DNA from: a virus
Lineage: Duplodnaviria > Caudoviricetes
Direction: 5' to 3' (one strand)
Length of the DNA stretch: 64,000 nucleotides
Virus record (IMG/VR): IMGVR_UViG_2728369482_000003
Coordinates: 32,001 to 96,000 of that record
Part shown: one piece after another, positions 1 to 64,000 of the stretch
Layout: every line of letters begins with the position of its first letter
Numbering within the stretch: position 1 is the first letter of the stretch
Made by a program: the position numbers and the translations under genes
Notes under the pieces: model-generated
The model's database searches: none
What the model was told of the DNA's origin: nothing
The model's input: only the letters and a program-made list of their open reading frames with translations

Positions 1-2
1 AA

Positions 3-386
3 CGGCAGAAGCTCGAAGCATCGGTGGCCCACCTACGGAGCCAGAAAGTAGCCGATAGTGAGATTCGTTCCCAGCTGGGAGCTATCTACACCCCGAAGTG
101 GAAAATGCCCGATACGGGAGAAGTACTTTCCGAATTCGATTACCAGCTGCTGCAGATCCGAAACGATCCCCAGAAAAGTCTGGAATTGGCCCGCTTCGTT
201 TTGAACCGGGACAAGTTCGTCAAGGAACTCACCACCCAGGCGACCAACCAGGTCGTCGAGCAGAACTACCAGAAACTCAAGTTCAAGCCGAAACCCACGG
301 CAACAACCCCCGCTCCCGGCCAATCGGGACCGGGCCGTCCCCGGACCGATACACCGGAGAATCTCTATAAACCCTTCCTTTCTTAA
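3..386 (+). CDS. 3' end of the gene upstream of the MCP (probable scaffold-like structural protein), truncated by the window edge
   Basis: Frame is open from base 3 to TAA at 386, 3 nt before the MCP start; Pro-rich C-terminal tail. Confidence 0.6.
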   Translation, partial: RQKLEASVAHLRSQKVADSEIRSQLGAIYTPKWKMPDTGEVLSEFDYQLLQIRNDPQKSLELARFVLNRDKFVKELTTQATNQVVEQNYQKLKFKPKPTATTPAPGQSGPGRPRTDTPENLYKPFLS

Positions 387-389
387 CCA

Positions 390-2120
390 ATGATTCAAAC
401 TGGGAGCCCGAATAACGGGATGAACCGGGGTGTTGCCATTCACACGACCAAGCTGGAGCTGGGTACCAAGCACACCGAGAAAAACTCACTCACCCAGCTG
501 ATGGGTCCCTCCGAGCAGTACCTGGGTCTGTTGAAACTCTGGAACCAATACCAGATCATTTCGACTCCGCTGCTGTCGGCTACCGAGCTGAGCAACAACG
601 TGATGTATACCAACGGCCTGGGGGCGTCCCTGAGCTATTCGGTACCCGTCAAGTTTGCCCTGCCCTTTACCACCGACGACATCAACGAGGAAGCCAAACC
701 GGGTCTGAACCGGGAAGTTTTCTGGCTGCTGCTCAACACGCCCAACTACACCAAGGGTGATTTGCTGACCTACGACAGGGAAAACGGTAAGCAGGTCGTC
801 GTCGATTTCTCGGTCGAGGAAAACCCGGCTCCCTACGGGGGCGGAGCCTGGCTCTACGGGGTTAAACTAACCTCGGACGATCCAAAAGATTTCGTGTCCC
901 GCCGGTTTACGGCCGCCGGGATCAGCTGGGTTAAAATCGGTAACGTCAAATCGGAATGGAGCCGGGAAAACTCGGCCATCACCCAGGATTCGGACGGTAC
1001 CGAGACGCTGATGTTCAAGACGGGTAATGCCCTTCAGTCGGTCGAGCACTGGATGACGGGTCACGCCGACATGCTCGAATACAACGTCGATAGCCGGGGT
1101 GGTGGTACGAACCTGGCCCAGACAAAATCCGTCATGGGTCAGTTTGCCGATCCCCACAAGGCGGCCGTGATGTATTTCTTCGAGACCCTGGGTGATCCCA
1201 ACGATCCGAACAACCCGGATATTCAAAAGAATCCGATCCCGAATTCGGGCCGCTGGATGCCAGTCATCATCATGATGCTCATGAAGGAGACCGCCCGGAT
1301 GCAGAACGACTTTTATATGTACTCCCAGGGTGGTGTCGTCTGGGACGGCCGGGGTACGGCAACCCGTATCGGGATGGGGTATTATCCCCAGATCAAATCG
1401 TCGGGTAACTACCACACCTACCAGAAACCCGAGCAGATCGGCCCGCTGCTGAAAGAAATCACGGGGGATCTGTTTTTTGGCCGGGTGGATCTGCCCTACG
1501 ACCAGCGGAAGGTTAAATTCCGGATGGGTATGGGTGCGTTGATCGAAACCCAGAAATACTTTAAACGGGAGTTCGGTCAGGACATCGCCTTCACCGTCTG
1601 GGCCCAACACAAAGCCCTCGATGGAATGCTGACGGGGACCAACCTGGATCTATCCTACAAGGGCTACCGGTTTACTTCGTTTTTGTTCCCCGAAGTAGGG
1701 TTCGTCGAGATCGAACACGATCCGGCCCTGGACCAGATCGGCACCAAGGAAACCAACGGGTTCCGGGGCCGCTACTCGACAAAATCCTACCGGGTGTTTG
1801 TCGAGGATCTCACCGAGGGAGCCTTCTCGAATGCTATGCCCCCGGCGGCCAATTACGACGTCCGGGAAGGTTTCAACAACGGAGCCAACGTGGTACTGGT
1901 CAAGCCCAAAAACTACGATAAGGTTTATAGTTCCTACCGGGTCGGTACCTACTGTCCGGATATGCTCAAAACCTACGTCGGAGCCGGAGCCAATGCCCAC
2001 ATGCGGTCGGATGACGACAACAAGTTCTCGGTTCAGATGCAGTGGGCAGGTGAAGTCTGGGTAAAAGACCCCAGCCGCACAATCCTCATCGAGCTGGAAG
2101 ACCTGCTGGAAACGGCCTAG
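390..2120 (+). CDS. Major capsid protein, crAss-like
   Basis: 576 aa with crAss MCP-like motifs (GTATRIGMGYYPQI, GFVEIEHDPALD, VWVKDPSRTILIE); followed by a terminator-like hairpin; position in the head module. Confidence 0.85.
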   Translation: MIQTGSPNNGMNRGVAIHTTKLELGTKHTEKNSLTQLMGPSEQYLGLLKLWNQYQIISTPLLSATELSNNVMYTNGLGASLSYSVPVKFALPFTTDDINEEAKPGLNREVFWLLLNTPNYTKGDLLTYDRENGKQVVVDFSVEENPAPYGGGAWLYGVKLTSDDPKDFVSRRFTAAGISWVKIGNVKSEWSRENSAITQDSDGTETLMFKTGNALQSVEHWMTGHADMLEYNVDSRGGGTNLAQTKSVMGQFADPHKAAVMYFFETLGDPNDPNNPDIQKNPIPNSGRWMPVIIMMLMKETARMQNDFYMYSQGGVVWDGRGTATRIGMGYYPQIKSSGNYHTYQKPEQIGPLLKEITGDLFFGRVDLPYDQRKVKFRMGMGALIETQKYFKREFGQDIAFTVWAQHKALDGMLTGTNLDLSYKGYRFTSFLFPEVGFVEIEHDPALDQIGTKETNGFRGRYSTKSYRVFVEDLTEGAFSNAMPPAANYDVREGFNNGANVVLVKPKNYDKVYSSYRVGTYCPDMLKTYVGAGANAHMRSDDDNKFSVQMQWAGEVWVKDPSRTILIELEDLLETA

Positions 2121-2129
2121 TTTGATTAC

Positions 2130-2161
2130 CCCCGGCCGGGTAATTCCGGTCGGGGCCTTTT
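2130..2161 (+). terminator. Hairpin / probable intrinsic terminator after the MCP
   Basis: CCCCGGCCGG-GTAATT-CCGGTCGGGG followed by CCTTTT. Confidence 0.6.
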
Positions 2162-2191
2162 AACCACCCCTGAGAACGTACTGACAAGCCT

Positions 2192-3079
2192 ATGGCTGAT
2201 CTAAAATTTATCCGGCAGCGGCCGAGCAAAGTCGCCCGGTACTACGATACCGAAAGCCGGCACAATAACCGCTCGGTCTGGCCGGGTGTCCACCAGACCT
2301 ACGGAGTCCGGCTGGAAACCGATAACCGGACCTGGGTAACGGGACTCAACGCGGATGCGGCCAGCATCCGGGCCATCAAAAATCCAAAGCTCAAGGAAGC
2401 GGCTCAGAAAGAAGCTAGTGACCGGCTTGATTTTTTCACCAAACATTTTAACCAGGATCTGTCGGCAACCTCGGACTTCTGGAGTGATTACCGGCTGGAT
2501 CTGGTTCGACGGGATTTGCTGGAGTACACGCTGGATCTGGAAAAGCCAGAGGAAGCCCTGCAGTACTACGTAGCCATTGCCAACCGGCGGCTGGCCCCGT
2601 CGGAAGAAGACCTGGACGAACCGGCTTACGAAAACACGTTTCTCTACGTCTACGATCCCAAACTGCACATCAGCCGCCGGGCCCGCCTGCGGGAGCTAAA
2701 GGACGAAGTCGGTTCACTGATTCACGCGCAGCGGAACAACCCCGACCGGCTGTTTTACTGGGTGGCTTATCTGAACATGCAGCCCAACATTCACATGAGC
2801 CGGGAAGAGTTGTACGAAAAGCTGAACAACTACCGGGACACCAAAAAAACGGTGGAAGAGTTCGAAGCCCTCGAACTGGTGCTCAACAAAGATTCCGAAG
2901 AACTACAGGCCGCTTATTTGTTCCGGCAGGCCCGTCAGAAAAAACGGATCGTCAAAGTCGGTAGTCAGTACACGCTGCTGGAACACGAACTGGGTAAAAC
3001 CGATTCGGAAGCCATCGATACCCTGCTGCTGCCGGAAAACACTCACCTGCTGGATTCGCTGATGGATCTGGCCCGCTAG
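2192..3079 (+). CDS. Conserved crAss-like head-module protein (gene after MCP)
   Basis: 295 aa, helical; motifs WVTGLN, FWSDY and LDLEKPEE resemble the conserved gene downstream of crAss MCPs; synteny. Confidence 0.6.
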   Translation: MADLKFIRQRPSKVARYYDTESRHNNRSVWPGVHQTYGVRLETDNRTWVTGLNADAASIRAIKNPKLKEAAQKEASDRLDFFTKHFNQDLSATSDFWSDYRLDLVRRDLLEYTLDLEKPEEALQYYVAIANRRLAPSEEDLDEPAYENTFLYVYDPKLHISRRARLRELKDEVGSLIHAQRNNPDRLFYWVAYLNMQPNIHMSREELYEKLNNYRDTKKTVEEFEALELVLNKDSEELQAAYLFRQARQKKRIVKVGSQYTLLEHELGKTDSEAIDTLLLPENTHLLDSLMDLAR

Positions 3080-3697
3080 ATGACCACCGAACAGCTGTAC
3101 TACCAGAGCCTGGCCCAGCTAAGCCGGCTGGGTACGGGGGTTGGTCAGAAGATCGAACCCGACATCTGGGTTGCCCTCTGGAACGCGGCTCAGGCCAGCT
3201 GGTTCGGTAAGTCCCTGGAAAGCCGGTCGGATTCAGTACTCCGGGATCAGCTCAGCTACCTCTACGTTCCCGACGAACTGCTGACCCCTGTACAGGGAGA
3301 AACCCCCGACCGGTTCCGCTCGTTTAACCTACCCGATACCCTCTACCAGCTGACCAGCATCCGAGTACGGGCTATCCGTGACAGCTGCGAAGCCGAGCTG
3401 CTGGCCACACCCCAGATGCCCCAGCTAGTAGCCGAGCAGTGGGAAGACCCGATGCTGCGGCCGGACTTCGACTGGCGGGAAACGATCTACAGCCAGGCCC
3501 GGGGCAAGCTACTGGTTTACCAGCGAAACTTTCAGGTAAACCAGGCCCGTATCAGCTACTACCAACGGCCCATCGATCTGGAGCTACCCGGTTACCAGAA
3601 ACTCGACGGGTCGATTAGCCAGGCAATCAATTCGGACATGCCGGCCGAGCTGCAACAGGAGATCCTTCAGCTGCTTTTGCCCCAGCTACAAGCCTAA
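3080..3697 (+). CDS. Neck/ring structural protein
   Basis: 205 aa; N-terminal helical segment (WNAAQ), then LPDTLY, PDFDWRET and YYQRP motifs typical of crAss ring proteins. Confidence 0.6.
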   Translation: MTTEQLYYQSLAQLSRLGTGVGQKIEPDIWVALWNAAQASWFGKSLESRSDSVLRDQLSYLYVPDELLTPVQGETPDRFRSFNLPDTLYQLTSIRVRAIRDSCEAELLATPQMPQLVAEQWEDPMLRPDFDWRETIYSQARGKLLVYQRNFQVNQARISYYQRPIDLELPGYQKLDGSISQAINSDMPAELQQEILQLLLPQLQA

Positions 3698-3748
3698 CCT
3701 TTTCTTTTTTACCCCTACCCTTTTTTCCGGTACGCACCGGATCCCTTT

Positions 3749-5677
3749 ATGAACGAAGGAAAACTTTACAACGGCCAGCGAATCTCGATGGTCACAAACA
3801 ACACCAAGTTGTTCGCCGGGACTGGTCCTGAAGACCTGGCAACCGAGCAGATTGGTGTGTTTCAGCAGGACGGTAAGACCCGCTTCAAAGGGACCCGTAC
3901 ACCGGTCAAAAACAAAGGCCGCAAGTTTAAAATCATGCAGGGTTTCCCGAATCGGTATTCGGCCCTGACGTCCCGGGCTCAGCTGCCCTCCTTCCCCCAC
4001 CAGACGGTCGAATTCAAGGCCGAACAGATCGTGGGCTGGAACGGGATTGCCGCCAAACCCTTTACCAAAGAGCCGATGGTAGCCGTGGGTTACGACGGTT
4101 CGGATGCGGCCAAAACCCTTTCGGTTAAAAAAGGAGAATCGGTTCAGTTCCATTTGCACCTGACGGGATCACCCATCCATAAGCTGACCAACCAGCGGGG
4201 CTGGCTCCACCAGGAATTCAACATCGAACCCGACTGTCTGGGCGATGCCGAACCCGGTACCCAACAGGCCTGCGCGAAAATCCAGAAGGCCTTCCTCGAC
4301 CAGTTCGAACGGAAAACCTTTGGTACCATTCCGCTCAAAACTCTGGTCAAAGCCACGGGTGTTTCGACCTGTGATACCCCGCCGTCGGGTCTGGTTCAGT
4401 TCAGTGAATACAGCATCGACGTTACCGATACGGGCTCGGAAGCGGCCCTGGGCCGGGTTCAGGCCCAGTACCCCGGTAAAGTCGTTACCCGGAAAAGCTA
4501 CGCCGACCAGATCTCGACTTACCTAGTTCAGACGCCTTCGGGAGCCGGTAACGCCCCGGCTCAGCTATCGGTAAGCAAGAACCCCGTGTTGCCCAACTGT
4601 TCGACCTGTCCGAGTGGCTACACACTGGTGGCTCAGGGTTCGGTCTTTGAGGTTACGGTACCCAACGACACGACTCCGGCCGACCAGCCCGGTCAGATCA
4701 GCAAAACCAAAATTGGCGGACAGCCCGAAGAAGCCGTCTTCCAGTACGTTATGCCGGCCGCCCAGGATCCGGCCCAGTTCGAGACCAACATCAAAGCCGG
4801 TACGGGTACCGCTTCGGCCGAAGTGAAGTTTCAGGGACTCCAGCGGGGTCTGTGTACGCCCCCGGCGGCCCAGACATTATCCTGGACGGCAACCGGTAAA
4901 ACCTTCTCGAAGGCTCCCGCCGACTACACGATTACCCTGCAGGATACGACCTGCGGTACGTCCCGGCTGGTCGAATTGCAGGCCCGCTACGGTTCGGGGG
5001 TATCCGAAGACGTGGATGGTCAGTGTACCCGCCGGTATAAACTGACGACTTACTCGGATGCAGTTTTCGACGACAGCTGCGGGCTGGAACGCTACAAGTT
5101 CGTGGCCCCCGATGCCTACGACAGCATTCCCTGGGTACCGGTAGTGCTGACGGGTTCGGGTACAACGGGTTGCTCGTGCGGTATTATCCTGGAAGGAGCC
5201 CGGTTTATCCGGCCGGTAAACGAGGTAACGTTCCCGCTGATCGGCTACGACCGGCGTGATCTGGAACCCGTTCAGATCCGGGTATCGGCGTTCTCCCACG
5301 ATTATACGGGGCCGGTCTGTCAGACAACGTCGGTTCCCTTCACGATCCTGCAGAACTCGGATTATCCGGTTGGTTTTGGCCGGGACGTCATTGAGACCGA
5401 ACGGGACAGCCTGGGTTATTTTCTGAAGGAGTACACCTATCACCCGATCGTTCGGGAACTCTACGGGGATCGGTTCATTGCCAAGCCGGAGCTGTACTAC
5501 GACGAGTACCAGCTGACGGTAAACACGAAGTCGAACAACATGGGCTTCTTCGGGGAAACGGGCTTTAAGATTATGTACCGGTTTTTCTTCCCGGTCGGGC
5601 AGGGTAAGGAGTTCGAAGCAGCCATCAACTCGCTGGTGGCTTCGGTAGACTCTGACCTGTCCCTGGTAACCCTCTAA
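3749..5677 (+). CDS. Cys-rich structural (auxiliary capsid/decoration) protein
   Basis: 642 aa, beta-rich with Cys pairs (CSTCPSGY, GCSCGI); strong codon bias; followed by a terminator. Confidence 0.65.
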   Translation: MNEGKLYNGQRISMVTNNTKLFAGTGPEDLATEQIGVFQQDGKTRFKGTRTPVKNKGRKFKIMQGFPNRYSALTSRAQLPSFPHQTVEFKAEQIVGWNGIAAKPFTKEPMVAVGYDGSDAAKTLSVKKGESVQFHLHLTGSPIHKLTNQRGWLHQEFNIEPDCLGDAEPGTQQACAKIQKAFLDQFERKTFGTIPLKTLVKATGVSTCDTPPSGLVQFSEYSIDVTDTGSEAALGRVQAQYPGKVVTRKSYADQISTYLVQTPSGAGNAPAQLSVSKNPVLPNCSTCPSGYTLVAQGSVFEVTVPNDTTPADQPGQISKTKIGGQPEEAVFQYVMPAAQDPAQFETNIKAGTGTASAEVKFQGLQRGLCTPPAAQTLSWTATGKTFSKAPADYTITLQDTTCGTSRLVELQARYGSGVSEDVDGQCTRRYKLTTYSDAVFDDSCGLERYKFVAPDAYDSIPWVPVVLTGSGTTGCSCGIILEGARFIRPVNEVTFPLIGYDRRDLEPVQIRVSAFSHDYTGPVCQTTSVPFTILQNSDYPVGFGRDVIETERDSLGYFLKEYTYHPIVRELYGDRFIAKPELYYDEYQLTVNTKSNNMGFFGETGFKIMYRFFFPVGQGKEFEAAINSLVASVDSDLSLVTL

Positions 5678-5693
5678 GGTGGTTGTGATGCGG

Positions 5694-5727
5694 ATGGGGT
5701 GGTGTCGATGATACCACCCCATTTTTT
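5694..5727 (+). terminator. Intrinsic terminator
   Basis: ATGGGGTGGTGTC-GAT-GATACCACCCCAT followed by TTTTT. Confidence 0.85.
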
Positions 5728-5753
5728 ATGGCTCCCGTTTTTTTCTTTTTCCC

Positions 5754-6221
5754 ATGACCCGTCATCACCTCGAACTGCTTTCGCTGCCGGCCACCGACGA
5801 GACCATCCTGCTGCAGGACCTGTCGGTTTATAACGGCTACCCCGAATACCCTCGGCTCGTACTTACGGTTCCGGGCCGAAATAGCTGCTCGGTTCCCATC
5901 AAACCCGGAGAAACCACCGTCATCCGGCCCCTGAACCCGGGAGAACTACTGCCCGACGGTATCTACACGGCTGATTACTCGGTAACCCCGCACGACCAGA
6001 TCCAGCTTTGTTACCCCTTTCTGAGAACCTACCAGCTGGAATGCCGGCTTAACCGCTGGATTCAGACCATCGACTGGTTGCAGGAACCGGTGACCAGCCG
6101 TAACTACCAGACCCTGCAAAAAGTCACGGCCCTGCTGCTGGCGGCTACCTCATCGGTTCAGGCCGGGGATTTAGCCGGGGGGCAGCGGTATTTTCAGGGG
6201 TTACAAACCACCTGTCCGTGA
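5754..6221 (+). CDS. Conserved crAss-like structural protein (tail hub/adaptor-like)
   Basis: 155 aa; DLSVY..P.L..TVPG and LPDGIY..YSV.P motifs resemble those in crAss structural modules. Confidence 0.55.
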   Translation: MTRHHLELLSLPATDETILLQDLSVYNGYPEYPRLVLTVPGRNSCSVPIKPGETTVIRPLNPGELLPDGIYTADYSVTPHDQIQLCYPFLRTYQLECRLNRWIQTIDWLQEPVTSRNYQTLQKVTALLLAATSSVQAGDLAGGQRYFQGLQTTCP

Positions 6222-6400
6222 ACCTCTCTACCCCGCACCTGCGGTATCTGCTCACCCAGCTACCCCGGCTGAGCTGCCCCAAAAAGCATGACATCTACCG
6301 AACAGTCCTGGAGACCGCCCTGCTGCGACCAGACCGCCGGCCGTATCAACCTGAAATCGAGCTTCTCACCCGGGCTTTCGGCGGTTCAGCAAACGGCTGA
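6218..6400 (+). CDS. Small hypothetical protein
   Basis: 60 aa; GTG start overlaps the upstream stop (GTGA). Confidence 0.4.
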   Translation: MNLSTPHLRYLLTQLPRLSCPKKHDIYRTVLETALLRPDRRPYQPEIELLTRAFGGSANG

Positions 6401-6504
6401 TTCCATCTTGTCCGAAACCCTGGGAGCCCGCTCCCACCTTTCCTCCTCGGCAATCTGGCTGGCCTACTGGGCTAGTCGGAGCCGCCGGTTAACCTGTTTA
6501 TCCC

Positions 6505-8196
6505 GTGGCCTGTCAGCCTGCTAATCCCTGCCAAAAACCAACCTGTACCCGCTGCCAGGGAACAGGTTCAACCACTCCGGGTTCGGGGACGGGTCTGATT
6601 ATCGATTCAAGCCAGGTTATCTACCACCTGACCCCCGGCCAGACCAGTAAGCTGATTTGCCTGGCGCTGGCCAACGGGGTTAGTCTGGAGACGATTCTGG
6701 AACGGATCGATCAGGCCCTGTGCGCCCGTAGTCTGCCCGAACCGGCCAAGCTAAATCTGGCCTGCTTTCTGCAGAACAAACCGGCTCCGGCTACGATGGG
6801 GGGGTTGCTGGAAGCTATTGGCCAGGCTATCTGTAACCTGCGGACGGCCACCGACATCGGTAATCTGATTCAGCAACTGCTGGCCAGTTCGGTATTTGTC
6901 TCGGGGCTGGCCACACTGATTGCCACCAACCCCAGCTTTATTTCCACGCTGCTGGCCAACCAGAGTTTTCTCTCTCAACTGGCCGCCAGTGAGTACTTCG
7001 TTTCCCAGCTGGCCAACAATCCCAGCTTTATTACCCAGGTCGGTACCAAGCTGGTAAATGATTCCCACTTTGTCTCCAGCCTGGTGCAGAAGATCACCAC
7101 GGATCCAACCCTGAAAGAGCAGTTCTGCTGCGATACGGGGGGCTCGTCCCCCTGCCAGACAATGATCGTCGGCGGAGTTCCCCAGGTTATCTGTTCCTGC
7201 CAGGCTCCGACGAGTCTGCTGCTGACGGGGCCGGCTACGGGTTCCCCAGACACCGATCTGACCTACCAGCTGAGCTACGCCGGAACGCCGGGCCACGTCA
7301 GCTGGAGCATTGCCGGGGGTCAGATTCAGTCCCAGACGGATACAGCGGCCACCGTTCGCTTCAGCCAGTCAGGTAGTCTGACGGCCACGGTGACGGGCTG
7401 CGACGGGAATAACTACCCCGTCAGCAAACAAACCAGTATCGGCCCGGCCTGCATACCGGTAAGCGGCCTGACCATCACCGGTCAGATCAAGCCGATTCCG
7501 GGTACCAGCGTTACCTACCAGCGGGCCGTAACGGCCGGTACGGTACTCAGCCACAGCTGGACCATCTCGGGTGGTATCATTACCGGTTCGGCTTCGGGCG
7601 AATCGGTGACGGTTACCTGGACGGGCAACGGTATTCCGGGCGTACTCAGCCTGTCGGTCAATGACTGTTCGGGCTCGGCCAAAACCACCCAGCTCTCGGT
7701 TGCTCCCCAGCAATTGACCACCGAGCAGATCGGGGAGCTGAGTGCCAGCTGCCGGATCAGTGGGTCCTGTAACGATAACGGACTTTGCAGCGTTCGTCAC
7801 CTGGTCAGCTTCAGCGGCTTACAGCCGAATCTGGGCTACAGTGCCGAACTGGAAACAGCGTCGGCCAGCGGAGCCAGTCTGACCGTACTGGATTTCAACC
7901 AGTCATCTACTACGGCCGTTGGCCAACTGGTGTATACCCAGCTTAGCGGTACGGGCAGCTACAGCGGGGCCCTTGTGCTTAAACAGGGCGGTCAGACCAT
8001 CGGCAGCAAGCTACTGACCCTAACTAACTCCAGCAGCTTTGCCGCCCTGCCATCGTGTCAGAGTCCGGCTACCGTACAACCCACCAACTCGGCCGGTCAG
8101 TACACCGTCAGCTTTGACGATACCGGTCTGACGCCCCCCTACACCTATACTCTCAAAGACCAGGCCGGTACGACCCAGGCCAGCGGCAGTTTATGA
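6505..8196 (+). CDS. Cys-rich fibre/decoration protein with helical repeats and PKD/Ig-like domains
   Basis: 563 aa; Cys-rich N-terminus, about 9-aa LxxNxxFxS repeats, two PKD-like units (WSIAGGQI, WTISGGII). Confidence 0.65.
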   Translation: MACQPANPCQKPTCTRCQGTGSTTPGSGTGLIIDSSQVIYHLTPGQTSKLICLALANGVSLETILERIDQALCARSLPEPAKLNLACFLQNKPAPATMGGLLEAIGQAICNLRTATDIGNLIQQLLASSVFVSGLATLIATNPSFISTLLANQSFLSQLAASEYFVSQLANNPSFITQVGTKLVNDSHFVSSLVQKITTDPTLKEQFCCDTGGSSPCQTMIVGGVPQVICSCQAPTSLLLTGPATGSPDTDLTYQLSYAGTPGHVSWSIAGGQIQSQTDTAATVRFSQSGSLTATVTGCDGNNYPVSKQTSIGPACIPVSGLTITGQIKPIPGTSVTYQRAVTAGTVLSHSWTISGGIITGSASGESVTVTWTGNGIPGVLSLSVNDCSGSAKTTQLSVAPQQLTTEQIGELSASCRISGSCNDNGLCSVRHLVSFSGLQPNLGYSAELETASASGASLTVLDFNQSSTTAVGQLVYTQLSGTGSYSGALVLKQGGQTIGSKLLTLTNSSSFAALPSCQSPATVQPTNSAGQYTVSFDDTGLTPPYTYTLKDQAGTTQASGSL

Positions 8197-10868
8197 GCTA
8201 CGTCCGAAACATTCAGCTCCCCTCGACATTAGCGAGTGGGAGCTTTCAGCTGAGCATTCAGGATGCCGCCGGGGTTACCCTGCCGCCCCAGTCGCTGAGC
8301 TACAGCCGTCCCAGTTACCCTTCGGGTATGAGTCTGCGGGTTACCTACCAGGCGGCTACCAAACGGCTGTACATCAACCAGGCCGGGGACAACATCCAAA
8401 TTCGGATTCTGCGGCAGGACGGGGCCGTATTTGTCATGGCTAACCCGGATAATCCGAATCTGTCGTCCGGGGTTTTCTACGGAGCCGGTCCCCTGTCAGG
8501 GCAGGGAATATATACCCGGCAGTGGGATTTCCGGCAGAAAGCCGATGGGTCGGGCGGAATTCCCCAGTTACCGATCCAGATTACGGGGAAGCTCGATAAC
8601 GGCGTTACTTTCGATTTTTTCTGGACCCCCACGGAAGTAACGAATCTGGTCCTGTTCGAACCCAGTTCAACGACGCCGGTCGATCCGTCGGTAAAGGCTT
8701 ACAACAAGGTACTCTTCTGGGACAACTCGATCGGTTTCCACCCAGCGGTTCCCGGTATCGGCTGGCCCTACAACTGGGGGATGGCGGCTACCGAAGCCAG
8801 CAAGGATTACCGCCACCGGTTAATCGACAAGCTCCGGCTGAGTAACCCGGCCCTGCAGGCTTATGCCCTGGGAGGTGAAAACAATGCCAACGGCATCAAC
8901 GGCCTGACCAGTGGCGTAACCGTAGCATCGGTACCCGACTGGGAAGCCAATTACGATACCCGTAGTCTGGACAGTTACGCGGATGCCTATAACGTAGGAG
9001 CCGATCTGCTGATATTTGCCATCGGGGAAAACGTGGATGACGACGGGGTTACGGGCCGGGGCTTTAAGCAAAAAGTCCTCGATCTGTTTGCCCGCTTCAA
9101 AGCCGTCAACCCGACTATTCAGATCGTGATTCGAACGCCGGTCTGGAACAAACCGACCGTAACGGGAAATCTGATCCAGATTGCCCAGGAACAGGGTATT
9201 CCGTTCTGGACGGGTTCGGCCCTGATTGGTGATCCGGCCAACTTTGGCTTCGATAAGCCGGCCGGACAGACGACCGAACCGACCGATGGGGTCAAAGCCC
9301 ACCCCAACAACACGGGGATGGCAAAAATTGCCGAAGGGGTTTATGCAGCTATTCCGGTTAAAAACTCGACGATTCCACCCTCGGCCGGTAACGCTACCCG
9401 AATCAGCGGGGGTTTCTACGAGTCTCCTTCGCTGGCGGATATGTTCAGTCGGGCTCCGTTCGTTCCCGATCAGAACCAGCTTTCCGACTGGCCCAATGCT
9501 ACGGCTAAAATTCTGGAAAACGACCAGATCGTACTGGGGATTCATAAATCGATTGGCGGTTCGATTACCATCATCAAGGATAAACGGGACGGAATCAACC
9601 TGGTCAATACCTACGCGATCGGTCAGCCCAGCAATCCTGATGCCTGGGATACGGGACGATCGGGTGACTACTCGATCTACGGAACGCCGATCGGGTCAGG
9701 AGATTCCTACTACGAAGCCGGACAAAACACCAACCAGACCGGGGACGATACGGGCTACAACGGGGTTCCCGGTGGTTCCCGCTACCTGGACCGCTCAACG
9801 ATTACCTTTTACCAGCGGAAAAACGTGGAAGGACTGGGTCTGGTCGATTACGTCCGAACGACACCCAAACAATGGAGCATCCAGAACATCGATACCCAGT
9901 ACGTTCGTCACGCCTGGTACTATCTGCTGGGCAGCAGCTACTGCTGGACCTATCTGATCGAGTGTAACCGAACTGATTCCCAGCGTACGTTCGAAGGTCG
10001 AGAACAGGAAGGTCCGTTTATTTATACCATCGGTAACAACTACCAGTACCTGGTCGAGCTGGGAACCGATGGTACGACTACCCAGATTCAGAAAAGTGAT
10101 TTCCCGGGCGGTCAGAACGATACGGGGATCTACTATACGACGGGTAACTACATCGGTTCCTACAACCCGACGTCGGGCCGGGGGCTTACGCTGTTCGCTC
10201 CTCACTGCTCCCGGGTCCGGGGTAAACAGTTTATCGGTCAGGCGGGTGACGAGTACTCCAACTCCAGTGGTTACATCGATATTGCTGACTTTAAAGATGC
10301 CGACAGTATCGGTAAATGGATGGTTCAGGGCTTTACCCACGTGGGTAGCAATGCCGAGTTCAAGACCTGGCGGGCGGCTCAGATGATTCCGACGCTGCCC
10401 CTGAAATGGAATTTCTCGGGAGGAGACTTCCAGGGCTGGGCCAGTCTGTCGGGTAAGTTCCAGAAGATCGGGGGCGTGAGTACGCTGTTCATGGGGGAAC
10501 CCCGTAAGCAGGACGGATCCCGGGGTGAGACCGTATTCGTTTCTCCGTCGGGCAGCTGGCAGGTAGACAGCCTGCAGACGTTGTATCTCAACGCGGCCAT
10601 CAAAGGCTTGTCCCGGCTCTATATCAGCTGGCTTAAACCCGGTCAGACCGAGATCCAGGCGGCTCAGGCCGGTCAGTACAAGGAATTCGACGTCAGCGCC
10701 ACCGACAGCTTTCAGACCTATACCTTCTCGATGGCGGGTAGTCCCTGGAACGGGATCATCTCCCGCTTTCAGTTCGGTATTCCCGGTGCCAACCGGAGTG
10801 GTCTCAACGGCTCGGAATACCTCAAACCCGGCTGGATCAATACCGTCAACCAGGCTCCCCAGTTCTAA
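8193..10868 (+). CDS. Multidomain SGNH/GDSL esterase with carbohydrate-enzyme-like C-terminal domains (putative receptor-binding protein/depolymerase)
   Basis: 891 aa; FWDNSI (block I variant), WGMAAT, IGEN (block III) and HPN (block V); beta-rich C-terminal half. Confidence 0.7.
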   Translation: MSYVRNIQLPSTLASGSFQLSIQDAAGVTLPPQSLSYSRPSYPSGMSLRVTYQAATKRLYINQAGDNIQIRILRQDGAVFVMANPDNPNLSSGVFYGAGPLSGQGIYTRQWDFRQKADGSGGIPQLPIQITGKLDNGVTFDFFWTPTEVTNLVLFEPSSTTPVDPSVKAYNKVLFWDNSIGFHPAVPGIGWPYNWGMAATEASKDYRHRLIDKLRLSNPALQAYALGGENNANGINGLTSGVTVASVPDWEANYDTRSLDSYADAYNVGADLLIFAIGENVDDDGVTGRGFKQKVLDLFARFKAVNPTIQIVIRTPVWNKPTVTGNLIQIAQEQGIPFWTGSALIGDPANFGFDKPAGQTTEPTDGVKAHPNNTGMAKIAEGVYAAIPVKNSTIPPSAGNATRISGGFYESPSLADMFSRAPFVPDQNQLSDWPNATAKILENDQIVLGIHKSIGGSITIIKDKRDGINLVNTYAIGQPSNPDAWDTGRSGDYSIYGTPIGSGDSYYEAGQNTNQTGDDTGYNGVPGGSRYLDRSTITFYQRKNVEGLGLVDYVRTTPKQWSIQNIDTQYVRHAWYYLLGSSYCWTYLIECNRTDSQRTFEGREQEGPFIYTIGNNYQYLVELGTDGTTTQIQKSDFPGGQNDTGIYYTTGNYIGSYNPTSGRGLTLFAPHCSRVRGKQFIGQAGDEYSNSSGYIDIADFKDADSIGKWMVQGFTHVGSNAEFKTWRAAQMIPTLPLKWNFSGGDFQGWASLSGKFQKIGGVSTLFMGEPRKQDGSRGETVFVSPSGSWQVDSLQTLYLNAAIKGLSRLYISWLKPGQTEIQAAQAGQYKEFDVSATDSFQTYTFSMAGSPWNGIISRFQFGIPGANRSGLNGSEYLKPGWINTVNQAPQF

Positions 10869-10879
10869 ACCTCTCTTTT

Positions 10880-11086
10880 ATGGCCTGTTCATCCTGCCAG
10901 GACCCACCCGTTGCCGGCTGCGTGGATACCCTGCCCGCCGACTGTCTCCAGTTCCCCGACGGAACCAAAGCCGGCGGGCTGCTTTACCAGCTTAAACCGC
11001 TGGTCAGTAACAACCAGCTCGATCTGATTACCTACCTGAAGGCTAACCCGGCCGTTGTGGCCCAGCTCAAACTTCTGCTCAGCTAA
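10880..11086 (+). CDS. Small Cys-rich protein resembling the N-terminus of 6505..8196
   Basis: 68 aa, MACSSC start; TAATG coupling to the next gene. Confidence 0.6.
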   Translation: MACSSCQDPPVAGCVDTLPADCLQFPDGTKAGGLLYQLKPLVSNNQLDLITYLKANPAVVAQLKLLLS

Positions 11087-11685
11087 TGGCGGCAACAACC
11101 TTATCCATTTCGGGGGGAACGCCCCCTTTTAAAGTTACCATCACCGAAGCCGCTTCGGGTAACCAGATTCCCTGTAGCTCGGGCTGCGGCAGTAGCAACG
11201 ACCGAAGCCGGAACATCGTTTTTTCGGCCCTGACGGGGACTTACAACTACCGGATGCGGATCGAGGATTCGTCCTCACCCGTCTGCGTTTCCGAGCAGCT
11301 GACCGGTGCGTTGACCTGTCAGTCCGGATCGACCGTCAGTTTTACGGCCAACGTAATCCAGCCCACCTGTTCGGGGTCTACCCTAAGCTCGTCGGCTACC
11401 GTTCAGCTGAGTAACATTGCCAACGGAAACCGCTACCACATCTACCAGAACAACAGCATTTCGGGTAACGACTGCGGGGGAGCCATTTCCTTTACCGGTT
11501 CTTCGGTAAGTATTCCCGTCAATGCTCCGGCCCAGGGACAGTCCCAGCCCTACGCCATCCGAATCTGGGGTGGTTCGGACTGTTCCAGTTACGCCGATGC
11601 CATCGTTACCGTCAATTCACCGACCTGCCAGCCTGGTTCCAGCTGTAACCTGACTATTTCGCTGGGAACCCCGACCTGCTCCTGA
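11086..11685 (+). CDS. Cys-rich SprB/Ig-like fibre module protein
   Basis: 199 aa; ISGGTPPF (SprB-like) plus one PTC-type module. Confidence 0.6.
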   Translation: MAATTLSISGGTPPFKVTITEAASGNQIPCSSGCGSSNDRSRNIVFSALTGTYNYRMRIEDSSSPVCVSEQLTGALTCQSGSTVSFTANVIQPTCSGSTLSSSATVQLSNIANGNRYHIYQNNSISGNDCGGAISFTGSSVSIPVNAPAQGQSQPYAIRIWGGSDCSSYADAIVTVNSPTCQPGSSCNLTISLGTPTCS

Positions 11686-11686
11686 T

Positions 11687-13177
11687 ATGGGTAAAATCCC
11701 GTTGAGTATCCAGAACGCACCCGGACCGGCTACGATCTCGGTCAAGCTGGCCGGCGATGCCACCGAAAGGTATACCGGCTATACCGACGGGTACTGCTAT
11801 TTCAATGCTCCCCAGGACGCCCAGACCCACACCTATACCCTTCAGGTCAACGCGGGTTCCTGTCAGACGGCCCAGACTTTTTCGCTCTATTGCGGAGCTC
11901 CTCAGACCTGTTCCCCACCCAATAACGTGTACCGGTTTGCCGTTCCACCGGGCGAGGTTCGTTACAATACGGCCGATGAAGCCTGTCAGGGAGTCTGTAG
12001 CGGAACGACCGGGAACGAAGGCGGGCATCCGGTCGATTACCTGGGAGTGGGTGGTAAAATCTTCGATAACTTCGTCAACTGTACCGCCTGGAATAATACC
12101 GGCTGGTTTCCCGTTCACCAGAACCCGGGGGATCCGTTTACCCAGATCGTTCAGGTTCAGAACGGGATTATTCAGGCCCTGCAAAGCTGCCCGTGCGGAA
12201 ACAACGATACCCAGCCCAGCTTTACATTGTCCGCCCGCAACCCGACCTGTGACGGCTCGATTTCGAGCGGCTTACTGCTAACAGGTATTCAACGGGTGGA
12301 TCGGTACCGGTACACGAGTGGTACCAGCTACACGGGTCCCATCGACTGCCAGCAGGGTACTCCGCTAACGTCGGCCAACGGCTCGTTTCTGATCGACATT
12401 CCGGCCCCGGCTCCGGGCAACTCAAACACCTATACGGTACGGGGCTGGAATACGGCCAACTGCGGTCAGTGGTGGGATCAGACGGTTACCGTTACGGCTC
12501 CGGTCTGTCAGACGGGACCGGCTCCGATGACCGTGACGGCTTTTCAGCCAAGCTGCCAGAACGGGCAAATTACGGGGGGCGGCTTTTCGATTCGGAACGG
12601 GGATAGATCGGGAAAATTCCGGTACTGTTACGGTAGCAGCTTTGGTTGTACCAGTGACTGCTCGGCTCCCGACGGGTATCTGCAGAACGGTTCTGTCGAT
12701 TACGGTTTATCTTTCAATAGCCGCTCATCGGGCTACAATCAGGACGTAACCATCCGGGTTTACAAGGGAGACTGTTCGTCGTTTACCGATACGACCCTGA
12801 CCTTTTCGGTACCGGCCTGTAACGTCCCCTGTACGCCTTCGGAAGCCAATGTATCCGAGCGGTATGACGGTAAAGCGGAGATTAAAAACTATAGCTATCA
12901 GAATACCAACTGCGTCGATCAGACGGTTTACGTAGCCTTCAACCCCTTTAGTATACCCGACAAGATCAGTTTGTTTATCGACGGCCGTCAGGTATTTACC
13001 TCGGGCTGTCTGGGGGATGACGTGCGAACCGGTAAAACGGTCCTGCTCCACCACGGGGAAACGCTCCGGGTCGAAGTAGACGGAACCTGTTCGGGTAATT
13101 CTGGTACGCTCTGGCAGCTGGTGATGTCGAGTAAACAGGGGGTATTCGGACAGGAGTATACGCCCGTCAACCGGTAA
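11687..13177 (+). CDS. Cys-rich fibre/adhesin-like protein
   Basis: 496 aa; two PTC/PSC modules and a C-terminal domain with SIPDKI and GTLWQ. Confidence 0.6.
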   Translation: MGKIPLSIQNAPGPATISVKLAGDATERYTGYTDGYCYFNAPQDAQTHTYTLQVNAGSCQTAQTFSLYCGAPQTCSPPNNVYRFAVPPGEVRYNTADEACQGVCSGTTGNEGGHPVDYLGVGGKIFDNFVNCTAWNNTGWFPVHQNPGDPFTQIVQVQNGIIQALQSCPCGNNDTQPSFTLSARNPTCDGSISSGLLLTGIQRVDRYRYTSGTSYTGPIDCQQGTPLTSANGSFLIDIPAPAPGNSNTYTVRGWNTANCGQWWDQTVTVTAPVCQTGPAPMTVTAFQPSCQNGQITGGGFSIRNGDRSGKFRYCYGSSFGCTSDCSAPDGYLQNGSVDYGLSFNSRSSGYNQDVTIRVYKGDCSSFTDTTLTFSVPACNVPCTPSEANVSERYDGKAEIKNYSYQNTNCVDQTVYVAFNPFSIPDKISLFIDGRQVFTSGCLGDDVRTGKTVLLHHGETLRVEVDGTCSGNSGTLWQLVMSSKQGVFGQEYTPVNR

Positions 13178-13188
13178 ACCCAATCCTT

Positions 13189-13237
13189 ACCCGTTCGTTC
13201 AGGACCCTGACCGGTTCGAACCGGACGGGTAAGTTTG
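13189..13237 (+). promoter_or_regulatory. Putative late promoter, copy 1
   Basis: TCAGG-AC-CCTGA at 13199-13210; Bacteroidota -7 box TAAGTTTG at 13230-13237 (31 nt offset); ATG at 13242. Confidence 0.7.
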
Positions 13238-13241
13238 CCTT

Positions 13242-13616
13242 ATGAATCCAACGCCCCTAGAAGCTAACTGGCTGGCCGAATCCGAGCGGGTTCCCTTCCG
13301 GCTTTACCCGTATAAATCACCCGGTCAGCTGCCGGCCGAAAGTCTGACTCCGGACCTGCAGCTACGGATGCAGTCGATCAAGGGTCAACTGGCCGTAGCG
13401 ACTGGTCTGGGCTGTTCCTGCCGGGTCCACGGTCAGTTTTACCGGGCCGTACCACCGGGCGATCCCCAACCCCAGTTTTCCACCAGCTTTGGCTCCCAGG
13501 CCGTGATCGATCTGCAGACGGGTCACCTTTATTTCGGACCCGCCCAGGAAACTCTGGAAATCGGAAAAGCCGCTCAGACCGACTGGCAGTACTTTCTTCA
13601 CTACAGTATCAACTGA
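13242..13616 (+). CDS. Hypothetical protein
   Basis: 124 aa immediately behind the promoter; phage-typical codon usage. Confidence 0.6.
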   Translation: MNPTPLEANWLAESERVPFRLYPYKSPGQLPAESLTPDLQLRMQSIKGQLAVATGLGCSCRVHGQFYRAVPPGDPQPQFSTSFGSQAVIDLQTGHLYFGPAQETLEIGKAAQTDWQYFLHYSIN

Positions 13617-13620
13617 GCCT

Positions 13621-13938
13621 TTGGAGCCTGTGAATCAAATTCGTTGGAATGGATATGACACCGGTACGTTGAAGCAGCATTATGCCGACTTTACCGGGTT
13701 TAACCCGGACTATATCCAGGTTATACTCTATGACACGAAAGAGTTGATGTTTACTTACCCTTTGGACAAACTGGAGAATTTTCATCAAACGTTTGGCCTG
13801 GTAACGATCCAGGCTAACCACCTCAGTGAAGTCGTATCCTTGATAACGTTAACCGAACGGGTAGCCACCAGTAAACCCGTAATAGCCGTTCGGGCTTCTA
13901 TTATGGAACGGGAAAGACTAAAAAATCTCGCCTTATGA
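13621..13938 (+). CDS. Hypothetical protein
   Basis: 105 aa; fills the operon and is coupled to the next gene; start uncertain. Confidence 0.55.
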   Translation: MEPVNQIRWNGYDTGTLKQHYADFTGFNPDYIQVILYDTKELMFTYPLDKLENFHQTFGLVTIQANHLSEVVSLITLTERVATSKPVIAVRASIMERERLKNLAL

Positions 13939-14525
13939 TTGTTCAGGAAACCGAATACCGTATACCAGCCGTCGATGAGCTGGTAGATGGTTTTAACTAC
14001 GAGAAACTAATACCGGCTTTGGGTTGGGTAGCTAAAACCCAGGAGGGAGTACCGTCAGCTGATACTCAGGAGTTGTTTGCCAGTTTGATTCAATGGGAAC
14101 AGGTCCGGGTTTCCTATACAGTCACCCGGGAGATCGAACCGCCTAAACCTTCATACCTGGATCGGTTCAAAAGCTGGCTTTCGGAAACCCCGTTTTTCAG
14201 TACGTACGTGGCTCCCCTGCTGGCCGTGGCCGCTCCATTGGTGCTGCTGGTACTAGGCTTTGCCGGCATCGGCTTTCTGGACCTGTTGAAAATCGGGGCT
14301 ACCGGTCATCAGCTGGTTTATCTGTTTCTGAACGGACTGGTTCTGCTCACGCTGGCCCGGATCGGTGACCGGATAATCCGGTACGCCTTCGAGCATTTCA
14401 ACCTGCTGAATACCCGGCCGTCAGCAACGGATAAACCCTGGCTGCTCCCCGTCCAGACTGATTATACCCGAATCCTGCTGATTGTGATGGGGGTTCTCTA
14501 CACGGTAACCCTGCTGGCCAAGTGA
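13935..14525 (+). CDS. Membrane protein
   Basis: 196 aa with 3-4 hydrophobic segments in the C-terminal half. Confidence 0.6.
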   Translation: MIVQETEYRIPAVDELVDGFNYEKLIPALGWVAKTQEGVPSADTQELFASLIQWEQVRVSYTVTREIEPPKPSYLDRFKSWLSETPFFSTYVAPLLAVAAPLVLLVLGFAGIGFLDLLKIGATGHQLVYLFLNGLVLLTLARIGDRIIRYAFEHFNLLNTRPSATDKPWLLPVQTDYTRILLIVMGVLYTVTLLAK

Positions 14526-15124
14526 ATACCCGACGGGACTGGATTTATCAGGTACGCAGCCGGTTTCGGGCCGATACGGTAGACAGCCGGTTGTCCAATC
14601 GGATGATCAGCTTCGAACTGGAAAAAATGCTGACCCTGTTGATCCGGCGGGATTCCGACAGCCGCAAGACCTGGAAGCAGACCAACCTGTTTACCCGGCA
14701 ACTCATCGAACTGACCACCGTAGACGGTCGGAGCCGCTCGGTAAATCCCTTACCACCGATTTTTCAGGGAAGTCTGAACCCGTACCTGCAGATTCTGGGG
14801 AGTGACGGGACCAGCTGGACCTTATCGACGCCGTTGCAGCAGGCGGGTAGCTGTGGTTTTTATGGCTGGCTGGATAACGAGAATTACCTGGTACTGACCC
14901 GGCCGGGTATTACCCAGATCGAGGTTCGGTATTTCGGTAAGCCGTACCGGCAGCCGGGTAGCTGCCAGTCGGAACTGGACGTGCTGCTGCCCGTACCGGA
15001 CCACCTGGAAGAAGACCTGCTGACGAGTGTCTGCAAGAACCTGGCCGCTGCTCCCCTACCCATACCCGAAGATTCCTTTCCCAACCAGAATGCCCAGACT
15101 ACCGCTCCACGACCCACTGCGTAG
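14522..15124 (+). CDS. Ring/tail structural protein
   Basis: 200 aa; DSRLSNRMI, RS..PLP.I and YGWLDNENYL motifs resemble crAss ring proteins. Confidence 0.6.
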   Translation: MNTRRDWIYQVRSRFRADTVDSRLSNRMISFELEKMLTLLIRRDSDSRKTWKQTNLFTRQLIELTTVDGRSRSVNPLPPIFQGSLNPYLQILGSDGTSWTLSTPLQQAGSCGFYGWLDNENYLVLTRPGITQIEVRYFGKPYRQPGSCQSELDVLLPVPDHLEEDLLTSVCKNLAAAPLPIPEDSFPNQNAQTTAPRPTA

Positions 15125-15560
15125 GGGAACCCCCCGTTTTAACAAAGGGCTTTACCAGGAGCTGGCTCCCCCGGTACCGTTTATGGTCTGGAAGCAGATT
15201 ATGCTACGGATGATGGCCCTGATCGGGGAAGAAATCCTCAGCAACCGTACGGGATTTACTCTGCCGGCCCAGCTGGGTCTGCTGGTGGTAGAAAAGATCA
15301 AACGACGGTCTGATGCCAAAAAACCCTTCATCGACCGGATTCATTTCTGCAAGACCGGAGAAAAACGAATCAACTACAACCGGCATACCTTTCAGCACAC
15401 CTACCGGATCGTCTGGGCCCCGCTAAGCAACACCCGGCTGCCCACCCGAACCCTGTGGCGATTCAAAGCCAGCCGGGCCCTCAATCGTCAGCTGGCCCAG
15501 CGGATCTTTGCTGGCCAGGATTACCTGCCCCTGGCTAAACAAGCTATTCCCCACCGGTAA
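15027..15560 (+). CDS. crAss IHF-like DNA-binding protein
   Basis: FTLPAQLGLL (IHF-like), YNRHT..Y.I.W and WRFKASR motifs; true start is probably downstream, near ATG 15090. Confidence 0.65.
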   Translation: MSARTWPLLPYPYPKIPFPTRMPRLPLHDPLRRGTPRFNKGLYQELAPPVPFMVWKQIMLRMMALIGEEILSNRTGFTLPAQLGLLVVEKIKRRSDAKKPFIDRIHFCKTGEKRINYNRHTFQHTYRIVWAPLSNTRLPTRTLWRFKASRALNRQLAQRIFAGQDYLPLAKQAIPHR

Positions 15561-16168
15561 TGTCCTACACCTTTGTCAACGCCGATACACTGATTCGACG
15601 GGTTCGACGGGTCCTGCGATCCTACGACGAAACGGGAATGATTGATCCGGTGGATTTTCCCCGGCTTCTCCGGGCCGGTCTGCACGATCTGGGCCTGCTG
15701 CCCGGCTACGAGCTGGAAACCCCCTTAGCCCTGATCCGGGGGAAAGCCCGGTTGCCTGACGGATTCCAGTCGGTTCATTCGGTATCGACCCAGACGGGCG
15801 ATCAGACCCGGTACTACGAACCATACCCCCGCAGCCGTCACGGCTATAAACTGGAAGCCGGCTGGCTTCATCTGCCGCTGGACGATCAGGAGATCTGGCT
15901 GCAATACGTGGGAGATAGTGAACCCGGTGAGCTGCCGGCCATTCCGGACAATCCGATCATTCAGACGTTTCTGGAGAAAAAGCTGGTGTACGAGCTGATT
16001 CATGACTGGCAATTTAACGGGGAAGAACTGAACCTGGAACGTAAGCTCCAACAGGCCGCCCAGGAGTACGAAGTAGCCTACCGGAATGCCCAGTTTGCCG
16101 TCAAACTCCCGTCTCCCCAGCAGGTAGCCACTTTTTTTCACCGGCAAAAACGCCGGCTTTACCGGTAA
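15560..16168 (+). CDS. Tail tubular/ring protein (P22 gp4-like position)
   Basis: 202 aa; ARLP.GF, L.Y.G, P.IPDN motifs; directly precedes the muzzle gene. Confidence 0.65.
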   Translation: MSYTFVNADTLIRRVRRVLRSYDETGMIDPVDFPRLLRAGLHDLGLLPGYELETPLALIRGKARLPDGFQSVHSVSTQTGDQTRYYEPYPRSRHGYKLEAGWLHLPLDDQEIWLQYVGDSEPGELPAIPDNPIIQTFLEKKLVYELIHDWQFNGEELNLERKLQQAAQEYEVAYRNAQFAVKLPSPQQVATFFHRQKRRLYR

Positions 16169-16171
16169 GTT

Positions 16172-19100
16172 ATGGAACCCATCCGTTCGTCCTCGGACCA
16201 GGGCCTTTCGCCCGATACCCATCCCATTCAGCAGAAGCCCGGCGTTACCTACGTGCTCAACGGCCGGGCGGAATCCCACCCTACCGGTTCCTACCAGTGG
16301 AGTAATGAGCCAGCCTCCGAGCTGGCTTTTTTGTTACCCGATGGGTATACCCTCTACGGTACCCTGCGGATTGCCGAACTGGCCCGGACGTTACTGTTTA
16401 CCGGTAACGGTAATCTGTCCCGAATCGATCAGGTGGGCCACAACCTGGGCCCTGAAGTCAGTGACGAATCGGTACCCGTCGGTACGGTGATAAATCTATT
16501 AAGCTCGGCCTGTCTGGACTTCAGCTCGGAACTATCCCTGGCCTACCAGCTTAAAAACGATTCCTTATTTATTTACCTGGCCGATGGTCGTAACCCGGAC
16601 CGCCGGATTCGGCTAGCCGTCAATGTAGCCGGTCAGCTGAGTCTGCATACGGACAGCCGAACGATTACGGGTAGAGGTCCCTGTCAGGAGCCTCAGTACG
16701 GAAACTCACTGGACTGTGATCGCTGCCGACTCGATCCACTGGCCAGTCTACCCCATGTCAGTATCGGTTCGGTCAATACCGGAGGTAGTTTTGAGACGGG
16801 AGCGGTTCAGGTACGGGCTGCCTACGCTACCGCCCAGGGAGAACGATTAACCGAATTTGGTTCGGGTAGCCGGTTGATTCCGCTTTTCGACGGACCGCTT
16901 ATCAGTAAACCCGGCATAGTCTCATCCAAGAGTATTACCTGTCAGCTATTGGCTCCCTCGGATACGATCTATACCCACGTGGTCCTGGGGGTCCTGCTGA
17001 ACATCGGCGGGCAGGTAACCACCTACCAAACGGACGTGTATCCGATTACTGGTCAGCAGATCGTTCTGCAGGGCAACGAAACCCGGTTTCCGCTGAGTCT
17101 TGCCGAGCTGCTGGAAGTGAGGACCCATTACGATCACAGTGATGGGCTGACTATTGGGGCTAACCGGCTGCTGCGGTGGGGGCTGGCTGAAAAAGCCATT
17201 TCGAATCTGCAGAAATACCTGCTTACTATCCCGGTTCAATGGCAGACCACCCGGCTCAGGGAAGGAGCGTACGGAGATCCGCTGGTAGCGGCCCAATTCA
17301 AAACCTACCCCCGGGACGAGGTAATCGGGCTGGGGATCGTTTTCGAGTACAACGACGGGGACGAGACGGGCGTGTTTCATCTACCGGGCCGCCCGTCGGT
17401 ATCCACGGACTGGACAACGGACATCTCGGCGGACGGACTAAGTCTGGATACTACTGGTTCGGGCGTACCCCGCTGGAAAGTACGTTCGACGGCTACGCTG
17501 AACTTTGCCCCCCGTAATCCCGAACCGGGAGCGTTGTGGGAATCCGGCTCGATGGGATACTGGGAATCCAGTCTGAGGTATCCCAACCGGCCCGAGGTGT
17601 GGGGAGAGCTGTGCGGGACTCCGATTCGTCACCACAAGCTACCCTCCTCGGCCGTCACCCACATTCACGACGGGCTGGTAACGGGGAATACGGCCCCGGC
17701 TCTGACCAAAGGAGCCAACTACATTTATCCACTGGGTATCCAGATTGATCCGGCCTTGATTCGGCAGGCCGTACAGCGGGCCGAAGCGGACGGGGTGGTC
17801 AAACCCGGTCTGATCAGCCGGTTCCGCATCGTTCGGGCCGACCGGACGGGACAGGCTTCGGTGGTGGCCCGAGGAGCTCTGTTCAATCTGAATTCTTACC
17901 AACACAAAGCCAAAACGGTTTATTATCCGAACTATCCCTTCAACGACCGGAGGACCGATCCCCTGCTGAGCGTGGAAGATTATTCGTACGGAGATTCGGT
18001 TCAGGGAACTCTGGCGGCCCAGACCCCGCTACCATTTACACCGTCGAACCGATATACGTTTCATTCACCGGATACTCATTTTACCACCGCTGGTCGGGCG
18101 GACTATTTGCAGATTGAAACCGAGGAAGTCGGTCAGATGCAGGGTGAGTTTCGGCTGGCCGAGGGACAGGCTGAACAGAAACTGTTCAACCGGCTACTGG
18201 GTCAAATTGCTTTTGATCTGACGGCTACTTCCATCAGTCGGGATGGTGACCCGGTTCTGCTAATTCTACGAATCCTGGCGGAATCGGAAACCTACAAAAC
18301 CTTACTAAAATCAGCCATTCCGTACGAGAACCAATCAACCCAGTTTACGGGAGTTGGGTATTACAATGGCTACAAACTCAATACCAGTCCGGGTAGCAGT
18401 ATCCGACCCCTGGAACAACAGGTCTATCTGGAACCGGCTGTTCAGCAGGTAGGACCCGATCTGATTAACAATCGTTTTCGGGAACGCTCGGTCTATTTGA
18501 AAACAAGTGACGGCGGAGCCAGCGGACAGACTATTCAGGTAACCATCGGGGGAGCTACGTTTACCATTCCCAAACCCCGGTTTTCTACGTTACCGTTACC
18601 TACTGTAGCCGATACCAGCCGGCGGACCATCTACGAAGCCGGCGGGCTGAACATCGAAATAACCGAACCTGTTTCGCTACAATATGCTACACTCCGGGTT
18701 CGAAAAGATGCTCAGTACGGGAACCTGTCGAGCATGAACTACCTGGAGATGGGGGATGCACCGGTGGAACTATCCGCAACGGGACTGGTGAATTACTTCG
18801 GTGGGGATACATTTATCAACCGATTCAGCCTGAAGCGGAAACATTCCTTTTTTACCCAGACCTGGTATAAACTGCCAGCCGGCTCATCCGTCAATTATAC
18901 CGATTTAGCCAACGTAGCGTATCCAACGTATGTATTCAATACAAGCGGTCTACCAACCAGTGTACCCGATTTAGGAGGTATAGGTAGTTTAGTCCGTACA
19001 GCTGTCGAAGCTTCATTTGGGCAGGTCGTTACCCGGCTGGATCAACCGGTCAACAAAGGGCTCTACCAACGGGGATACGTCCATCTCTACAGTTACGGTA

Positions 19101-20635
19101 TCCCGTACTTTCTCTGTGAATCATCGGTCAACCTGGATCTTCGGCGGGCGGATGATTTGCTGGAAGGCGGGTTTTATCCACTGACCGATCCCTTCCAGTG
19201 GACCCAGGAAAACCAGGTTCCCATCGATCGGGACAACACCTACCTCTATGATAAAGCCTACTCGGCTCCACTGCGGCAGAACCGGCTACTGACTTACCCG
19301 GATTTTCAGCTGTACAACCAGTACTACGACCAGTTTCATCCCAACCGGACGATCTACTCTGAACCCGACGAGTTCCGTTACAGCAAAGCCCTCAACAGTT
19401 ACGATTTTGGTCTCGAGCAGGGAAAGCTCATCGGGCTGACGGCCCTGGAAGCCGGTAAAATCCTGGCCCGCTTTACGGGAGGTAGTTCGGTTTACAATGC
19501 CTACGATACGCTGCCCGTCGGAGCCAAAACCGTCGAGCTGGGCAACGGGGGCATGTTTGCTACCCGGCCCCAGCAGTTTATTGCCGTGGACGGGGGAGCC
19601 ATTGGGGCCCAGCACCGGGAGCTGATCCGTACTCCCTACGGAGTGGTCTGGGCCGACAGCAGCCGGGGAGCTTTGTATTTGCTGGCTCCGGGGGATATTC
19701 CCCAGAATCTGGCCCAGGGTCCCCTGGAATTCTGGCTGCGGGAACACCTACCGGCCAAACTCAAAACGCTTTATCCGGCCCTGCCGGAAGAAGCCCTGCC
19801 GATCCGGCTGGTCTATGATGACGTCAACCACCGGCTGCTACTGAGCCGGGCCGACTACTACCCAATCGTTTCAGGTATGGTGTACCGGGCGGATCAGGGC
19901 GTATTTTCCCTGAATGGTCCCCCGGTTCGCTTATCCGATTCGACAAAGTTCGAGAACCGGAGCTGGACGATCGGTTATCATTTTCCGACCAAAACCTGGG
20001 CCTACTACAGTTTCAGCCCCAGTCGATATCTGGGCTGGCCGGGTGGTTTTGTTTCCTACTACGAGCCGGGTATGACCGGCGGGAAAGGGGGCTGGATTCA
20101 CCGCAACAGCCGGCTGAAGTACCAGCGGTTCGGGGGTAAACCTTATCCGTTCATGCTGACCATCCATACCGGTCAGCAGGTTTCTTCGGTTCGGCTGGCC
20201 AGTCTGAGCTACGGACACGACGTTCGGCTTTACCGGGCGGGGACGGATGCTTACCAGCAGCTCGACGGGCAAACCTATGATCAACTGGTAGTTACCACTG
20301 ACCGGCAGACATCGGGTATCATCTCGCTGGCTCCGGCTACCGGTGGATCCATGCGGGCTTTGATCAATCCGGGTCCCCGGCTGGTGCAGGTTCAGAGCGG
20401 CATCTGGAACATCAACGGTATCCTGGACAAAACCGTAGCCGGGCAGCCCCTGTGGCTGACGGATCCGTCGGGTACGGTTCGGTTCGTCAACGATGCAGCG
20501 GTTCGCAATCCGATCCGTTCGTTCGACAAATCAGCCCTGATCGGATCGGGTTTTAGTTTCAGTTTCATCCAGAACAGCCGGTTCGACCGGCAATTCATTC
20601 ATCAGTTCGTTACCCCCGAGTTTAAACCGGTATGA
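16172..20635 (+). CDS. Tail stabilisation/muzzle protein (P22 gp10-like, crAss type)
   Basis: 1487 aa; DGRNPDRRI, YPRDEV, CGTPIRHHK, FHSPDTHF, FGGDTFI and SWTIGY motifs. Confidence 0.85.
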   Translation: MEPIRSSSDQGLSPDTHPIQQKPGVTYVLNGRAESHPTGSYQWSNEPASELAFLLPDGYTLYGTLRIAELARTLLFTGNGNLSRIDQVGHNLGPEVSDESVPVGTVINLLSSACLDFSSELSLAYQLKNDSLFIYLADGRNPDRRIRLAVNVAGQLSLHTDSRTITGRGPCQEPQYGNSLDCDRCRLDPLASLPHVSIGSVNTGGSFETGAVQVRAAYATAQGERLTEFGSGSRLIPLFDGPLISKPGIVSSKSITCQLLAPSDTIYTHVVLGVLLNIGGQVTTYQTDVYPITGQQIVLQGNETRFPLSLAELLEVRTHYDHSDGLTIGANRLLRWGLAEKAISNLQKYLLTIPVQWQTTRLREGAYGDPLVAAQFKTYPRDEVIGLGIVFEYNDGDETGVFHLPGRPSVSTDWTTDISADGLSLDTTGSGVPRWKVRSTATLNFAPRNPEPGALWESGSMGYWESSLRYPNRPEVWGELCGTPIRHHKLPSSAVTHIHDGLVTGNTAPALTKGANYIYPLGIQIDPALIRQAVQRAEADGVVKPGLISRFRIVRADRTGQASVVARGALFNLNSYQHKAKTVYYPNYPFNDRRTDPLLSVEDYSYGDSVQGTLAAQTPLPFTPSNRYTFHSPDTHFTTAGRADYLQIETEEVGQMQGEFRLAEGQAEQKLFNRLLGQIAFDLTATSISRDGDPVLLILRILAESETYKTLLKSAIPYENQSTQFTGVGYYNGYKLNTSPGSSIRPLEQQVYLEPAVQQVGPDLINNRFRERSVYLKTSDGGASGQTIQVTIGGATFTIPKPRFSTLPLPTVADTSRRTIYEAGGLNIEITEPVSLQYATLRVRKDAQYGNLSSMNYLEMGDAPVELSATGLVNYFGGDTFINRFSLKRKHSFFTQTWYKLPAGSSVNYTDLANVAYPTYVFNTSGLPTSVPDLGGIGSLVRTAVEASFGQVVTRLDQPVNKGLYQRGYVHLYSYGIPYFLCESSVNLDLRRADDLLEGGFYPLTDPFQWTQENQVPIDRDNTYLYDKAYSAPLRQNRLLTYPDFQLYNQYYDQFHPNRTIYSEPDEFRYSKALNSYDFGLEQGKLIGLTALEAGKILARFTGGSSVYNAYDTLPVGAKTVELGNGGMFATRPQQFIAVDGGAIGAQHRELIRTPYGVVWADSSRGALYLLAPGDIPQNLAQGPLEFWLREHLPAKLKTLYPALPEEALPIRLVYDDVNHRLLLSRADYYPIVSGMVYRADQGVFSLNGPPVRLSDSTKFENRSWTIGYHFPTKTWAYYSFSPSRYLGWPGGFVSYYEPGMTGGKGGWIHRNSRLKYQRFGGKPYPFMLTIHTGQQVSSVRLASLSYGHDVRLYRAGTDAYQQLDGQTYDQLVVTTDRQTSGIISLAPATGGSMRALINPGPRLVQVQSGIWNINGILDKTVAGQPLWLTDPSGTVRFVNDAAVRNPIRSFDKSALIGSGFSFSFIQNSRFDRQFIHQFVTPEFKPV

Positions 20636-22131
20636 TCGATTTTACCCAGCTTCTTTCCCTGGCACCGGCCAATGACGGAATCGATCTGTCGGGCTACGGA
20701 TTTGATTCGGCCGGGCAACAACCGGTCTCAATCGATACCGGCCGGGATCTTTCGGCAGAACCGGACGGCGATTCGGACGACGCGTATTTCCAGCAGGCCG
20801 AACAGCCCGTCTGGGACTACGATCCGACGGACGACGACGAGTTTGTCCGGCAGCTGCTGTATCAGCCGACGTACCGGTCCCGGGCTTTATCAATCCGGCC
20901 GGCGAGCCCGGACAACCAATCGGATTATTCCGGAATGCCGGGGAACAAGACTGGTCAATTTTATCGGACTACGAGGAATCTATCGGCTTTGGATGCGTTT
21001 CGATACTACACCGAGCAGAAGGGCCTGGCTCCCCACGTAGCCGCCGGTATCGTGGGTAATCTTCAGCAGGAATCAGGTTTTAATCCCCGGGCGGTGGGTG
21101 ATTCGGGGACGTCTCACGGGCTGGCCCAGTGGCATAACGAGCGGTGGCAGGGACTGCAGCAGGCAGCCCGACAGCAGGGCCGGGATCCCTACGATCCATA
21201 TTTCCAGCTGGACCACGTTCTCTCGGAACCGGGGGAATCGGCTTCGGTCTTAAACAAGTTAAACCAGACACGGACGGCTTCGGAAGCAGCCCGGGTTTTC
21301 GGCCGGAGCTACGAACGGTACAATCCGGTCCAGGCCAACGAAGCGGGTCGGGCGGCCTATGCCCGCCGGCTCCACGGAGAACCTTCCAGTCGGGAAACCT
21401 ACCAGGACGGTGGGTTGATTACGGGACTGATCGGTCAGGTAGCCGGCCAGGTAGTAAACTACGGACTGGAAAAGATATTCAACCCGACGGCATCTTCGGT
21501 TCCGGCCATCAACGGGTTTATTCAGCAGCAGCTGGGACAGGGTAATGTACAGGACCAGCAACTCCGGGCTTACCGAAATCAGCAGGAAGACGAGCTGAGT
21601 AACCCGGCCACCTACCAGCAGGGCGGGATGTCTCCCGGCTTTAACCAGCTCCGGGCCTACAAACCCCAGCTGGTGGGTGGTATTCCCCTGTCAGCAGCCG
21701 GAGCAACAGACTGGAAAACGAGCCAGTTGCAGAAGTTTGGCTTTTCCTATAACCAGGATAACACGGGCCGGGAGCTGATCAACTACTCGATGAAGACCCT
21801 GGGTAACAACGTGACCGGTAAAGCCTACGGGAATGATCCATTGAAACCGGCTACTGGTCTGCAGCCCGTTCAACCGGCGGCTCCCCAGCAACAGGCTCCG
21901 GTTATCAAGGCCCCCACGGGCTGGCTGGATGCGCTACTCAATCCGGGTATTCCGGTAGCTGTTCAGGCGGCTTCGGCCCTGGCCCTGAACGGACAGGCTC
22001 AGCAGCAGCGGGCCCTGGAGTGGAATAAACTCAAGGATCTTCCGTACCAGAAAGTACGGGCGGCCCAGCCCATTACCGGTACGGCACAACCCCTTTACGC
22101 CCGGTACGGGTATAATTCCTATGACTGCTAG
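20632..22131 (+). CDS. Virion cargo protein with a phage tail-type lysozyme domain
   Basis: AAGIVGNLQQESGFNP, GLAQW and YER motifs of Phage_lysozyme2; acidic N-terminus. Confidence 0.8.
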   Translation: MIDFTQLLSLAPANDGIDLSGYGFDSAGQQPVSIDTGRDLSAEPDGDSDDAYFQQAEQPVWDYDPTDDDEFVRQLLYQPTYRSRALSIRPASPDNQSDYSGMPGNKTGQFYRTTRNLSALDAFRYYTEQKGLAPHVAAGIVGNLQQESGFNPRAVGDSGTSHGLAQWHNERWQGLQQAARQQGRDPYDPYFQLDHVLSEPGESASVLNKLNQTRTASEAARVFGRSYERYNPVQANEAGRAAYARRLHGEPSSRETYQDGGLITGLIGQVAGQVVNYGLEKIFNPTASSVPAINGFIQQQLGQGNVQDQQLRAYRNQQEDELSNPATYQQGGMSPGFNQLRAYKPQLVGGIPLSAAGATDWKTSQLQKFGFSYNQDNTGRELINYSMKTLGNNVTGKAYGNDPLKPATGLQPVQPAAPQQQAPVIKAPTGWLDALLNPGIPVAVQAASALALNGQAQQQRALEWNKLKDLPYQKVRAAQPITGTAQPLYARYGYNSYDC

Positions 22132-22351
22132 TATCAAACCGATTGTTACGGAAGTCTCCGAGGAGCAGGTCCGGATGGTCAAGCTCTACAACGACGATCT
22201 CCGGCAGAGCATCAGCTGTCTTCGGGAACTACTCTCGGCCGGGGTTCGGACGGGTTCCGAGTTTCAGACCGAGTACACGTATATCCTGCCCGATGAGATC
22301 GACCGGGGGCTGGTACAGCAGAAAATTATGGAACTGCTCAAAAAGTTATGA
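22121..22351 (+). CDS. Small hypothetical protein
   Basis: 76 aa, overlapping both neighbours. Confidence 0.6.
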   Translation: MTASIKPIVTEVSEEQVRMVKLYNDDLRQSISCLRELLSAGVRTGSEFQTEYTYILPDEIDRGLVQQKIMELLKKL

Positions 22352-24414
22352 AGCTGAAACTAAAACAGTCGGGCGGTCCAGCTACCAATCAGGTAATCGT
22401 GGAAGCCGGTGAAATCGGCCGGGATTTGCAGGGTAATCTGGTTCAGATCGATTCTCAGGCTCCGTCCCATGACGATCCTAGGCTGATTCATTCCGGTGGG
22501 GTTAATTACGCACGGCCGGGTAAGGGTGGCGTACTGACCGATCAGCTCAAATCGATACTCTCTGATTCCCAAACTCAGATCAACCGGGGTGAGCGGAGTC
22601 AGAATCCGGCCGATGCTCAGATTGCCATTTCGGGTAAACAAGCTAACCAGCTAGGTAAAGAACTGGGGTTACCTGTCAAGATCCGTGGTTCGATATCCCC
22701 CAGTAAACTATTTCTTAGCCTGCAGACGGCCCGGGATAAAATGGCTAAAAAATACGTGTTGAAACCAAAACACCAGCAACTCTCGGGTAAAGCCTTTCAG
22801 ACCAGTCAGCACGTGAATGCCCTTCAGCAGCAGCAGCTACCGGACGATCAGGCCCTTTATAATCTGGTGTTCGGGATGCAGGAAGCCATGAAAAAACCGG
22901 AACCGGTAGCTACGGCCGTTATGCAGCAGGGTGGCCGGGTCAAGTTATCTACCCAGGGCTACAAACGAAATTCACCGGATAAGCACGAACCGGCTCTGGT
23001 GATCCCTTCCAACCAGATCACGATGGACGGAGTCGATCACGATATCCTGCTCTACGGGGACGGAGGTGAGGTGATTCACGCTACTCCGGACAAAGATTAC
23101 TACCTACCCAACTCCAGTCAGGTGCTGGAGATCCCATTAGGGCAGCAGGGTTACCACCGACCCTCGGTGAGCAACGGACAACGAGATCCGGTGACGGGCC
23201 GGGTATTGTTTCCTGCGGATGGACCCCTGCCAGTAATTGGTAAACCGGGCCAGTTCGATTATTCCCAGTCAGCCATCGATCAGTGGGCCACTGGAACCCT
23301 GCCGGCTCCGGTTAAACCGGCTCCTGTCAAAAAAACAGCTGGTAAACTAAACCCGAAAACTAGGGGAGTCAACCGGCCTACCCCTACCCGTCCGGTAACC
23401 CGGCAGGCTCAGGCAGCCGGTCTGTCCAAAACCGATTATTCGGCTTTTCTGCCCGATCCATCAGGTGATCCCACAGTTCCGCTGGTAGCTCCCCAAACCT
23501 ACGCTCCAGGTCAGATTCAAGCCGATTCCCTGGAACGGACCATGACTCCGGTTCGTACCGAGTCGGGTGTACCCGTCCAGTCGATCGTAGCCGGTGAACC
23601 AATTATTTCCAGTCTGGATAGCCGGGTAGCCGAACGTCGGCCCGGTCAAAAATACGTGGATGAGCTGAATCCATTCCGGCCCCGGTCCGAGCAGTTCATG
23701 GGGGATCTGTACAACCTGCTGGATGCCCAGACCCGTCAGCCGGGATACCTTCAACAAATGGACTACGTACCCCTGCACCTGGACCGGGTAAACCCTACGG
23801 CCAGCCGGCAAGCAATACAGGATGCCTACCAGGCGGCTAATCAGTCGATACCGGATCCGGGTACCCAAATCGGCCGGGCCCAGCAGGTAGCCCAGTACAG
23901 TAGCTACCTGGACAGTCTGAATCAGCTCAACGGACAGATCGACGGGCAGAACGTACAGATCGGCAACCAGGAGAACCAGTACAACCAGGCCGCCCGGCAG
24001 CAGATCGAGAGTCAGAATGCCCAGCTGCGGGATCAGTTCTACGTCCGGGACTTGCAGACCGAAGAAGCCCGCCGGCAGCAGACCTCGGCCAGTCTGAACA
24101 GTATTACCGGTAAGCTAAGTCAGGCCCGTCAGCAGATGGCCAACTACGACCTGTTTAAGTCGGCTTTTGCTCCCCGGTATAAAGTCAACGGGGACGGCAA
24201 GCTGGTCCTGGACAGCTCGGCTCCTCCGGTTCAATTCGGTCAGAAAGCCGTTCCAGCCAGTCCGAATGAACTGACAACGACGGAGACCACCCTGGACAAA
24301 GACGGTAAACCGGTCAAGACCCGGATCACCAAAAAAGAACTGGACTTTCTTACCCAGAACCGGGGCATCCTGCAACGACTCGGTCAGCTGGGAGCCCTGA
24401 AAGCTATCTACTGA
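22348..24414 (+). CDS. Virion cargo/ejection protein
   Basis: 688 aa; VEAGE..APSH N-terminal motif, GYKRNSPD..IPSNQITM domain, Gln/Asn-rich coiled coil. Confidence 0.7.
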   Translation: MKLKLKQSGGPATNQVIVEAGEIGRDLQGNLVQIDSQAPSHDDPRLIHSGGVNYARPGKGGVLTDQLKSILSDSQTQINRGERSQNPADAQIAISGKQANQLGKELGLPVKIRGSISPSKLFLSLQTARDKMAKKYVLKPKHQQLSGKAFQTSQHVNALQQQQLPDDQALYNLVFGMQEAMKKPEPVATAVMQQGGRVKLSTQGYKRNSPDKHEPALVIPSNQITMDGVDHDILLYGDGGEVIHATPDKDYYLPNSSQVLEIPLGQQGYHRPSVSNGQRDPVTGRVLFPADGPLPVIGKPGQFDYSQSAIDQWATGTLPAPVKPAPVKKTAGKLNPKTRGVNRPTPTRPVTRQAQAAGLSKTDYSAFLPDPSGDPTVPLVAPQTYAPGQIQADSLERTMTPVRTESGVPVQSIVAGEPIISSLDSRVAERRPGQKYVDELNPFRPRSEQFMGDLYNLLDAQTRQPGYLQQMDYVPLHLDRVNPTASRQAIQDAYQAANQSIPDPGTQIGRAQQVAQYSSYLDSLNQLNGQIDGQNVQIGNQENQYNQAARQQIESQNAQLRDQFYVRDLQTEEARRQQTSASLNSITGKLSQARQQMANYDLFKSAFAPRYKVNGDGKLVLDSSAPPVQFGQKAVPASPNELTTTETTLDKDGKPVKTRITKKELDFLTQNRGILQRLGQLGALKAIY

Positions 24415-24469
24415 TTTCCCAGCCAGTTCTTCTGAATTCAGTCCCTTTCCTTTTTTCTCTTTTCTCAAC

Positions 24470-24796
24470 GTGATTGAATTCGTCAAAACCCTGGGTATCC
24501 TGCTGGATAACTTTCCCCCCGTGATTCTGAGTCTGCTGGCCGTCCCGGCCGGGGCCCTGATTTTCGGACTCATCCAGAAACAGCGGGGTATCATCAAGAC
24601 CCCGAAGGAGCTGGTGGAAACGATCTTTATCGGTACGGTAACCGGCGGCTTCTGCGGGGCTCTGATTGCTCCCATGATCGGTTCGGTCACCAACCTGCCG
24701 GGCTACTGTTCCTCCTTTGTTTCGGGGGCTTCGGGCCACTGGATCGCCACCACCCTGCTACCCAAAAAGCAGGATGATTACTTACACAAACCCTAA
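24470..24796 (+). CDS. Putative holin
   Basis: 108 aa, three hydrophobic segments, charged C-terminal tail. Confidence 0.55.
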   Translation: MIEFVKTLGILLDNFPPVILSLLAVPAGALIFGLIQKQRGIIKTPKELVETIFIGTVTGGFCGALIAPMIGSVTNLPGYCSSFVSGASGHWIATTLLPKKQDDYLHKP

Positions 24797-24810
24797 TCCG
24801 TCCATTACCG

Positions 24811-25632
24811 ATGATCTACGGTACTGAAGAAGCCTTTATCTGGCTTACTGTCCTGCTGGGCCTTGTCAACGTATTTTTCCTCTACATCCGCTGGGACCGG
24901 ACCCATGAGCTATCTACCGGTCACGACCGGGTGGGGCTTATCAGTTGTTTTGGCAGCGGGCTGTGTCTGCTGATCTGTGCCCTGACGCCCAGTCTGGCCT
25001 ACCTGTTTATCTGGCTGGGACTTGGCTTTCTGGGGCTGAGTCTGGGTTACGAGTACTGGTACTTTGGTAAGTACCCGGTTAAAGTCGTCAAGATCGACAC
25101 TATTCCGGCTTACAAACCCCGGTTACACTGGGTAGCCGATCTGGTCGAAGCCAACCCGGATCCGATCCGACCCAAACCCTTCTGGCAGCGGCCGTTTTCG
25201 AGGGCTGAAGTCAGCTGGGGTATCTGCTTTTTTCTGATCGTCTTCGGCTTCGACCGGGTCATGACGGCCCTGGCCTACAAGGATAACGAAGTGATTGCCG
25301 CTAAACGGGAAAGCTCCCAGGTCGTTAAATCCGTCGTCAGTCAGCAGGGAGCCCGGACCCGTTCGGCCATTGCCCAGGCGGTGGATTCCCTCCGACAAAC
25401 CGATACGGTTATTTTGAACGGAATGCTCTACTACCGGATTCACCTTCAGCACCTGGACCAGCAGCAAAAGTTGGGAGACCGGCCGAAGCTGGGCAGCATA
25501 AAACCCAGACGGTCCGGAAAACTCAGCTACCCGGTTCAACCGATTGCTCCCAGCTTCGAGCAGCTGGATTCCCTGAGTAGTCCTGGTCAGTACGCCCTCT
25601 TACCCCCCGATACGCTGCGGATTCAGTTTTAG
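24811..25632 (+). CDS. Membrane protein (lysis-module associated)
   Basis: 273 aa; four TM segments and a soluble C-terminus. Confidence 0.55.
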   Translation: MIYGTEEAFIWLTVLLGLVNVFFLYIRWDRTHELSTGHDRVGLISCFGSGLCLLICALTPSLAYLFIWLGLGFLGLSLGYEYWYFGKYPVKVVKIDTIPAYKPRLHWVADLVEANPDPIRPKPFWQRPFSRAEVSWGICFFLIVFGFDRVMTALAYKDNEVIAAKRESSQVVKSVVSQQGARTRSAIAQAVDSLRQTDTVILNGMLYYRIHLQHLDQQQKLGDRPKLGSIKPRRSGKLSYPVQPIAPSFEQLDSLSSPGQYALLPPDTLRIQF

Positions 25633-25650
25633 AAACCGGACTGCTCAATT

Positions 25651-25692
25651 GATTCAGTCTATCTCACCTACTTCACCCAGGCTTTATTTTTA
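25651..25692 (+). promoter_or_regulatory. Putative late promoter, degenerate copy
   Basis: GATTCAGT (TCAG at 25654) and TATTTTTA at 25685 (31 nt offset); ATG at 25699. Confidence 0.45.
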
Positions 25693-25698
25693 GCTTTT

Positions 25699-27822
25699 AT
25701 GGCTGCTTTATTCAATAACCCCAACGGCTATGGACTGGAACGGGAAATTCAGGAAACCATGCGGGAATCCGATATTCTGGGTCAAGATGGTACACAGTAC
25801 CGGTTTACGGCAGAAGACCGGGCCAAACTCAATACTGTTGTTTCTAATAGTTTGACGTGGCGGGGAGTTTGGACGGCCCATACGGTATACGCGGTGAATG
25901 ATACGGTAACAAACAACGGAAACACCTATCGACGATTGGTAGCGGGCACATCAGGAGCTAGTTTCGACCCGGCGATGTGGGAACTACTGGCCGCGAAGGG
26001 GGACACGGGTGAAATTACGAAAGCTACTCTTGACTCCGCCATATCGGGGGTGTTTTCTCCTCCTGCAATCGACGGGTATCTCTACCGGGCAAAGAACAAC
26101 AACCTGAACCTAGTACAACCCTGCTTCGCTTTCGACCTGTCTGCAATCGCCTGGTCATCAGGGGCCAGTTTCACGTTTTCCTGCAAAATTGTTTCCAAGT
26201 CGGGCAACATCGTCTCTACTCCCCAGATTCGCACGTTCTGGAATGGTGTTTCTACAATCAACGACATTACGGGACCGTCACTTAACATATCGAAGTCCAC
26301 GACATTACCAGCTAACCAGACCATCAGTTATGCAGTAAGCGGCACTAGCAATTTCTCCAAAACCAGCTACGTGCATGTGTTTCTGGACGTGTCACTAACC
26401 GACGGAACAGTGTCGAGCGACCTGTTAATCTACGATGTAGCATTCACGGTTTCGGGTATGCCCGGCCCAAAGCTACCGGGATCGGACCTCTACCGAGCGA
26501 ACGGAACCGACACGATAACGGCTGTCACGACCCTGACCGAAGCGGCAGCTACGAAAACGTACGTGGACCAGAAAAAGGTAGAGGCACTGGCCTATACCGA
26601 TGCAGTGGTTGGACCCTTGAAGTCTAACCCTGTCGTCGGGAGTCGATACACCGGAGTGGCGAACACGGTCAATCCTACCTTAATGCAGCCGATCATCGTC
26701 TTCGATACTCAGGGGATCAACTGGGCAGTCAACGATGCTATTGCGTTCACCTGTAAGCTAATCTCCCGTAGTGGCAACATCACCAACATCGCCACTACCC
26801 GCGTGTTCGTGAATGACGTAGCCGCACTGGACAGTACGGGTGGAAGCTCTGGCAACATGGGATCGGCTTCCGCCAGTCCGGGGACGGATACAGCATTAGT
26901 CTACACGGCAACCAGGGCAGCAGCGGTGAAGGCTCGTTACATCCACGTCTATATCGACGTGACACTAACCGCTCCGACGACTCCAACTACGTTCGACATC
27001 TACGATGCAGCCCTGACGGTTAAAGGTATTTCAACCGTGCGGGTAGCGGGATCGGCCCTCTATATGGCTAACGCGAACGATACTGTTACTTCGTTTTCCT
27101 ATTTCGATAATCAGTTAGCCAATGTCGGCTACGTAAATACGCAGCGAGATGCCGCAAAAACCTACGCGGATAGCCTGATCTCTAGCAAGCTGAAGGGGAA
27201 AAAGTGGAACGCACTGGGTGATAGTATCACCTATGGACATGGGGTCGGTGTGAACGGGACCTACCGGGCAATACTCGCACAACGTTGGGGCATGACAGCT
27301 CGAAACTACGGAATTTCGGGTACCTGCTTGGCTGGTACGAGTAACAGCTTCGGGGCGAGTATGGCAACCCGGTATAATGATATGGACAACGACGCGGACT
27401 ATATTACTGTGTTTGGCGGCACAAACGACTGGTCGGCAGCAATTCCTATAGGAGTGAATACAGACACGCCAGTGGATACGTTTAAAGGAGCTTTAAACGT
27501 ACTCTGCAAGGGGTTGATTGAGAAATATCCGACTAAGAAAATTGGATTCATTAGCCCTTTAAACCATAGAACGACCAACAATTCAGGAGGGCTGTCTGTC
27601 TTGAATTATGTAGACGCGACCATCGAAATATGTGGTTTGTGGGCAATCCCTGTGCTCGATCTATATCGTCGTGGTGGCGTTCTACCAATCAACTCGGTAC
27701 AAAGGGGTACCGTGATGTTCGATAGTAACAATGATGGTATAGGTGACGATGTTCAACATCCAGGCCCCGTGGGTCACGGAATGTTGGCTGACCGAATCGA
27801 AGCTTTTATGTTGATGCTCTGA
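25699..27822 (+). CDS. Tail-fibre-like SGNH esterase with a CBM5/12-like motif and a duplicated beta domain
   Basis: WRGVW..Y..ND.V motif; two copies of a ~170-aa domain; LGDSIT, GGTND and HP SGNH motifs. Confidence 0.75.
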   Translation: MAALFNNPNGYGLEREIQETMRESDILGQDGTQYRFTAEDRAKLNTVVSNSLTWRGVWTAHTVYAVNDTVTNNGNTYRRLVAGTSGASFDPAMWELLAAKGDTGEITKATLDSAISGVFSPPAIDGYLYRAKNNNLNLVQPCFAFDLSAIAWSSGASFTFSCKIVSKSGNIVSTPQIRTFWNGVSTINDITGPSLNISKSTTLPANQTISYAVSGTSNFSKTSYVHVFLDVSLTDGTVSSDLLIYDVAFTVSGMPGPKLPGSDLYRANGTDTITAVTTLTEAAATKTYVDQKKVEALAYTDAVVGPLKSNPVVGSRYTGVANTVNPTLMQPIIVFDTQGINWAVNDAIAFTCKLISRSGNITNIATTRVFVNDVAALDSTGGSSGNMGSASASPGTDTALVYTATRAAAVKARYIHVYIDVTLTAPTTPTTFDIYDAALTVKGISTVRVAGSALYMANANDTVTSFSYFDNQLANVGYVNTQRDAAKTYADSLISSKLKGKKWNALGDSITYGHGVGVNGTYRAILAQRWGMTARNYGISGTCLAGTSNSFGASMATRYNDMDNDADYITVFGGTNDWSAAIPIGVNTDTPVDTFKGALNVLCKGLIEKYPTKKIGFISPLNHRTTNNSGGLSVLNYVDATIEICGLWAIPVLDLYRRGGVLPINSVQRGTVMFDSNNDGIGDDVQHPGPVGHGMLADRIEAFMLML

Positions 27823-27853
27823 TATTTACTTAATCTGACTAGAATCTGTATAA

Positions 27854-27902
27854 CCTAAACGATTCAGGTTTCCTGCTGCCCACTAAAACCGGCTTACCTT
27901 AA
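27854..27902 (+). promoter_or_regulatory. Putative late promoter, copy 3
   Basis: CCTAAACGATTCAGG (TCAGG at 27864) and TACCTTAA at 27895 (31 nt offset). Confidence 0.6.
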
Positions 27903-27930
27903 CGGGTCTGCCGGTTTTCTTTATTTTTCT

Positions 27931-30558
27931 ATGGCCGTTTCGTTTATTTCCCGAACCCTTTCTTCCCCCGACTACATTGCTCCGCTGGATCAGAACCTGG
28001 TATTCCAAAGTCTGATCACCCGCCAGCAGGCCTACGATAAGGGGGTACAGCAGGTGGATAGTCTACTGGAGAATCTGTCTTCCCAGCCCATCTACAACCA
28101 GGGTCACAAAGCCTACTACGAGCAGAAGGTAGGACAGCTCACCGACCAGCTCAACCGATTGGGGGGAGCCGACTTTTCCGACCGAACCACCCTGCAGCAG
28201 ATCGGACAACTCTCGGGACTAGTCAGCCGGGACGGGCGGATTTTGTCAGCCATCGAAGACGGTAAACGAATTCAGCAGGCCCGCCAGCAGATCGATACCT
28301 GGAAAGCCGACCCCAAAAAGTATCCCGGGCAGTACGCTCCCCAGAACGAGTGGCTGCTGGGCCAGCAGATTCAGGCCTACAGTACCGATTCATCCGAGGG
28401 AGCCCGTTTTCAGGGCGGGGCTACCCCCTACGTCAACCACCGGAAAATCATCGGGGACCGGGTGCTGCAGATTCAGAAACAGATTGCTCAGACGGGGGGC
28501 TACGATACACTGGTCGGTGGCAAGCAGCAGTTTATCCAGACCACCAAAGCCCTAACCCCGCTGCAGATCCAGCAGATCGTTCAGGGAGAATTGGCCGGAG
28601 ATCCTGCTCTGATGAACCAGCTCCAGATCGATGCCCAGTACGAAGCCCGGAACCTGCCGACCGATACACCCAGCTACCAGCGGGCCCGTCTGGCTCAGCT
28701 GACCTCGGCCCGGGACCGATTGGCCAAACAGGCCGATGACTATAACTCAGAGGGATTATTGGCTCTGACGACGGGATCTCCCGCCCAGCAGGAAGCCGCC
28801 CGGACTGAGCACCAGCAGCAGCTCAAACAGATCAGCCGGCAGATGCGGGCTTATGAAGAACAGATCCGGGCCGTTGGCTCCCAGAGTCGGGACGAAGCCG
28901 TGCTGGGGATGCACCTGGACAGCTACGTAACGGGCCTTCAAGCCGAGTACGGCTTTGAAAGTCGGAAACTTCAGGCTAACCCGATTTACGGGGTGGAGCT
29001 GGCCCACCAGGACCGGCAGGCCGCCCTTGAGCAGGCGGGTAGTCAGTTCCGAATCCGGGAGCAGAACGAAAACGACCGGTTTCTCTACGGCTGGAAAAAA
29101 CAGGACGAACACCTGGACAAACAGCAGGCCTTTCAGCGGGAACAGAAACTCCTGGACCTGGAAGCTAAAACGGGTCTACAGGCTAACGGAGATGGTTCGT
29201 ATTCTACCCCGGATACAGCCTTTAAAGCCGTGGACCTGGGAGCTTCCCAGGTAACGACGACCAGTCTGGAAGCCATGCAGGCCCAGAGTCAGTCGGACGC
29301 CCGGGCCCAGAACGGCCGGATTCTGGATCTGGTGGTTAGTTACGTAGGTAACGGAGACCTGCAGAAGATGGCCGGACTCCGGGCCCAGCTAACGGTCAGT
29401 ACGGATAGTGACGGCAATATCAATGGGATCAAATACCCCAAATCGGTGGCTCCCAACGTAGCCGTTGCCGCCCGGCAGATCGTGGATGATTACCACCAGT
29501 ATCTGCAGGGTAACGGTCATAACCCGGACCTGATTCGGCAGCTCAAACCCGAGCAGCGAGCCATGCTCCAGCAGATCGAAGTCGGAGCCGCCCAAAACCG
29601 GATTGCCCAGCAGCAGTACAAAGACATCGAACAGCAGGCCATTCGGGAATCCGGTATGACCCAGGCTGAGCTAAACCGGATGAACCAGCTCCGGCTGGAA
29701 AAAGCCCGTAACCCCCAGCTGTTTTCAACGGCTACACCCGTACCCGGCGGGGGTGGACTGGCCATAACCAGCTCGGCTAAAGCCCAGGAACTGGCCAGTC
29801 TGGAAGCCCGCTTCAAACCCGCCCAGCAGACGGTAATCGAGCAACTGGGTAAATCAGGTATTTATAACCGGGGGTTTCTGGTGACGGGAGACGCGGCCAA
29901 AAAAGACTCCGATCTCTACCGAATCGTCAAACACCGGATCGACCAGCAGGCCGTTGACCCGGCGGGAGCCACCAACAGCCAGCTCCGGGCCATTCAGTCT
30001 CAGCTGGAAAACGGGGAGATTACCCAGATGGTGGTACTGAAAGATTCCCAGCAGATCGAAGTATCGGGCTTTACCAAAAACGGAGAGGAGAAAGTACCCT
30101 TTAAGGCCCGGGTCGATTTCATGGGCTCCGCCGACTGGAATGCGGTACTGTCCGATAAACTCCGTACGGAACAGGGTGGCGGACAGAAAGCCCTGCTATC
30201 CGAGCTGGATAAAAAAGGGGCCCTGCTGGCTGGTAAACGGGCCGTAGCCTTTGCTCCGGTTCAGAGTCAGCTGGCCTTCTCGGTATCACCGGTTAAAACG
30301 AGTAGTGGCTACGGACTGGGTCTACTCTACCAGGGTAAACAGATTCCGATTCCACCCTACTTTAAAAACGGGGTTCCCTTTATTCCAACCGTGTTCCAGC
30401 AGAAACCCATCCAGTTCGTCTCGGGCGGTTTGGATAACTGGTCATCGACCAACATCGAACGGCAGCTTAAAGCCCGCTACGGAGCTACTGACCCGGCCTA
30501 CAAACCGACCATTCACGATTTTTACCGCTTCATCACCGATCCCGAACTCTTCCCCTAA
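27931..30558 (+). CDS. Virion cargo/ejection protein
   Basis: 875 aa; YI.P....L...L..RQQ.YD N-terminus typical of crAss cargo proteins; coiled coils. Confidence 0.7.
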   Translation: MAVSFISRTLSSPDYIAPLDQNLVFQSLITRQQAYDKGVQQVDSLLENLSSQPIYNQGHKAYYEQKVGQLTDQLNRLGGADFSDRTTLQQIGQLSGLVSRDGRILSAIEDGKRIQQARQQIDTWKADPKKYPGQYAPQNEWLLGQQIQAYSTDSSEGARFQGGATPYVNHRKIIGDRVLQIQKQIAQTGGYDTLVGGKQQFIQTTKALTPLQIQQIVQGELAGDPALMNQLQIDAQYEARNLPTDTPSYQRARLAQLTSARDRLAKQADDYNSEGLLALTTGSPAQQEAARTEHQQQLKQISRQMRAYEEQIRAVGSQSRDEAVLGMHLDSYVTGLQAEYGFESRKLQANPIYGVELAHQDRQAALEQAGSQFRIREQNENDRFLYGWKKQDEHLDKQQAFQREQKLLDLEAKTGLQANGDGSYSTPDTAFKAVDLGASQVTTTSLEAMQAQSQSDARAQNGRILDLVVSYVGNGDLQKMAGLRAQLTVSTDSDGNINGIKYPKSVAPNVAVAARQIVDDYHQYLQGNGHNPDLIRQLKPEQRAMLQQIEVGAAQNRIAQQQYKDIEQQAIRESGMTQAELNRMNQLRLEKARNPQLFSTATPVPGGGGLAITSSAKAQELASLEARFKPAQQTVIEQLGKSGIYNRGFLVTGDAAKKDSDLYRIVKHRIDQQAVDPAGATNSQLRAIQSQLENGEITQMVVLKDSQQIEVSGFTKNGEEKVPFKARVDFMGSADWNAVLSDKLRTEQGGGQKALLSELDKKGALLAGKRAVAFAPVQSQLAFSVSPVKTSSGYGLGLLYQGKQIPIPPYFKNGVPFIPTVFQQKPIQFVSGGLDNWSSTNIERQLKARYGATDPAYKPTIHDFYRFITDPELFP

Positions 30559-30561
30559 GCC

Positions 30562-31032
30562 ATGATCGATTCACAAGTTGAAAAACAGGAACTAAACCTG
30601 TACCTGAACCGGACCTACTATCCAACCGGTACCAACGGATCATTAACCGACGGAATGCGGGAAATCAGTAAAACCATCGAACTACCCTGGAAGGATAACC
30701 AGCCCCGCATCAGCTGTATACCGGAAGGAACCTACCCGGTAGTGATCTATAATTCACCCAAACACGGTCCGAGCCTGCTGCTGAAGAAAGTACCCGGCCG
30801 CTCGATGATCGAAGTCCATTCGGCCAACTGGGCCATGGGAAAAGACGGTACCGGTAAAACCCCGCAGCTGCTGGGCTGCATTGCCCCGGTGACCCAGCTG
30901 GATACCGAGACGGGTGGTCGGCCCGGCGTGGGCTGGAACTCCGGTAAAGCCCTGGAAAAAGTCGAAGCCCTGACCTTCCCTGTTATCAAGGCCGGTGGTC
31001 AGGTATTTCTCCACATCCGTAAAGCCGCTTAA
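30562..31032 (+). CDS. DUF5675-like protein, putative endolysin/peptidase
   Basis: GTNGSL, TIELPW..N, SCIPEGTY, VPGRS.I..H..N and GCI motifs. Confidence 0.8.
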   Translation: MIDSQVEKQELNLYLNRTYYPTGTNGSLTDGMREISKTIELPWKDNQPRISCIPEGTYPVVIYNSPKHGPSLLLKKVPGRSMIEVHSANWAMGKDGTGKTPQLLGCIAPVTQLDTETGGRPGVGWNSGKALEKVEALTFPVIKAGGQVFLHIRKAA

Positions 31033-34000
31033 TGAATCCCCAGGCCCCAACACCACCTAACCCTGTATTTGATCCGAACAGGGTTCCATTCGAAGGAGCC
31101 GGTGAGCCAAAACCCCTGCCCCTGTCTCCCCTGGAGATTGCCAGCAGCATTTCGGCTCCGCTGATTAAGGAAGCCGCCCGGAAACCCAGTCCGGCGGATA
31201 CCCTGCTGAAGCTGGGTCAGTCGGAAATGCTCACCGGCCGGGAAGCCCAGGAAGCCAGCCGGTACACCGACGGAGGTAACACCTACCTGCGGGGCCGGGA
31301 TAACGAAGCCGTGGCTGCCGCCGGGCAGGGGTTCTGGAGCCGGACCTGGAACGATACCAAAGCTCTGGTGGGTATTACCGGCTCCTCGATCCTGCAGGCT
31401 CCCCTAGCCATCCCCCAGCTGGTTAAAGCCGGGGTGAGTCTTTTGCAGGGAGAAGGAATCGACAAAGCCCTGGACTACGCTCGGGGTGAAGAAGGTTCCT
31501 GGATGCGGGGTCTATCGGACTGGCAGGATCAGCTGAACCAGGATACGACTAACTACAGCTCCAGCTGGGCCCGGGAGAATCCCTGGAAGAATTTAATTCC
31601 CGGTTACGGCGGAGAAGGCGGTACGGACTTTGGTAGCTTGGTTCGCTCGGGTGGGTTTGTGCTGTCAGGCATTGCTACCAGTCTGGCCGAGGGAGCCCTG
31701 GGGGCGGCTTTAGCTCCGGTAACCGGCGGAATTTCTCTGGCTGCCGTTGGTGTCGATCTGACGGGTAAACTCGTCCGGGGTTTCAAGGCTTTATCAACCA
31801 TCGGAAAAAGTCTGGATAAGCTGGATGATGCGCTACGGCTCAAACGGGAAGCCGAAGGAGTTCTCCACGGGGTAGACACCATTCAGGGGTTGGGTAAGCT
31901 CTGGAGTGGAATTGATACGCCACTGGGTAATCTCTCCACCCGATCGGCCCTGCACGGTTTCTTGCTGGCTAATTCCGAAGCCAGTCTGGAAGGCTACGGA
32001 GCCGAGAAGGAACTGGAGCGGACCCTGCTGGATCAATACTACCAGCAGACGGGGCAGGAAGCCACGGGAGAAGCCCGGAGCCGGATTCAGTCGGTGGCTC
32101 AGCAGGCCGGTAACAGTACCTACCTGTGGAATCACGCCTTACTGGGAGTGAGCAACAAGTTTCAGATCGATTCGATCCTGAAAAACTTCTCGGCCACCAA
32201 ACAATTGTTTTCCGGACTGGAAGGTGATCTGTACCGGGCCGAACGAAAGACAGGTACCAATGTATTCGAAGCCGTTCGGCAAGGTAGTAAACCACTGATC
32301 AGTTCGGCTCCCGAAGGAGCCAGCTGGTTCAGCCGGGGTTTAGGAGCCGGTAAAGCCGTGGGTACCCAGGGCCTGCTGAGTCTGTCCGAAGGTCTGGAAG
32401 AAAGCCTGCAGAAAGCCGTTACCGACGGAACCCAGAGCTACTACCAGTACAAATACAACCACGGTGGTAAAGCTGATTTGCAGAACGGACTCGATGCGGC
32501 CACCCATGGGCTGTCGGAAGCTTTCGGGACCAGCTCAGGCTGGACCGAGTTCATCGGCGGAATGCTGATTGGTTCTCTCTTTGGTGGGGGCAGTAAGGCC
32601 CTCTTCGACTGGCGGTCGGCTCCCGGCCAGCAGAAACGGGCCGAAGCCCTGGCCCAACAGTTCAACCTGTCGATGCCGGACTTTCAGCGGGTTATTCAGC
32701 AGCAGCTGACGGGTAGTCTGGCCGGAGCCGATCTGTTGACCAAAGGAGCCGAGACCAACGCGGTGTTGGGAGCCAGTTCCGTGGGAGCCCAGGCGGCCAG
32801 CCAGGGCCAGCAGCGGATTTTTCAGAACCAGAAAAACTCGGCCGAGTTTTCGTTTCTGTATCCCTTCGTCCGGCAGGGAGCTGATTCGGTACTGAAAGAA
32901 CAACTGGATTCCTTTAAACAGGACATCGAAAAACGGCCCGACGAATTCCGGCAGGCCTACGGTATTGACGGCTCGGTACCAACCGATAAACTCCGGGGAA
33001 TCATCGATCACCTGGGTACCAAACTGGAAAGCCTTCAGCGGGCCCATGATCGTTACGCTCCGCTGTTTATCAACCCGTATAAGAAGGACCCCTCGTCGGA
33101 AGACTACCGTGACTTTGAAGCCTACCGGGCCGAGCTGCTCCACAACGATTACCTCCGGCAGAGCTACGGGGAGCGGATAGCCAAGCTTCAGGGTAAAACC
33201 AGCCTGCTGGGGGAAACCGACTGGACGTCCCCTGCTGGCTGGAAAGCCCGGAAGGGACAAATCAGTAACCGGCTGACCGAGCTGGACAGCTTGATCAGTC
33301 TGGCCAAGCAAAGCCTGGCTCCTACTGGTGACCGAACCAACCCGACGGATGAGGAAGTAGCCCGGGTGGACCGGCAGCTTCGTTCTCAGCAACGGGCTGA
33401 ACGGGAAGAGCTGGAAGCCCGGCTGTCGGCCATCGAGCAGATTCAAACGGGTAACTTTACCGACTATGACGCCGTACTGGATACGATCAAGGCCGAGCTG
33501 ACCCATCCGGACATGGGTACGGGTCTACCGAAAACGATCACCCATACCGAACTGGCCCAGCTGCTACAGGACCGCTACGACGTCGGGGAGCTTCAGGCTT
33601 CGATCGATAAGCTGACCGAGTTATTCAACGGATTGAGCAGCCGGAAGGGCTTCGAGGATTACCGGGTAACTACGGATCGGTACCGGGCTAAACAGGTTCA
33701 AAAGGAACTGGAAAAACTCCTGTCCAGCCGGACGGCCCTGCGGGATGAAATCGTGGGTCAGTTCGATTCAGTAGCCGATGCCGAATTGCACCTGGGTTCC
33801 CTGGATGAGCTGACGGCCCGCTACGGATCCGACTACAACCAGAATCCGGACTCGGTTCGTACGGAGCTGGGGCAACTGATTACCGAAAAGAAAGCCGAAA
33901 AAGCGGACGAAAAAGCCCGGCGGGATGACGAGATCCGGATTCTATCCGAACTGGTTAAAGGGGATCCCCGGGTGGCTGCCGTTCAGAGCCGGGCCGATCA

Positions 34001-36470
34001 GACCGGAGCCGAACTGACAAAACTTATCGAGGCCCAGACGGGTAAACCGGGCGAAGATCCCTTGACCCTATCCCAGACAATTGTCCGGCAGTACGAGACA
34101 AAATTCCCGGTAACGTCAGAGACGGTTTCCGATACGGACTGGAATCAGTTCGTCGATACCGGAAAATTACCGGTTGGTTCAACCGTAGTTGACAAACTAA
34201 TTCAGAAAATTAAACTGGGTCAACCGCTGGATCAGCGGGAAACCTCCCTGTACGGAGAACCGGCTATTGCCAAACAGGTAGAAGCAGCTCTAAAACAGGC
34301 GGCTGAAAAACCCAAGGCTCCATCCCTGTTTGATCTGGGTACAGCGAGTACCGAAGATGACTCAGAGAAAGTTGAATCCATTCCCAAACCGGTTGACAAA
34401 AATACGACATCAGACCTCGTCACATCCGCTGAAGCTCAACCGGTTAAGCCGATTCGTAGTCTGTTCGATCTGGGAACACCCGGAGAAGTCGAGGATGAAG
34501 CTAATCCGGTATTCGATCCGATCAAACACGGATTGAAGCTGGGTATCACCCCAATCGAACGGGAACGGCTGAATCCCGAGCAATTGACAGTACTGGATAA
34601 AGCTAAGACCATCAATCCGGCAATCGAGGAACTCTACACCCGGCTGGGACGTCCGGCTATGAAGCCCGGTAGTCTGGCCAACAAGTTCAACACGACCGGA
34701 ATGCTGCTCTTCGACGGTAAGCCCATCTACGCCGACCCGGACAAGCTGGAAACGGATCCGGTTCTGCGGGCTGAATGGGAAAAAGTGGTAAACAGCCGGC
34801 AGAATCTGATACGGGCTCAATCGGCAGGTACACCCCTATCGCAACTGTTGGACTGGTCAGTACTGGACCGGCAGCAGGCGGGACTATCGGACGAAGCTAC
34901 GACGCTGTCGATGGATCCAGGCCTGCAGCGAAGTTCGGTTCCCTACTACCTGGTGGGCCGGGACAAGCAGTCCGGGGTCGGCAGTCTGGTGATTCCCTTA
35001 TCGGAGAGTTTACGGGTTAATTCGTTTGTCCTGCCGATGCTACTGGAACAGCCTGGCTTCTCGCCGGCCCAGCTAAGTCAGCTACGGGAACTGGGACCGG
35101 AAAATCCGCTATTGACCCAGGTTCTATCGATTACGGGAGAGCCAGGTTACCGATTCTTACAGAAGGCCCGGCTAGTCAATGCCGTGGAAAGCTTCGGGGA
35201 GTACATGGCCGCTGCCGAACGATTCAACCGGGATACCGGGCAATTGACGGGTTTGCTGGATAATGGACAGGTTAGTCCGGAGCTGGTTCATCAGCTGGAC
35301 CGGCTGCAGCTGGAACTGGCCGCCAGTAAACCCTTTACCGATCAGGGCCTGGTACCGGTAACGGAGATGGGTTTTGGAATCGATGGAAAACACCTGATCG
35401 TCCGTAAGAGCCGAACCGAATCGGGAGTTGTTGAAATTAAACAGGTAGCTTCCACTTTGGATAACGATGTTACTATTGATGAAGAAGCGTTTGCCAGCTG
35501 GCAACCAGTGATCCAGCAGAGCCTGCAGAATTACCAGGCGGCCCGGGTCAATGATCTCTACGACGGGTATTACTACATCAGCAGCCCCTCATCGAGCAGT
35601 AACTACGTGTACGGCTTTCGGGTAGTATCGCCCGACGGGATGGCTAAGCTGGAACAACTGATTCAGCGGGGTGAATCGTTTAGTCCTCAGGAGCAGTCGT
35701 TCTATCTATCAATCGGGCAAAAAGAGTACCGGCTGGAAGTCCGGGGGGATAAACTGAATGAAGGTAAACTGAGTCTACAGCTGCAACCGGCCGATCTGGA
35801 TGGGAAACTAAGTAAGACTGAAAAGCAGCAGCAGACCTGGTATTCCCCCTCGATCGACGTAGCCGGGGTTCGGTCGGGTCAGAAAAAACTGCTGGACGAG
35901 CTAAACCGGGTAGCCGGTGAACTAAAACAGAAAGACGGGAAAGCTACGCCCATCAAACCGATAATCAGTCAGGTTCAGCTGGACGAAGCCGATCGGTATA
36001 AACGCATGGTTCAGATCAGCTCTCCGGCCGTATTCCGCCGGGCCGATCTTCGGTGGAACCTGTTGCAGCCGGCCGGGGACGAAATCGTGTTGAATCTGCC
36101 GGTAAAGCCGGTTGTTCAGACGGGTATGGAACAGCTACCTGCCGTATCAGGGTCTTCTCCGGAGAACTCGTTTATTCATTCAAGTCTACAATCATTATTG
36201 GATCAGGGTGTAAGTCTCGATCTATTGAAAGCAGTATCGGAATGGATAAATGAGAATCCAACGGATATTGTTAATCTTTCGGGAATGACATTTACGGTAG
36301 ACGATTTATTGGAGCTTGATCCAACAGACGAAGATCAAGTAGCTGCTGTATATAACGATATGACCAGTGTACAAACAGGTAGCTGGCACCCAACTCCGAC
36401 AACCCGGCTGCAACAGAGTCCGGACAACCTGGATCAGATCGTTGACCGTTTAATAAAGCAGTGCCACTGA
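31032..36470 (+). CDS. Giant virion cargo protein 1 (membrane-channel-forming type)
   Basis: 1812 aa; Gly/Ala hydrophobic segments, SEGLEESLQ motif, long coiled coils; first of three giant genes. Confidence 0.75.
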   Translation: MNPQAPTPPNPVFDPNRVPFEGAGEPKPLPLSPLEIASSISAPLIKEAARKPSPADTLLKLGQSEMLTGREAQEASRYTDGGNTYLRGRDNEAVAAAGQGFWSRTWNDTKALVGITGSSILQAPLAIPQLVKAGVSLLQGEGIDKALDYARGEEGSWMRGLSDWQDQLNQDTTNYSSSWARENPWKNLIPGYGGEGGTDFGSLVRSGGFVLSGIATSLAEGALGAALAPVTGGISLAAVGVDLTGKLVRGFKALSTIGKSLDKLDDALRLKREAEGVLHGVDTIQGLGKLWSGIDTPLGNLSTRSALHGFLLANSEASLEGYGAEKELERTLLDQYYQQTGQEATGEARSRIQSVAQQAGNSTYLWNHALLGVSNKFQIDSILKNFSATKQLFSGLEGDLYRAERKTGTNVFEAVRQGSKPLISSAPEGASWFSRGLGAGKAVGTQGLLSLSEGLEESLQKAVTDGTQSYYQYKYNHGGKADLQNGLDAATHGLSEAFGTSSGWTEFIGGMLIGSLFGGGSKALFDWRSAPGQQKRAEALAQQFNLSMPDFQRVIQQQLTGSLAGADLLTKGAETNAVLGASSVGAQAASQGQQRIFQNQKNSAEFSFLYPFVRQGADSVLKEQLDSFKQDIEKRPDEFRQAYGIDGSVPTDKLRGIIDHLGTKLESLQRAHDRYAPLFINPYKKDPSSEDYRDFEAYRAELLHNDYLRQSYGERIAKLQGKTSLLGETDWTSPAGWKARKGQISNRLTELDSLISLAKQSLAPTGDRTNPTDEEVARVDRQLRSQQRAEREELEARLSAIEQIQTGNFTDYDAVLDTIKAELTHPDMGTGLPKTITHTELAQLLQDRYDVGELQASIDKLTELFNGLSSRKGFEDYRVTTDRYRAKQVQKELEKLLSSRTALRDEIVGQFDSVADAELHLGSLDELTARYGSDYNQNPDSVRTELGQLITEKKAEKADEKARRDDEIRILSELVKGDPRVAAVQSRADQTGAELTKLIEAQTGKPGEDPLTLSQTIVRQYETKFPVTSETVSDTDWNQFVDTGKLPVGSTVVDKLIQKIKLGQPLDQRETSLYGEPAIAKQVEAALKQAAEKPKAPSLFDLGTASTEDDSEKVESIPKPVDKNTTSDLVTSAEAQPVKPIRSLFDLGTPGEVEDEANPVFDPIKHGLKLGITPIERERLNPEQLTVLDKAKTINPAIEELYTRLGRPAMKPGSLANKFNTTGMLLFDGKPIYADPDKLETDPVLRAEWEKVVNSRQNLIRAQSAGTPLSQLLDWSVLDRQQAGLSDEATTLSMDPGLQRSSVPYYLVGRDKQSGVGSLVIPLSESLRVNSFVLPMLLEQPGFSPAQLSQLRELGPENPLLTQVLSITGEPGYRFLQKARLVNAVESFGEYMAAAERFNRDTGQLTGLLDNGQVSPELVHQLDRLQLELAASKPFTDQGLVPVTEMGFGIDGKHLIVRKSRTESGVVEIKQVASTLDNDVTIDEEAFASWQPVIQQSLQNYQAARVNDLYDGYYYISSPSSSSNYVYGFRVVSPDGMAKLEQLIQRGESFSPQEQSFYLSIGQKEYRLEVRGDKLNEGKLSLQLQPADLDGKLSKTEKQQQTWYSPSIDVAGVRSGQKKLLDELNRVAGELKQKDGKATPIKPIISQVQLDEADRYKRMVQISSPAVFRRADLRWNLLQPAGDEIVLNLPVKPVVQTGMEQLPAVSGSSPENSFIHSSLQSLLDQGVSLDLLKAVSEWINENPTDIVNLSGMTFTVDDLLELDPTDEDQVAAVYNDMTSVQTGSWHPTPTTRLQQSPDNLDQIVDRLIKQCH

Positions 36471-36495
36471 GTCTGTTGATTTTTTACCGTTCGAT

Positions 36496-36536
36496 AAAAG
36501 AGCCTACCGATGTAACTATCTGGTAGGCTTATTTTT
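36496..36536 (+). terminator. Intrinsic terminator
   Basis: AGCCTACC...GGTAGGCT stem flanked by A and T tracts. Confidence 0.7.
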
Positions 36537-36568
36537 AAGCAATACATACTAGAATAAATACGACTGTT

Positions 36569-37639
36569 ATGGGCACATATCCTTTGATTGTAATTCCTTC
36601 AGTAATCAACAAAATCATTCTAGGTGATATACCAATTAACCCTCCTCCACGACTTCCTACTAAACCAACTATACCAACCGAACCGAAGAAACCGGATTTA
36701 AAGCCTATAGCTGATTTTCCATTATTGGTTTTGATGAAGTATGGATCCTTCATTACAGGATTTGCTTCATTCATTATTTTTGTCATCAATTTATTAAATT
36801 TAGAAAGAACTGGACGCTTTACTTTACTACCTACCCTATTATTTATATTCTTTGGCTGGAGATTATCTCGCTATATAACCAACAAGAAATTAGATGTCAT
36901 TATAGACAACCAATACTTAGAAAGTAATTACGAATCAGACGTTGAGAATTATAAAACCTTTGAATTACCCCAATATCAAAAAAACGTTCAACACTATCGT
37001 ACGTTATACGATTCATACAAAATTACCAAAAAGAGATGGGAAGAAGAGTTAACAAAAAGAGAAGATGAAAAATATAAAGCAAGTTTGAAAACTGAATTAA
37101 TTACAATTCTACTAAAAGGTTCAAAAACACTTATTAAAAATAAAAAGAGAATAATTAAAGGAACTTCTGAGGAATTATTTTTATATTCATTAAATACACA
37201 TTTTCCAGGAAAAATATTAACCGGTTTTAGTATACCTGTGGCGGGGGAAGATTATTTATATACACCCGACTTTATTCTATTTGAAAAAGAACTTAATCTG
37301 TATATCGACATAGAAATAGATGAGCCCTACGTTGGCCGTACCGGAGAGCCCATCCATTTTATAGAATCTTCTGATCAAGTACGGGATGCCTGTTTTATAG
37401 AAAACAATTGGATTGTCGTTCGTTTTACCGAAAAACAGGTTTACGGGTCACCAACGGCTTGTTGCCATGAAATAGCTCGTGTAGTTAATCAGATCAAACC
37501 TATCTATGATTGGGCTGACCCGAGTATTACTGTAACCGTAGAACCACAGTGGACACTACAAGAAGCCATTCAAATGGCTAAGGATAATAGCCGAAATAAA
37601 TATTTACCTTTTTTCAACTGGTTTTCACCAGTTAAATAA
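36569..37639 (+). CDS. Membrane-anchored PD-(D/E)xK (DUF559/Vsr-like) nuclease-domain protein
   Basis: Two TM helices, a coiled coil, then YTPDF..IDIEIDEPY..H..D..RD..W.V.RF.E; very AT-rich. Confidence 0.7.
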   Translation: MGTYPLIVIPSVINKIILGDIPINPPPRLPTKPTIPTEPKKPDLKPIADFPLLVLMKYGSFITGFASFIIFVINLLNLERTGRFTLLPTLLFIFFGWRLSRYITNKKLDVIIDNQYLESNYESDVENYKTFELPQYQKNVQHYRTLYDSYKITKKRWEEELTKREDEKYKASLKTELITILLKGSKTLIKNKKRIIKGTSEELFLYSLNTHFPGKILTGFSIPVAGEDYLYTPDFILFEKELNLYIDIEIDEPYVGRTGEPIHFIESSDQVRDACFIENNWIVVRFTEKQVYGSPTACCHEIARVVNQIKPIYDWADPSITVTVEPQWTLQEAIQMAKDNSRNKYLPFFNWFSPVK

Positions 37640-37641
37640 CG

Positions 37642-38040
37642 TTATTGTTTATTTCCTGTGACAGTCGTTGTTGTATACGCTTTATCACTATCTGTATTAG
37701 CTATACTACCAGTAACGGCTGTGTAGCTAAAACCATTTTCGGTAAATTCTCCTGTCAATTTTTGATTGGTATAACTGGGATCTCCAGTAAATGTTTTACC
37801 ATTCATAATAAGTTCTTGTCCACCCAGTTGTGAACTAGTTAATAAAAGACGATCCTGAGAAGAGCCTTTCTTTATATCAACCGAACTAACCCCTTGTTGG
37901 GTGTTATAAATAGTACTATTGATTGATACAACCTGTTGATAACGTATGGAATACGTACCCGTATAATCCGGCGTAGCTTCAGTGGATTTACAGCTACTAC
38001 CCAGCACAACGGGTAATAGCAGATAATACAGCTTTTTCAT
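37642..38040 (-). CDS. Lipoprotein
   Basis: MKKLYYLLLPVVLGSSC signal peptide II with lipobox Cys. Confidence 0.75.
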   Translation of the reverse strand: MKKLYYLLLPVVLGSSCKSTEATPDYTGTYSIRYQQVVSINSTIYNTQQGVSSVDIKKGSSQDRLLLTSSQLGGQELIMNGKTFTGDPSYTNQKLTGEFTENGFSYTAVTGSIANTDSDKAYTTTTVTGNKQ

Positions 38041-38042
38041 AG

Positions 38043-38393
38043 TTAAGTGGTTTGTTTGTAACCTATATATTCATATTGGGATTCGGGAATGTTTTTCTGG
38101 TTTTGATCTATAAGACTGATTACACTTGTAAATCGTAAACCTTCATCGGTAAAGGTTCCAACAATACTCGGATTAGGAATTTCAGGATCGTGTACAAATT
38201 CATTACCTGTTAATACAACCTCAAATAGTTCTTCATTATCAGGAATCATGAGTAATCTGTTTTTAGATGATCCCCGTTTGATAGTTAACTGTGAGACCGA
38301 TCGTGTAACATAATTGATATTTACCGGAAATAAGGTCTTTTTTGAACACCTGACGGTATACGTACCCAGGTATTGGTTGATATCTTCGTTCAT
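38043..38393 (-). CDS. Signal-less paralog of the adjacent lipoprotein
   Basis: Shares Y.GTY..R, IK.GSS..RLL, G..F..DP and G.FT..G with 37642..38040. Confidence 0.7.
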   Translation of the reverse strand: MNEDINQYLGTYTVRCSKKTLFPVNINYVTRSVSQLTIKRGSSKNRLLMIPDNEELFEVVLTGNEFVHDPEIPNPSIVGTFTDEGLRFTSVISLIDQNQKNIPESQYEYIGYKQTT

Positions 38394-38477
38394 TGGGTTG
38401 ATAAGTAAGTAACCATTGTTCTCCTGATCTCAGGATCAATGGTAGTACTACTTACTCACGAAGTCAACTCCTATTGA

Positions 38478-38915
38478 TTAAGCGGCAATCTGATAAGTTA
38501 CAAATGTATGTTTTTCGGGAGTATACAAACCTACCTTTTCACACTCAGCCCGGGTAAAAAACTCGATGGTAAAATCCATGGTGTTCTTTTTCCGGGCTGC
38601 TTTTTCCAAAGCATACCGTTTGTCGGTTACACCGGTTACGTCCTGTAACCAGCCTTCTTTTTTGATCTGGTAAGCCCAGTGCTCACAGGCTTTGAACGTC
38701 CGGTTCAGCTTGCAACAGGCTTCCTTGACCAAGCAAGTGTCTACTTTACTAGTGTCACCATTTGGAAACACCGTGTCTACTAAAAAATACAGTTCTTCAT
38801 CTGACCAGATAGCGGGGTTAGCCGAATGCCCGTTAATCGTATAATTACGGGGAGATTGTAAACCATTGATTCGTTTCATAACTTTAACTATCAAATCACC
38901 ATGAGCCTGGCTCAT
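38478..38915 (-). CDS. Myb/SANT-like HTH protein
   Basis: WSDEELYFL...KLNRT..AC pattern. Confidence 0.5.
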   Translation of the reverse strand: MSQAHGDLIVKVMKRINGLQSPRNYTINGHSANPAIWSDEELYFLVDTVFPNGDTSKVDTCLVKEACCKLNRTFKACEHWAYQIKKEGWLQDVTGVTDKRYALEKAARKKNTMDFTIEFFTRAECEKVGLYTPEKHTFVTYQIAA

Positions 38916-38944
38916 GGCTTGTTTTGGATTAAATGTTTGGAAAT

Positions 38945-38978
38945 AAAAAAGCCCTCCGGACCTTCCGGAGGGCTTTTT
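38945..38978. terminator. Bidirectional terminator-like hairpin
   Basis: AAAAAA-GCCCTCCGGA-CCT-TCCGGAGGGC-TTTTT perfect stem. Confidence 0.85.
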
Positions 38979-39035
38979 CGGTAAAATGGATTACCGAACG
39001 GCTAATACTATACGTACGTTTTACGGATTGACTAT

Positions 39036-39461
39036 TTACAGTCGAACGTGTCCTTCTTTGATGGTGAATTTGTAAGCCGGATTTTCCGGGTCGTCTTCGA
39101 ACTGAAACAGCTCGACCATGTACTGGTACTGTTTATCCAGAAAATCAGCAATGTTCAATTGCTGCAGAATACCTGGGATTTTAAAACCATACCCTTTACC
39201 TACTCGTTGAAGCTTCAAAATTTGGTCGTCTTCTTCGTTAGCTTCAACAGGCATTACGATCAGTTCTTTGGCCCGACCTTTTCCCGGTGCTTTACCGACT
39301 TTGAAGTAGCCATCCAATGGCGTATCCAGTTCTTCAATTACTTTAGTGTGCAGTACGATCTCACCCCGTTTGGTTACGTTGCCTTCTAAAACGGGGGACG
39401 TTTGGGGACGCTTTAACTGAAAATCTTTTCGGTGAAAGAATTCGACATCAACCTTTTTCAT
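39036..39461 (-). CDS. Hypothetical protein (possibly AbrB-like beta fold)
   Basis: 141 aa with its own -7 box and terminator; fold is only a guess. Confidence 0.6.
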   Translation of the reverse strand: MKKVDVEFFHRKDFQLKRPQTSPVLEGNVTKRGEIVLHTKVIEELDTPLDGYFKVGKAPGKGRAKELIVMPVEANEEDDQILKLQRVGKGYGFKIPGILQQLNIADFLDKQYQYMVELFQFEDDPENPAYKFTIKEGHVRL

Positions 39462-39510
39462 GTTAGGGATTTGTTTGGCGTAATTTGGACACGATTAACA
39501 ATCGATACCA

Positions 39511-39518
39511 CAAAGGTA
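39511..39518 (-). promoter_or_regulatory. Bacteroidota -7 promoter box
   Basis: TACCTTTG on the minus strand, about 50 nt upstream of ATG 39461. Confidence 0.6.
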
Positions 39519-39675
39519 AGTATCCGTTCGTATAAATGGTTCGACATTTGTACAACCCAAATAGGATTATACTATAACTCAAATATACAAAAATTACTTA
39601 TTGGTATACGTCTCAAGTATACCAAATTACTAGACAAATTCCTATATTGATTTGATTTTACCGGTTGATCAGCTC

Positions 39676-40110
39676 TTAATGAAGGACGTGGACCCGGCGG
39701 TAATCCGCCAGGATTGACTTGACTTCCTCATTTTCCTGTCCGTTAATCCAATGGAGTTGAATGGTGTATCCCTGCTCCCGTTTGAGCGCGTACCTAAGTT
39801 CCAGTGTTTCATTGCTATACCGTTGGTATAATTTTTCTACTTGTTCGGTATAACCCCATTCCAAATACTTTCGAATGAACTGTTGATCAGTGAAGACCTG
39901 AATCTTTTTGTCGGCAGGTTGATGATCTGATAACCACTGTAAACCGTCTTTGACAGCCAGAAAACCACCAATAATGTTTGTTGAATCAGCTATATCGATC
40001 AGGTTTACCTTAGAATCAACCAGAAGGTTATTCTCCCGAACGGTATACGCCGTATGAATTGGTCCGCCTGGATTCGGGTAGCAATGAGCGGTGGTGAAAA
40101 TTTGAATCAT
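39676..40110 (-). CDS. RNase H-like protein, probably catalytically inactive
   Basis: IFTTAHCYPNPGG, TN...FLA, VFTDQQ and WING..NE follow the RNase HI pattern with most acidic residues lost. Confidence 0.65.
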   Translation of the reverse strand: MIQIFTTAHCYPNPGGPIHTAYTVRENNLLVDSKVNLIDIADSTNIIGGFLAVKDGLQWLSDHQPADKKIQVFTDQQFIRKYLEWGYTEQVEKLYQRYSNETLELRYALKREQGYTIQLHWINGQENEEVKSILADYRRVHVLH

Positions 40111-40112
40111 CG

Positions 40113-40718
40113 TTAGAGTGAATCGAAACTGAATTTAGGTTGAACTTCAACTATGGGTGATTTGGGAGGCTGGGTAGCACCACGCTTCTGGTGAGCCACA
40201 ATCTGTAAAGCAGCCGGGTTATGTTTTTTGAAATATTCTATCCGGTTACCGTTAAACAGGTAATGGGGATTGATCCAGTATTCATTCATACACCGCCGAG
40301 CCAAGAATCCATTTTTGATTAACTGCTCAATCGAAGCATAAAAAGTGGGGCGGCTGAATCGTACGGCTTTACAGACGTCAACCGCTCGTAGTTTGACAAT
40401 ATCCTGGTTCTTCTTCAGGGTATACGTTATGTGTAAGAGTAGATCCCGGGAGGATGGACTCAGTACCCCAAATACCAGGTCTTCGGTTGTCTTATCATAG
40501 TAGAGCTTACAGCTTAATCGTTGATCACTGTAATACCCTTTCCGTAGTTCTTCATAATCGAGGGTTACATCTTCTTCAAAAACAGTTTTAATGGTTGACG
40601 ACTGAATGACTCGTATTACCGGCAGTCGGTACGAGTAGATAAAAGGATTCATAAAAGTCTGATTGATCCGCAAGTAGTAAAGATTTCTAACACATTTTTG
40701 GTTCGATTTGGTTAACAT
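40113..40718 (-). CDS. RepL-like winged-HTH protein
   Basis: SRPTFYASIEQLIKNGFL...YWINPHYLFNGNR matches the RepL signature; start may be the later Met (MNPF). Confidence 0.7.
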   Translation of the reverse strand: MLTKSNQKCVRNLYYLRINQTFMNPFIYSYRLPVIRVIQSSTIKTVFEEDVTLDYEELRKGYYSDQRLSCKLYYDKTTEDLVFGVLSPSSRDLLLHITYTLKKNQDIVKLRAVDVCKAVRFSRPTFYASIEQLIKNGFLARRCMNEYWINPHYLFNGNRIEYFKKHNPAALQIVAHQKRGATQPPKSPIVEVQPKFSFDSL

Positions 40719-40973
40719 TTTTGATACTCTTAAAAGTTAATATTCTTTACCATACCCCTATTTTTCTACCGTAAAACATATAACCCTTCATTGATCCAGT
40801 ATAACTATAACAGGTTAAGTTAGAAACACCCTATGCTATTTAATTGGTAATCAATAATCTATAACACATTTTTATGTTAACTTTATACTAACACGGGAAC
40901 CCACGGAAAAACGGGAAGCTTGGATTCTTTTCCGGATTAAACCTGAATAAATCCGAATTGAATTACGGACCAA

Positions 40974-41022
40974 ACTCGTCCATTCAGGCTCCTGACCCGG
41001 TGAAGCAGTTCGGTTACCTTTG
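40974..41022 (+). promoter_or_regulatory. Putative late promoter, copy 4
   Basis: TCAGG-CT-CCTGA at 40984-40995; TACCTTTG at 41015-41022 (31 nt offset); ATG at 41029. Confidence 0.75.
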
Positions 41023-41028
41023 CTCATT

Positions 41029-44000
41029 ATGCCCTACCAGCCTCTTTGTCTGAATCCCCAGGACCCAACCGTCAAGCAGTTTATCAACCAGTACGGTATG
41101 CGGGAAACGTACCGGATCTACACCCAGCACCAGTACTGGTTGCCGGACTTCACGGCGTATCAGAACCGGACCCAGGCGGACGTCCTGCCTACTCAGGGAG
41201 CTATGGATTACCTGCAGTCGATGGTCAGTCTGGATCAGTTCAACACGGACAACCTGGCAAACATCGGAGTCGAACTGCCCCAGGGTACTGAAGCGGCTTT
41301 CTGGCGGGATACGTTTTATTTCGGAGACAGTATCAGCCGGGGAGCCCTTTCGGAAGAAGCCTTTCACGCCGTCTTTCAACGAGTAATTCCAGGTACTGAA
41401 CAACAGGACCTGCTGGACACGGGTAAACAGCTGCTACAAGCGGATCTGAAAGTACTGGGTCATACCAGTCTGAACGGCTACTACCAGACCATGCTCCAAT
41501 CGGCTCCCCAGACCTACGAAAATCTCTCGAAGGAAGCGGGACTAAACCGGCTCTACGAGGAGAAACTGGCTACTGAGTTTGTCCGCTGGAACACCTACGG
41601 TAAACAGGCAGCCTGGGAAGCTGACTGGACGAAACGATTGGCTCCGTACCTTGGAGCTAAATCGGCCAGCCGGATCAGTGGTCTAATCAGCCGGCTGTTT
41701 ACCCGGTTGAAAGCCGTTATGGGGTTATACGACAAAAACCGGCTTAAAGCCGATCTGTTCTTTTCCCGTCTTCGCTCAGGTGTCTACCAGACGGCTAAGG
41801 TAACCGAAGCGGGAAACCTTAATACCGTCCCCACGACCCGGCTCATCCGACTGGGTAACGGACAGACCGTATCGGTTCGGGAATCCACCCAGCTGCTGCG
41901 AAATCTGGGAGCCCTGGTGCTCCAGTTAGGGGATCACGATTTATTCAGTTACCTATCCGAACCCGAACGAATCGAGAAAGCCCTGGAATTAATGAGCAGC
42001 CAGTATGGAAGGACACCTGGTGGAAAACAAGTGTCACTGGTTTTAAAACCTACCTATTTTGATAAGGTATCAAAGCAGAAAGAAGTCAACCCAGAGTACC
42101 AGTTGATCAAAGCGGATCTGGAAGCTTACCTGGGTGAGCTGCGGAGCGTATCGACCCTGCTGGATGAATCGGAAGAAGACGAGATTGGGGGCGGCATAAA
42201 CGAGTTTGCCGGCTACGACAAGGAAGCCAACGAGATCGGCGGGTTTGCCGGGCTGTCTACCTGGGTCAAGCAGTTCATTGCCCGGACGGGTATTCCCCGC
42301 CTGGATAGTAACGGCCTTCCCCAGGTTCATACGGTAGATACGGGCAATGGAGTCATCGAACTTCCGATCCTGGATGTAGTCGATCCCCAGCAGGTGTATA
42401 CCGGTCTGGCCCGGAGTTTATCAAATACTACCGGGGTCAACGACCGATTGGAAAAACTGCTGGTCCTGACCCAGTTCGACGGTAACCCGGCTACCCGGGC
42501 CGTGACCGATCAGCTCCTTCGGGATATGGCCCCGGTTCGCTACCAGGCTACCCCGGCCCTGCAAGCCATCCAGGAACGCTTCACGCTGACGGATGGTATC
42601 CGAACACCCCAGCAGCTGGATCGGGCTTTACAAATAGCGGATGCCCGGTTGACGGCCAGGGATCGTTCCGCTATTACCCAGCAGGCCTTTACCCGTTTGC
42701 AGGAAACCAGTCCTCGGGTGTTACGAGAAGAACTGCTGGCGGCTATCCGGACGGATACGCTGGATAGTTATCTGTCTTCGGCCGGTAAAAACGTACTGAT
42801 CCGAATTCTAAAAGGATTCGATCTCTGGAAACGGGACATGCTGAATATGCGGGTAGATCCATCCAACGGACTCTCGGTAATCAGTGAAGCCAACGTGGAA
42901 CGGGCCAGCAAACAGCTCCTGGCCCGCTGGGAGAGTAACTGGAACCGACGGACTACTGAAACACCAGATCAGCTACCCACTGGACCGGATGTTGTCAACA
43001 GTCGAGTAACCTTGGAAACAAAGGATTTTCCGCTGGTTCAGCTGGAAGCCCTAGCTTTACCCGAACAAACGGCTTACATCGAATCCGTATTTGATCGGGA
43101 AGTTGATAAACAGCTTCGCTTTTTAAACCGGTTCGGCATTCAGGTACCGTCGGCTTATCTATACTACCGGCTTCAATGGTTTGCCGAACAACGGTATCCT
43201 GCATTACCCGGCATTAACCAGACTCGTTCAGCCCGGTTAAAGGATTTATACCCGATACCGGATAGTTTGTTGTTGACCCCGGATGATCTGGGTTTACTGG
43301 ATAAATACGTCCAGAACCCAGCCGTGTCTCCCTACCAGGCAACCGGCTCCAAAGGACTCGAAGCCGGGATGCGGACACGGCTGCAGAAACTGGCCGAGGG
43401 AGCCGCCCGTTTCGACGAGTCGGCCGTGGACAGCTCCTACCAGAACGCAGAAGGCAAAACCATCTACAGCTACCAGCAGAAAACCTACAGCCTGGAATTT
43501 TTCAACTGGTTTGGGCAGACCGGTTTGACTAAACTGGAAGACCTGTACCGGACCGGTAACCGGACCCGGCTCCGGGATGATCCGTCCGGTAATCCGGTTT
43601 ACCTTCAGCTCGATAGCTGGGCTTTGCAGAAAAACCGGCTGCTCAAAGCCATCCTGACCGATCCGGCCGTACGGGCCCAGCAGGGTAAACTCACGGCCTT
43701 TACCGTGGACGGTACGACCCAGACCCAGCTGGAAGGAACCCCGGACAACGCCCGTTCAAGACCCGATGCCCAGGCCGGGGAAGGGGTTACCTACGGAGGG
43801 ATGTCCCCCCGGGAGTTCGACCAGTTCAACCTCAACAGCCTGGTGTCTCGTTCGACCACGGTGGGCAGTCTGACCATCAGCCCGGTGTTCCTGGGCAACC
43901 GGGAAACCAGTAAGACGGGGGAGTACATGAATCTTCCGTTACTTACGGGTCTTATCGAAAACGATCAGCTGACCGATAAGGGAGCCAATCTGCTACTGGA

Positions 44001-47000
44001 CGAGATCCAGAAAGAATACGAACGAATTCAGCAAACCTACAAAGAAATAAACCCGGACGAGAACGGGAAGCCTAGGTATTCAGCTGAACTTGAAAAGGCC
44101 CAGAACTACCACACCGGGAAATCCCTGAAACCCGTGGTGGTCAAGGATCCGACCCGCTTATCGGTGACGGTTCACGTACCGAGCGCCGGTAAAGATTTTC
44201 GGGGGCTGCAGTTCACCGACGGACTCCGGGGCTTACTCCCCGGTAACTGGCAAACACTACCCCAGCCGGGTGATACCGAAGCCGGTAACCTGATACTATC
44301 GGCCCTGGCTGGTTATGACTTTCCCCGCCAGAAACTACTGGCTCCGATCAAGCAGCAGATCCGGGCTAACCTGGACGAGCACCTGGACCGTTTTGCCCAG
44401 GAAGGACTCTGGAAAGCCGATCTTTCAGGTCCCACGACCCTGCTGAATCTCCGGCTGAGCAAAGCCCGGGTGGAAAACAAGCTGGTATCGGACCTGCTGA
44501 ATAACATCGCCATGGGGCAGCTGGCCTACGGGGATGCGGCTCTGCTCTACAAAAACGACGGGGTAGACGTCTTCAAACGACTCAAGGGGCTCAACGCGGC
44601 TATCATTAACTTTAAAATACCCTTCAGCTCCCCGGCCCAGGGAATTGATGAACCGGCTACGTATCTGAAAGCTTTGACCATCGGAGAACCGACGGCTGTC
44701 AGTGACGTCTCCGGGGGCTCGATCGATCTGGCCGATGCTCAGGGCTACCAGAGTGTTCAGGCCCGTCGAAAACACCTCTACGGAGCGGGCCGGCTGGACA
44801 GTCTGCAGGTCGAAGTGCTCGACGCCATACAGGAAGGCAAACCTGTCCGGGGCAAACTGCTGGCCCGGTTGCGGGAATCAGGGATTATGTACAACTCGGA
44901 GAAGACCGTGGGAGCCGACGGGCAGCAGTACAAAAAGCTCTCGGAGACGATTCTCTCCAAAGAACTTACGGCCGATCCCTACCCGATCACCAAAGAACAG
45001 TTTGATCAGTGGGCCAGTCTGGACAGCTACAACCGGACCCGGCTGAATCCCGGATCTCCCGAAGTAAGCTCCTATATCGACGACAAATCTGGTCAGCGGG
45101 TCTACCGGCAGTGGGTCCCCAAGCCCGGCCGCCGGAGTCTGAACGAGCTTCGGTTGAAAATGGACGGCTTTGAGCGGGTCGGGGACAACTGGCAGTTTCG
45201 GGGTTATGAACACCGTATCGATCTGGTAACACCCCTCTCGGCCAGTAAAACCCTGAACGTGAATGTTCACGAAACGAGAACTGACGCTGGTCAGCCCGAC
45301 TGGGGGCAGGTCGATGACCGGAGCATTCACCAGCTGGATTTCAGCTTTTACGGGCTGCAGACGGAAAACCCTTCGGGTAAAACCAAGATTGTCGATCCGA
45401 CCCAGATGCTGGAGATCATTGCCAACGAGTTGGGAGACGATGCTAGGGTCTGGTTCGAACAGGAATTTATCGGCAAGAACCAGATCGAAACCCTCTGGCA
45501 AAGCTACCTTCAGCAGCGGGATTCGACCAACTACCAGCTGGCAGAGAAAGTCTTCCAGGACGAATCGGGTAATCTGACGCTCCACCGGTTCCGTCAGCAG
45601 GCCTTCGAAGCGGTTATTCGCTCGGGTAAAGACAAACAGACAGTTGATCTGTTCGATCCCCAGCATAACCTGAATCTGAACCTGCCCCTGACCAGGGATC
45701 AGTTCATCAGCCAGTTCTTTTCCCATTTCTCCAAAGGAGTACTATCCCACAAACGGGCGGGGGATTCACTGGCCCACGTGTCTTCGTTTGGTCACCAGGT
45801 CATTAAAAAGCTCCGCCGGGTCAAGCTCGACGACGGTTCGACCAATATCACCTGGGACGTTATCCGGGACGGCTCCCGGGAATACCAGCTGGCCCTTGGG
45901 CAGGGTCTCTCGGGTAGTTTGGCCCCATTCCGCTACAAGCACGAGTTCGACGGTAAAAGGCGGATCGAGCCAACTGGTTACACCGATTCAAAAGGGAATA
46001 CCAACTCCAGCTGGTTTAGTCAGGCTACTACGCTACTGGGTGATCAGGACTCGGTCTACGTACTGGACAGTCTTCGGCACCTTAAACCCCGGCTGGAAGA
46101 AACCGCTCCCGGCTCCAATGTGTACCGGCAGACGGGGTATTTCTCCGAAGCCCTGATGCCGGTACACGACGATCAGATTCGGGAGCTGACGCCGGACCTG
46201 CGGTATAGCTTTGGGGTCCGGATTCCTTCCCAGGACAAGCACTCGGCCATGAATGTGGAGTGGGTGGATACGCTGCCGGTTTTCATGGGTTCCAGTGTGA
46301 TTCTGCCCAAGGAAGTCGTCGAGCTGTCGGGTTCCGATTTTGACATCGACAAACTCTATTTGACCCGCTTTGATGGATACTGGAAGAAAGATCGGAACAA
46401 CCGGAATCAGTTCGTAGCTTACGGATCGGAGCAAACCGACGAAGCCCGGTGGGAAAGTTACGTCCATTACCTGCTGGATCATTACCCGGCCATCAAACGG
46501 GAGCTTCGTCAGAAACTCCAGGATCCGACTTATCAGGATTTAGCTGTAGTAGTCCGGGCTCTGCAGGCCGATCAATCGGAACAGTTACTGGATGACGAAC
46601 AGTTGTCGGACTGGACGGCCGCCAGTCTCCAGCTATACTTTGCCGGCGATCTAGCTGGTTTGAAAGCCGGGCTGGACAGCCAGTACCAGCAGGCCCTGTC
46701 AGAAGTCCTCTCTCAGTTCGGCCTGCCGGCCAGTCAGAACACCTATACCAGTCTGCCCAGGGCGGAACAGGAAGCCCTGCACGTGGGGATCATCCAGAAC
46801 CGGATGCTCTCGCTCCAACAGGGACTCCTGGCCAACGATACGACCATCAATGACAGTAATCCGACGGGTGGTCAGTACAACCAGCCGGCGGCTCTGGATA
46901 AACTGAACGAGCTGAAGGGAGAAACCCAGGACGGCACCCGGCTGTTTGGTGAATCGGTGGCTCCGATTTCGACCCACTGGCAGCTGACCCACAGCAGGGT

Positions 47001-50000
47001 TCATCAGAAAAACGGAGTGGGTAAAGCCCTGATCGGTATCGGGGTGAATACCAACTTGTTTCTAATCAATGCCGTCCGGCTGGGCTTTCAAGTCCATCCC
47101 GACTACCTGCCTAAACTGGACGACAACCGTTCCCATGACGGGATCTACCGGGCCCAGACGGTGGGGAAAAACGGCGAGGCAGTTCGGAGCTTTGATATCA
47201 ACTCGACGATCATTACGGCCGATACCGACGAAGCCAAGGAAGCCCTGAACGCCTACTACCAGCTCAACAGCGATACCCAGGCTGTGGTACTCCACCTGAC
47301 GGGGATTGGCTACAGTCTGCTCGACGGACTGACACTGGTCAACCAGCCGGTGATTCAACGCTACGTGGCCCTGACCGAACAGGCCCGCCGGGTCAAACGA
47401 GGTATTGGGGTTATCAGCAAGGAAGAAGAAGGACTTCGGTTTGCCAGCAAGGATAAACTGGTCCGGCAGGCGCTGGGCTTATCGGATACCGACAAACTGG
47501 ACCTATCCGGAAGCTACACCGTCGAAGCCCTGCGGAACCAGTTGGCTGGTTACCGCAAAACCGGAACGTATCAACGGTCCTCAATTGATGGACAACTGCT
47601 GACCGATTTTCAGAACCTGGTCGAATTGAACGAGTACGCCAGTAACTTCGTCCGGTTCATCAAGCTCAAAAAAGGGTTTGGTCGGGAGCTGCCCGCCTTC
47701 GATCAGCTGGTCAAAGCCGGTGAACGACTGGGGTTTGGAGCCGTAGAACCCGAAGCCGCTCCGATCGATATCAAAGCCAAGCTGGAAGCCAAACCCAGAC
47801 TGGCCGCCCAGTATTTGAACCTGATCAACCAGATCGTCCCCCGCTCCCAGGCCCTGCAACAGCAGGTGATTCTCCGCCGGCACCCCCTGTTTACCGGACT
47901 CCAGCAACAGGTCAGTAATCAGCTAAACATGGTCTCGGCGGCCGATCAGGAGATTCTGGCCCGGGCGGTGGAAACCTTTTTGTTAACCAAACTCTACCAG
48001 CAGCAGGGCTTCCAGCTGGATCCGGCCAGTGTATACCAGGACGGCGGGGACGAACGAATCACCCGGCAACTTCAGGCCTTTCAGCGGGATTACGCGTTTG
48101 TCCGAAAAGATGAGAACGGACTGATCCTGGAAAAAAGTATCTTTGCCGATAACCCGATCTTCGAGCTGCTTCAGCCGGTAACGGGTACTGATGGAACCAG
48201 TACCCTCCGACTCGGCGGAGCTCTCAAGCTCAGTCCATCCCAGCAGGAGAATCTGCTGGATGCGTTCCAGGATCTCTACACCCGGCCGAACCAGCCAGTG
48301 ATCGACGGACAAACGGTTGGACAACTGATGGCTACCCGGCTGGTGAATTACCACCTGGTCAAGGAAGGGTTTCAGTTTACGGTCAACAGCATCAGCCGGC
48401 TGTTTCCCCCGGCCGTCTTTGCCCAGCTCAGCCAGCAACTCGATCAAATCCAGGCTAATCCGGACGTATCCGGAAATACGGTAAATCAGTGGTCCGCTGA
48501 CCTACTGACCAGTCTGGGTCGGGACGTGAACTACCAGACGTATGTTAAGCCCTTACGCAGACCAACTGGTAAAAACTCATTAGCCAGTCTGGTTAAACAA
48601 TCCGGATTCTGGCAGTACCAGACGGCCGACGAGCAAGTGAGTAAACAAGCCCTGACTACCGACCTGGTACTAGATAGCACCCGGATTCCCGCTGATAAAT
48701 CCCAGGAGCTGTATCCCAGTATGGGTCTGGGGTATTCACCCAAAACCGGATCGGTTGATTTCCCCCGCTTTATTCGGGTTGAAGAATGGATGAACGGGGG
48801 TACGGGTGAGTACGGCGAGGAACTACCCAGCTACAAACAGGCTAAAACCTACGAGCTGGTGAGTGTTATCGGTACCGATGGAAAGGTGATTCCCCTGTCA
48901 CAAATCGAAGCCAGTCCGGAAGTATCCGGAAGTAAAGCCCGCTACGTCGAAGTCATTCCATCGGGAGCCAAAGGAATCTCGGGGGCTACCGGCTTACCGG
49001 CCCACTACAGCCCGGCAGCCAAGACCAAACGGGATGCCTTGAGTAGTCAGGTTAAGCCCGGTTCGGCTACGGCTAACTACTATGGATTAGCGGGGAATCC
49101 AATGCTACCTGCTCTAGTAACGGGTGTAAGTCAGTCACCGATAACTATTGTCGAAAAACCTGTCGTTACCAACAAAGAATTGGTCATTTCTGTTTTACCG
49201 GAAACGACCGAAAAGGGTAAGCGGGCAGAAACCACTACGAAGTTTGGGGTTGAGAAGCCGCTGAGCTACGAGCAGCTGGGAACCGAGCAGAAGCAGTTTG
49301 TGGATAAGCTCCAGTCATTTGTGCTGACTGATTCGTTTAATCCCCGGGATGCCGAGTCGGTACTGGTACTGGAAGGGTCGGCGGGTACTGGTAAAACAAC
49401 GTCGGTAAAAGTAGCCCTGCAGCAGCTACTGGAATCCGGCCGAGTTTACCCTGAACAGATTATGCTGTCAGCTCCTACGCACACGGCTCTGAAGACCTTG
49501 TTCCGGTCCGTTCGGGGAGTAAGGCATCGAAACCGAAATCCGATGAATACGGCCCGTTTTTACAAAAACAACGTAAAAACAGTTCAATCCCTGCTGGGAG
49601 CCGTTCGTCGGGTCAATCAGAACGGGGAACTTCAGTTTTCTATCAGCAAGACCACCAAGGAAAAACTGCTGGATATCCGGTTGCTGATTATCGACGAAGC
49701 GTCCATGATTTCCAATGTTCGGGAAAAGGGAGCAACGGTTAGTATGTTGGAAGGGCTTCAGGGTTTACAGGACGAACTACCGAACCTGAAAATTCTGTAC
49801 ATCGGGGATCCGAACCAGATACCTCCGGTGAATGGAAAAGAAAGTGTTGTTTTTAGTCTGTACCGGAATAACCTTCATCGGCTGACGCAGGTATTCAGGC
49901 AGTCGATGCAGAATCCGGTCATTCGAACGCTGACCCGGATCCGGGAGAAGATTGATCAACCGACGGATCCGCTGGATTACAAATCAGCCATCCATAACGG

Positions 50001-51099
50001 GGAAGGGATTGTATATACCGGGTCTTCCGCTGCCTTTATGGAACAGGTACGGGATCAGTTTACCTCGGACGGTTACGCAGCCAACAAAGATTTTACCAAG
50101 GTTATTTCCTACACCAACCAGGCCGTACAGCGGTTTAACCAGCTAGTCCGTCGGTACCGGTTCGGAGACCTGCCGAAATTTCTGGAAATTGGGGATGTCG
50201 TGATGGGCTACGCCAATACCGATATTATCAACGGACAGGAGTATGAGGTCCGCTCTATCACTGAGAATCATCCGATCCAGCTGGACGAACTACTCAACAG
50301 CAGTACGGCTACGGGTCAACGGCAGCTCCAGTTACTAACCGATGAATTTCCCCGGCAGGTTCAGCAGCTACGGGCTAATCCGCCCATTGGCTACAAGGTA
50401 GAACTCGAAGAAGTTAACTCGATCAAGGCTGAATTCGACGAATCACCCCGGCAGACTAGTTATCTGCTGGACGTCAAGAACGAGTCCGATATCGATTACA
50501 TCCGGGAGCATCTGAATCTGGTAGGAGCCGTACGAACAAAGATCAACGCTACCTGGTCGGAGTACAACCGAACCAAAAACCGGAGTTTATTCGGCCTGAT
50601 TCAGGAGCTGGAAGGCGTTCGACAAAGTCTGGAAATGATTAACTTTAACCAGCCAATCATTCAGTACCAGAACCAGTTCTACCCCCAGAAGCAGCTGGTG
50701 TTGATTCTCCAGACTGCTGGACAAAGCCCGGACCAGATTGAACAGATTCTTAGCCGGGGTAATATCGTGGACAAGACCTACGATTATGGCTATGCGATTA
50801 CAGCCCATAAAGCTCAGGGAAAAACCTACGTCAACACGCTGATTAACCTGGAAGACATTGACGGTAATAACGACCGGAGACGGCTAGCCAATCCCAAAGA
50901 AGTAAACCGGATTCGGTACGTAGCCTTGTCCCGGGCTACTGGCATCGATTACGTACTGACCCCCAAAGCTGAATCCGTTTCCCAGCCCATTACCGTTAAA
51001 CCTTCCCTATTTGACATCGGTACCCCGGGAGAATCCCTGGATGAGCAGACCGATACTGATTTACGGCTCGACCAACCCTGCGCCAAACCCACCGCCTGA
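41029..51099 (+). CDS. Virion RNA polymerase (crAss/phi14:2 gp66 type) with an N-terminal degenerate zincin and a C-terminal SF1B helicase
   Basis: RIPSQ and GSDFDIDKL (46336-46350) catalytic motifs; EEAFH..EEKLA; GSAGTGKTT, IIDEASM, GDPNQIPP, HKAQGKT and YVALSRA. The ORF track's TTG at 41020 lies inside the -7 box, so ATG 41029 is preferred. Confidence 0.9.
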   Translation: MPYQPLCLNPQDPTVKQFINQYGMRETYRIYTQHQYWLPDFTAYQNRTQADVLPTQGAMDYLQSMVSLDQFNTDNLANIGVELPQGTEAAFWRDTFYFGDSISRGALSEEAFHAVFQRVIPGTEQQDLLDTGKQLLQADLKVLGHTSLNGYYQTMLQSAPQTYENLSKEAGLNRLYEEKLATEFVRWNTYGKQAAWEADWTKRLAPYLGAKSASRISGLISRLFTRLKAVMGLYDKNRLKADLFFSRLRSGVYQTAKVTEAGNLNTVPTTRLIRLGNGQTVSVRESTQLLRNLGALVLQLGDHDLFSYLSEPERIEKALELMSSQYGRTPGGKQVSLVLKPTYFDKVSKQKEVNPEYQLIKADLEAYLGELRSVSTLLDESEEDEIGGGINEFAGYDKEANEIGGFAGLSTWVKQFIARTGIPRLDSNGLPQVHTVDTGNGVIELPILDVVDPQQVYTGLARSLSNTTGVNDRLEKLLVLTQFDGNPATRAVTDQLLRDMAPVRYQATPALQAIQERFTLTDGIRTPQQLDRALQIADARLTARDRSAITQQAFTRLQETSPRVLREELLAAIRTDTLDSYLSSAGKNVLIRILKGFDLWKRDMLNMRVDPSNGLSVISEANVERASKQLLARWESNWNRRTTETPDQLPTGPDVVNSRVTLETKDFPLVQLEALALPEQTAYIESVFDREVDKQLRFLNRFGIQVPSAYLYYRLQWFAEQRYPALPGINQTRSARLKDLYPIPDSLLLTPDDLGLLDKYVQNPAVSPYQATGSKGLEAGMRTRLQKLAEGAARFDESAVDSSYQNAEGKTIYSYQQKTYSLEFFNWFGQTGLTKLEDLYRTGNRTRLRDDPSGNPVYLQLDSWALQKNRLLKAILTDPAVRAQQGKLTAFTVDGTTQTQLEGTPDNARSRPDAQAGEGVTYGGMSPREFDQFNLNSLVSRSTTVGSLTISPVFLGNRETSKTGEYMNLPLLTGLIENDQLTDKGANLLLDEIQKEYERIQQTYKEINPDENGKPRYSAELEKAQNYHTGKSLKPVVVKDPTRLSVTVHVPSAGKDFRGLQFTDGLRGLLPGNWQTLPQPGDTEAGNLILSALAGYDFPRQKLLAPIKQQIRANLDEHLDRFAQEGLWKADLSGPTTLLNLRLSKARVENKLVSDLLNNIAMGQLAYGDAALLYKNDGVDVFKRLKGLNAAIINFKIPFSSPAQGIDEPATYLKALTIGEPTAVSDVSGGSIDLADAQGYQSVQARRKHLYGAGRLDSLQVEVLDAIQEGKPVRGKLLARLRESGIMYNSEKTVGADGQQYKKLSETILSKELTADPYPITKEQFDQWASLDSYNRTRLNPGSPEVSSYIDDKSGQRVYRQWVPKPGRRSLNELRLKMDGFERVGDNWQFRGYEHRIDLVTPLSASKTLNVNVHETRTDAGQPDWGQVDDRSIHQLDFSFYGLQTENPSGKTKIVDPTQMLEIIANELGDDARVWFEQEFIGKNQIETLWQSYLQQRDSTNYQLAEKVFQDESGNLTLHRFRQQAFEAVIRSGKDKQTVDLFDPQHNLNLNLPLTRDQFISQFFSHFSKGVLSHKRAGDSLAHVSSFGHQVIKKLRRVKLDDGSTNITWDVIRDGSREYQLALGQGLSGSLAPFRYKHEFDGKRRIEPTGYTDSKGNTNSSWFSQATTLLGDQDSVYVLDSLRHLKPRLEETAPGSNVYRQTGYFSEALMPVHDDQIRELTPDLRYSFGVRIPSQDKHSAMNVEWVDTLPVFMGSSVILPKEVVELSGSDFDIDKLYLTRFDGYWKKDRNNRNQFVAYGSEQTDEARWESYVHYLLDHYPAIKRELRQKLQDPTYQDLAVVVRALQADQSEQLLDDEQLSDWTAASLQLYFAGDLAGLKAGLDSQYQQALSEVLSQFGLPASQNTYTSLPRAEQEALHVGIIQNRMLSLQQGLLANDTTINDSNPTGGQYNQPAALDKLNELKGETQDGTRLFGESVAPISTHWQLTHSRVHQKNGVGKALIGIGVNTNLFLINAVRLGFQVHPDYLPKLDDNRSHDGIYRAQTVGKNGEAVRSFDINSTIITADTDEAKEALNAYYQLNSDTQAVVLHLTGIGYSLLDGLTLVNQPVIQRYVALTEQARRVKRGIGVISKEEEGLRFASKDKLVRQALGLSDTDKLDLSGSYTVEALRNQLAGYRKTGTYQRSSIDGQLLTDFQNLVELNEYASNFVRFIKLKKGFGRELPAFDQLVKAGERLGFGAVEPEAAPIDIKAKLEAKPRLAAQYLNLINQIVPRSQALQQQVILRRHPLFTGLQQQVSNQLNMVSAADQEILARAVETFLLTKLYQQQGFQLDPASVYQDGGDERITRQLQAFQRDYAFVRKDENGLILEKSIFADNPIFELLQPVTGTDGTSTLRLGGALKLSPSQQENLLDAFQDLYTRPNQPVIDGQTVGQLMATRLVNYHLVKEGFQFTVNSISRLFPPAVFAQLSQQLDQIQANPDVSGNTVNQWSADLLTSLGRDVNYQTYVKPLRRPTGKNSLASLVKQSGFWQYQTADEQVSKQALTTDLVLDSTRIPADKSQELYPSMGLGYSPKTGSVDFPRFIRVEEWMNGGTGEYGEELPSYKQAKTYELVSVIGTDGKVIPLSQIEASPEVSGSKARYVEVIPSGAKGISGATGLPAHYSPAAKTKRDALSSQVKPGSATANYYGLAGNPMLPALVTGVSQSPITIVEKPVVTNKELVISVLPETTEKGKRAETTTKFGVEKPLSYEQLGTEQKQFVDKLQSFVLTDSFNPRDAESVLVLEGSAGTGKTTSVKVALQQLLESGRVYPEQIMLSAPTHTALKTLFRSVRGVRHRNRNPMNTARFYKNNVKTVQSLLGAVRRVNQNGELQFSISKTTKEKLLDIRLLIIDEASMISNVREKGATVSMLEGLQGLQDELPNLKILYIGDPNQIPPVNGKESVVFSLYRNNLHRLTQVFRQSMQNPVIRTLTRIREKIDQPTDPLDYKSAIHNGEGIVYTGSSAAFMEQVRDQFTSDGYAANKDFTKVISYTNQAVQRFNQLVRRYRFGDLPKFLEIGDVVMGYANTDIINGQEYEVRSITENHPIQLDELLNSSTATGQRQLQLLTDEFPRQVQQLRANPPIGYKVELEEVNSIKAEFDESPRQTSYLLDVKNESDIDYIREHLNLVGAVRTKINATWSEYNRTKNRSLFGLIQELEGVRQSLEMINFNQPIIQYQNQFYPQKQLVLILQTAGQSPDQIEQILSRGNIVDKTYDYGYAITAHKAQGKTYVNTLINLEDIDGNNDRRRLANPKEVNRIRYVALSRATGIDYVLTPKAESVSQPITVKPSLFDIGTPGESLDEQTDTDLRLDQPCAKPTA

Positions 51100-54000
51100 T
51101 GGCCTGTACCCTTCCCTACATCCAGAAACTCTCCGTTCCGTCTTCCGAGAAAACTCGGCTGGAAGACCTACACTTTCAGATCGGTCAGCAGCTGCGGGCC
51201 CATCAGTCGGCCGACGGCTCTACGTTTATCCTGAAAGGTGGCTATCTCCGGCTCAACTCCCCGGGTTCTGCCGCCCGGACTGAGCAGGAAGCTTTGCTGG
51301 ACTCGATCAACAGCCAGTACCCCGAACCTGTGGTGCGAATCGAGACCATTCAGGAAGCCTACGATCCGGGAGACGGTGAACTGACCTACCGACCCATTTC
51401 GGTTGTGGGCGTTGACGTTCGGCCCCTGCTGAACCCCAGCTACCGGGACCAGATTGGAGAACTGACCAGCCCCGAAGAATCGACCCTGACGGGGATCGGT
51501 GGGAATCCAGCGGAGACTGTAGTTCAGGCTGATCTGGCCCGGGGTCTCAAGGATTTTGTACTGGATCCCATCCAGGATCCCGACGGGTCGGGCGATCTCC
51601 GGTTTGTGACCGAAGCCCACCACGAGCTGTTTCAAAAGACGGCCGAGCAGGTGACCAAAAAGCTCCGGAATTACCTGGATCTGCTGGAAGGAGGATCGGT
51701 CGAACGGCCTGGCCAGCAGGTGACTATCCAGCAACTTCGGGAGCAGCTACAAGCCTTGGAGAATCCGGATAGTCTGGCCCAGATCGAAGCCGTCTCCGAT
51801 TTTATCGTCCAGGCTTCGGGTTGGCTGGACGGGCTTTACAACACGTTTTTTCTCGACGAAGACTCGGTCCGCTCCACCCAGCGGGAGCTGCAGACGGGTA
51901 TCAACCGAAAGACCGGACAACTACTCACGCCAGCCGAACGGGATACCAGAATCAACTGGGTTGCCCGGCAACTAGCCAAGCAGAAACACTACCTGTACCT
52001 GTTCGACGAGCTGGGCCGCTTCAAACAGCAGCTTCAGGAGCTCGGCTACGTCTCTGCTACCCAGCCCGTTTACGACCGGGGTGAACGTTTACAATCTGAA
52101 ACCCGGGATATTCTGGGCCAACTCGGCGTGAGTCCGGGTAATACCGAATCGGTACTGGACGTCTTACGTTCCGAACAGTTTACCGAAGGAGCTCTACGGG
52201 CCGAGCTGTTCCGGGTACTGTCCGTTACCCATTCTGACCAGCCGGGGCTTACTATCCACCGGACCGTAGAAGACTACCTGGAGCAGGTGTTGAAAAGCTA
52301 TCCGGGCAAGACCGTGGAATCGGTTCTGGACGAAGCCCTGTCTAAAGCCGTTCGACTCAAGCAAAGCCTGGTCGAGCACCACTACGAACTGGTGACCAGC
52401 TGGCTCTGGCCACATATCCAGGCCAAGCAGCAACGCTACACCGGCCCGGACAAGCTCGACCGGGATCAGCTGAAGAGTTTGCTAAAGACGGCAAAAGAGG
52501 ACGAAGGTATCTTTCAGTATGGGCTGGATGCTCCCATTCAGTCATCCGATCCCGTGACGGCTATTGTCGCCAGTCTGACCTCGGATGCCCTGTACCGCTC
52601 GGCCGAGGAAAGCCGGCTGAATTTGAGTAGGCTTCTTTCGGTTCGGGAACCACTGGGGCTGGAAAAAACCATGTCGCCGGCCCAGATCGAAGCCTACCAC
52701 CGGGCGATGACCCATGATACCATCCTGCCCCTGGAAGGCCCTGACTCTGGGGAAGCCGGTGAAGACTGGGATGGACCGGTACTGACCGTTTCCGTCTTCG
52801 GACAAACCAAACGAATCAAAGGGTATACCAAACGGGCCTTTCTGACCGAGTACAACACGGCCCTGCAACAGGCCCACCAGAAAGAATTCTTCGGTCAGCT
52901 ACCGGGTAAACTCGATGAGCTGATGAGTCTGGTTACGGTTCAGGACGGTTACCTGGATGTATCGGACCTGAAGGCCCTGCTTCAGACCAGCTCCCAAGAC
53001 GAATACCTGGGTCCGCTGCTAAGTAAGCTCTTCAGCTACGACCGATCGATGGGTAGCTGGCAACTCCGGACCAATCCGACGGGACCAACGGATCAGAACT
53101 ACGTCCGGGGTAAACTCCGTTCGGGTCTGATCCAAACGTTTTTCAGTCTGCACCAGCAGCCCCTGGATCAGATGAGTAAAGCCAGCCTGTTTACCCGGTG
53201 GAACCTGCTGGATCAAACGGGCAAGCCTAACCGGGATGAACAAACCAGTATCAACTCGGACCTGCAACAGAACAGTCAGGAGTACCGGCTGACGGATCCC
53301 GAACTACAGGGTAAGCTAACGGGCAAAAAGAATGAATCCTGGCTGAATAACTTTGTCGGCTACCGGGTATCGGATACCGAACACTACCTGTACGTACGGA
53401 AGCTGGTAATCAACAAAACGACCGGTAAACCTGAATCCCGCTGGAGCTGGGTGAATATCTATCAGCCCGGTTCACTTACGAACGTTACCCGGCTCTACTA
53501 CGCCAAAGGGGAACTGATCCGGCCGGCCGATCGGTACCGCACCGACCGGGGCAGCTTTGGTATCCAGGTCCAGCAGCAATGGGCTGACCTGCAAACCGGT
53601 GATTCAGTCCGGAAGACTTACTTCGACGGACTCTGGGATGGTTACGAGCGAGCCAATCGGCAGCTGGGTACTCCTGCTTTAGCTCACGGGGTACTACCCC
53701 AGGTCGAACGGCTTCAGTCCTTAACCGAAGGACCCAAGGGTCACTGGGAACGGCTCTGGGACTGGATCAAACAGCACACCCTACTCAGCTGGGTACGCGA
53801 CAGCTACCACTGGCTGACGGGGGAAGCGACGGAAGATCAGCAGGTAGGCCGAAAACCAATTTACCTGGATAATTCACCGGTTCACCAGATCCGGGCTCGC
53901 TATACCAGCTTTATTCCGGATGGACAGCTGGAAGGCGATCTGTTTCGATCGGTCCTTATGTACCAGTCGATGGCCAGTAGTTACCGGGAGCTGACTCGAC

Positions 54001-55637
54001 TCGATCCCCAGGTTCAGGCCCTAAGAACCCTGATTACCGGAGATACCAGCCTGTCTCTGGATCCCCGGGAAGCCCTGGATAAACCGGTCTGGGAGAAAAA
54101 AGCCGGGGAACTCCTGGAACGCCAGCAGAGTAAGGTAGCCAGCCGGCTGAACAAAAAGCTGACCAGCTTTCTGGATGACGTCGTCTACGGGGAATCCGAT
54201 TACGGCCAGGTATATACCCTATTCAACAAACCCGTCGATCCCCAGGTACTGGCCAAAAAGATGTCGGGTTTTACCGCCTTTTCCAACCTGGCCTGGAACG
54301 TTTCCTCGATGATGGGAAACATCGGGGTCGGCTTTTTATCGAACTACTCCGAAGCGGTCAAAGGGAAATACTACCGACCCGAAGATTGGCTGTCGGCGGG
54401 GAAAGACTACTGGCTAAGCATGGGTCAGGGGGAGTTCATCCGGGACCTCTCGGAGATCAATCCCGAGAAACGAAGCAAGTGGACCCAGGTAGCTTCCCAG
54501 CTCGACGCCATTCAGGGAGAAATTCTGGATGAATCGGGCAGCTACAGCCGGGTTCAGACGGTTGACAAACTAATGAACCGGGCTCTGTTCTGGACCCAGT
54601 CGGGAGCCGAGCACATGATTCAGATGAAATCGATGATTGCCCAGATCCGGGGTTTTAAACTAGAATCCGGTAAGACCTTCTACGAAGCCATCGAGCAACT
54701 ACCGAATGGTAAAGTAGAAATCCGGGCCAGTCCCCAGGAAATCCGCAAGTTCCAGCAGCAGCTTCACTCGGTCAACAAGCAGCTTCATGGCCACTACAGC
54801 CAGTTTGACAAATCAATGCTCCAGCGGCATTGGCTGGGTCAGATGCTGATGATGTTCAAAAAGTACATCTACTCCTCCATTCGTTACCGGTTCGGGGACA
54901 GCCGTTTCGACTGGGAAGCCGGGGATGAAACCGAGGGACACCTGCGGGCTTACTGGAAACAGATCGTCTCGGAACTGGGGGATCAAAAAGGAGCGTTTCG
55001 GAAAGCGGCCGTTCTGGGTAACGGGATGCTGCTCCGGCCCAGTCTGTCCGCCGTCGATCAACTGGTCGGGGGACAACTGGGTAAGCTGAGTCCGGGCCTG
55101 GGTAACTACCTGTACGGAGATGAGAGCCAGCTCCGGAATAGTGCGGCCCGGCAAACAGGATTCGACGTGTTGTGGTATTCCCTGATGATTCTGATGGCGG
55201 GCTTTATCCACGGGCTGGATGAGGACGATGATCCCAACGGAGTAGCCCTGCAGAACATGGAAGCCTTTGCCCGGCGGATGGAAGGGGACCTGGGAATGTA
55301 CCTGCCGTTTTACCTGGGTACCGGGGGTAAAACCCTGTTCTCGTCTTACGACAAAGCCTGGCAGCTGGTCAAGTCTCCACTGGCTCAACTGCGGGCCTAC
55401 GATGGTACGGTCAACCTGCTTTCCCAGCTGACGGGCGTGGAACATACCGAGGATGGCTGGGACATGAGCTGGAACGATACCTACAGCCGGGATGGAGCAG
55501 GTTATGAGAAGGGAGAAAGCAAGCTGTACCACAAAGTGGAAAAAAGTTTGCTGGGTCCCCTGGCTCAGCTGAACCGGTTGATGAACCCCGAAGCCCAGCT
55601 GCAGTACCTGAACCTGAGTCGGCGGAACAGCCAGTAA
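51099..55637 (+). CDS. Giant virion cargo protein 3
   Basis: 1512 aa; C-terminal LHGHY...Q....GQ..MMFKKY......RF motif typical of the last crAss giant protein; TGATG coupling to the RNAP gene. Confidence 0.75.
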   Translation: MACTLPYIQKLSVPSSEKTRLEDLHFQIGQQLRAHQSADGSTFILKGGYLRLNSPGSAARTEQEALLDSINSQYPEPVVRIETIQEAYDPGDGELTYRPISVVGVDVRPLLNPSYRDQIGELTSPEESTLTGIGGNPAETVVQADLARGLKDFVLDPIQDPDGSGDLRFVTEAHHELFQKTAEQVTKKLRNYLDLLEGGSVERPGQQVTIQQLREQLQALENPDSLAQIEAVSDFIVQASGWLDGLYNTFFLDEDSVRSTQRELQTGINRKTGQLLTPAERDTRINWVARQLAKQKHYLYLFDELGRFKQQLQELGYVSATQPVYDRGERLQSETRDILGQLGVSPGNTESVLDVLRSEQFTEGALRAELFRVLSVTHSDQPGLTIHRTVEDYLEQVLKSYPGKTVESVLDEALSKAVRLKQSLVEHHYELVTSWLWPHIQAKQQRYTGPDKLDRDQLKSLLKTAKEDEGIFQYGLDAPIQSSDPVTAIVASLTSDALYRSAEESRLNLSRLLSVREPLGLEKTMSPAQIEAYHRAMTHDTILPLEGPDSGEAGEDWDGPVLTVSVFGQTKRIKGYTKRAFLTEYNTALQQAHQKEFFGQLPGKLDELMSLVTVQDGYLDVSDLKALLQTSSQDEYLGPLLSKLFSYDRSMGSWQLRTNPTGPTDQNYVRGKLRSGLIQTFFSLHQQPLDQMSKASLFTRWNLLDQTGKPNRDEQTSINSDLQQNSQEYRLTDPELQGKLTGKKNESWLNNFVGYRVSDTEHYLYVRKLVINKTTGKPESRWSWVNIYQPGSLTNVTRLYYAKGELIRPADRYRTDRGSFGIQVQQQWADLQTGDSVRKTYFDGLWDGYERANRQLGTPALAHGVLPQVERLQSLTEGPKGHWERLWDWIKQHTLLSWVRDSYHWLTGEATEDQQVGRKPIYLDNSPVHQIRARYTSFIPDGQLEGDLFRSVLMYQSMASSYRELTRLDPQVQALRTLITGDTSLSLDPREALDKPVWEKKAGELLERQQSKVASRLNKKLTSFLDDVVYGESDYGQVYTLFNKPVDPQVLAKKMSGFTAFSNLAWNVSSMMGNIGVGFLSNYSEAVKGKYYRPEDWLSAGKDYWLSMGQGEFIRDLSEINPEKRSKWTQVASQLDAIQGEILDESGSYSRVQTVDKLMNRALFWTQSGAEHMIQMKSMIAQIRGFKLESGKTFYEAIEQLPNGKVEIRASPQEIRKFQQQLHSVNKQLHGHYSQFDKSMLQRHWLGQMLMMFKKYIYSSIRYRFGDSRFDWEAGDETEGHLRAYWKQIVSELGDQKGAFRKAAVLGNGMLLRPSLSAVDQLVGGQLGKLSPGLGNYLYGDESQLRNSAARQTGFDVLWYSLMILMAGFIHGLDEDDDPNGVALQNMEAFARRMEGDLGMYLPFYLGTGGKTLFSSYDKAWQLVKSPLAQLRAYDGTVNLLSQLTGVEHTEDGWDMSWNDTYSRDGAGYEKGESKLYHKVEKSLLGPLAQLNRLMNPEAQLQYLNLSRRNSQ

Positions 55638-55678
55638 AAAAGCCCCCGACCTGGTAACAGCATCGGGGGCTTGTTATT
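55636..55678. terminator. Terminator between convergent genes
   Basis: AAAAA-AGCCCCCGA...TCGGGGGCT-TGTT. Confidence 0.75.
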
Positions 55679-55680
55679 CA

Positions 55681-56118
55681 TTAATCTACATCCCAGTCGG
55701 CTTCGTTGTACTCATATTTTCGCCAGTACATAGGTAAATTCAGTTCAGCAGCCATTTGGCCACGATCTTCGTCTGATAGGAACACACCACAGTCCGGAAC
55801 AAAGTCAACCAAAATTACCATTTGTTTAACCTTACCATCCCAATAACCAAGTCGGAAATCACCTGATTTCATCTTCTGTGGTTTTAACTCGTTAGTTTGT
55901 CCAGGTTCCTGAGCTTTGGGTTGATACATACCTTCGAAAAAATACATCCATTTACGGGTCGGGTAAAACTGAAGAGTAGATTCCTCACTTCGACTAAGGT
56001 AGTCCAACCGTTTTATAGTATATCCCTTGTATTCGTATTCCTGATAGTCACAGACCTTTATTACTCGGTCTATGGTATCCACGAATTCGGTTAATACGGG
56101 TTGCCTCAGCTTTTTCAT
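55681..56118 (-). CDS. Hypothetical protein
   Basis: 145 aa in a minus-strand operon. Confidence 0.6.
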   Translation of the reverse strand: MKKLRQPVLTEFVDTIDRVIKVCDYQEYEYKGYTIKRLDYLSRSEESTLQFYPTRKWMYFFEGMYQPKAQEPGQTNELKPQKMKSGDFRLGYWDGKVKQMVILVDFVPDCGVFLSDEDRGQMAAELNLPMYWRKYEYNEADWDVD

Positions 56119-56126
56119 TAACCTAA

Positions 56127-56396
56127 TTATTTTTTAGCTAATACCAACATGGGATCATCAAACAAATAAGAACCGGTAATTTGACCGTTTCTATACTGCT
56201 CGACAGCAACAACATCTCCCTGCTTAAAACCGGTTACGTTACCCATGATTTTGGCAGATACTTCCAAAGCACCAGCTTCGGTACCGTCAAGTGGGCCAGC
56301 CCAGCCTTTGAGCATAATACAACCAATCCCATTTTTTACACAGTCAGGTTTGGTACTCTTAGCAGCTTTAACGAAGATGGTTTGTAGTACAGCCAT
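56127..56396 (-). CDS. Hypothetical protein
   Basis: 89 aa in a minus-strand operon. Confidence 0.55.
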   Translation of the reverse strand: MAVLQTIFVKAAKSTKPDCVKNGIGCIMLKGWAGPLDGTEAGALEVSAKIMGNVTGFKQGDVVAVEQYRNGQITGSYLFDDPMLVLAKK

Positions 56397-56408
56397 TTTT
56401 TGAATTAG

Positions 56409-56831
56409 TTAATAGTGAAAACGATATTGATCAATTAATGCTTTATTACTACCCCATCCAGCCGGACCTGGTTTTTCCATTAGTTTACTGGATAGTAAAT
56501 GAGCCTGTTGGTAGCGGATAACAAACGAGGTTAATCCGAATTGACCGTTACCTTGCAAGGGTTCCAACCGGGTTGAGAACTGACTGGCTAATTCGTTGAA
56601 CCGACTGGTAAAACAAGCCAGATCATCCAGGTCCGTATCGTTGGTAATGTTGTAGGGAACCAGGATTCGAATTTTATCCTGGGCGTCCGGTTCTCCCCGA
56701 CGAACTTTTTGAGGGCCTTCGGGTACAGCCATTCCTTCCCCGATATGATCACCGGTACTAATGTAGTGGTTGATAGCCAGGAATAACCGGTTGATGGGAG
56801 TATTCTCTAACGGTTCAATGGGTGTAGCCAT
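56409..56831 (-). CDS. Hypothetical protein
   Basis: 140 aa in a minus-strand operon. Confidence 0.6.
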   Translation of the reverse strand: MATPIEPLENTPINRLFLAINHYISTGDHIGEGMAVPEGPQKVRRGEPDAQDKIRILVPYNITNDTDLDDLACFTSRFNELASQFSTRLEPLQGNGQFGLTSFVIRYQQAHLLSSKLMEKPGPAGWGSNKALIDQYRFHY

Positions 56832-56844
56832 TGGGAGATTAGTG

Positions 56845-57249
56845 TTAGTATTGGTTACCTACCCAGATTTCAGTTTTAGCTAGCTTAACCAGATCGACGG
56901 GTTGGGTATAATACGCAAATTCGTTAAACCGAAGCACAAATTCAGGTTTGGGCAACCGGGCATCATACGGTTCATCCCCTTCCCCGTGAATCCAATCCAG
57001 ATAATCCGAAATGGATTCAACGTGTCCATCGGCAAAAACAAGTCCTTCTCCGTAGTTGCTGGCTACGGTTTGATGGGAACAGGGTATCAAATTAGACCGG
57101 TGATCCGAGTCGTTCCAGATTTTTTCTTGGTTATCTAGTAAAGCCTGCTCACTGGTGAATACCCGTAATGAACGTACCGGATACCCATCCCGGGTGGAAA
57201 ACGCATTATCGGTCGCTAATCCCTGGGTGGCAAAAAACAGAGTCTTCAT
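56845..57249 (-). CDS. Hypothetical protein
   Basis: 134 aa with an A-rich leader; first gene of the operon. Confidence 0.6.
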   Translation of the reverse strand: MKTLFFATQGLATDNAFSTRDGYPVRSLRVFTSEQALLDNQEKIWNDSDHRSNLIPCSHQTVASNYGEGLVFADGHVESISDYLDWIHGEGDEPYDARLPKPEFVLRFNEFAYYTQPVDLVKLAKTEIWVGNQY

Positions 57250-57380
57250 TATGTCAGTTGTTTGTGTGGTTACTAGTTACTAACTCACTCCGCCAGAAGT
57301 TGACGGTAAGATCGGATAAATCGGGGAATTCTCCGAAAGATTGTGTAATTGGTTAATCGACTACGGGGCTATAGTACTGC

Positions 57381-57430
57381 CCTAAACGGGTCAGGGTCTG
57401 AGGGGCCGGGATAGAGCGGATGTATCTTGC
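57381..57430 (+). promoter_or_regulatory. Putative late promoter, copy 5 (tailspike operon)
   Basis: CCTAAACGGGTCAGG (TCAGG at 57391) and TATCTTGC at 57423 (32 nt offset). Confidence 0.55.
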
Positions 57431-57450
57431 TTTATCTCGGCCTTCCCTGT

Positions 57451-58146
57451 ATGTACCTCCACGATACTCCCTGTCCGGGTGATCCCTGCTGCGGGGGGAA
57501 ATCACCGGTTTTAATCGATACCACCCCGGTCTGGAAAACCGAAACCATCTGTGCGTCCTGTCAGTCGATGAGCCGGGTAGCTTCCTATGATCGGCTGACG
57601 GGGGCTCCTACGGGACTGGCTTACTACTACAACTTGGCGGGTGGTCAATTATCGGCTCCCCTGATCTGGACGCCCGGCCCCTGCCAGCATCCTACCCTGA
57701 GTCGTTCCTACAAAGGATTGACCAGTACTCCTTCCGTAACGGCCGGGGATATCCTGCGACAGATTCAGGTTCTGTGTCAGCAAACGGGTCAGGTACTCAG
57801 CGAGAGCTGGTACAACGACACCCGGTTGGGTGTTCAGATCAGTAAACCGCCGGGTTCTACCGTTCAGTATATCGTACCCGACTGCTCGGGAGCCGCTCCG
57901 ATTGTCATTACGGACGGAAGCCTGCAAGTCGATTACCTGGCCGGAACCATTGACGGAATCACGGGGAACAACCAGTCCTTTAGTACTAGTAAGGCATTCA
58001 AAGCAGATAGTCTTAAAGTCTACCTGAACGGTCAGCGGCTGTTTCCGGGTATCGACTTTTCGGAAGTGGGAACTACCGGCTTTCAGCTTATCGACGCTCC
58101 CGAACTAAACTCCGAACTGATTGCCGAGTACACCCTGCTGGTTTAA
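57451..58146 (+). CDS. Cys-rich tail-fibre adaptor protein
   Basis: ATG 57451 preferred over TTG 57427; C-terminal G..N..F...VYLNGQRL..G.DF domain. Confidence 0.6.
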   Translation: MYLHDTPCPGDPCCGGKSPVLIDTTPVWKTETICASCQSMSRVASYDRLTGAPTGLAYYYNLAGGQLSAPLIWTPGPCQHPTLSRSYKGLTSTPSVTAGDILRQIQVLCQQTGQVLSESWYNDTRLGVQISKPPGSTVQYIVPDCSGAAPIVITDGSLQVDYLAGTIDGITGNNQSFSTSKAFKADSLKVYLNGQRLFPGIDFSEVGTTGFQLIDAPELNSELIAEYTLLV

Positions 58147-58178
58147 CCAGCCTATCTTATTTAGCCTACCGTTTTTTC

Positions 58179-59369
58179 ATGCCCCGTACCTCGATTTCCC
58201 GGGCTCAACTGGGTCCACTTTTAATCAACGATTCCGATATTCTGGTCGGAGCTGGTATCCAAACGGCTAAACTGGCCGAGGGACTGAGTTTTCTCAAACG
58301 GGACGGTTCGGTTGCCCTGACGGGGAACCTGTCAGCCGGGGGGTTTACGATCACCGGTCTGGCGGATCCGACGGCCGCCCAGCAGCCCGCCACTAAAAAC
58401 TACGTGGACCTGGCCCTGCAGGTGGGTACCAACAAGGGAACCGCCCGACTGGCAGCTACCGGTAACGTATCGATCAGCAATCCGGCAACCAGCAGCTTCG
58501 ACGGAGTTACGGCCAATCCGGGGGATGTACTCCTGCTGGCTTTTCAGACCGACGCAACCCAGAACGGACTCTACGTCTTCAACGGGTCGGGAGCCCCGCT
58601 AACCCGGGCTACCAACGAGGATACCTCGGCTAAAATGCAGCCGGGAGCTTTCGTCTTTATCTCGGAAGGTACCCAGTACGACAATACCGGCTGGAGTCTG
58701 GTGACCAACGGACCGATTACGCTCGGTACGACCAGTCTGACCTTTACACAAACGTCAGGAGCCGGCCAGATTCAGGCGGGTAACGGACTGAGTAAATCGG
58801 GTAATACGCTCTCGGTCCTGACGGCCAGCTCAGCCCGGATCACGACGACCGCATCGGGAATCGATCTGGCGACTACGGCCGTCAGTCCGGGAACGTATAC
58901 CAACACCAGTCTGACGGTTGATACCTATGGCCGGCTGATGGCAGCCAGTTCGGGAACTCCTCCGGTAACCAGTGTTACCGGTACCAGTGGCCGGATCAGC
59001 TCGACGGGTGGTACGACTCCGGTACTGGATCTGGTTCAAACCGGGACGGCCGGTACCTATACCAAAGTTACCACGGATTCCTATGGTCGGGTTAGTTCCG
59101 GAGGTTTACTGACCACCGCTGACCTGCCTACAGGTACCCTGCTACTGGCTAACTACGTCGTCCGGCAAACCCTGACAGGAACTACGAACGGATCCAACAC
59201 GGCCTTTGCCCTGGGGTCGGTTCCCCAGACGGGTACGGAGATGATTTTTCTCAACGGCCAGCTCATGGCCCAGGGCAGTTCCCTGGACTACACCATCTCC
59301 GGGGCCAACGTTACCTTCACCTTCGCTCCGCTGGCTGGTGACAGTCTGGTGGCTACCTACTTCAAGTAA
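58179..59369 (+). CDS. Tail fibre protein
   Basis: ITGLADP..ATKNYVD, DGVT...GD.LL..Q.DA.QNGLY, two GTYT..T.D.YGR repeats and a C-terminal FLNGQ domain. Confidence 0.75.
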   Translation: MPRTSISRAQLGPLLINDSDILVGAGIQTAKLAEGLSFLKRDGSVALTGNLSAGGFTITGLADPTAAQQPATKNYVDLALQVGTNKGTARLAATGNVSISNPATSSFDGVTANPGDVLLLAFQTDATQNGLYVFNGSGAPLTRATNEDTSAKMQPGAFVFISEGTQYDNTGWSLVTNGPITLGTTSLTFTQTSGAGQIQAGNGLSKSGNTLSVLTASSARITTTASGIDLATTAVSPGTYTNTSLTVDTYGRLMAASSGTPPVTSVTGTSGRISSTGGTTPVLDLVQTGTAGTYTKVTTDSYGRVSSGGLLTTADLPTGTLLLANYVVRQTLTGTTNGSNTAFALGSVPQTGTEMIFLNGQLMAQGSSLDYTISGANVTFTFAPLAGDSLVATYFK

Positions 59370-59383
59370 TTCCTGCCTTTTTC

Positions 59384-61624
59384 ATGGCTAAAACCCAGTT
59401 TACCGGAACCCAGCTCGGGCCCGGAACCATTACCCGTACGCACCTGAACGTTACCCAGCCCGGATCGGCCCTACTAACCCGGCTGACAAGTAGTGCTGGG
59501 CTGAGCCAAACCTCAACGGGGATTGATTCAGGAACAGGAGACGTCAGTCTGGTACTTATCCAGCCGACGTTTGCTACCGTTACCGAGCTGACGGCCTACA
59601 CCGGAACCCAGACCCAGCTGTTACTGGCTGATGGCCGGAGTTACACCTACAATAGCAGCAGTAGCCTGACAACCGATAATTACTACGTAGTTGCCGCTAC
59701 GGGAAAAGGGTCGGGGCGGTACCTGTTAAACAATACCGGAGCTAATACAGCAACCCTGACGGTAGCCACTTGCCGGGCCATGACGGCTCCGGCCGGACTG
59801 GCTCCGTCGGTAATCAGCCTGGGAGATTCGATCATCGGGGGTTTATTCCGGTATGATTCAGCGGATACCAGCACGGCCGATGACGGAGCCATGACCCTGG
59901 TTACCAGTACGGGGCTCCGTTATAAACGAATCGTCGACGGCTTTGTCAACGTCCGCTGGTTCAATGCCAAAGGAGACGGAACGACCGATGATGCTCCGGC
60001 CATCAACGCGGCCATCAACTACGCAGTAGCCCAGATTGGTGTTTACAAACTAAAGACGGTGTTTATCCCGGAAGGGAATTACCTCTGTAACAGTTCGATC
60101 AACTGTTCCAACCGGAGTGGTCTGACGCTGACGGGGGCAACGGGTCGGACCCAGAACACGGTATTGATTGGTAACTCCGGTACCATTGCGGTTGATTTCT
60201 CCGGTTCATCGGAATCTACCCTGGCTAATTTGAGTCTTTCCATTTACAACGGGCTGAGCAATCCGGCCCTGGTCGGTCTTCAGTTTGCCCTCTCCAAGGA
60301 CTCAACCAGTCAGGCGACGGCCGGTAATCAGAAAGGAGGGTTGAACTGTTCGGTTAGTAACGTTTCTATTAAAGGCGGCGACTTCGTCAGTATCAACGGA
60401 GGTCTTGGGTTCATTGGTCTGATCAACTGCCGTTCGGAAGAGTTCTGTCTGCACAACGTTACGATTCAGGCCAACACTCCGGTTCTGTTTACGACGACCA
60501 ACACGATTCAGGCTACTACCGGCTATAACTACACCATCACCTCTCCCAACGCGGGTACGTATATCCAGGACAACAACTCCGGATCGATGGGAGTCGTCAA
60601 CTGGAGCGGTCAGAACAGTCTTTATAGCTGGGAATACCAGACGCCGACGCAGTTACTGAACGGGGTCAACAGCTACAATTTTCACGGCTACATGACCCGG
60701 CTAAACAATACTCAGAACGGCACCTACCAGGCAGCTGTCCGGGTTTGTCAGCCGACCTACGGCTTAAAGCTTCAAGGTACCGTGGAAGGCTCGAGTACCC
60801 TGCTGGCTATTCAGAACACACTGGTCAATCCGGACATCAACCTGGTATCGGCCAACGTGACATCCACCAGTTCACCCTTATTAACCATCGATAACTATGG
60901 GGGTATTCAGGGGGGCCGGATTGGAATCAGTTTCGGTAACCCCGGAACCGAGTTGGGTACAGGTCGCTGGCTGATGACGACCCCGGTTATTAATTCGGGT
61001 AATTCACCGACCAATGCGTTCCTTTCCAACGTCACGTTCGACGTTCCCCAGTGGACGGACATGGGTAAGGTAGTCATGGGAAACCTGTTGAAAAACACCC
61101 AGAACACCCGATTTAACGTGGCTACTCCGATTGAAAAAATGGGGCCGGCCATTCGTTCAACCTATAACGTAAAAAAAGGACTCGGGGTAACGCCCGGGGG
61201 TAACGGTACGGTAACCGGCGTTATTGCTCAGTTTACCAGCGCAGCCAAGACCGATACTACGACAGGAAACGGCGGTTACTACTCATTTTACGTCAACGGA
61301 ACGGTTAGCCTCGGTGACTACAACACCAATAACGGGATCGCCATGTACCGGGTTGAAGGGTATCTGTCGGTAGCCCAGAACGTAAATGGGGCCATGGTAC
61401 CGGTCAGTTCAGAAATCAGTGTTCATACGGCTAGCAGTTTAAACGGTAACTACCTGCAGATTGCCAGTGTGAGTATCTCCCTGGACATGAGTGCGACTCC
61501 CTACCCGGTATTGAAAATGAGTGTAAATACCTCGGGCAGCGGAACCGGGGAAGCTGTCAATTTTTACGGACGCGTCGAAATTATGAATGATCACCTGGTT
61601 AACCAGGCTCTTCTGTTAAGTTAG
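59384..61624 (+). CDS. Tailspike, pectin-lyase-like beta-helix depolymerase
   Basis: VNVRWFNAKGDGTTDDAPAINAAI..VFIPEGNY motif followed by an Asn/Gly-rich beta-helix. Confidence 0.8.
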   Translation: MAKTQFTGTQLGPGTITRTHLNVTQPGSALLTRLTSSAGLSQTSTGIDSGTGDVSLVLIQPTFATVTELTAYTGTQTQLLLADGRSYTYNSSSSLTTDNYYVVAATGKGSGRYLLNNTGANTATLTVATCRAMTAPAGLAPSVISLGDSIIGGLFRYDSADTSTADDGAMTLVTSTGLRYKRIVDGFVNVRWFNAKGDGTTDDAPAINAAINYAVAQIGVYKLKTVFIPEGNYLCNSSINCSNRSGLTLTGATGRTQNTVLIGNSGTIAVDFSGSSESTLANLSLSIYNGLSNPALVGLQFALSKDSTSQATAGNQKGGLNCSVSNVSIKGGDFVSINGGLGFIGLINCRSEEFCLHNVTIQANTPVLFTTTNTIQATTGYNYTITSPNAGTYIQDNNSGSMGVVNWSGQNSLYSWEYQTPTQLLNGVNSYNFHGYMTRLNNTQNGTYQAAVRVCQPTYGLKLQGTVEGSSTLLAIQNTLVNPDINLVSANVTSTSSPLLTIDNYGGIQGGRIGISFGNPGTELGTGRWLMTTPVINSGNSPTNAFLSNVTFDVPQWTDMGKVVMGNLLKNTQNTRFNVATPIEKMGPAIRSTYNVKKGLGVTPGGNGTVTGVIAQFTSAAKTDTTTGNGGYYSFYVNGTVSLGDYNTNNGIAMYRVEGYLSVAQNVNGAMVPVSSEISVHTASSLNGNYLQIASVSISLDMSATPYPVLKMSVNTSGSGTGEAVNFYGRVEIMNDHLVNQALLLS

Positions 61625-61626
61625 GT

Positions 61627-61974
61627 ATGACCTACAACATTCCTCCTTACCTCTACCGAATGGAGGGTGGTACGGTGACTATCTCCCTGCTAAGTAGCCC
61701 TTCGATCAACATTTTTGATTCGAGTCTGTTTGCCCCCGCCAGTTTCGTCAGCGGAACCAATATCCAGTCGGGCACGGGAAGTACTAGTTTTTCGATTCCG
61801 CACGGCCTGACGGGCACACCCAGTTTCTTTCAGGTGATGGCCAGTTCGGACGACGCCGATAACACCAACATTCGAAAGGTGACCGCAACGGCAACCAGTT
61901 TGATTATCAATTATAAAGTAGCACCAGCGATTGGTACTAACAACCTATCCTGGAGCTGGATGGCCCGCCTATGA
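61627..61974 (+). CDS. Small tail-associated protein (H-type-lectin-like C-terminal domain)
   Basis: IPHGL..TP...APAIGTNNLSWSWMA. Confidence 0.6.
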   Translation: MTYNIPPYLYRMEGGTVTISLLSSPSINIFDSSLFAPASFVSGTNIQSGTGSTSFSIPHGLTGTPSFFQVMASSDDADNTNIRKVTATATSLIINYKVAPAIGTNNLSWSWMARL

Positions 61975-62420
61975 TTACTGTTAACCTGGTTACCGATTTA
62001 CGTACCCGAACGGGAACCCCGGCCAGCAATATTCTGACGCTGGGCAAAACCACCGCCGGAGACGGAATGGGTGGGATCTTTTACTGGGATAGTACGGATA
62101 GTACGACCAGTGACGATGCTATGAATACCATCCAGGTAACGGGGCAATCCACCGGCCGCTGGAAACGGGTGCTGATTCCAGGATCCATCCAGAAAACCGG
62201 TTCGGTGCTGATGTCAGGGGGAGCCCTGCAGACCACATTTGGTATTACCCACAACCTGGGGGTTGTACCGTCCACTGTATTCCTCTCGGCTACCACGGCA
62301 GCCGCTTCCGGAGCCCGGTTTGTCACCAACAAAACGGCTACCCAGTTCATCGTCAACTACACGGCAGCTCCCGGAGCCGGTACCAACAACGTCGGTCTGG
62401 ACTGGTTGGTAATTGCCTAA
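61971..62420 (+). CDS. Small tail-associated protein (tailspike N-domain plus lectin-like domain)
   Basis: GDGMGGIFYWDS..DD...GRWKR plus ITHNL..P...APGAGTNN. Confidence 0.65.
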   Translation: MITVNLVTDLRTRTGTPASNILTLGKTTAGDGMGGIFYWDSTDSTTSDDAMNTIQVTGQSTGRWKRVLIPGSIQKTGSVLMSGGALQTTFGITHNLGVVPSTVFLSATTAAASGARFVTNKTATQFIVNYTAAPGAGTNNVGLDWLVIA

Positions 62421-62432
62421 CTAACGGATTAT

Positions 62433-62470
62433 AAAAAAAAGGCCAGCGAGGATTGTCCCCCGCTGGCTTT
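62433..62470. terminator. Terminator between convergent operons
   Basis: A8-GGCCAGCG...CGCTGGC-TTT. Confidence 0.75.
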
Positions 62471-62492
62471 CGGCATTCCTAGCAAACCAAAA

Positions 62493-62654
62493 CTAGATTA
62501 GAAATGGAATCCTGTACCGTTCGTACAGGTTTTTCAACTGATTCAGATATAATTGGTAGTCGGGATCCTGTTGTAGCTGGACCAGTCGTTTAGCTTCGTC
62601 GAGAATGTATTCGGTCCAGTCTCCGTCGTCAAAATCTGCTGCTTCTGTATTCAT
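62493..62654 (-). CDS. Small hypothetical protein (53 aa, not in the ORF track)
   Basis: MNTEAADFDDGDWTEYIL...RIPFLI*; ATGA overlap with the upstream gene. Confidence 0.6.
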   Translation of the reverse strand: MNTEAADFDDGDWTEYILDEAKRLVQLQQDPDYQLYLNQLKNLYERYRIPFLI

Positions 62655-62941
62655 CCGACAAGGAGTAAATGGGATAAAGAGTTGAACTGTTTTGCCTGAA
62701 GCTGTTCCCGTAAATCGGCTCGTTCGGCTTTCAGGCTGATGATCTTTGCCGTGTGAGTGTTTACCAGCGTCCGTAGTTCGGCCAGTTTCATCTCCAGTCG
62801 GTGCTGATTCTGGAGCTGTTCTTTCAGGCCGGCTACCTGATGAAGCAAATACCGGTTGTGGCGGATATAGAACAGGTTCTGGTCGGTCAGCGAGAGCTGG
62901 TTAATGCTCAGCTCCCGGTTGTTGCAGGGTTGTTCCTCCAT
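62651..62941 (-). CDS. Coiled-coil hypothetical protein
   Basis: 96 aa. Confidence 0.55.
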   Translation of the reverse strand: MEEQPCNNRELSINQLSLTDQNLFYIRHNRYLLHQVAGLKEQLQNQHRLEMKLAELRTLVNTHTAKIISLKAERADLREQLQAKQFNSLSHLLLVG

Positions 62942-62944
62942 TGA

Positions 62945-63250
62945 TCATGATTGAATAGGAAAGCTTTTCAAGGCTTCGATTTCTGATTCGTAATAACGCC
63001 CGGTCCAGGAATTGCTGTTGGTTTTCGGGTTATAGTTCCAGCTACCCAGGTGAAGATTATCGATGTATGAGAGAGGTTTACCTTCTTCCATCATCTGAAT
63101 CAGGTAGTCAATCGACCGCTGGTGTTCATAAAGAACACAGGCTATTTTAAACGAAAGAGCGTTTACCTGGGCTACCTTTTCGGGCTTCGTCGGTGGATCA
63201 TACCCTTGTCCCAGGTGGTAGTATCCGATCCAGATTTCGTAGTCATTCAT
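62945..63250 (-). CDS. Hypothetical phage protein
   Basis: 101 aa; YEIW..GY..G....A.SF..AC pattern. Confidence 0.6.
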   Translation of the reverse strand: MNDYEIWIGYYHLGQGYDPPTKPEKVAQVNALSFKIACVLYEHQRSIDYLIQMMEEGKPLSYIDNLHLGSWNYNPKTNSNSWTGRYYESEIEALKSFPIQS

Positions 63251-63262
63251 TGATGAGAACAG

Positions 63263-63415
63263 TTAATAATCGGTTTCAGCCTGATCTATTTCACACTCTT
63301 CGTATCCCTTTTTCCAGCTATTGAAGTGAAAATCTCGGATTAGTTTAAGTAACTGGTCAGGATCGGTTGTATTCAGAAAGGCCAGTAACCATTTTTGTTC
63401 TTCTTCTGCAGTCAT
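63263..63415 (-). CDS. Small hypothetical protein (50 aa, not in the ORF track)
   Basis: MTAEEEQKWLLAFL...AETDY*; fills the operon gap. Confidence 0.5.
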   Translation of the reverse strand: MTAEEEQKWLLAFLNTTDPDQLLKLIRDFHFNSWKKGYEECEIDQAETDY

Positions 63416-63623
63416 CGACTAAATGATATTTAGGTGGTTTCGGTACGAAATAATCCCGGAGAGGATTAAGGTAGAATCGGACTACGGGTTCATGTTCAGG
63501 TCCTAATCGGAACTCACAGCCATACCAGAACATTAATCCTAAGCTTAGTAGTATCCCAATAAACAAGGCTTCCTGGTAAAGACAGGCAAATCGGTAGGCT
63601 ACAGCCGTTAAAAAAGCTTTCAT
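63357..63623 (-). CDS. Small membrane protein
   Basis: 88 aa with one TM segment. Confidence 0.5.
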   Translation of the reverse strand: MKAFLTAVAYRFACLYQEALFIGILLSLGLMFWYGCEFRLGPEHEPVVRFYLNPLRDYFVPKPPKYHLVDDCRRRTKMVTGLSEYNRS

Positions 63624-63697
63624 GGGTTAAATCCAGTGTGAATAAGTATCTTTGTTATAACCGGTACAGTAAGTTCCGGGTGGATAAATTACGGGAC

Positions 63698-63732
63698 GAA
63701 GCCTGGTCGATTGAACCAGGCTTCACTTTTTT
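63698..63732 (+). terminator. Plus-strand intrinsic terminator
   Basis: GAAGCCTGG...CCAGGCTTC followed by ACTTTTTT. Confidence 0.65.
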
Positions 63733-63950
63733 CAGATACCCAACAGCGTCAGTCCCTTCTGTAGAATAGTTTGGTAATCACTCCCCTCCGGACCCGTTAC
63801 CTTGATCGTTATCCCACAGCTCTGCCCGTCGATAGTCCAGTCCAGATCGACCGACTTGAGCAATTCTACATCGGCTTGGGGTTCAACGGTTCCCATATTC
63901 ATTCCATTGGGAGTTGGACCGTTCGGAACAAACTTAACGTAGGAACCCAT
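63732..63950 (-). CDS. Hypothetical protein
   Basis: 72 aa. Confidence 0.5.
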   Translation of the reverse strand: MGSYVKFVPNGPTPNGMNMGTVEPQADVELLKSVDLDWTIDGQSCGITIKVTGPEGSDYQTILQKGLTLLGI

Positions 63951-64000
63951 ATTCGGATCAGCTGGAGCTAATTCAGTGGTTGTCGTCGGAACTGTAAACG

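Follow-up and report, generated by a model that had tools for sequence, protein, structure and literature searches.

The question raised by this locus is whether protein domains are shared between neighbouring genes. Five genes of presumptive fibre proteins, g563, g891, g68, g199 and g496, lie in the 64,000-nucleotide stretch of viral DNA analysed here (the window). An initial annotation, made from the letters alone, had proposed that a single SprB-like module is split at g563/g891 and another module at g199/g496, and that the subunits are either chained by strand donation, as in pili, or joined by frameshifting, giving a modular fibre with swappable tips. As detailed below, the two boundaries differ in kind.

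Tightly packed fibre genes in a distantly crAss-like prophage

The phage is a prophage of Spirosoma and is distantly crAss-like. Its MCP (positions 3749-5677) is homologous to those of the Cellulophaga phages phi17:2 and phi4:1 (22% identity, 97% coverage, E 1e-13), the first of which is named among the marine relatives in the crAss001 paper (PMC10172136), and shares 32% identity with that of Leptolyngbya phage Lbo-JY46. The term crAss-like refers here to this homology of the MCP with recognised crAss-like phages and not to formal membership of the order. None of the five proteins could be assigned to a family by sequence searches of Pfam, PHROGs, NCBIfam and PDB, and blastn of the fibre region against a phage collection gave no match. 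When viral contigs were searched for related loci, g563, g496 and the g199 alignment found none as queries, and the MCP alignment found the S. terrae prophage only.

The letters and reading frames were rechecked, and the ORFs, termini and overlaps proved to be exactly as first annotated (Table 1). A third tight junction, the TAATG overlap of g68 and g199, was absent from that annotation. Among the 26 junctions of the Spirosoma prophage, 12 fall within -4 to +4 nt and 5 are ATGA or GTGA overlaps. Assembly indels are rare, since ORFs of 3359, 1812, 1512 and 1487 aa are intact. Reassignment of the stop codon (TGA=W) was also considered and rejected: the frames beyond both TGA codons reach more stops, without any module.

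Table 1. Genes, domains and junctions of the fibre region, with the corresponding junctions in relatives
Feature	Position in window	Strand	Description
g563	6505..8196	+	fibre protein 1; ends ..ASGSL, then stop
g563/g891 overlap	8193..8196	+	ATGA stop/start overlap; site T TTA TGA; g891 in -1 frame
g891	8193..10868	+	starts MSYVRNIQL
g891 residues 1-47	8193..8333	+	putative second half of cut A-module; motif FQLSIQDAAG at 8244-8273
g891 residues 48-891	8334..10868	+	homologous to signal-peptide-bearing secreted Spirosoma proteins
g68	10880..11086	+	small anchor-type protein, putative first member of fibre 2; MACSSCQDPP.. and one NPAVVAQL repeat
g199	11086..11685	+	ends ..GTPTCS, then stop
g199 A-module (residues 1-77)	11086..11316	+	SprB-like Ig sandwich; AlphaFold pLDDT 83-96; VIA domain 1..77; A-module HMM 35 bits
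g199 B-module (residues 79-181)	11320..11628	+	seven-stranded, FN3-like; strands 85-91 to 168-177; pLDDT about 90
g199 C-terminal tail (residues 185-199)	11638..11682	+	C188-x10-C198; outside both domains; coil, pLDDT 69-73
g199/g496 junction	11683..11689	+	TGA-T-ATG; g496 in +1 frame
g496	11687..13177	+	starts MGKIPLSIQN
g496 N-terminal A-module (residues 1-74)	11687..11908	+	complete; HMM 68 bits, E 3e-23, profile positions 1-76 of 78
Rest of g496	11909..13177	+	by alignment: Cys-rich insert, two B-modules (about residues 170-290 and 281-380), C-terminal tip domain
S. terrae 175/592 junction			TAA-T-ATG; orthologous junction, geometry identical to window
S. terrae 182/175 junction			TAA-CCT-ATG, same frame
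S. terrae 160/744 junction			TAATG
L024 181/489 junction			13-nt spacer, stops in all frames

g199 consists of two complete domains and a cysteine-bracketed tail

The AlphaFold model of g199 (33-sequence alignment, pLDDT 89.8) shows two complete domains, followed by coil at residues 178-199. The A-module, taken without the tail, superposes on the 7-stranded C-terminal domains of the T9SS (67 of 75 residues, Z about 7). The B-module, whose strand A is SFTANVI..PTC (residues 85-95), matches 7y8i_A (Z 8.1, rmsd 2.5, 78 of 82 residues aligned, model range 81..179) and many further FN3 structures at Z 6.5-7.9, and so has an FN3-like fold; a Z of about 8 is a common level that supports the fold and not homology, and Pfam fn3 gave no match to this module. 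Both B-modules of g496 align with it (E 1.7e-11 and 4e-3). At the other end of g496, the complete A-module was recognised by an HMM built without any window sequence.

Looking at the tail, residues 188-198 (C-N-L-T-I-S-L-G-T-P-T-C) have alternating hydrophobic residues, a pattern conserved in 10 proteins, and both cysteines are invariant among relatives. The tail thus has the properties of a donor strand, that is, a terminal strand of alternating hydrophobicity outside the donor's own fold.

These results contradict the proposal that one module is rebuilt across g199/g496: residues 1-74 of g496 are a whole A-module and not the remainder of a B-module. Both domains of g199 are complete and only its tail is unstructured, and g496 opens with an entire A-module, so that no domain is cut at this boundary. 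The tail does align with strand A of the B-modules in fused homologues, yet it is a distinct, conserved C-x10-C element. We also dropped, for the B-modules, a reading of the repeat phase in which 'strand + PTC' is the last strand of the upstream module and all boundaries fall at domain edges, because in the VIA assignment strand 85-91 belongs to the FN3-like domain, and the copy at the C-terminus is unstructured. Repeat phase and module type can therefore make repeats look like a 'domain split across genes', and split-domain junctions each need comparative and structural checks.

The g199/g496 boundary is inherited

Stand-alone orthologues of g199 with 28-42% identity have the same start and end: P0007 (199 aa), P0030 (190 aa), P0041 (191 aa) and P0021 (300 aa) all terminate on the tail cysteine. 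The same C-x10-C terminus is found in the 181-aa protein of L024 and in 175- and 182-aa proteins of S. terrae. Five tail/A-head junctions have DNA context, in three phages (Table 1); their spacers range from -1 to 13 nt and their frames differ. An A-headed gene directly follows five of the six tail-ending gene ends for which there is DNA, the exception being the 524-aa protein of L024, after which comes an anchor gene. Syntenic counterparts of g68, small anchor proteins of 152 aa in L024 and 150 aa in S. terrae, lie ahead of the A-headed genes there. Taken together, this comparison shows that g199/g496 is a real, old and inherited gene boundary with ordinary translational coupling, and the same holds for g68/g199. 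A sequencing error was rejected for both boundaries.

Homologues with fused genes, which the initial annotation had suggested might exist, were found for the tail and A-module. P0009, P0075 and P0076 have the order B-tail-A in one chain and P0028 the order A-tail-A; the fused P0009 and the split form P0021 share 47% identity. In the model of P0009 a short strand (291-294, pLDDT about 60) lies in the tail just before the first A-strand, and the first A-module folds confidently although the tail-like element preceding it stays below pLDDT 50. With the A-module profile, 400 genomes of the order gave weak matches in giant bacterial proteins only, and no further prophage.

The g563/g891 junction cuts a domain and may be a mutation

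g563 starts with a Cys-rich anchor (MACQPANPC..). Helical repeats of the NPxF(I/V)xxL type come next, then a pair of PKD-like domains and a beta region; the C-terminal part of the protein contains a tail-like CQSPATVQPTN and then strands one and two of an A-module (about 8101-8193). Homology was found between the anchor and S. terrae t160 (E 1e-12), and between the PKD region and t744; a motif of the anchor recurs in the 'tail fiber protein' of phage Lbo-JY46. BLASTP of g68 against g563 gave no significant match, and the kinship of these two is drawn from shared motifs.

When compared with the first halves of 22 A-modules, the C-terminal 35 residues of g563 gave a match (z 6.6, 0 of 300 shuffles), and judged by sequence the protein clearly ends two strands into an A-module. 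The cut thus falls in the middle of a domain, off the usual boundary position of the tail/A-head family. Alignments of the joined g563-g891 peptide with the A-modules of g199 (z 5.2) and P0007 (z 6.6) extend across the junction. In addition, the motif [YF]x[LIVM]x[LIVM]xD[AS]xG, defined post hoc as a mark of the second half of A-modules, has a single occurrence when all six frames of the window are read; it lies at 8244, 40 codons downstream of GLTPPY, which is the spacing expected in the module. The g891 half alone did not align significantly with A-modules (z 1.8), and profile methods and hhalign reached the first half only. Similarly, the joined peptide scored 15.8 bits (E 0.011) against PF13573, below the gathering threshold of 28 bits and covering only GLTPPYTYTLKDQAG, and g199, g496 and the read-through P0002 gave no match to this family. 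The idea of a single module split at 8193 therefore holds well on the g563 side and is weak on that of g891.

As for the remainder of g891, residues 401-889 share 47% identity with the Spirosoma protein G028; neither g891 nor its homologues in the Spirosoma host matched anything in Pfam, NCBIfam or PDB. An SGNH-like impression in g891 comes from motifs seen by eye, and we make no claim from it. Protein and viral-contig searches found no relatives of the g563 C-terminus or the g891 N-terminus at the cut, and a word-indexed protein search with g496, g563 residues 400-563 and g891 residues 1-170, run without the 'longer' and 'shorter' length ranges, returned these proteins only.

The junction may be just a frameshift mutation. 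A deletion of 1 nt, by mutation of the prophage or by assembly error, would have split one gene of 1454 aa, with an ATG at the stop by coincidence and half domains that do not reassemble; we give this reading only a little less than even odds. The site lies within a TTT run, the cut is in mid-domain, unlike the conserved tail/head boundaries of the family, and no relative with this cut was found. Moreover, P0034 (76 aa) is a frameshift-like truncated homologue, meaning that such breaks occur in the data for this family. On the other side, every other large ORF of the prophage is intact, and the exact ATGA overlap is a coupling signature of this very phage; by our estimate, which is not a computed value, chance would produce it in only some 5-10% of random frameshifts. 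The strand donation and the frameshifting first proposed for this junction are no more likely than an ordinary frameshift mutation; as an evolved split-domain joint or low-level -1 slippage, they may also account for it.

A model of two fibres of separately translated proteins

The explanation that best covers these observations, with a probability of about 0.6, is that this distant crAss-like Spirosoma prophage encodes two virion fibres, each made of several separately translated proteins. Fibre 2 would run from g68, the small Cys-rich anchor, through g199 (A, B, tail) to g496 (A, two B, tip). The tail of g199 probably docks onto the next protein, to go by sequence comparison, and would most likely bind the N-terminal A-module of that subunit by beta-sheet augmentation; a tail-to-A-module joint is the most likely one because, in this protein family, an A-module comes after the tail, whether encoded by the next gene or within the same chain. 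The tail cysteines could fix this joint. The conserved sequence flanking the boundary would permit exchange of the distal parts by recombination. Fibre 1 would consist of g563 followed by g891, with the boundary in the loop after the second strand of the A-module, and the part past the boundary would have a domain set in common with secreted Spirosoma proteins. Its most likely origin would be an uninterrupted gene that ran from a tail through an A-module to an acquired enzyme-like part; a 1-nt change of frame would since have broken this gene, with g891 still translatable from the overlapping ATG.

The proposal of a chained-subunit fibre with exchangeable distal parts is thus supported by the boundary conserved in three phages and by the natural fusions, while the docking itself is inferred. 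Several observations count against docking. The A-modules (g199 residues 1-77 and A1 of P0009) fold confidently without a tail, so that the tail is probably not a required core strand, and in each chain the leading A-head comes after an anchor protein that lacks a canonical tail. Fused forms retain the two tail cysteines, and this is equally compatible with an internal staple and with a bond between subunits. If the model holds, the conserved tail-to-Ig-head joint, which occurs in split genes and in natural fusions alike, is a testable docking rule for crAss-like fibre pieces, and the tail/A-head boundary marks where receptor-binding tips could be exchanged.

An alternative that we regard as unlikely, while taking it seriously, is that no chain exists and that every A-headed protein uses its own A-module to attach to the virion, the C-x10-C tail being an internally disulfide-stapled cap or a linker remnant. 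The folding of A-modules without a tail and the retention of both cysteines in the fusions are in line with this, as is the poor placement of tail-like elements by AlphaFold even in cis. However, the A-modules cannot all be virion docks, because natural fusions place them in mid-chain (two in P0009; A-tail-A in P0028); the tail, in addition, is strongly conserved, amphipathic and outside the domains, and the tail-ending genes are directly followed by A-headed genes in the proportion given above.

A stronger form of chaining also appears improbable. In true daisy chains each Cys-bracketed tail would enter the next A-module as an additional strand, as in pili, with the terminal cysteine locking the joint covalently, and g563/g891 would be an Ig domain split by design into two strands and four, clipping a host-derived enzyme-like protein onto the fibre. 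If true, this would be a general plug-and-socket system to swap fibre tips in crAss-like phages.

Fusion of neighbours by ribosomal frameshifting, -1 at T TTA TGA (8190-8196) and +1 at TCC TGA T (11680-11686), has very little in its favour. A P-site slip from UUA to UUU would be workable beside a slow stop codon, with precedents in shifty stops and the U UUA AAC site, and a hairpin lies at 8215-8243 (z -2.2, 7 of 200 shuffles as good). Nevertheless, the 8193 heptamer is not of the X XXY YYZ type, as the P-site codon alone can re-pair and the A-site is a stop, and the hairpin begins 19 nt after the stop, compared with 5-9 nt for a canonical -1 site. Downstream of 11688 there is no notable structure (z -0.9), and UCC UGA U in the window and UGU UAA U in S. 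terrae do not share the conserved P-site codon, able to re-pair in the +1 frame, that a +1 site of the prfB type calls for; such a site would need no separate start either. In relatives, junctions of the 11686 type have other frames (-1 or same frame) and other last codons (TGT, GAC), and their spacers reach 13 nt in L024, where all frames contain stops; every gene downstream has its own ATG. This variation in frame and spacer excludes joining by frameshifting at g199/g496 and at g68/g199.

Comparison with known systems

In chaperone-usher pili (donor-strand complementation) and in the type V pili of Bacteroidia (strand exchange), Ig-like subunits are linked head to tail through an amphipathic strand at one terminus, with alternating hydrophobic residues. 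A pilin is missing a core strand and is unable to fold by itself, unlike the A-module, which AlphaFold folds fully without the tail; AlphaFold also folds pilins with an open groove, so that a complete-looking A-module model is a weak test of a missing strand. Unlike in pili, the donor is here C-terminal, and no chaperone or usher was seen.

Another parallel is the baseplate tripod of Lactococcus phage Tuc2009, in which a C-terminal hairpin extension of BppU, about 25 residues long, completes an Ig-like (titin-like) domain of BppA (PMC4742702). There too the extension lies outside the donor's own domains, and it attaches an accessory carbohydrate-binding protein. The Tuc2009 joint, solved by crystallography, has a hairpin donor and a C-terminal partner domain, whereas the one proposed here, drawn from sequence and comparison, has a Cys-bracketed 12-mer, an N-terminal partner domain and a serial arrangement; no sequence relationship was found. 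In the Pseudomonas podophage A1002 the nozzle is split, gene fission having left truncated beta domains that are filled in by the neighbour protein, and fibre dimers dock by an augmented beta-sheet (PMC13730344). That phage is unrelated, its nozzle is a beta-propeller and its fibre dimers sit on a rope protein, unlike the arrangement proposed here from sequence comparison.

The fibres of crAss001 (gp22, gp21, gp29) are made of several proteins that attach by short N-terminal peptides; one component ends in an Ig-like sandwich, disulfides stabilise the hubs, and the fibre joints were too flexible to resolve in this sole crassvirus atlas (PMC10172136). The Spirosoma prophage is only distantly crAss-like next to crAss001, whose joints, not being resolved, offer no comparison.

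Finally, the phage proteins differ from the giant surface adhesins of Bacteroidota in being short and without signal peptides, and in having anchors and tails. They are like the SprB repeat (PF13573) in their GGTPPY..Y.V.VTD..GC pattern, and their A- and B-modules match bacterial proteins of 2000-5400 aa.

The fibre genes of the prophage

The window corresponds to G000:C9:140245-204244 in a 6.57-Mb, 75-contig genome of the genus Spirosoma and, judged by homology, the element is a distant crAss-like prophage. Homologues of its major capsid protein (3749-5677) occur in Cellulophaga phages phi17:2 and phi4:1 and in Leptolyngbya phage Lbo-JY46; phi17:2 is listed among the marine relatives of crAss001 (PMC10172136). 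A single related prophage was found, in Spirosoma terrae KCTC 52035. Five plus-strand ORFs, named here by their length in amino acids, follow the capsid gene, and the coordinates of the initial annotation proved exact for all of them. Tight spacing is the norm in this phage (12 of 26 junctions lie within −4 to +4 nt). ORFs of 3359, 1812, 1512 and 1487 aa run through intact, which shows that random indels from assembly are rare.

Fibre ORFs and tail/A-head gene junctions (S. terrae and L024 proteins by length in aa)
Feature	Coordinates	Strand	Remarks
g563	6505-8196	+	first of the five ORFs, GTG start
g891	8193-10868	+	ATGA overlap with g563, −1 frame
g68	10880-11086	+	11-nt gap after g891
g199	11086-11685	+	TAATG overlap with g68
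g496	11687-13177	+	TGA-T-ATG junction with g199, +1 frame
Window g199/g496			tail/A-head, TGA-T-ATG
S. terrae 175/592			tail/A-head, TAA-T-ATG
S. terrae 182/175	L019:6426-7505	-	tail/A-head, TAA-CCT-ATG, same frame
S. terrae 160/744			tail/A-head, TAATG
L024 181/489			tail/A-head, 13-nt spacer, stops in all frames

g199 consists of two modules and a tail

Searching 1.84 billion representatives with g199 (full HMMER) returned 73 matches, and from these and an AlphaFold model (33 aligned homologues, pLDDT 89.8) we defined three elements. Module A (residues 1-77) is a SprB-like Ig sandwich with the pattern GGTPPY .. Y.V.VTD..GC that scores under Pfam's SprB threshold; in many homologues the protein starts precisely with this module (MAxIxLxIxGGTPPY). 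Module B (residues 79-181) has an FN3-like fold of seven strands (Z 8.1 against 7y8i_A, 78/82 residues), the first of them an 'xFxAxVIQPTC' element. The tail (residues 185-199) shows a C-x10-C spacing with alternating hydrophobic residues, and is coil in the isolated g199 model (pLDDT about 70). The closest relative of the g199 A-module, P0034 (76 aa, 51% identity), is unrelated beyond ..HNYRVRV, up to its stop; this suggests a frameshift or a fragmentary metagenome assembly.

The g199/g496 junction is a conserved gene boundary

Module B had been proposed to be rebuilt across the g199/g496 junction at 11686. The resemblance of the g199 tail to the opening strand of B was borne out, and g199-type tails align with strand A of the following B-module in fused homologues, but the rebuilding was not: g496 opens with a complete A-module, not with the remainder of B. 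An A-module profile made without any window sequence spans g496 residues 1-74 from one end to the other (68 bits, profile positions 1-76 of 78). No domain is cut at 11686.

Stand-alone orthologues of g199 (28-42% identity) have their first and last residues at identical positions, and in P0007, P0030 and P0041 (190-199 aa) and P0021 (300 aa) the second tail cysteine is the C-terminus. Tail/A-head junctions with DNA number five, in three phages (the window, the S. terrae prophage and metagenomic contig L024). The latter two repeat the whole order of small anchor, one or two 'A ... tail' proteins and long A-B-B-tip protein, represented in the window by g68, g199 and g496. Fused homologues of adjacent genes, which the initial annotation advised looking for, do exist: P0009, P0075 and P0076 (705 aa, 96-kb contig) read ..SPTC-ASG-CTLTFTINTPTC-TT-IPVTVTG.. 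in a single chain, and P0028 is A-tail-A in a single chain. The first 300 residues of P0009 have their split counterpart in P0021.

Together, the conserved termini, the five junctions and the natural fusions exclude error, recent decay and programmed frameshifting at g199/g496 and g68/g199. Joining by frameshifting, suggested earlier, is contradicted by frames and spacers that vary among relatives and by the stops in all frames of the L024 spacer. Judged from its relatives, the g199/g496 boundary is old and conserved, and neighbouring fibre proteins are tied together in the Rosetta-stone sense. In S. terrae, only TAA CCT separates the tail-ending 182-aa and 175-aa genes, which share a reading frame, and read-through of one stop would fuse both.

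A putative joint between fibre subunits

Conserved and amphipathic, the tail lies beyond the folded domains of g199 and directly precedes an A-module wherever the context is known, in cis or in trans; tail-less A-modules were folded confidently by AlphaFold. For these reasons we infer that the tail is probably an extra edge strand, or a peptide for docking, and not a core strand that the A-module lacks. In the model of the natural fusion P0009 it gains a short strand (291-294) ahead of the first A strand, at a confidence of only about 60. The C-x10-C tail of one subunit would dock onto the A-module of the next. In Lactococcus phage Tuc2009 the C-terminal hairpin of BppU completes an Ig-like domain of BppA (PMC4742702), and podophage A1002 has a split nozzle and beta-augmented fibre docks (PMC13730344); both are solved structures, whereas here we infer the joint. 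Independent appendages, with the tail only an internally stapled cap, fit less well, because A-modules sit mid-chain in fused proteins.

The solid result is that the fibres of a crAss-like phage lineage have a conserved and repeatedly used tail/A-head boundary, alongside which natural fusions occur. The observation of split modules is in part confirmed, and its interpretation is in part supported by this boundary and the fusions.

The g563/g891 junction

At 8193, g563 and g891 had been said to share one A-module. The g563 half stood: its C-terminus carries a tail-like element and, after it, strands one and two of an A-module, and this truncated start is well supported, with z 6.6 in comparison with the first halves of 22 A-modules. 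For the other half, the first 47 residues of g891 (−1 frame) hold the second hallmark of the module, FQLSIQDAAG, at the correct spacing, a type of motif, defined post hoc, with no other occurrence in six frames of the window. Once joined, the two halves align across the junction with g199 (z 5.2) and P0007 (z 6.6); on its own the g891 half falls short of significance (z 1.8), and hmmsearch and hhalign on the split module supported the first half only. No relatives of this junction were found in our searches.

The leading reading, at roughly 45%, is a lesion in which a gene once continuous simply changed frame by 1 nt; it is favoured by a cut that lies away from the usual tail/head position of the family. 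An evolved split joint, favoured by the exact ATGA overlap, is less likely, and chance or error takes what is left of these rough odds. Recoding is improbable: low-level −1 slippage at T TTA TGA is possible, but the site lacks the form of a canonical heptamer, and the sole hairpin is 19 nt away. This 11-bp GC-rich hairpin (GCUCCCCUCG..CGAGUGGGAGC; 8215-8243) lies inside the start of g891; the 94-nt stretch folds at z −2.2, a level that 7 of 200 shuffles reach.

Distal g891 and the anchors

From residue 48 onwards (8334-10868), g891 is homologous to signal-peptide-bearing secreted Spirosoma proteins (up to 47% identity; L005, L006, L009), and its S. terrae prophage counterpart (1580 aa, L019:8837-13579(-)) keeps the signal peptide; distal g891 thus looks acquired from the host lineage. 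This resembles host-to-phage gene flow, with a fibre module replacing the signal peptide. Pfam, NCBIfam and the PDB gave no match for the bulk of g891 or its secreted homologues.

The N-termini of g563 and g68 (6505-6560 and 10880-10945) both read M-A-C-x-x-x-x-x-P-x-x-x-x-C, and relatives start with denser Cys clusters, e.g. MCNCNEPQ.. and MCGCPELDCNC... By analogy with residues 1-26 of crAss001 gp22, these N-termini may plug the virion hub, knotted by metal or disulfides. Metagenomic anchor-type proteins (P0014, P0020, P0029, P0032, P0035, P0038, P0042, P0044, P0046; L023:504-2561) end in ..NPC-xx-CC-x-L-x-I-x-x-V-x-L-T-N-[IV] and a stop. These ends match strands A and B of module B, stopping just before its RYK motif, and may represent another type of conserved cut, within the FN3-like module; at the one locus inspected, L023, the following protein does not continue the B-module.

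The Cys-rich anchor of g563 is common to fibre proteins of S. terrae, L024 and Lbo-JY46. In Lbo-JY46 (L046), a cyanobacterial phage whose major capsid protein is 32% identical to that of the prophage, the anchor (..L.CLG...G..L..ILEKID..LC) occurs within 12917-17844 in a 669-aa 'tail fiber protein', an 814-aa protein and a stand-alone 156-aa protein, so that the fibre anchor and the small anchor-only protein extend well outside Bacteroidota hosts.

Follow-up and report, generated by a model that had tools for sequence, protein, structure and literature searches.

Transcription regulation of crAss-like phages is little known, and phi14:2 is the one cultured member with mapped promoters. For integrated crAss-like members, we know of no study of transcription regulation. 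The mapped middle promoters of phi14:2 consist of an A-tract, (c)TTGac, N20, and TAnnTTTGTA; motifs of this type mostly precede the genes of the polymerase, IHF, gp092, and the portal, and at g070, g110, and the portal gene the ATG follows 4 to 6 nt past the -7 box (10.1101/2020.03.07.982082). They are read by holoenzyme alone, even that of E. coli, and work in vitro without an extra factor (10.1101/2020.03.07.982082). Bacteroidota primary-sigma promoters carry -33 TTTG and -7 TAnnTTTG elements (PMC7366714, PMC6847099, PMC9723704), with TAnnTTGY described as motif SM5 of Flavobacterium psychrophilum (PMC9723704); in F. johnsoniae, the -7 element spans T-12 to G-5, and the start lies 4 to 5 nt past the element (PMC6847099). 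A preliminary description of the present DNA gave this sigma-A consensus, and the reading of phi14:2 late genes by host RNAP, correctly. Here, we report that TTCAGG, 31 nt 5' of a host-type promoter box, is a repeated signal before the virion blocks of a Spirosoma crAss-like prophage.

Placement and spacing of the TTCAGG sites

Five sites lie in the analyzed stretch of 64,000 nt (the window, to which positions refer), and a sixth copy, S0, lies outside it, before the portal gene. The sites and their elements are as follows.

Window position -3777 (L016:12467), 3.8 kb to the left: S0, with the portal gene ATG 4 nt past the box.
13186..13244, + strand: S1, promoter-like site of the 13242 block (ring-protein-2-like, 14522; IHF-like, 15027; 1487-aa virion protein; tail lysozyme), with TTCAGG at 13198-13203, palindrome TCAGGACCCTGA at 13199-13210, -33-like CCTGACC at 13206-13212 (CTG-N20-TA), perfect palindrome CCGGTTCGAACCGG at 13211-13224, -7 box TAAGTTTG at 13230-13237, and ATG at 13242.
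25654..25701, + strand: S2, before the tail-fibre gene 25699..27822 (phrog_5240), with TCAGT at 25654-25658, box TATTTTTA at 25685-25692, and ATG at 25699, 6 nt past the box.
27854..27933, + strand: S3, before the 27931 block (875-aa, 156-aa, and 1812-aa proteins), with CCTAAACG at 27854-27861, TCAGG at 27864-27868, box TACCTTAA at 27895-27902, and ATG at 27931.
40970..41031, + strand: S4, before the virion RNA polymerase gene 41029..51099 and then a 1512-aa gene, with TTCAGG at 40983-40988, palindrome TCAGGCTCCTGA at 40984-40995, -33-like CCTGACC at 40991-40997 (CTG-N20-TA), -7 box TACCTTTG at 41015-41022, and ATG at 41029, 6 nt past the box (predicted leader, 1 to 2 nt).
57381..57453, + strand: S5, before the 57451 block (231-aa, fibre/decoration-like 396-aa, and tailspike-like 746-aa proteins), with CCTAAACG at 57381-57388, TCAGG at 57391-57395, box TATCTTGC at 57423-57430 (offset, 32), and probable ATG at 57451, 20 nt past the box.

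The preliminary description had paired TCAG at 13199, 25654, 27864, 40984, and 57391 with TA..TT at 13230, 25685, 27895, 41015, and 57423. All five pairs were found at these coordinates, and the offsets of 31, 31, 31, 31, and 32 (S1 to S5) were reproduced, as were the words common to S1 and S4 (ACYCGTYCRTTCAGGNNCCTGACC) and to S3 and S5 (CCTAAACGRKTCAGG). The box, given as TCAG(G) throughout, reads TCAGG at S1, S3, S4, and S5 and TCAGT at S2. The word TTCAGGNNCCTGA has only two occurrences in the whole 6.57-Mb genome, both at one pair of the sites. An inverted half-site, CTGA, lies at a variable 3 to 5 nt from TCAG, whereas a rigid dimer site would usually show one spacing.

The sites show a marked bias of strand and location. 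The loose pattern has seven + strand and two - strand matches in the window, five of them being the intergenic sites claimed before. Across the 121-kb prophage, 6.8 kb of non-coding DNA holds six matches, each co-oriented with its downstream gene; dinucleotide shuffles gave 0.41 ± 0.65 matches each, and none of 2,000 reached six. The intergenic TCAG-to-TANNTT spacings of the prophage comprise five at 31 and one at 32, the remaining offsets between 8 and 70 having at most one each, and no pair at 31 or 32 occurs in the opposite orientation in the same DNA. When all 4-mers and 5-mers were scanned at all offsets, TCAG@31/TTCAG@32 took the top rank, followed among prophage dyads by TGAC@22. The bare word TCAGG is frequent in coding DNA, with 227 + strand copies, and only the spaced pair is special: TAnnTT stands at 31 or 32 after 5 of 14 non-coding + strand TCAGG words and after 0 of 14 on the other strand. 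In the host chromosome (the other 6.45 Mb), TCAGG@31 before promoter-proximal boxes was not commoner than other offsets (4 versus 1 to 5), and TCAG@31 was found in only 3 of 309 host promoters.

Ungapped comparison of 57 non-anchor bases showed S1 and S4 to be identical at 30 (P = 4e-5), a likeness that may reflect recent duplication; further pairwise similarity was detected for S0-S5 (P = 3e-4) and S3-S5 (P = 0.01). Outside the anchor bases, S2 resembles none of the other sites (all P > 0.18), and a weak hairpin uses its TCAG as the 3' arm. By its sequence, S2 appears to be a weak and doubtful member, and it may be accidental, since about 0.4 chance matches are expected.

The preliminary description extended the regulon to this crAss-like group, an extension that did not hold up: the one relative compared, the collinear Spirosoma terrae prophage G328 (portal 53% identical), shows neither TCAGG nor any other fixed-offset box. 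This comparison was of G328 only; closer relatives have portals 56 to 59% identical. Evolutionary support is limited to the present genome because the motif is absent from that sole relative.

Fit to host and phi14:2 promoters

In sequence, the TAnnTT boxes resemble the -7 elements of Bacteroidota sigma-A promoters. Those of S1 and S4 match TAnnTTTG at every position; the other four of the six boxes (S0, S2, S3, and S5) depart from it, with 6 of 8 matches or as the TAnnTTGY variant, to which S5 (TATCTTGC) conforms as in motif SM5 (PMC9723704). S0 and S1 have G at a variable position where F. johnsoniae promoters avoid it (PMC6847099).

Between host TAnnTTTG and the first ATG of a long open reading frame (ORF), the distances have a sharp maximum at 4 nt (35 cases, against 10 at 3 nt and 11 at 5 nt), and a second, broad class lies at 17 to 35 nt. 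Set against these classes, S0, S1, S2, and S4 (4 to 6 nt) are leaderless, and S5 and S3 (20 and 28 nt) are short-leader sites. S1, at 4 nt, falls on the host peak and is predicted to be leaderless. For S3, the predicted start is near 27907 and the predicted leader is 23 to 24 nt, a length equal to the modal or median leader of Bacteroidota (cited promoter papers, including PMC9723704); for S5, the predicted leader is about 15 nt.

The host -33 element is generally weak, with TTG at offsets 21 to 24 in only 50 of 309 promoters. Its commonest position is TTG-N20-TA, where S1 and S4 carry CTG-N20-TA; the -33 elements of the other sites are weaker. The 309 host promoters have no conserved element or information at -44 to -39, and the prophage integrase promoter has a canonical TTGACA-type -33 without TCAGG. 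The earlier proposal that TCAGG replaces the -33 element is contradicted by its position, about 8 bp further upstream (-43 to -39), and by CTGAC at the place of the host TTG in S1 and S4.

The geometry also matches that of phi14:2, in which g070 reads TTG-N20-TATATTTG, with CTG-N20-TAnnTTTG as its counterpart in S1 and S4. TTCAGG lies 2 to 3 nt 5' of the -33-like element, the place of the phi14:2 A-tract, and differs from it in sequence. As in phi14:2, sites S0, S1, and S4 precede the portal gene, the ring/IHF-like block, and the virion RNA polymerase gene, all in sense orientation; the polymerase identity of 41029..51099 follows from a DFDID that aligns with the catalytic motif of phi14:2 gp66. 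Most likely, the prophage sites represent a local variant of the tripartite middle promoters of the phi14:2 type.

Three sites also coincide with strong hairpins. S1 lies wholly inside a hairpin at 13186-13233 (dG, -28 kcal/mol; z, -4.7); the S3 box is the loop of a classic terminator hairpin (arms 27885-27893 and 27910-27918, then a T tract to 27929; dG, -18.5 kcal/mol; z, -5.9); and S5 is embedded, with its box at the tip, in a hairpin at 57392-57449 (dG, -34 to -42 kcal/mol; z, -4.0 to -4.7), in a divergent region where a + strand terminator is not needed. S4 has no significant hairpin (z, +0.8), and S0 has no strong one. Because the boxes of S1, S3, and S5 stand within strong hairpins, the promoter architecture is more composite than first described. 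At S3 the predicted start is 3' of the hairpin 5' arm, so S3 transcripts would be without the terminator stem. With the S3 box in a terminator loop and the S5 box at a hairpin tip, these two matches could stem from structure rather than promoter function.

Proposed function and alternatives

Spacing, placement, and the host-type -7 box support in silico the phage-specific class of promoter-like elements ahead of + strand virion blocks that had been proposed. It seems somewhat probable that S0, S1, S3, S4, S5, and perhaps S2 are middle or late promoters of a temperate crAss-like prophage, used by host primary-sigma RNAP; we infer their activity, their start sites, and the existence of a cognate factor from the geometry described above. 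Each site would be tripartite. Its -7 box would be of the Bacteroidota form TAnnTT(T)G, spanning -12 to -5; its -33 element would be weak, reading CTGAC in the two best copies (S1 and S4) where the host has TTG; and the phage-specific block, TTCAGG, would occupy about -44 to -39, three helical turns (exactly 31 bp) ahead of the -7 box. Initiation is predicted 4 to 5 nt past the -7 box, which would give leaderless or near-leaderless mRNAs for the portal and polymerase genes and the 13242 block, perhaps also for the fibre gene, and leaders of 15 to 24 nt for the S3 and S5 blocks. At S1, S3, and S5, the predicted start is past the hairpin 5' arm, so the stem could stop or stabilise upstream transcripts and leave the new transcript unaffected.

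TTCAGG would most likely serve as the binding site for a trans-acting and probably phage-encoded protein, which by touching RNAP from a fixed position would set the timing of virion gene expression; dependence on such a protein would keep the virion promoters quiet in the lysogen. Tentatively, we suggest a phage protein without a recognisable DNA-binding domain among the ORFs scanned, which might switch host-RNAP promoters on or hold them off.

The Pfam search covered 104 of 166 called ORFs (84 flanking and 20 in the window). HTH, sigma, and known late-activator domains were not found in the 84 prophage ORFs of the flanking regions, even at E = 0.1, and the 20 window ORFs (including 38478..38915, 40113..40718, and the IHF-like 15027..15560) had no family above the Pfam cut-off, their sub-threshold matches being only CrAss_Ring_2 and Malectin. 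PHROGs and NCBIfam gave nothing usable for the small candidate proteins, and 38478..38915 had only a very weak RsfA/Myb-like match (E = 0.02). No activator gene was identified in the ORFs scanned. One further candidate lies beside S4.

40113..40718, - strand: gene of a basic 201-aa protein (pI 9.5), divergent from S4, in a low-GC cassette at 36.5-40.7 kb.

Its product has ESM Atlas look-alikes (score, 0.96) in RepL clusters and may, as a candidate only, be a RepL-like winged-helix DNA-binding protein; it has no Pfam, PHROG, NCBIfam, or PDB sequence matches, and its single-sequence AlphaFold model was unusable (pLDDT, 37).

A temperate crAss-like phage would need each virion promoter shut in the prophage, because bare host holoenzyme reads the phi14:2 middle promoters. 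TCAGG could thus be an operator for lysogenic silencing, with a dimeric phage repressor, not an activator, on TCAGG-NN-CCTGA over the -33 region (about -43 to -32). We regard this as unlikely, though of some weight. Favouring it are the integrated state of the phage, its tyrosine integrase, and a palindrome that extends over the -33 position; S1 and S5 bear further inverted repeats over the spacer or -7 box, and the perfect S1 and S4 -7 boxes, with a host -33 that is itself weak, mean that the promoters might be active alone, as holoenzyme alone suffices at phi14:2. However, TCAGG is the only half common to all sites, its partner being degenerate and at a varying distance; the strict spacing of 31 bp to the -7 box is of the kind that an RNAP-contacting factor requires and occlusion does not; and no repressor-like HTH protein was detected by Pfam in the 84 flanking prophage ORFs.

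It is rather improbable that the sites form no promoter class and are terminator or RNA-stability hairpins with TAnnTT-like T-rich tails and loops, plus one duplication (S1/S4) and chance. The hairpins at S1, S3 (a canonical terminator), and S5 (z, -4.4 to -5.9), the abundance of TCAGG, the accidental look of S2, and the lack of the motif in G328 would fit this account, but the hairpins are out of register with TCAGG and missing at S0 and S4, the 31-nt spacing holds under controls preserving word frequencies, the box-to-ATG distances are those of host promoter classes, and the S5 region is divergent, with no need of a + strand terminator.

Quite improbable is a strength-raising upstream element touched directly by host RNAP (alpha C-terminal domain or sigma) with no phage factor: TTCAGG would be the equivalent of the phi14:2 A-tract, which shares its position directly 5' of the -33 element in promoters that work in vitro without an extra factor, and no activator gene was found in the ORFs scanned, but host promoters have neither information nor a TCAG excess at that position, UP elements are A/T-rich and TTCAGG is not, and TTCAGG is absent from G328, a relative from the same host genus.

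Significance and comparison with known systems

The prophage offers a compact, testable regulon with five or six sites, one exact spacing, and single-nucleotide start predictions, several of which coincide with the first base of the ATG. The host organism is cultivable, making induction experiments possible, and TTCAGG is usable as bait for the factor that would time virion gene expression. Annotation of Cytophagales genomes and their phages can draw on the clear host leaderless class and on the promoter-inside-terminator layout. If the phage-protein reading is true, it would provide a first handle on Crassvirales virion-gene control in lysogeny and induction, where the injected virion polymerase is absent, and a new type of regulator for the unusual Bacteroidota sigma-A polymerase.

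The sites resemble Bacteroidota sigma-A promoters in -7 sequence, inferred -12 to -5 position, start-codon distances, and weak -33, and differ in adding TTCAGG at -44 to -39. With phi14:2 and the crAss-like phages related to it (Drobysheva et al.), they share the order and register of upstream block, -33 element about 20 nt before TAnnTTTG, and, often, ATG 4 to 6 nt on, as well as reading by host RNAP (presumed for the prophage). In place of the A-tract and the TTGAC -33 element of phi14:2, the prophage has TTCAGG and either CTGAC or no -33 element; three copies lie in hairpins, and the phage is integrated and GC-rich (55%). The phi14:2 promoters are mapped experimentally, whereas those of the prophage are predicted from sequence.

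Activator-dependent late promoters of temperate phages are known from Mu (Mor/C) and the P2 Ogr family. There, too, a good -10-type and a poor -35-type element are joined by a conserved site upstream of or overlapping -35, before each late operon; no homologue of those activators was detected among the prophage ORFs scanned, the site sequence and host sigma type differ, and the likeness is one of resemblance only. The PeSL of T4-type phages, promoter and stem-loop cassettes packed between genes, likewise bring hairpin and promoter together between genes, but in the prophage the promoter is inside the hairpin, not after it, and the sites form no evident mobile repeat family.

Spaced motif in non-coding DNA

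The five sites of the preliminary description, and the words that they share, were confirmed as stated, and widening the scan to the whole prophage extended the series by a sixth, S0, at the portal gene. A TCAG word, at every site but S2 within a TCAGG or TTCAGG box, stands 31 nt (32 nt at S5) ahead of a TAnnTT sequence, the -7 box. In window coordinates (negative left of the window start; S1 to S5 on the + strand), with the distance from box to ATG, the sites are:

S0, -3777 (L016:12467), within -3822..-3732 (L016:12422-12512): CCCGTTCAGG, 26 nt, TAGTTTCG, 4 nt, portal ATG; TCAG is 31 nt ahead of TAGTTTCG
S1, 13199: ring/IHF-like block; perfect box (TAAGTTTG); 4 nt
S2, 25654: tail fibre gene; upstream word TCAGT; 6 nt
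S3, 27864: block beginning at 27931; 28 nt
S4, 40984: polymerase gene (ATG 41029); perfect box (TACCTTTG); 6 nt
S5, 57391: block beginning at 57451; box TATCTTGC; 20 nt

The TCAGG word alone is common in coding DNA, so that only the spaced pair is informative. Six matches were found in non-coding DNA (0.41 +/- 0.65 in dinucleotide shuffles, none of 2,000 reaching six). The real words formed five pairs at 31 nt and one at 32 nt, with zero or one occurrence at each other spacing from 8 to 70 nt; the opposite orientation gave none at 31 or 32 nt. When every 4-mer and 5-mer was ranked without bias at each offset 5' of non-coding TANNTT boxes, TCAG at 31 nt (TTCAG at 32 nt) came top and TGAC at 22 nt second. 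By these three controls, the pairing of TCAG with TAnnTT at 31 nt is not due to chance.

Between sites, similarity was highest for S1 and S4 (30/57 bases; p, 4e-5), followed by S0 and S5 (28/57; p, 3e-4) and S3 and S5 (24/57; p, 0.01). TTCAGGNNCCTGA occurs just twice in the 6.57-Mb genome, at S1 and S4. S2 resembles no other site outside the anchor bases and may be an accidental match, since 0.4 chance matches are expected. Scanning IMG/VR with the 19-base S1/S4 pattern returned three matches, all from a single lineage and with no start codon downstream; their number approximated the chance expectation, and they were rejected.

Just 5' of S0, TTCAG is repeated three times in tandem with a period of 22 nt, and the portal upstream region contains a perfect 10-nt inverted repeat (CCTGAACGGG / CCCGTTCAGG); together, these sequences hint that more than one binding site may be present. 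At ~L016:12350-12378, a GC stem accompanied by a T tract resembles a terminator.

Host promoter geometry and position of the TCAGG box

Host promoter geometry was derived from the host genome itself (distance from TAnnTTTG to the first downstream ATG of a long open reading frame); a consensus scanner for sigma-70 and terminator signals gave no useful information in this phylum. Box-to-ATG distances peaked sharply, with 35 cases at 4 nt against 10 and 11 at the neighbouring 3 and 5 nt, and a second, broad class fell at 17 to 35 nt. These distances agree with the Flavobacterium johnsoniae element (T-12 to G-5, transcription starting 4 to 5 nt downstream; PMC6847099) and with the leader mode/median of 23 to 24 nt in Bacteroides and F. 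psychrophilum (PMC9723704 for F. psychrophilum). The exact 4-nt leaderless class made up about one-tenth of the host promoter-proximal boxes counted.

The phage sites fit both distance classes. At S0 and S1, the 4-nt distance predicts the A of ATG as +1, and leaders of ~15 nt (S5) and 23 to 24 nt (S3) are predicted. The S5 box matches the TAnnTTGY variant of F. psychrophilum (PMC9723704). Two start codons are backed by alignment to G328, a collinear prophage of Spirosoma terrae: the portal proteins align from residue 3, and the polymerase alignment begins a few residues downstream of ATG 41029.

The TCAGG box had been proposed to replace the -33 element, a placement that did not hold: the box lies at -43 to -39 (box T, -12), ~8 bp upstream of -33. 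The host -33 element is weak (309 promoters), and its TTG, where present, is most often 20 nt ahead of TA. S1 and S4 carry CTG at this position (CCTGACC; CTG-N20-TA), so the right half of their "palindrome" corresponds to the -33 element. The constant 31 bp is close to three helical turns, which would place TCAGG and the -7 box on the same helix face.

The 309 host promoters held no information at the TCAGG position, and TCAG at 31 nt was not enriched (3/309); genome-wide, TCAGG preceded promoter-proximal boxes at 31 nt in 4 cases, with 1 to 5 at other offsets. This lack of a host excess marks the box as phage specific, and a host regulon was rejected. A reading of TCAGG as the -35 element of an alternative sigma factor was also rejected, as the 26 nt that separate it from the -7 box probably exceed what sigma geometry allows.

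Prophage setting, relatives, and candidate binding factors

The prophage (~120 kb; GC content, ~55%) begins at a tyrosine integrase and reaches the end of the contig (+88.6 kb) or beyond. Its features, in window coordinates, are:

Window: G000:C9:140245-204244, inside the crAss-like prophage
-31999..-30776: tyrosine integrase (Pfam Phage_integrase, SAM-like and Arm domains)
Portal: phrog_6547
Other marker proteins: major head protein, large virion proteins, tail lysozyme, CrAss_Ring_2-like protein
36569-40718, mostly minus strand: low-GC cassette (GC, 0.33 to 0.43 versus 0.55)
37642..38040, in the cassette: lipoprotein-like product (signal peptide and Cys)

In a 3,356-amino-acid protein, DFDID aligns with the catalytic motif of phi14:2 gp66. 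The left arm also encodes anti-defence domains (Acb2/Tad1 and Tad2-like), Endonuclease VII, and HAD_SAK_2, and a switch-like divergent region with GGAGTCC direct repeats lies at -19405/-19276. tRNA scans of the prophage gave only one doubtful call, an ARAGORN "tRNA-Phe" (101 nt, 7832-7932, minus strand) that is antisense within CDS 6505..8196 and probably a false positive; an Rfam search gave no match.

The nearest named portal relative is an S. terrae protein (52% identity), and portal relatives in a large protein database (51 to 59% identity) lie on long contigs. Scanning viral, genome, and metagenome contigs at the protein level yielded nothing other than distant loci or the G328 prophage. 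G328 alone was found in a genus-wide search of 54 genomes; another candidate, G109, was rejected as too distant and not collinear. G328 is collinear over its whole length (protein identity, 25 to 63%), with fewer intergenic breaks, and its polymerase gene directly follows the preceding gene. It carries neither the TCAGG box nor any other fixed-offset box, which does not support the suggested regulon common to this crAss-like group.

Pfam searches of 84 flanking-region open reading frames (even at an E value of 0.1) and 20 from the window detected no helix-turn-helix (HTH), sigma, or late-activator family, the latter 20 giving only sub-threshold matches to CrAss_Ring_2 and Malectin; small candidate proteins searched against PHROGs and NCBIfam likewise gave none of these families. 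Despite integration and the integrase, no repressor, Cro, sigma, or other HTH protein was recognisable by Pfam among the 104 open reading frames scanned (of 166 called). The product of 40113..40718, encoded inside the low-GC cassette and divergently from S4, is basic (pI 9.5) and resembles RepL-type winged-helix proteins by protein language model (score, 0.96), making a RepL-like protein a possible lead; its PDB sequence search gave no match, and its single-sequence AlphaFold model (pLDDT, 37) was unusable. The 38478..38915 product had a very weak RsfA/Myb-like match (E value, 0.02), and that of 15027..15560 corresponds in position to the phi14:2 "IHF subunit" g073, which it weakly resembles (E value, 0.001).

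The cassette also encodes several proteins without database matches and has the appearance of a moron or accessory island. G328 has an unrelated cassette elsewhere, ahead of its 27931 orthologue. The RepL-like gene and S4 are separated by an AT-rich divergent region of 300 nt (40719-41019), which contains several copies of TATAAC along with dispersed inverted repeats and could act as an origin or in regulation.

Reading of the sites and comparison with phi14:2

The sites are best read, from their sequence, as putative middle/late promoters of the prophage. An activator docking at TTCAGG would be the most likely mechanism: the register is strict, the -33 elements are poor, and the -7 boxes are imperfect, all of which favour it. 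TTCAGG may instead be a repressor operator, or it may contact RNA polymerase (RNAP) directly.

Very stable hairpins enclose S1, S3, and S5 (z, -4.4 to -5.9), and in the same analysis none enclosed S0, S2, or S4. That at S3, 3' of the tail-fibre gene, has the classic form of a terminator, with a GC-rich outer stem of 9 bp, a T tract after it, and the box in its loop; S5 lies in a divergent intergenic region with no obvious use for a + strand terminator. Transcription at S1, S3, and S5 is predicted to start 3' of the hairpin 5' arm, so the new transcript would lack the stem. The sites may also be of structural or chance origin, and here the hairpins, having no fixed register to TCAGG, do not explain the spacing.

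S1 contains a perfect 14-nt palindrome (CCGGTTCGAACCGG, 13211-13224) in the -33/-7 spacer, and S5 a 14-bp inverted repeat (GGCCGGGATAGAGC / GCTTTATCTCGGCC, 57405-57443) centred on the -7 box. Both may be additional operators or merely hairpin stems, an extra operator at S5 being speculative. The G328 portal hairpin (g328rc 41173-41259, the L009 region) has the same outer stem, TACCCGT...ACGGGTA, as the S1 hairpin (13186-13233), with a different inner palindrome (GGTAGATCTACC) followed by TTTGTTTTT; the common stem words may be coincidental. The ACCCGT...ACGGGT hairpin was rejected as a repeat family in both the prophage genome and G328.

In the cultured crAss-like phage phi14:2, host RNAP is reported to transcribe middle and late genes from an "extended tripartite motif," which in related crAss-like phages occurs most often ahead of the polymerase, gp069, IHF, gp092, and portal genes (10.1101/2020.03.07.982082). 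As read here, the phi14:2 g070, g075, g108, g110, and portal promoters comprise an A-tract, (c)TTGac or TTGca, ~20 nt, and TAnnTTTGTA, with ATG 4 to 6 nt past the box at g070, g110, and the portal gene. The Spirosoma prophage sites match this layout block by block, in a register that agrees almost to the base, and precede corresponding genes, whereas their upstream block is TTCAGG rather than A-rich and their -33 element is degenerate. They would thus represent a variant of the phi14:2 tripartite promoter with a new upstream block.

Follow-up and report, generated by a model that had tools for sequence, protein, structure and literature searches.

A crAss-type virion RNA polymerase joined in one reading frame to an SF1B helicase in a prophage of Spirosoma

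One long frame in a crAss-like phage genome carries motifs of both an RNA polymerase and a helicase, which raises the question of whether the two belong to one protein and what the helicase would do beside the polymerase. The window analysed is a stretch of 64,000 nucleotides, positions 32,001 to 96,000 of the IMG/VR record IMGVR_UViG_2728369482_000003. The gene lies in a ~136-kb, apparently crAss-like prophage of a Spirosoma genome, integrated at a tRNA-Arg gene with intact attachment sites, and the host looks like a cultured isolate. The polymerase gene sits in a structural block with a crAss muzzle-protein homologue (gene 16172-20635, Pfam crAss_MUZ match of 36.8 bits against a cut-off of 27), and the capsid gene matches a major-head PHROG. 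A search of 400 other genomes from the order of the host turned up no relative of the polymerase with the query used.

41029..51099, plus strand: the whole gene, 3,356 codons, with the TGA stop at 51097-51099

The frame runs over 3,356 codons, or 10,071 bases, without a stop, and its stop codon shares one base with the ATG of the next gene (TGATG). The earliest start candidate upstream is a TTG at 41020, while alignments with homologues begin at the ATG of 41029, a start that retains a cysteine in the first 7 residues. The original prediction described a single frame with one polymerase motif and a set of SF1B motifs, and every motif it quoted was located in this gene at the position given. 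The Logan assembly of the probable source run contains a 37,208-bp contig that covers 47500-51200 with zero differences at a depth of about 112. This rules out an assembler artefact, the contig being built from the same reads and hence not from independent DNA. Neither the frame nor this second assembly has a stop or a misjoin between the domains. A 264-bp contig from another sample has two differences, both synonymous. No RNA data set is listed among the public runs that contain the sequence.

44263..47622, plus strand: modelled two-barrel polymerase core, aa 1079-2198 (pLDDT 80, pTM 0.79)
44335..44892, plus strand: stretch homologous to phi14:2 gp66, aa 1103-1288 against gp66 residues 793-1016 (weaker, 15.3 bits)
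46180..48006, plus strand: stretch homologous to phi14:2 gp66, aa 1718-2326 against gp66 residues 1309-1864
46213-46245, plus strand: family-invariant GVRIPSQDKHS, within aa 1718-2326
46336-46350, plus strand: DFDID of the catalytic SGSDFDIDK (aa 1767-1775)

The gene product is a crAss-type two-barrel virion RNA polymerase of the phi14:2 gp66 family. This identity comes from profile and fold searches only: the first 2,700 residues are blank in Pfam, PHROGs, and a single-sequence PDB search, and the N-terminal 1,657 residues have no tblastn match among GenBank phages. The sole PDB match of a 12-homologue profile is 6VR4_A, which is phi14:2 gp66 (E 6.5e-19, gp66 residues 1323-1878 in PDB-chain numbering), and this profile aligns SGSDFDIDK with the equivalent loop of gp66. 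S1767, G1768, D1770, F1771, D1772, D1774, and K1775 are invariant in the alignment of 12 homologues, and the D, F, D, and D of the catalytic loop are invariant also among 27. The AlphaFold model of the core finds 6VR4_A as its best fold match (E 1.8e-24, TM 0.57 by query length), followed by P23-45 gp96, QDE-1, and cellular largest subunits. The predicted fold is that of a single-chain two-barrel enzyme at the level of the whole core, the barrels not being delineated singly.

49261..50973, plus strand: SF1B (Dda/RecD2/Pif1-like) helicase, aa 2745-3315, from domain, motif and fold matches
49375-49401, plus strand: motif I, GSAGTGKTT, with Walker A Lys2789
49471-49482, plus strand: motif Ia, APTH
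49687-49707, plus strand: motif II, IIDEASM
49804-49827, plus strand: motif III, GDPNQIPP
49882-49902, plus strand: motif IV, LTQVFRQ
50791-50826, plus strand: motif V, YAITAHKAQGKT
50917-50937, plus strand: motif VI, YVALSRA

By its motifs, aa 2745-3315 is a complete SF1B helicase with all seven motifs intact and a predicted 5'-3' activity. The region matches Pfam AAA_19/AAA_30 (E about 1e-14) and PHROG 325, a Dda-like helicase (E 2e-61). In ten fused helicases, the G and K of motif I, the D and E of II, the G, D, and Q of III, the R of IV, the Q and G of V, and the R of VI are invariant. The closest folds of the helicase model (pLDDT 68, inserts of low confidence) are DSH9, T4 Dda, RecD2, and Pif1, with Foldseek values of 6e-21 for 8JX6, 2.4e-20 for T4 Dda 3UPU, and 1e-15 for RecD2 3GPL, then Pif1. 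The fold and all helicase motifs are common to this domain and T4 Dda, RecD2, and Pif1, but those enzymes are free-standing with about 440-570 residues, whereas this helicase lies inside a larger protein, has a longer helical insert (about 461-551 in model numbering), and contains zero cysteines. Profile, domain, and fold matches agree with the predicted fusion of a crAss-type virion polymerase and an intact SF1B helicase, and the AlphaFold domain parsing that had been proposed assigns the core to 6VR4_A and aa 2745-3315 to the Dda/RecD2/Pif1 folds.

49084..49260, plus strand: linker, aa 2686-2744, disordered in the model (pLDDT about 30)
50974..51096, plus strand: acidic C-terminal tail, aa 3316-3356, ending LDQPCAKPTA
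51079-51081, plus strand: Cys3351 in the tail
41047..41049, plus strand: Cys7, one of two cysteines in the whole protein
31032..36470, plus strand: cargo protein of 1,812 aa encoded upstream, where phi14:2 has gp67, sole cysteine at residue 1811
51099..55637, plus strand: downstream 1,512-aa protein, phi14:2 gp65 homologue, sole cysteine at residue 3

The helicase cassette is inserted between a compact chassis of 2,685 residues and a short conserved C-terminal tail. Homology with the helicase-less relatives P0002 and P0003 stops in the linker, and the tail is conserved in P0001-P0004 regardless of the domain that precedes it. In the slot between chassis and tail, the closest relatives carry no helicase: P0002 has an AlkB-like 2OG-Fe(II) oxygenase and a Kinase-PolyVal domain, and in P0003 the slot is empty. 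More distant homologues have NADAR (P0010 and P0030) or a kinase domain (P0061), and RefSeq crAss genomes name the same giant gene 'DprA-like'. The place looks like a general effector slot.

The ends of the protein resemble those of its neighbours. A cysteine lies within the last 7 residues in 68 of 70 homologues, and Cys7 faces Cys1811 at the C-terminal end of the cargo protein encoded upstream; that protein has no significant similarity to phi14:2 gp67. The downstream protein matches gp65, the 'RNA polymerase associated protein', with an E of 8e-14 in a three-sequence search. This pattern suggests a putative disulfide chain between the giant cargo proteins. In cyanopodophage A4, cryo-EM shows a disulfide from the C-terminal Cys1715 of gp27 to Cys5 of the next ejection protein, gp26 (PMC12002296). 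The cysteine geometry is the same here, but the bond is predicted from sequence, and A4 is a T7-like podovirus without polymerase cargo.

The cysteine content of the helicases also points to a cargo role. Fused helicase domains have 0-3 internal cysteines apiece (10 in about 11,000 residues), in contrast to 7-12 in stand-alone crAss SF1 helicases and 4 each in a T4-like Dda and the host helicase. Since the fused helicases, in common with the remainder of the cargo protein, have hardly any cysteines, the helicase domain probably shares the fate of that protein. Packing and ejection of the protein are suggested by its position in the structural block, its gp65-like neighbour, and the cysteine pattern of the cargo proteins. 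Near-lack of cysteines may also serve as a sign, readable without any experiment, of an add-on domain that travels with an ejected protein.

Phage phi14:2 is the best-known relative. Its gp66 (6VR4) has the same two-barrel fold and DFDID catalytic loop, its gene order is the same (giant protein, polymerase, gp65-like protein), its cargo proteins have the terminal-cysteine pattern, and the counterpart of a structural-block gene was detected in its virions by MS/MS. In contrast, gp66 has 2,180 residues and is helicase-free, compared with 3,356 codons and a helicase here, and when their folds are aligned only about 15% of residues are identical. In the present phage, in contrast to phi14:2, the first two cargo genes are set apart by a low-GC island that holds small genes on the minus strand. 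The gp66 enzyme does not transcribe double-stranded M13 DNA and transcribes the native phi14:2 genome weakly, whereas single-stranded or denatured DNA is transcribed very efficiently. The background given with the original prediction, namely this single-strand preference and the packaging of crAss virion polymerases, is borne out by published data and by the annotation of gp65, gp66, and gp67 from virion MS/MS proteomics.

The fusion also occurs in other phages. The proposed survey of crAss polymerase homologues finds the polymerase motif and a helicase in one frame in 15 of the 154 related loci fetched, with the helicase upstream of the polymerase in one of the 15. Two RefSeq Suoliviridae proteins carry the same join: cr50_1 gp059 (NC_055868, 4,774 aa), mislabelled 'DNA helicase', and cr118_1 gp14 (NC_055872, 4,946 aa), mislabelled 'exonuclease V'. 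Like the present protein, both combine a polymerase bearing DFDxD with an SF1B helicase on its C-terminal side, and both have a terminal cysteine. They are about 1,400-1,600 residues longer, and their helicases have about 25-29% identity with this one. Both come from gut phages known from metagenomes only, and their records leave the polymerase part unannotated. The fused copy is the sole Dda-like helicase in cr50_1, cr118_1, and a complete 101-kb contig with terminal repeats. In the literature searched, which includes the supplement of Yutin et al. 2021 and excludes most subscription journals, no polymerase-helicase fusion is described. The join is real but recurrent, a new example of an optional, swappable add-on and not a new kind.

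The distribution of the helicase is patchy. The phi14:2 genome has no Dda-like helicase, and neither a fused nor a stand-alone one is present in a relative that is 82% complete (the record from which locus L089 comes). A strict rule that the helicase is either fused or stand-alone fails on these two. In the flanks of the other loci (up to 10 kb per side), no stand-alone helicase frame of at least 200 codons occurs. All the fused helicases recovered are of the SF1B type, but SF1B helicases also seeded the searches, so that other helicase types fused to a polymerase would be missed. On the tree of the polymerase core, the helicase must have been gained or lost at least 8 times. That the helicases of P0001, P0004, and P0005 arose once is rejected (AU p 5e-62), while shared descent of the P0001 and P0004 helicases is not (p 0.078). 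Deep nodes of the helicase tree are poorly resolved, and P0001 is on a long branch. In Intestiviridae, the replication block holds, next to UDG and PolB, a stand-alone helicase similar to the fused ones. The helicase is dispensable for the polymerase family, being absent in phi14:2 and replaced by other domains or nothing in P0002 and P0003. It is an optional module, acquired, dropped, and exchanged by different lineages, and not a core part of the polymerase.

The best explanation overall, held at about even chances, is a packed polymerase-helicase chain in which the helicase aids access of the polymerase to its template. The full chain, including the helicase, would be packed and ejected as one cargo protein. 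In the cell, the ATP-driven 5'-3' helicase would work next to the polymerase on phage DNA as it enters, and its likeliest job would be to make or keep a single-stranded template or to strip bound proteins. On the non-template strand, such a 5'-3' motor would move the same way as a polymerase that reads the template 3'-5', a shared direction of travel comparable to that of RecD moving alongside RecB. The Neurospora polymerase QDE-1, a fold relative, also prefers single-stranded DNA and requires the helicase QDE-3 and RPA. It differs in belonging to a eukaryotic RNA-silencing system of separate, unfused proteins, and QDE-3 is a RecQ-type (SF2, 3'-5') helicase, not SF1B. The need for single strands in both gp66 and QDE-1 favours helicase aid to first transcription, which is plausible. 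Linkage in one frame at 15 loci, with the fused copy as the only Dda-like helicase in three genomes, suggests that the linkage is selected. The occurrence of the fusion in many lineages suggests one answer to the template problem of gp66.

Several observations stand against this explanation. The sole biochemically studied polymerase of the family, that of phi14:2, has no Dda-like helicase, so the helicase cannot be a general solution for these enzymes. The promoter opening envisaged in the original prediction therefore holds as a plausible idea for phages with the fusion, and not as a general answer. Other enzymes or nothing occupy the slot in relatives, and the fused helicases resemble one from a replication block. 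In addition, Dda-type helicases load on a single-stranded 5' tail, which counts against such aid on an entering duplex.

A different explanation, tentative but of some weight, is that the helicase is one of many interchangeable effectors of a 'polyvalent' injected protein with a job outside transcription. It would ride the polymerase for early entry or act late in the producing cell, and possible jobs are the start of replication or recombination, repair or protection of the incoming DNA, and the countering of host nucleases or defences. The unrelated enzymes and the empty slot in the closest relatives, the NADAR and kinase domains further away, the 'DprA-like' label, the repeated gains and losses, the rejected single origin, and the replication-block location of the nearest stand-alone relatives are all in line with it. 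Multi-enzyme proteins delivered with DNA are a described theme: polyvalent proteins are giant chains with swappable modules (Iyer et al. 2017, PMC5512222). The present family likewise joins unrelated enzyme domains and shuffles its modules, its delivery with the DNA being predicted, and the family-defining Kinase-PolyVal domain is present in the closest relative P0002. That paper does not mention crAss-like phages, a two-barrel polymerase chassis, or an SF1B (RecD/Dda-type) module. Against this explanation, the helicase lies in the DFDxD-bearing frame in 15 of 15 loci with no stand-alone frame in the flanks of the others, it is found on either side of the polymerase, and all fused helicases recovered by the SF1B-seeded searches are SF1B.

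The repeated capture, the SF1B type in all cases found, and the placement on either side of the polymerase also allow a stronger form of the template-access explanation. In this form, which is rather unlikely, polymerase and helicase would be a self-contained, RecBCD-like two-strand machine, with the polymerase moving 3'-5' along the template and the tethered helicase 5'-3' along the opposite strand, that could open duplex phage DNA and make the first transcripts without a host factor. If true, it would explain the supply of single-stranded template for the phages that bear the fusion.

The idea, also in the original prediction, that the helicase is a motor drawing the phage DNA into the cell found no support and is very improbable. 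The location and timing of the helicase would suit such a motor, and transcription by RNA polymerase helps draw in the T7 and N4 genomes, which is an analogy only. However, most of the relatives lack the helicase, among them phi14:2 and the two closest homologues, which indicates that genome entry in the group is independent of it, and SF1B enzymes travel on single strands, not duplex DNA.

That the fusion is an artefact of misassembly, of a missed stop or frameshift, or of two genes read as one is next to inconceivable: no support for it was found in read data from the probable source sample, and it is contradicted by the open frame, the identical junction from a second assembler, the same architecture in 15 independent contigs and two RefSeq genomes, the conserved tail that continues in frame after the helicase, and a helicase as cysteine-poor as the cargo protein.

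The other copies found belong to uncultured gut or environmental phages. What looks new here is the ~136-kb prophage at the tRNA-Arg gene of an apparently cultured isolate that carries the fusion. Since the Spirosoma host appears to be in culture and the attachment sites are intact, experiments such as induction, virion proteomics, and genetics may be feasible.

The polymerase-helicase gene consists of one uninterrupted frame of 3,356 codons, and its product, P0001, comprises an intact SF1B helicase covalently joined to a polymerase of the gp66 type, gp66 being the virion RNA polymerase of Cellulophaga phage phi14:2 (PDB 6VR4). The ORF as listed starts earlier, at TTG 41020. The start was set at ATG 41029 because this is the alignment start of the homologues and retains a conserved Cys in residues 1-7. 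All motifs quoted in the original prediction were found at the very bases given:

41029-51099, plus strand: polymerase-helicase gene, 3,356 codons, stop TGA
46336-46350, plus strand: DFDID polymerase motif, exact match in the sequence
49375-49401, plus strand: Walker A GSAGTGKTT, exact match in the sequence
3' of the Walker A, plus strand: APTH, IIDEASM, GDPNQIPP, LTQVFRQ, YAITAHKAQGKT and YVALSRA, in that order, exact match

No stop or misassembly was found between the domains. The Logan assembly of the probable source run contains a 37-kb contig that spans the domain junction with 0 differences at ~112-fold depth. Both this and the original assembly were built from the same reads, which excludes an assembler artefact while leaving a library artefact conceivable; that the join is artefactual is extremely improbable. 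The TGA stop shares one base with the ATG of the downstream gene, and the cargo genes of phi14:2 have a like overlap between neighbours. The helicase region also has a match, at 49442-49704, to a 264-bp contig of an unrelated run from 2024; the 2 differences are synonymous (Leu CTG to TTG, Arg CGG to CGA), and a near-identical phage is therefore present elsewhere.

The first 2,700 residues of P0001 have no match in Pfam, PHROGs, a single-sequence PDB search, or tblastn against GenBank phages. Searching a large protein collection gave 69 giant homologues of 2,684-5,705 residues, and a profile of 12 homologues has a single match in the PDB, 6VR4 (E 6.5e-19), which includes the family-invariant GVRIPSQDKHS and SGSDFDIDK. 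The AlphaFold model of aa 1079-2198 (pLDDT 80, pTM 0.79) has 6VR4_A as its best fold match (E 1.8e-24), followed by P23-45 gp96, QDE-1, and the largest subunits of cellular polymerases. The helicase is the only part of P0001 detected by Pfam (AAA_19/AAA_30, aa 2776-2990), and aa 2745-3315 match PHROG 325 'Dda-like helicase' (E 2e-61). The model of aa 2692-3356 has a mean pLDDT of 68, and its top fold matches are Dda-like DSH9, T4 Dda, RecD2, and Pif1. Across the 10 aligned fused helicases, motifs I-VI show no variation in their catalytic residues. Both halves were thus correctly named in the original prediction, which had also asked for a check of whether the fusion was already reported.

The fusion recurs, and no description of it was found in the literature searched. 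Among 154 related loci drawn from genome and virus collections, 15 combine the DFDxD motif with an SF1B helicase in one open frame. Eleven of these frames are open with the standard code, and four (L007, L118, L121, and L122) only with TAG read as an amino acid, containing 4 to 50 in-frame TAGs, in agreement with the stop-codon recoding reported for crAss-like phages. The order is reversed in locus L136, with the helicase upstream of the polymerase motif. Two RefSeq Suoliviridae genes contain the same fusion, that of cr50_1 (NC_055868 2803-17127, 4,774 aa) labelled 'DNA helicase' and that of cr118_1 (NC_055872 2641-17481, 4,946 aa) labelled 'exonuclease V'. The fusion thus already exists under wrong labels in reference genomes, as well as in many uncultured phages, and P0001 is a new, divergent member. 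Other RefSeq crAss labels for the giant polymerase gene are 'DprA-like DNA recombination-mediator protein' and 'nuclear pore complex protein-like protein'; these records name the gene by its recognised add-on domain, and the polymerase is not annotated. The fused copy is the sole Dda-like helicase in cr50_1, cr118_1, and a complete 101-kb contig with terminal repeats. It is likewise the only one on C9, the host contig bearing the window, with others outside the prophage at C11:131 kb and C18:57 kb. In other phages the arrangement differs: crAssphage, Rudgehvirus, and Wotdevirus encode the homologue on its own, next to UDG and PolB, and phi14:2 has no Dda-like helicase at all.

Alignment of P0001 to its nearest relatives extends through the polymerase-bearing part to about residue 2685, with 48% identity to each of the giant homologues P0002 and P0003. 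Past this residue P0003 ends, P0002 has a 2OG-Fe(II) oxygenase and a Kinase-PolyVal domain, and P0004 has a helicase only 24% identical to that of P0001. All four share an acidic end tail, ..DQPCA, so the variable enzyme is inserted between two conserved parts. On a polymerase-core tree (160 rows, FastTree), helicase presence requires at least 8 changes, against a mean of 16.8 for shuffled labels. The AU test rejects a single origin of the helicases of P0001, P0004, and the further homologue P0005 (p 5e-62), but not of those of P0001 and P0004 (p 0.078). The join between a helicase and a gp66-type polymerase has been repeatedly selected.

P0001 and its giant neighbours are nearly cysteine-free: P0001 has Cys7 and Cys3351 and no other. 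In the upstream cargo protein (1,812 residues) the sole Cys is residue 1811, in the downstream protein residue 3, and in the tail lysozyme (20632-22131, 499 aa) the last residue. A Cys lies in the last 7 residues of 68 of 70 homologues, and most long homologues, with ~2,000 extra N-terminal residues, keep the C-terminal Cys alone. The same pattern occurs in phi14:2 gp67, gp66, and gp65, and a disulfide with this geometry is seen in the cryo-EM of cyanophage A4 (PMC12002296). This suggests that the giant proteins of 31032-55637 may form an end-to-end disulfide chain via facing terminal cysteines. Each fused helicase domain contains 0-3 internal cysteines (~0.1% overall), each stand-alone crAss helicase 7-12 (~1.9%), and a T4-like Dda and the host helicase 4 apiece. 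Cysteine has thus been cleared from the add-on just as from the rest of the cargo protein, which argues that the helicase has long shared the fate of the cargo, and against its being cleaved off and staying behind in the producing cell.

After ejection, the helicase would open or clear incoming DNA for the polymerase. In vitro, gp66 is much more active on single-stranded templates than on duplex DNA. QDE-1, a fold relative of gp66, requires a helicase and RPA, and the polarity would be compatible, as a motor moving 5'-3' along the non-template strand would be co-directional with a polymerase reading the template 3'-5'. The chances that the helicase aids transcription in this way seem about even. 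Speaking against a general role, phi14:2 and the nearest relatives lack such a helicase, and the insertion site can be filled by unrelated enzymes of the polyvalent-protein kind. The main rival follows from these same facts: the helicase would belong to a set of modules delivered early for DNA care or counter-defence, unlinked to transcription. This reading is tentative though credible, and the two are not exclusive. The original suggestion of a motor pulling the genome into the cell has no support and is very unlikely. Overall, what the original prediction described is confirmed, and its interpretation is supported in part.

Among the upstream genes, one encodes a homologue of the crAss muzzle protein, another the capsid, and a third the tail lysozyme; the downstream 1,512-aa protein is similar to phi14:2 gp65. 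A low-GC island (36470-41028, GC 0.38-0.40 versus 0.55 around) lies between the first two cargo genes, whose phi14:2 counterparts share a one-base overlap. None of its frames, one on the plus strand and six small ones on the minus strand, has a significant family match; in P0002 and P0004, too, this spot holds small minus-strand genes.

The host is a Spirosoma. The window corresponds to C9:140245-204244 of a 6.57-Mb, 75-contig genome, and a host enzyme on C9 and a protein of Spirosoma rhododendri cluster together at 90% identity. C9 contains host genes up to about 106.5 kb, followed by the prophage boundary:

C9:108030-108078: left copy of a perfect 49-bp direct repeat
C9:108245-109468: tyrosine integrase, Bacteroidota-type, after the host genes and adjoining the left repeat copy
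C19:14881-14929: right copy of the repeat, overlapping the 3' part of an intact tRNA-Arg(TCT) gene (region noted as C19:14881-14958)

GC content is back at host level immediately past the right repeat. Together, the repeats, integrase, tRNA-Arg overlap, and GC return define a ~136-kb prophage integrated at tRNA-Arg, the same size as the contig of the closest relative (135,927 bp). In a sample of 400 other genomes of the host's order, no relative of the polymerase turned up. The attachment sites are intact and the Spirosoma is apparently a cultured isolate, so the helicase question can be tested in this prophage. A 101-nt 'tRNA-Phe' called by ARAGORN on the minus strand at 7832-7932 (C9:148076-148176) lies within the coding frame 6505-8196 and is probably a false call.
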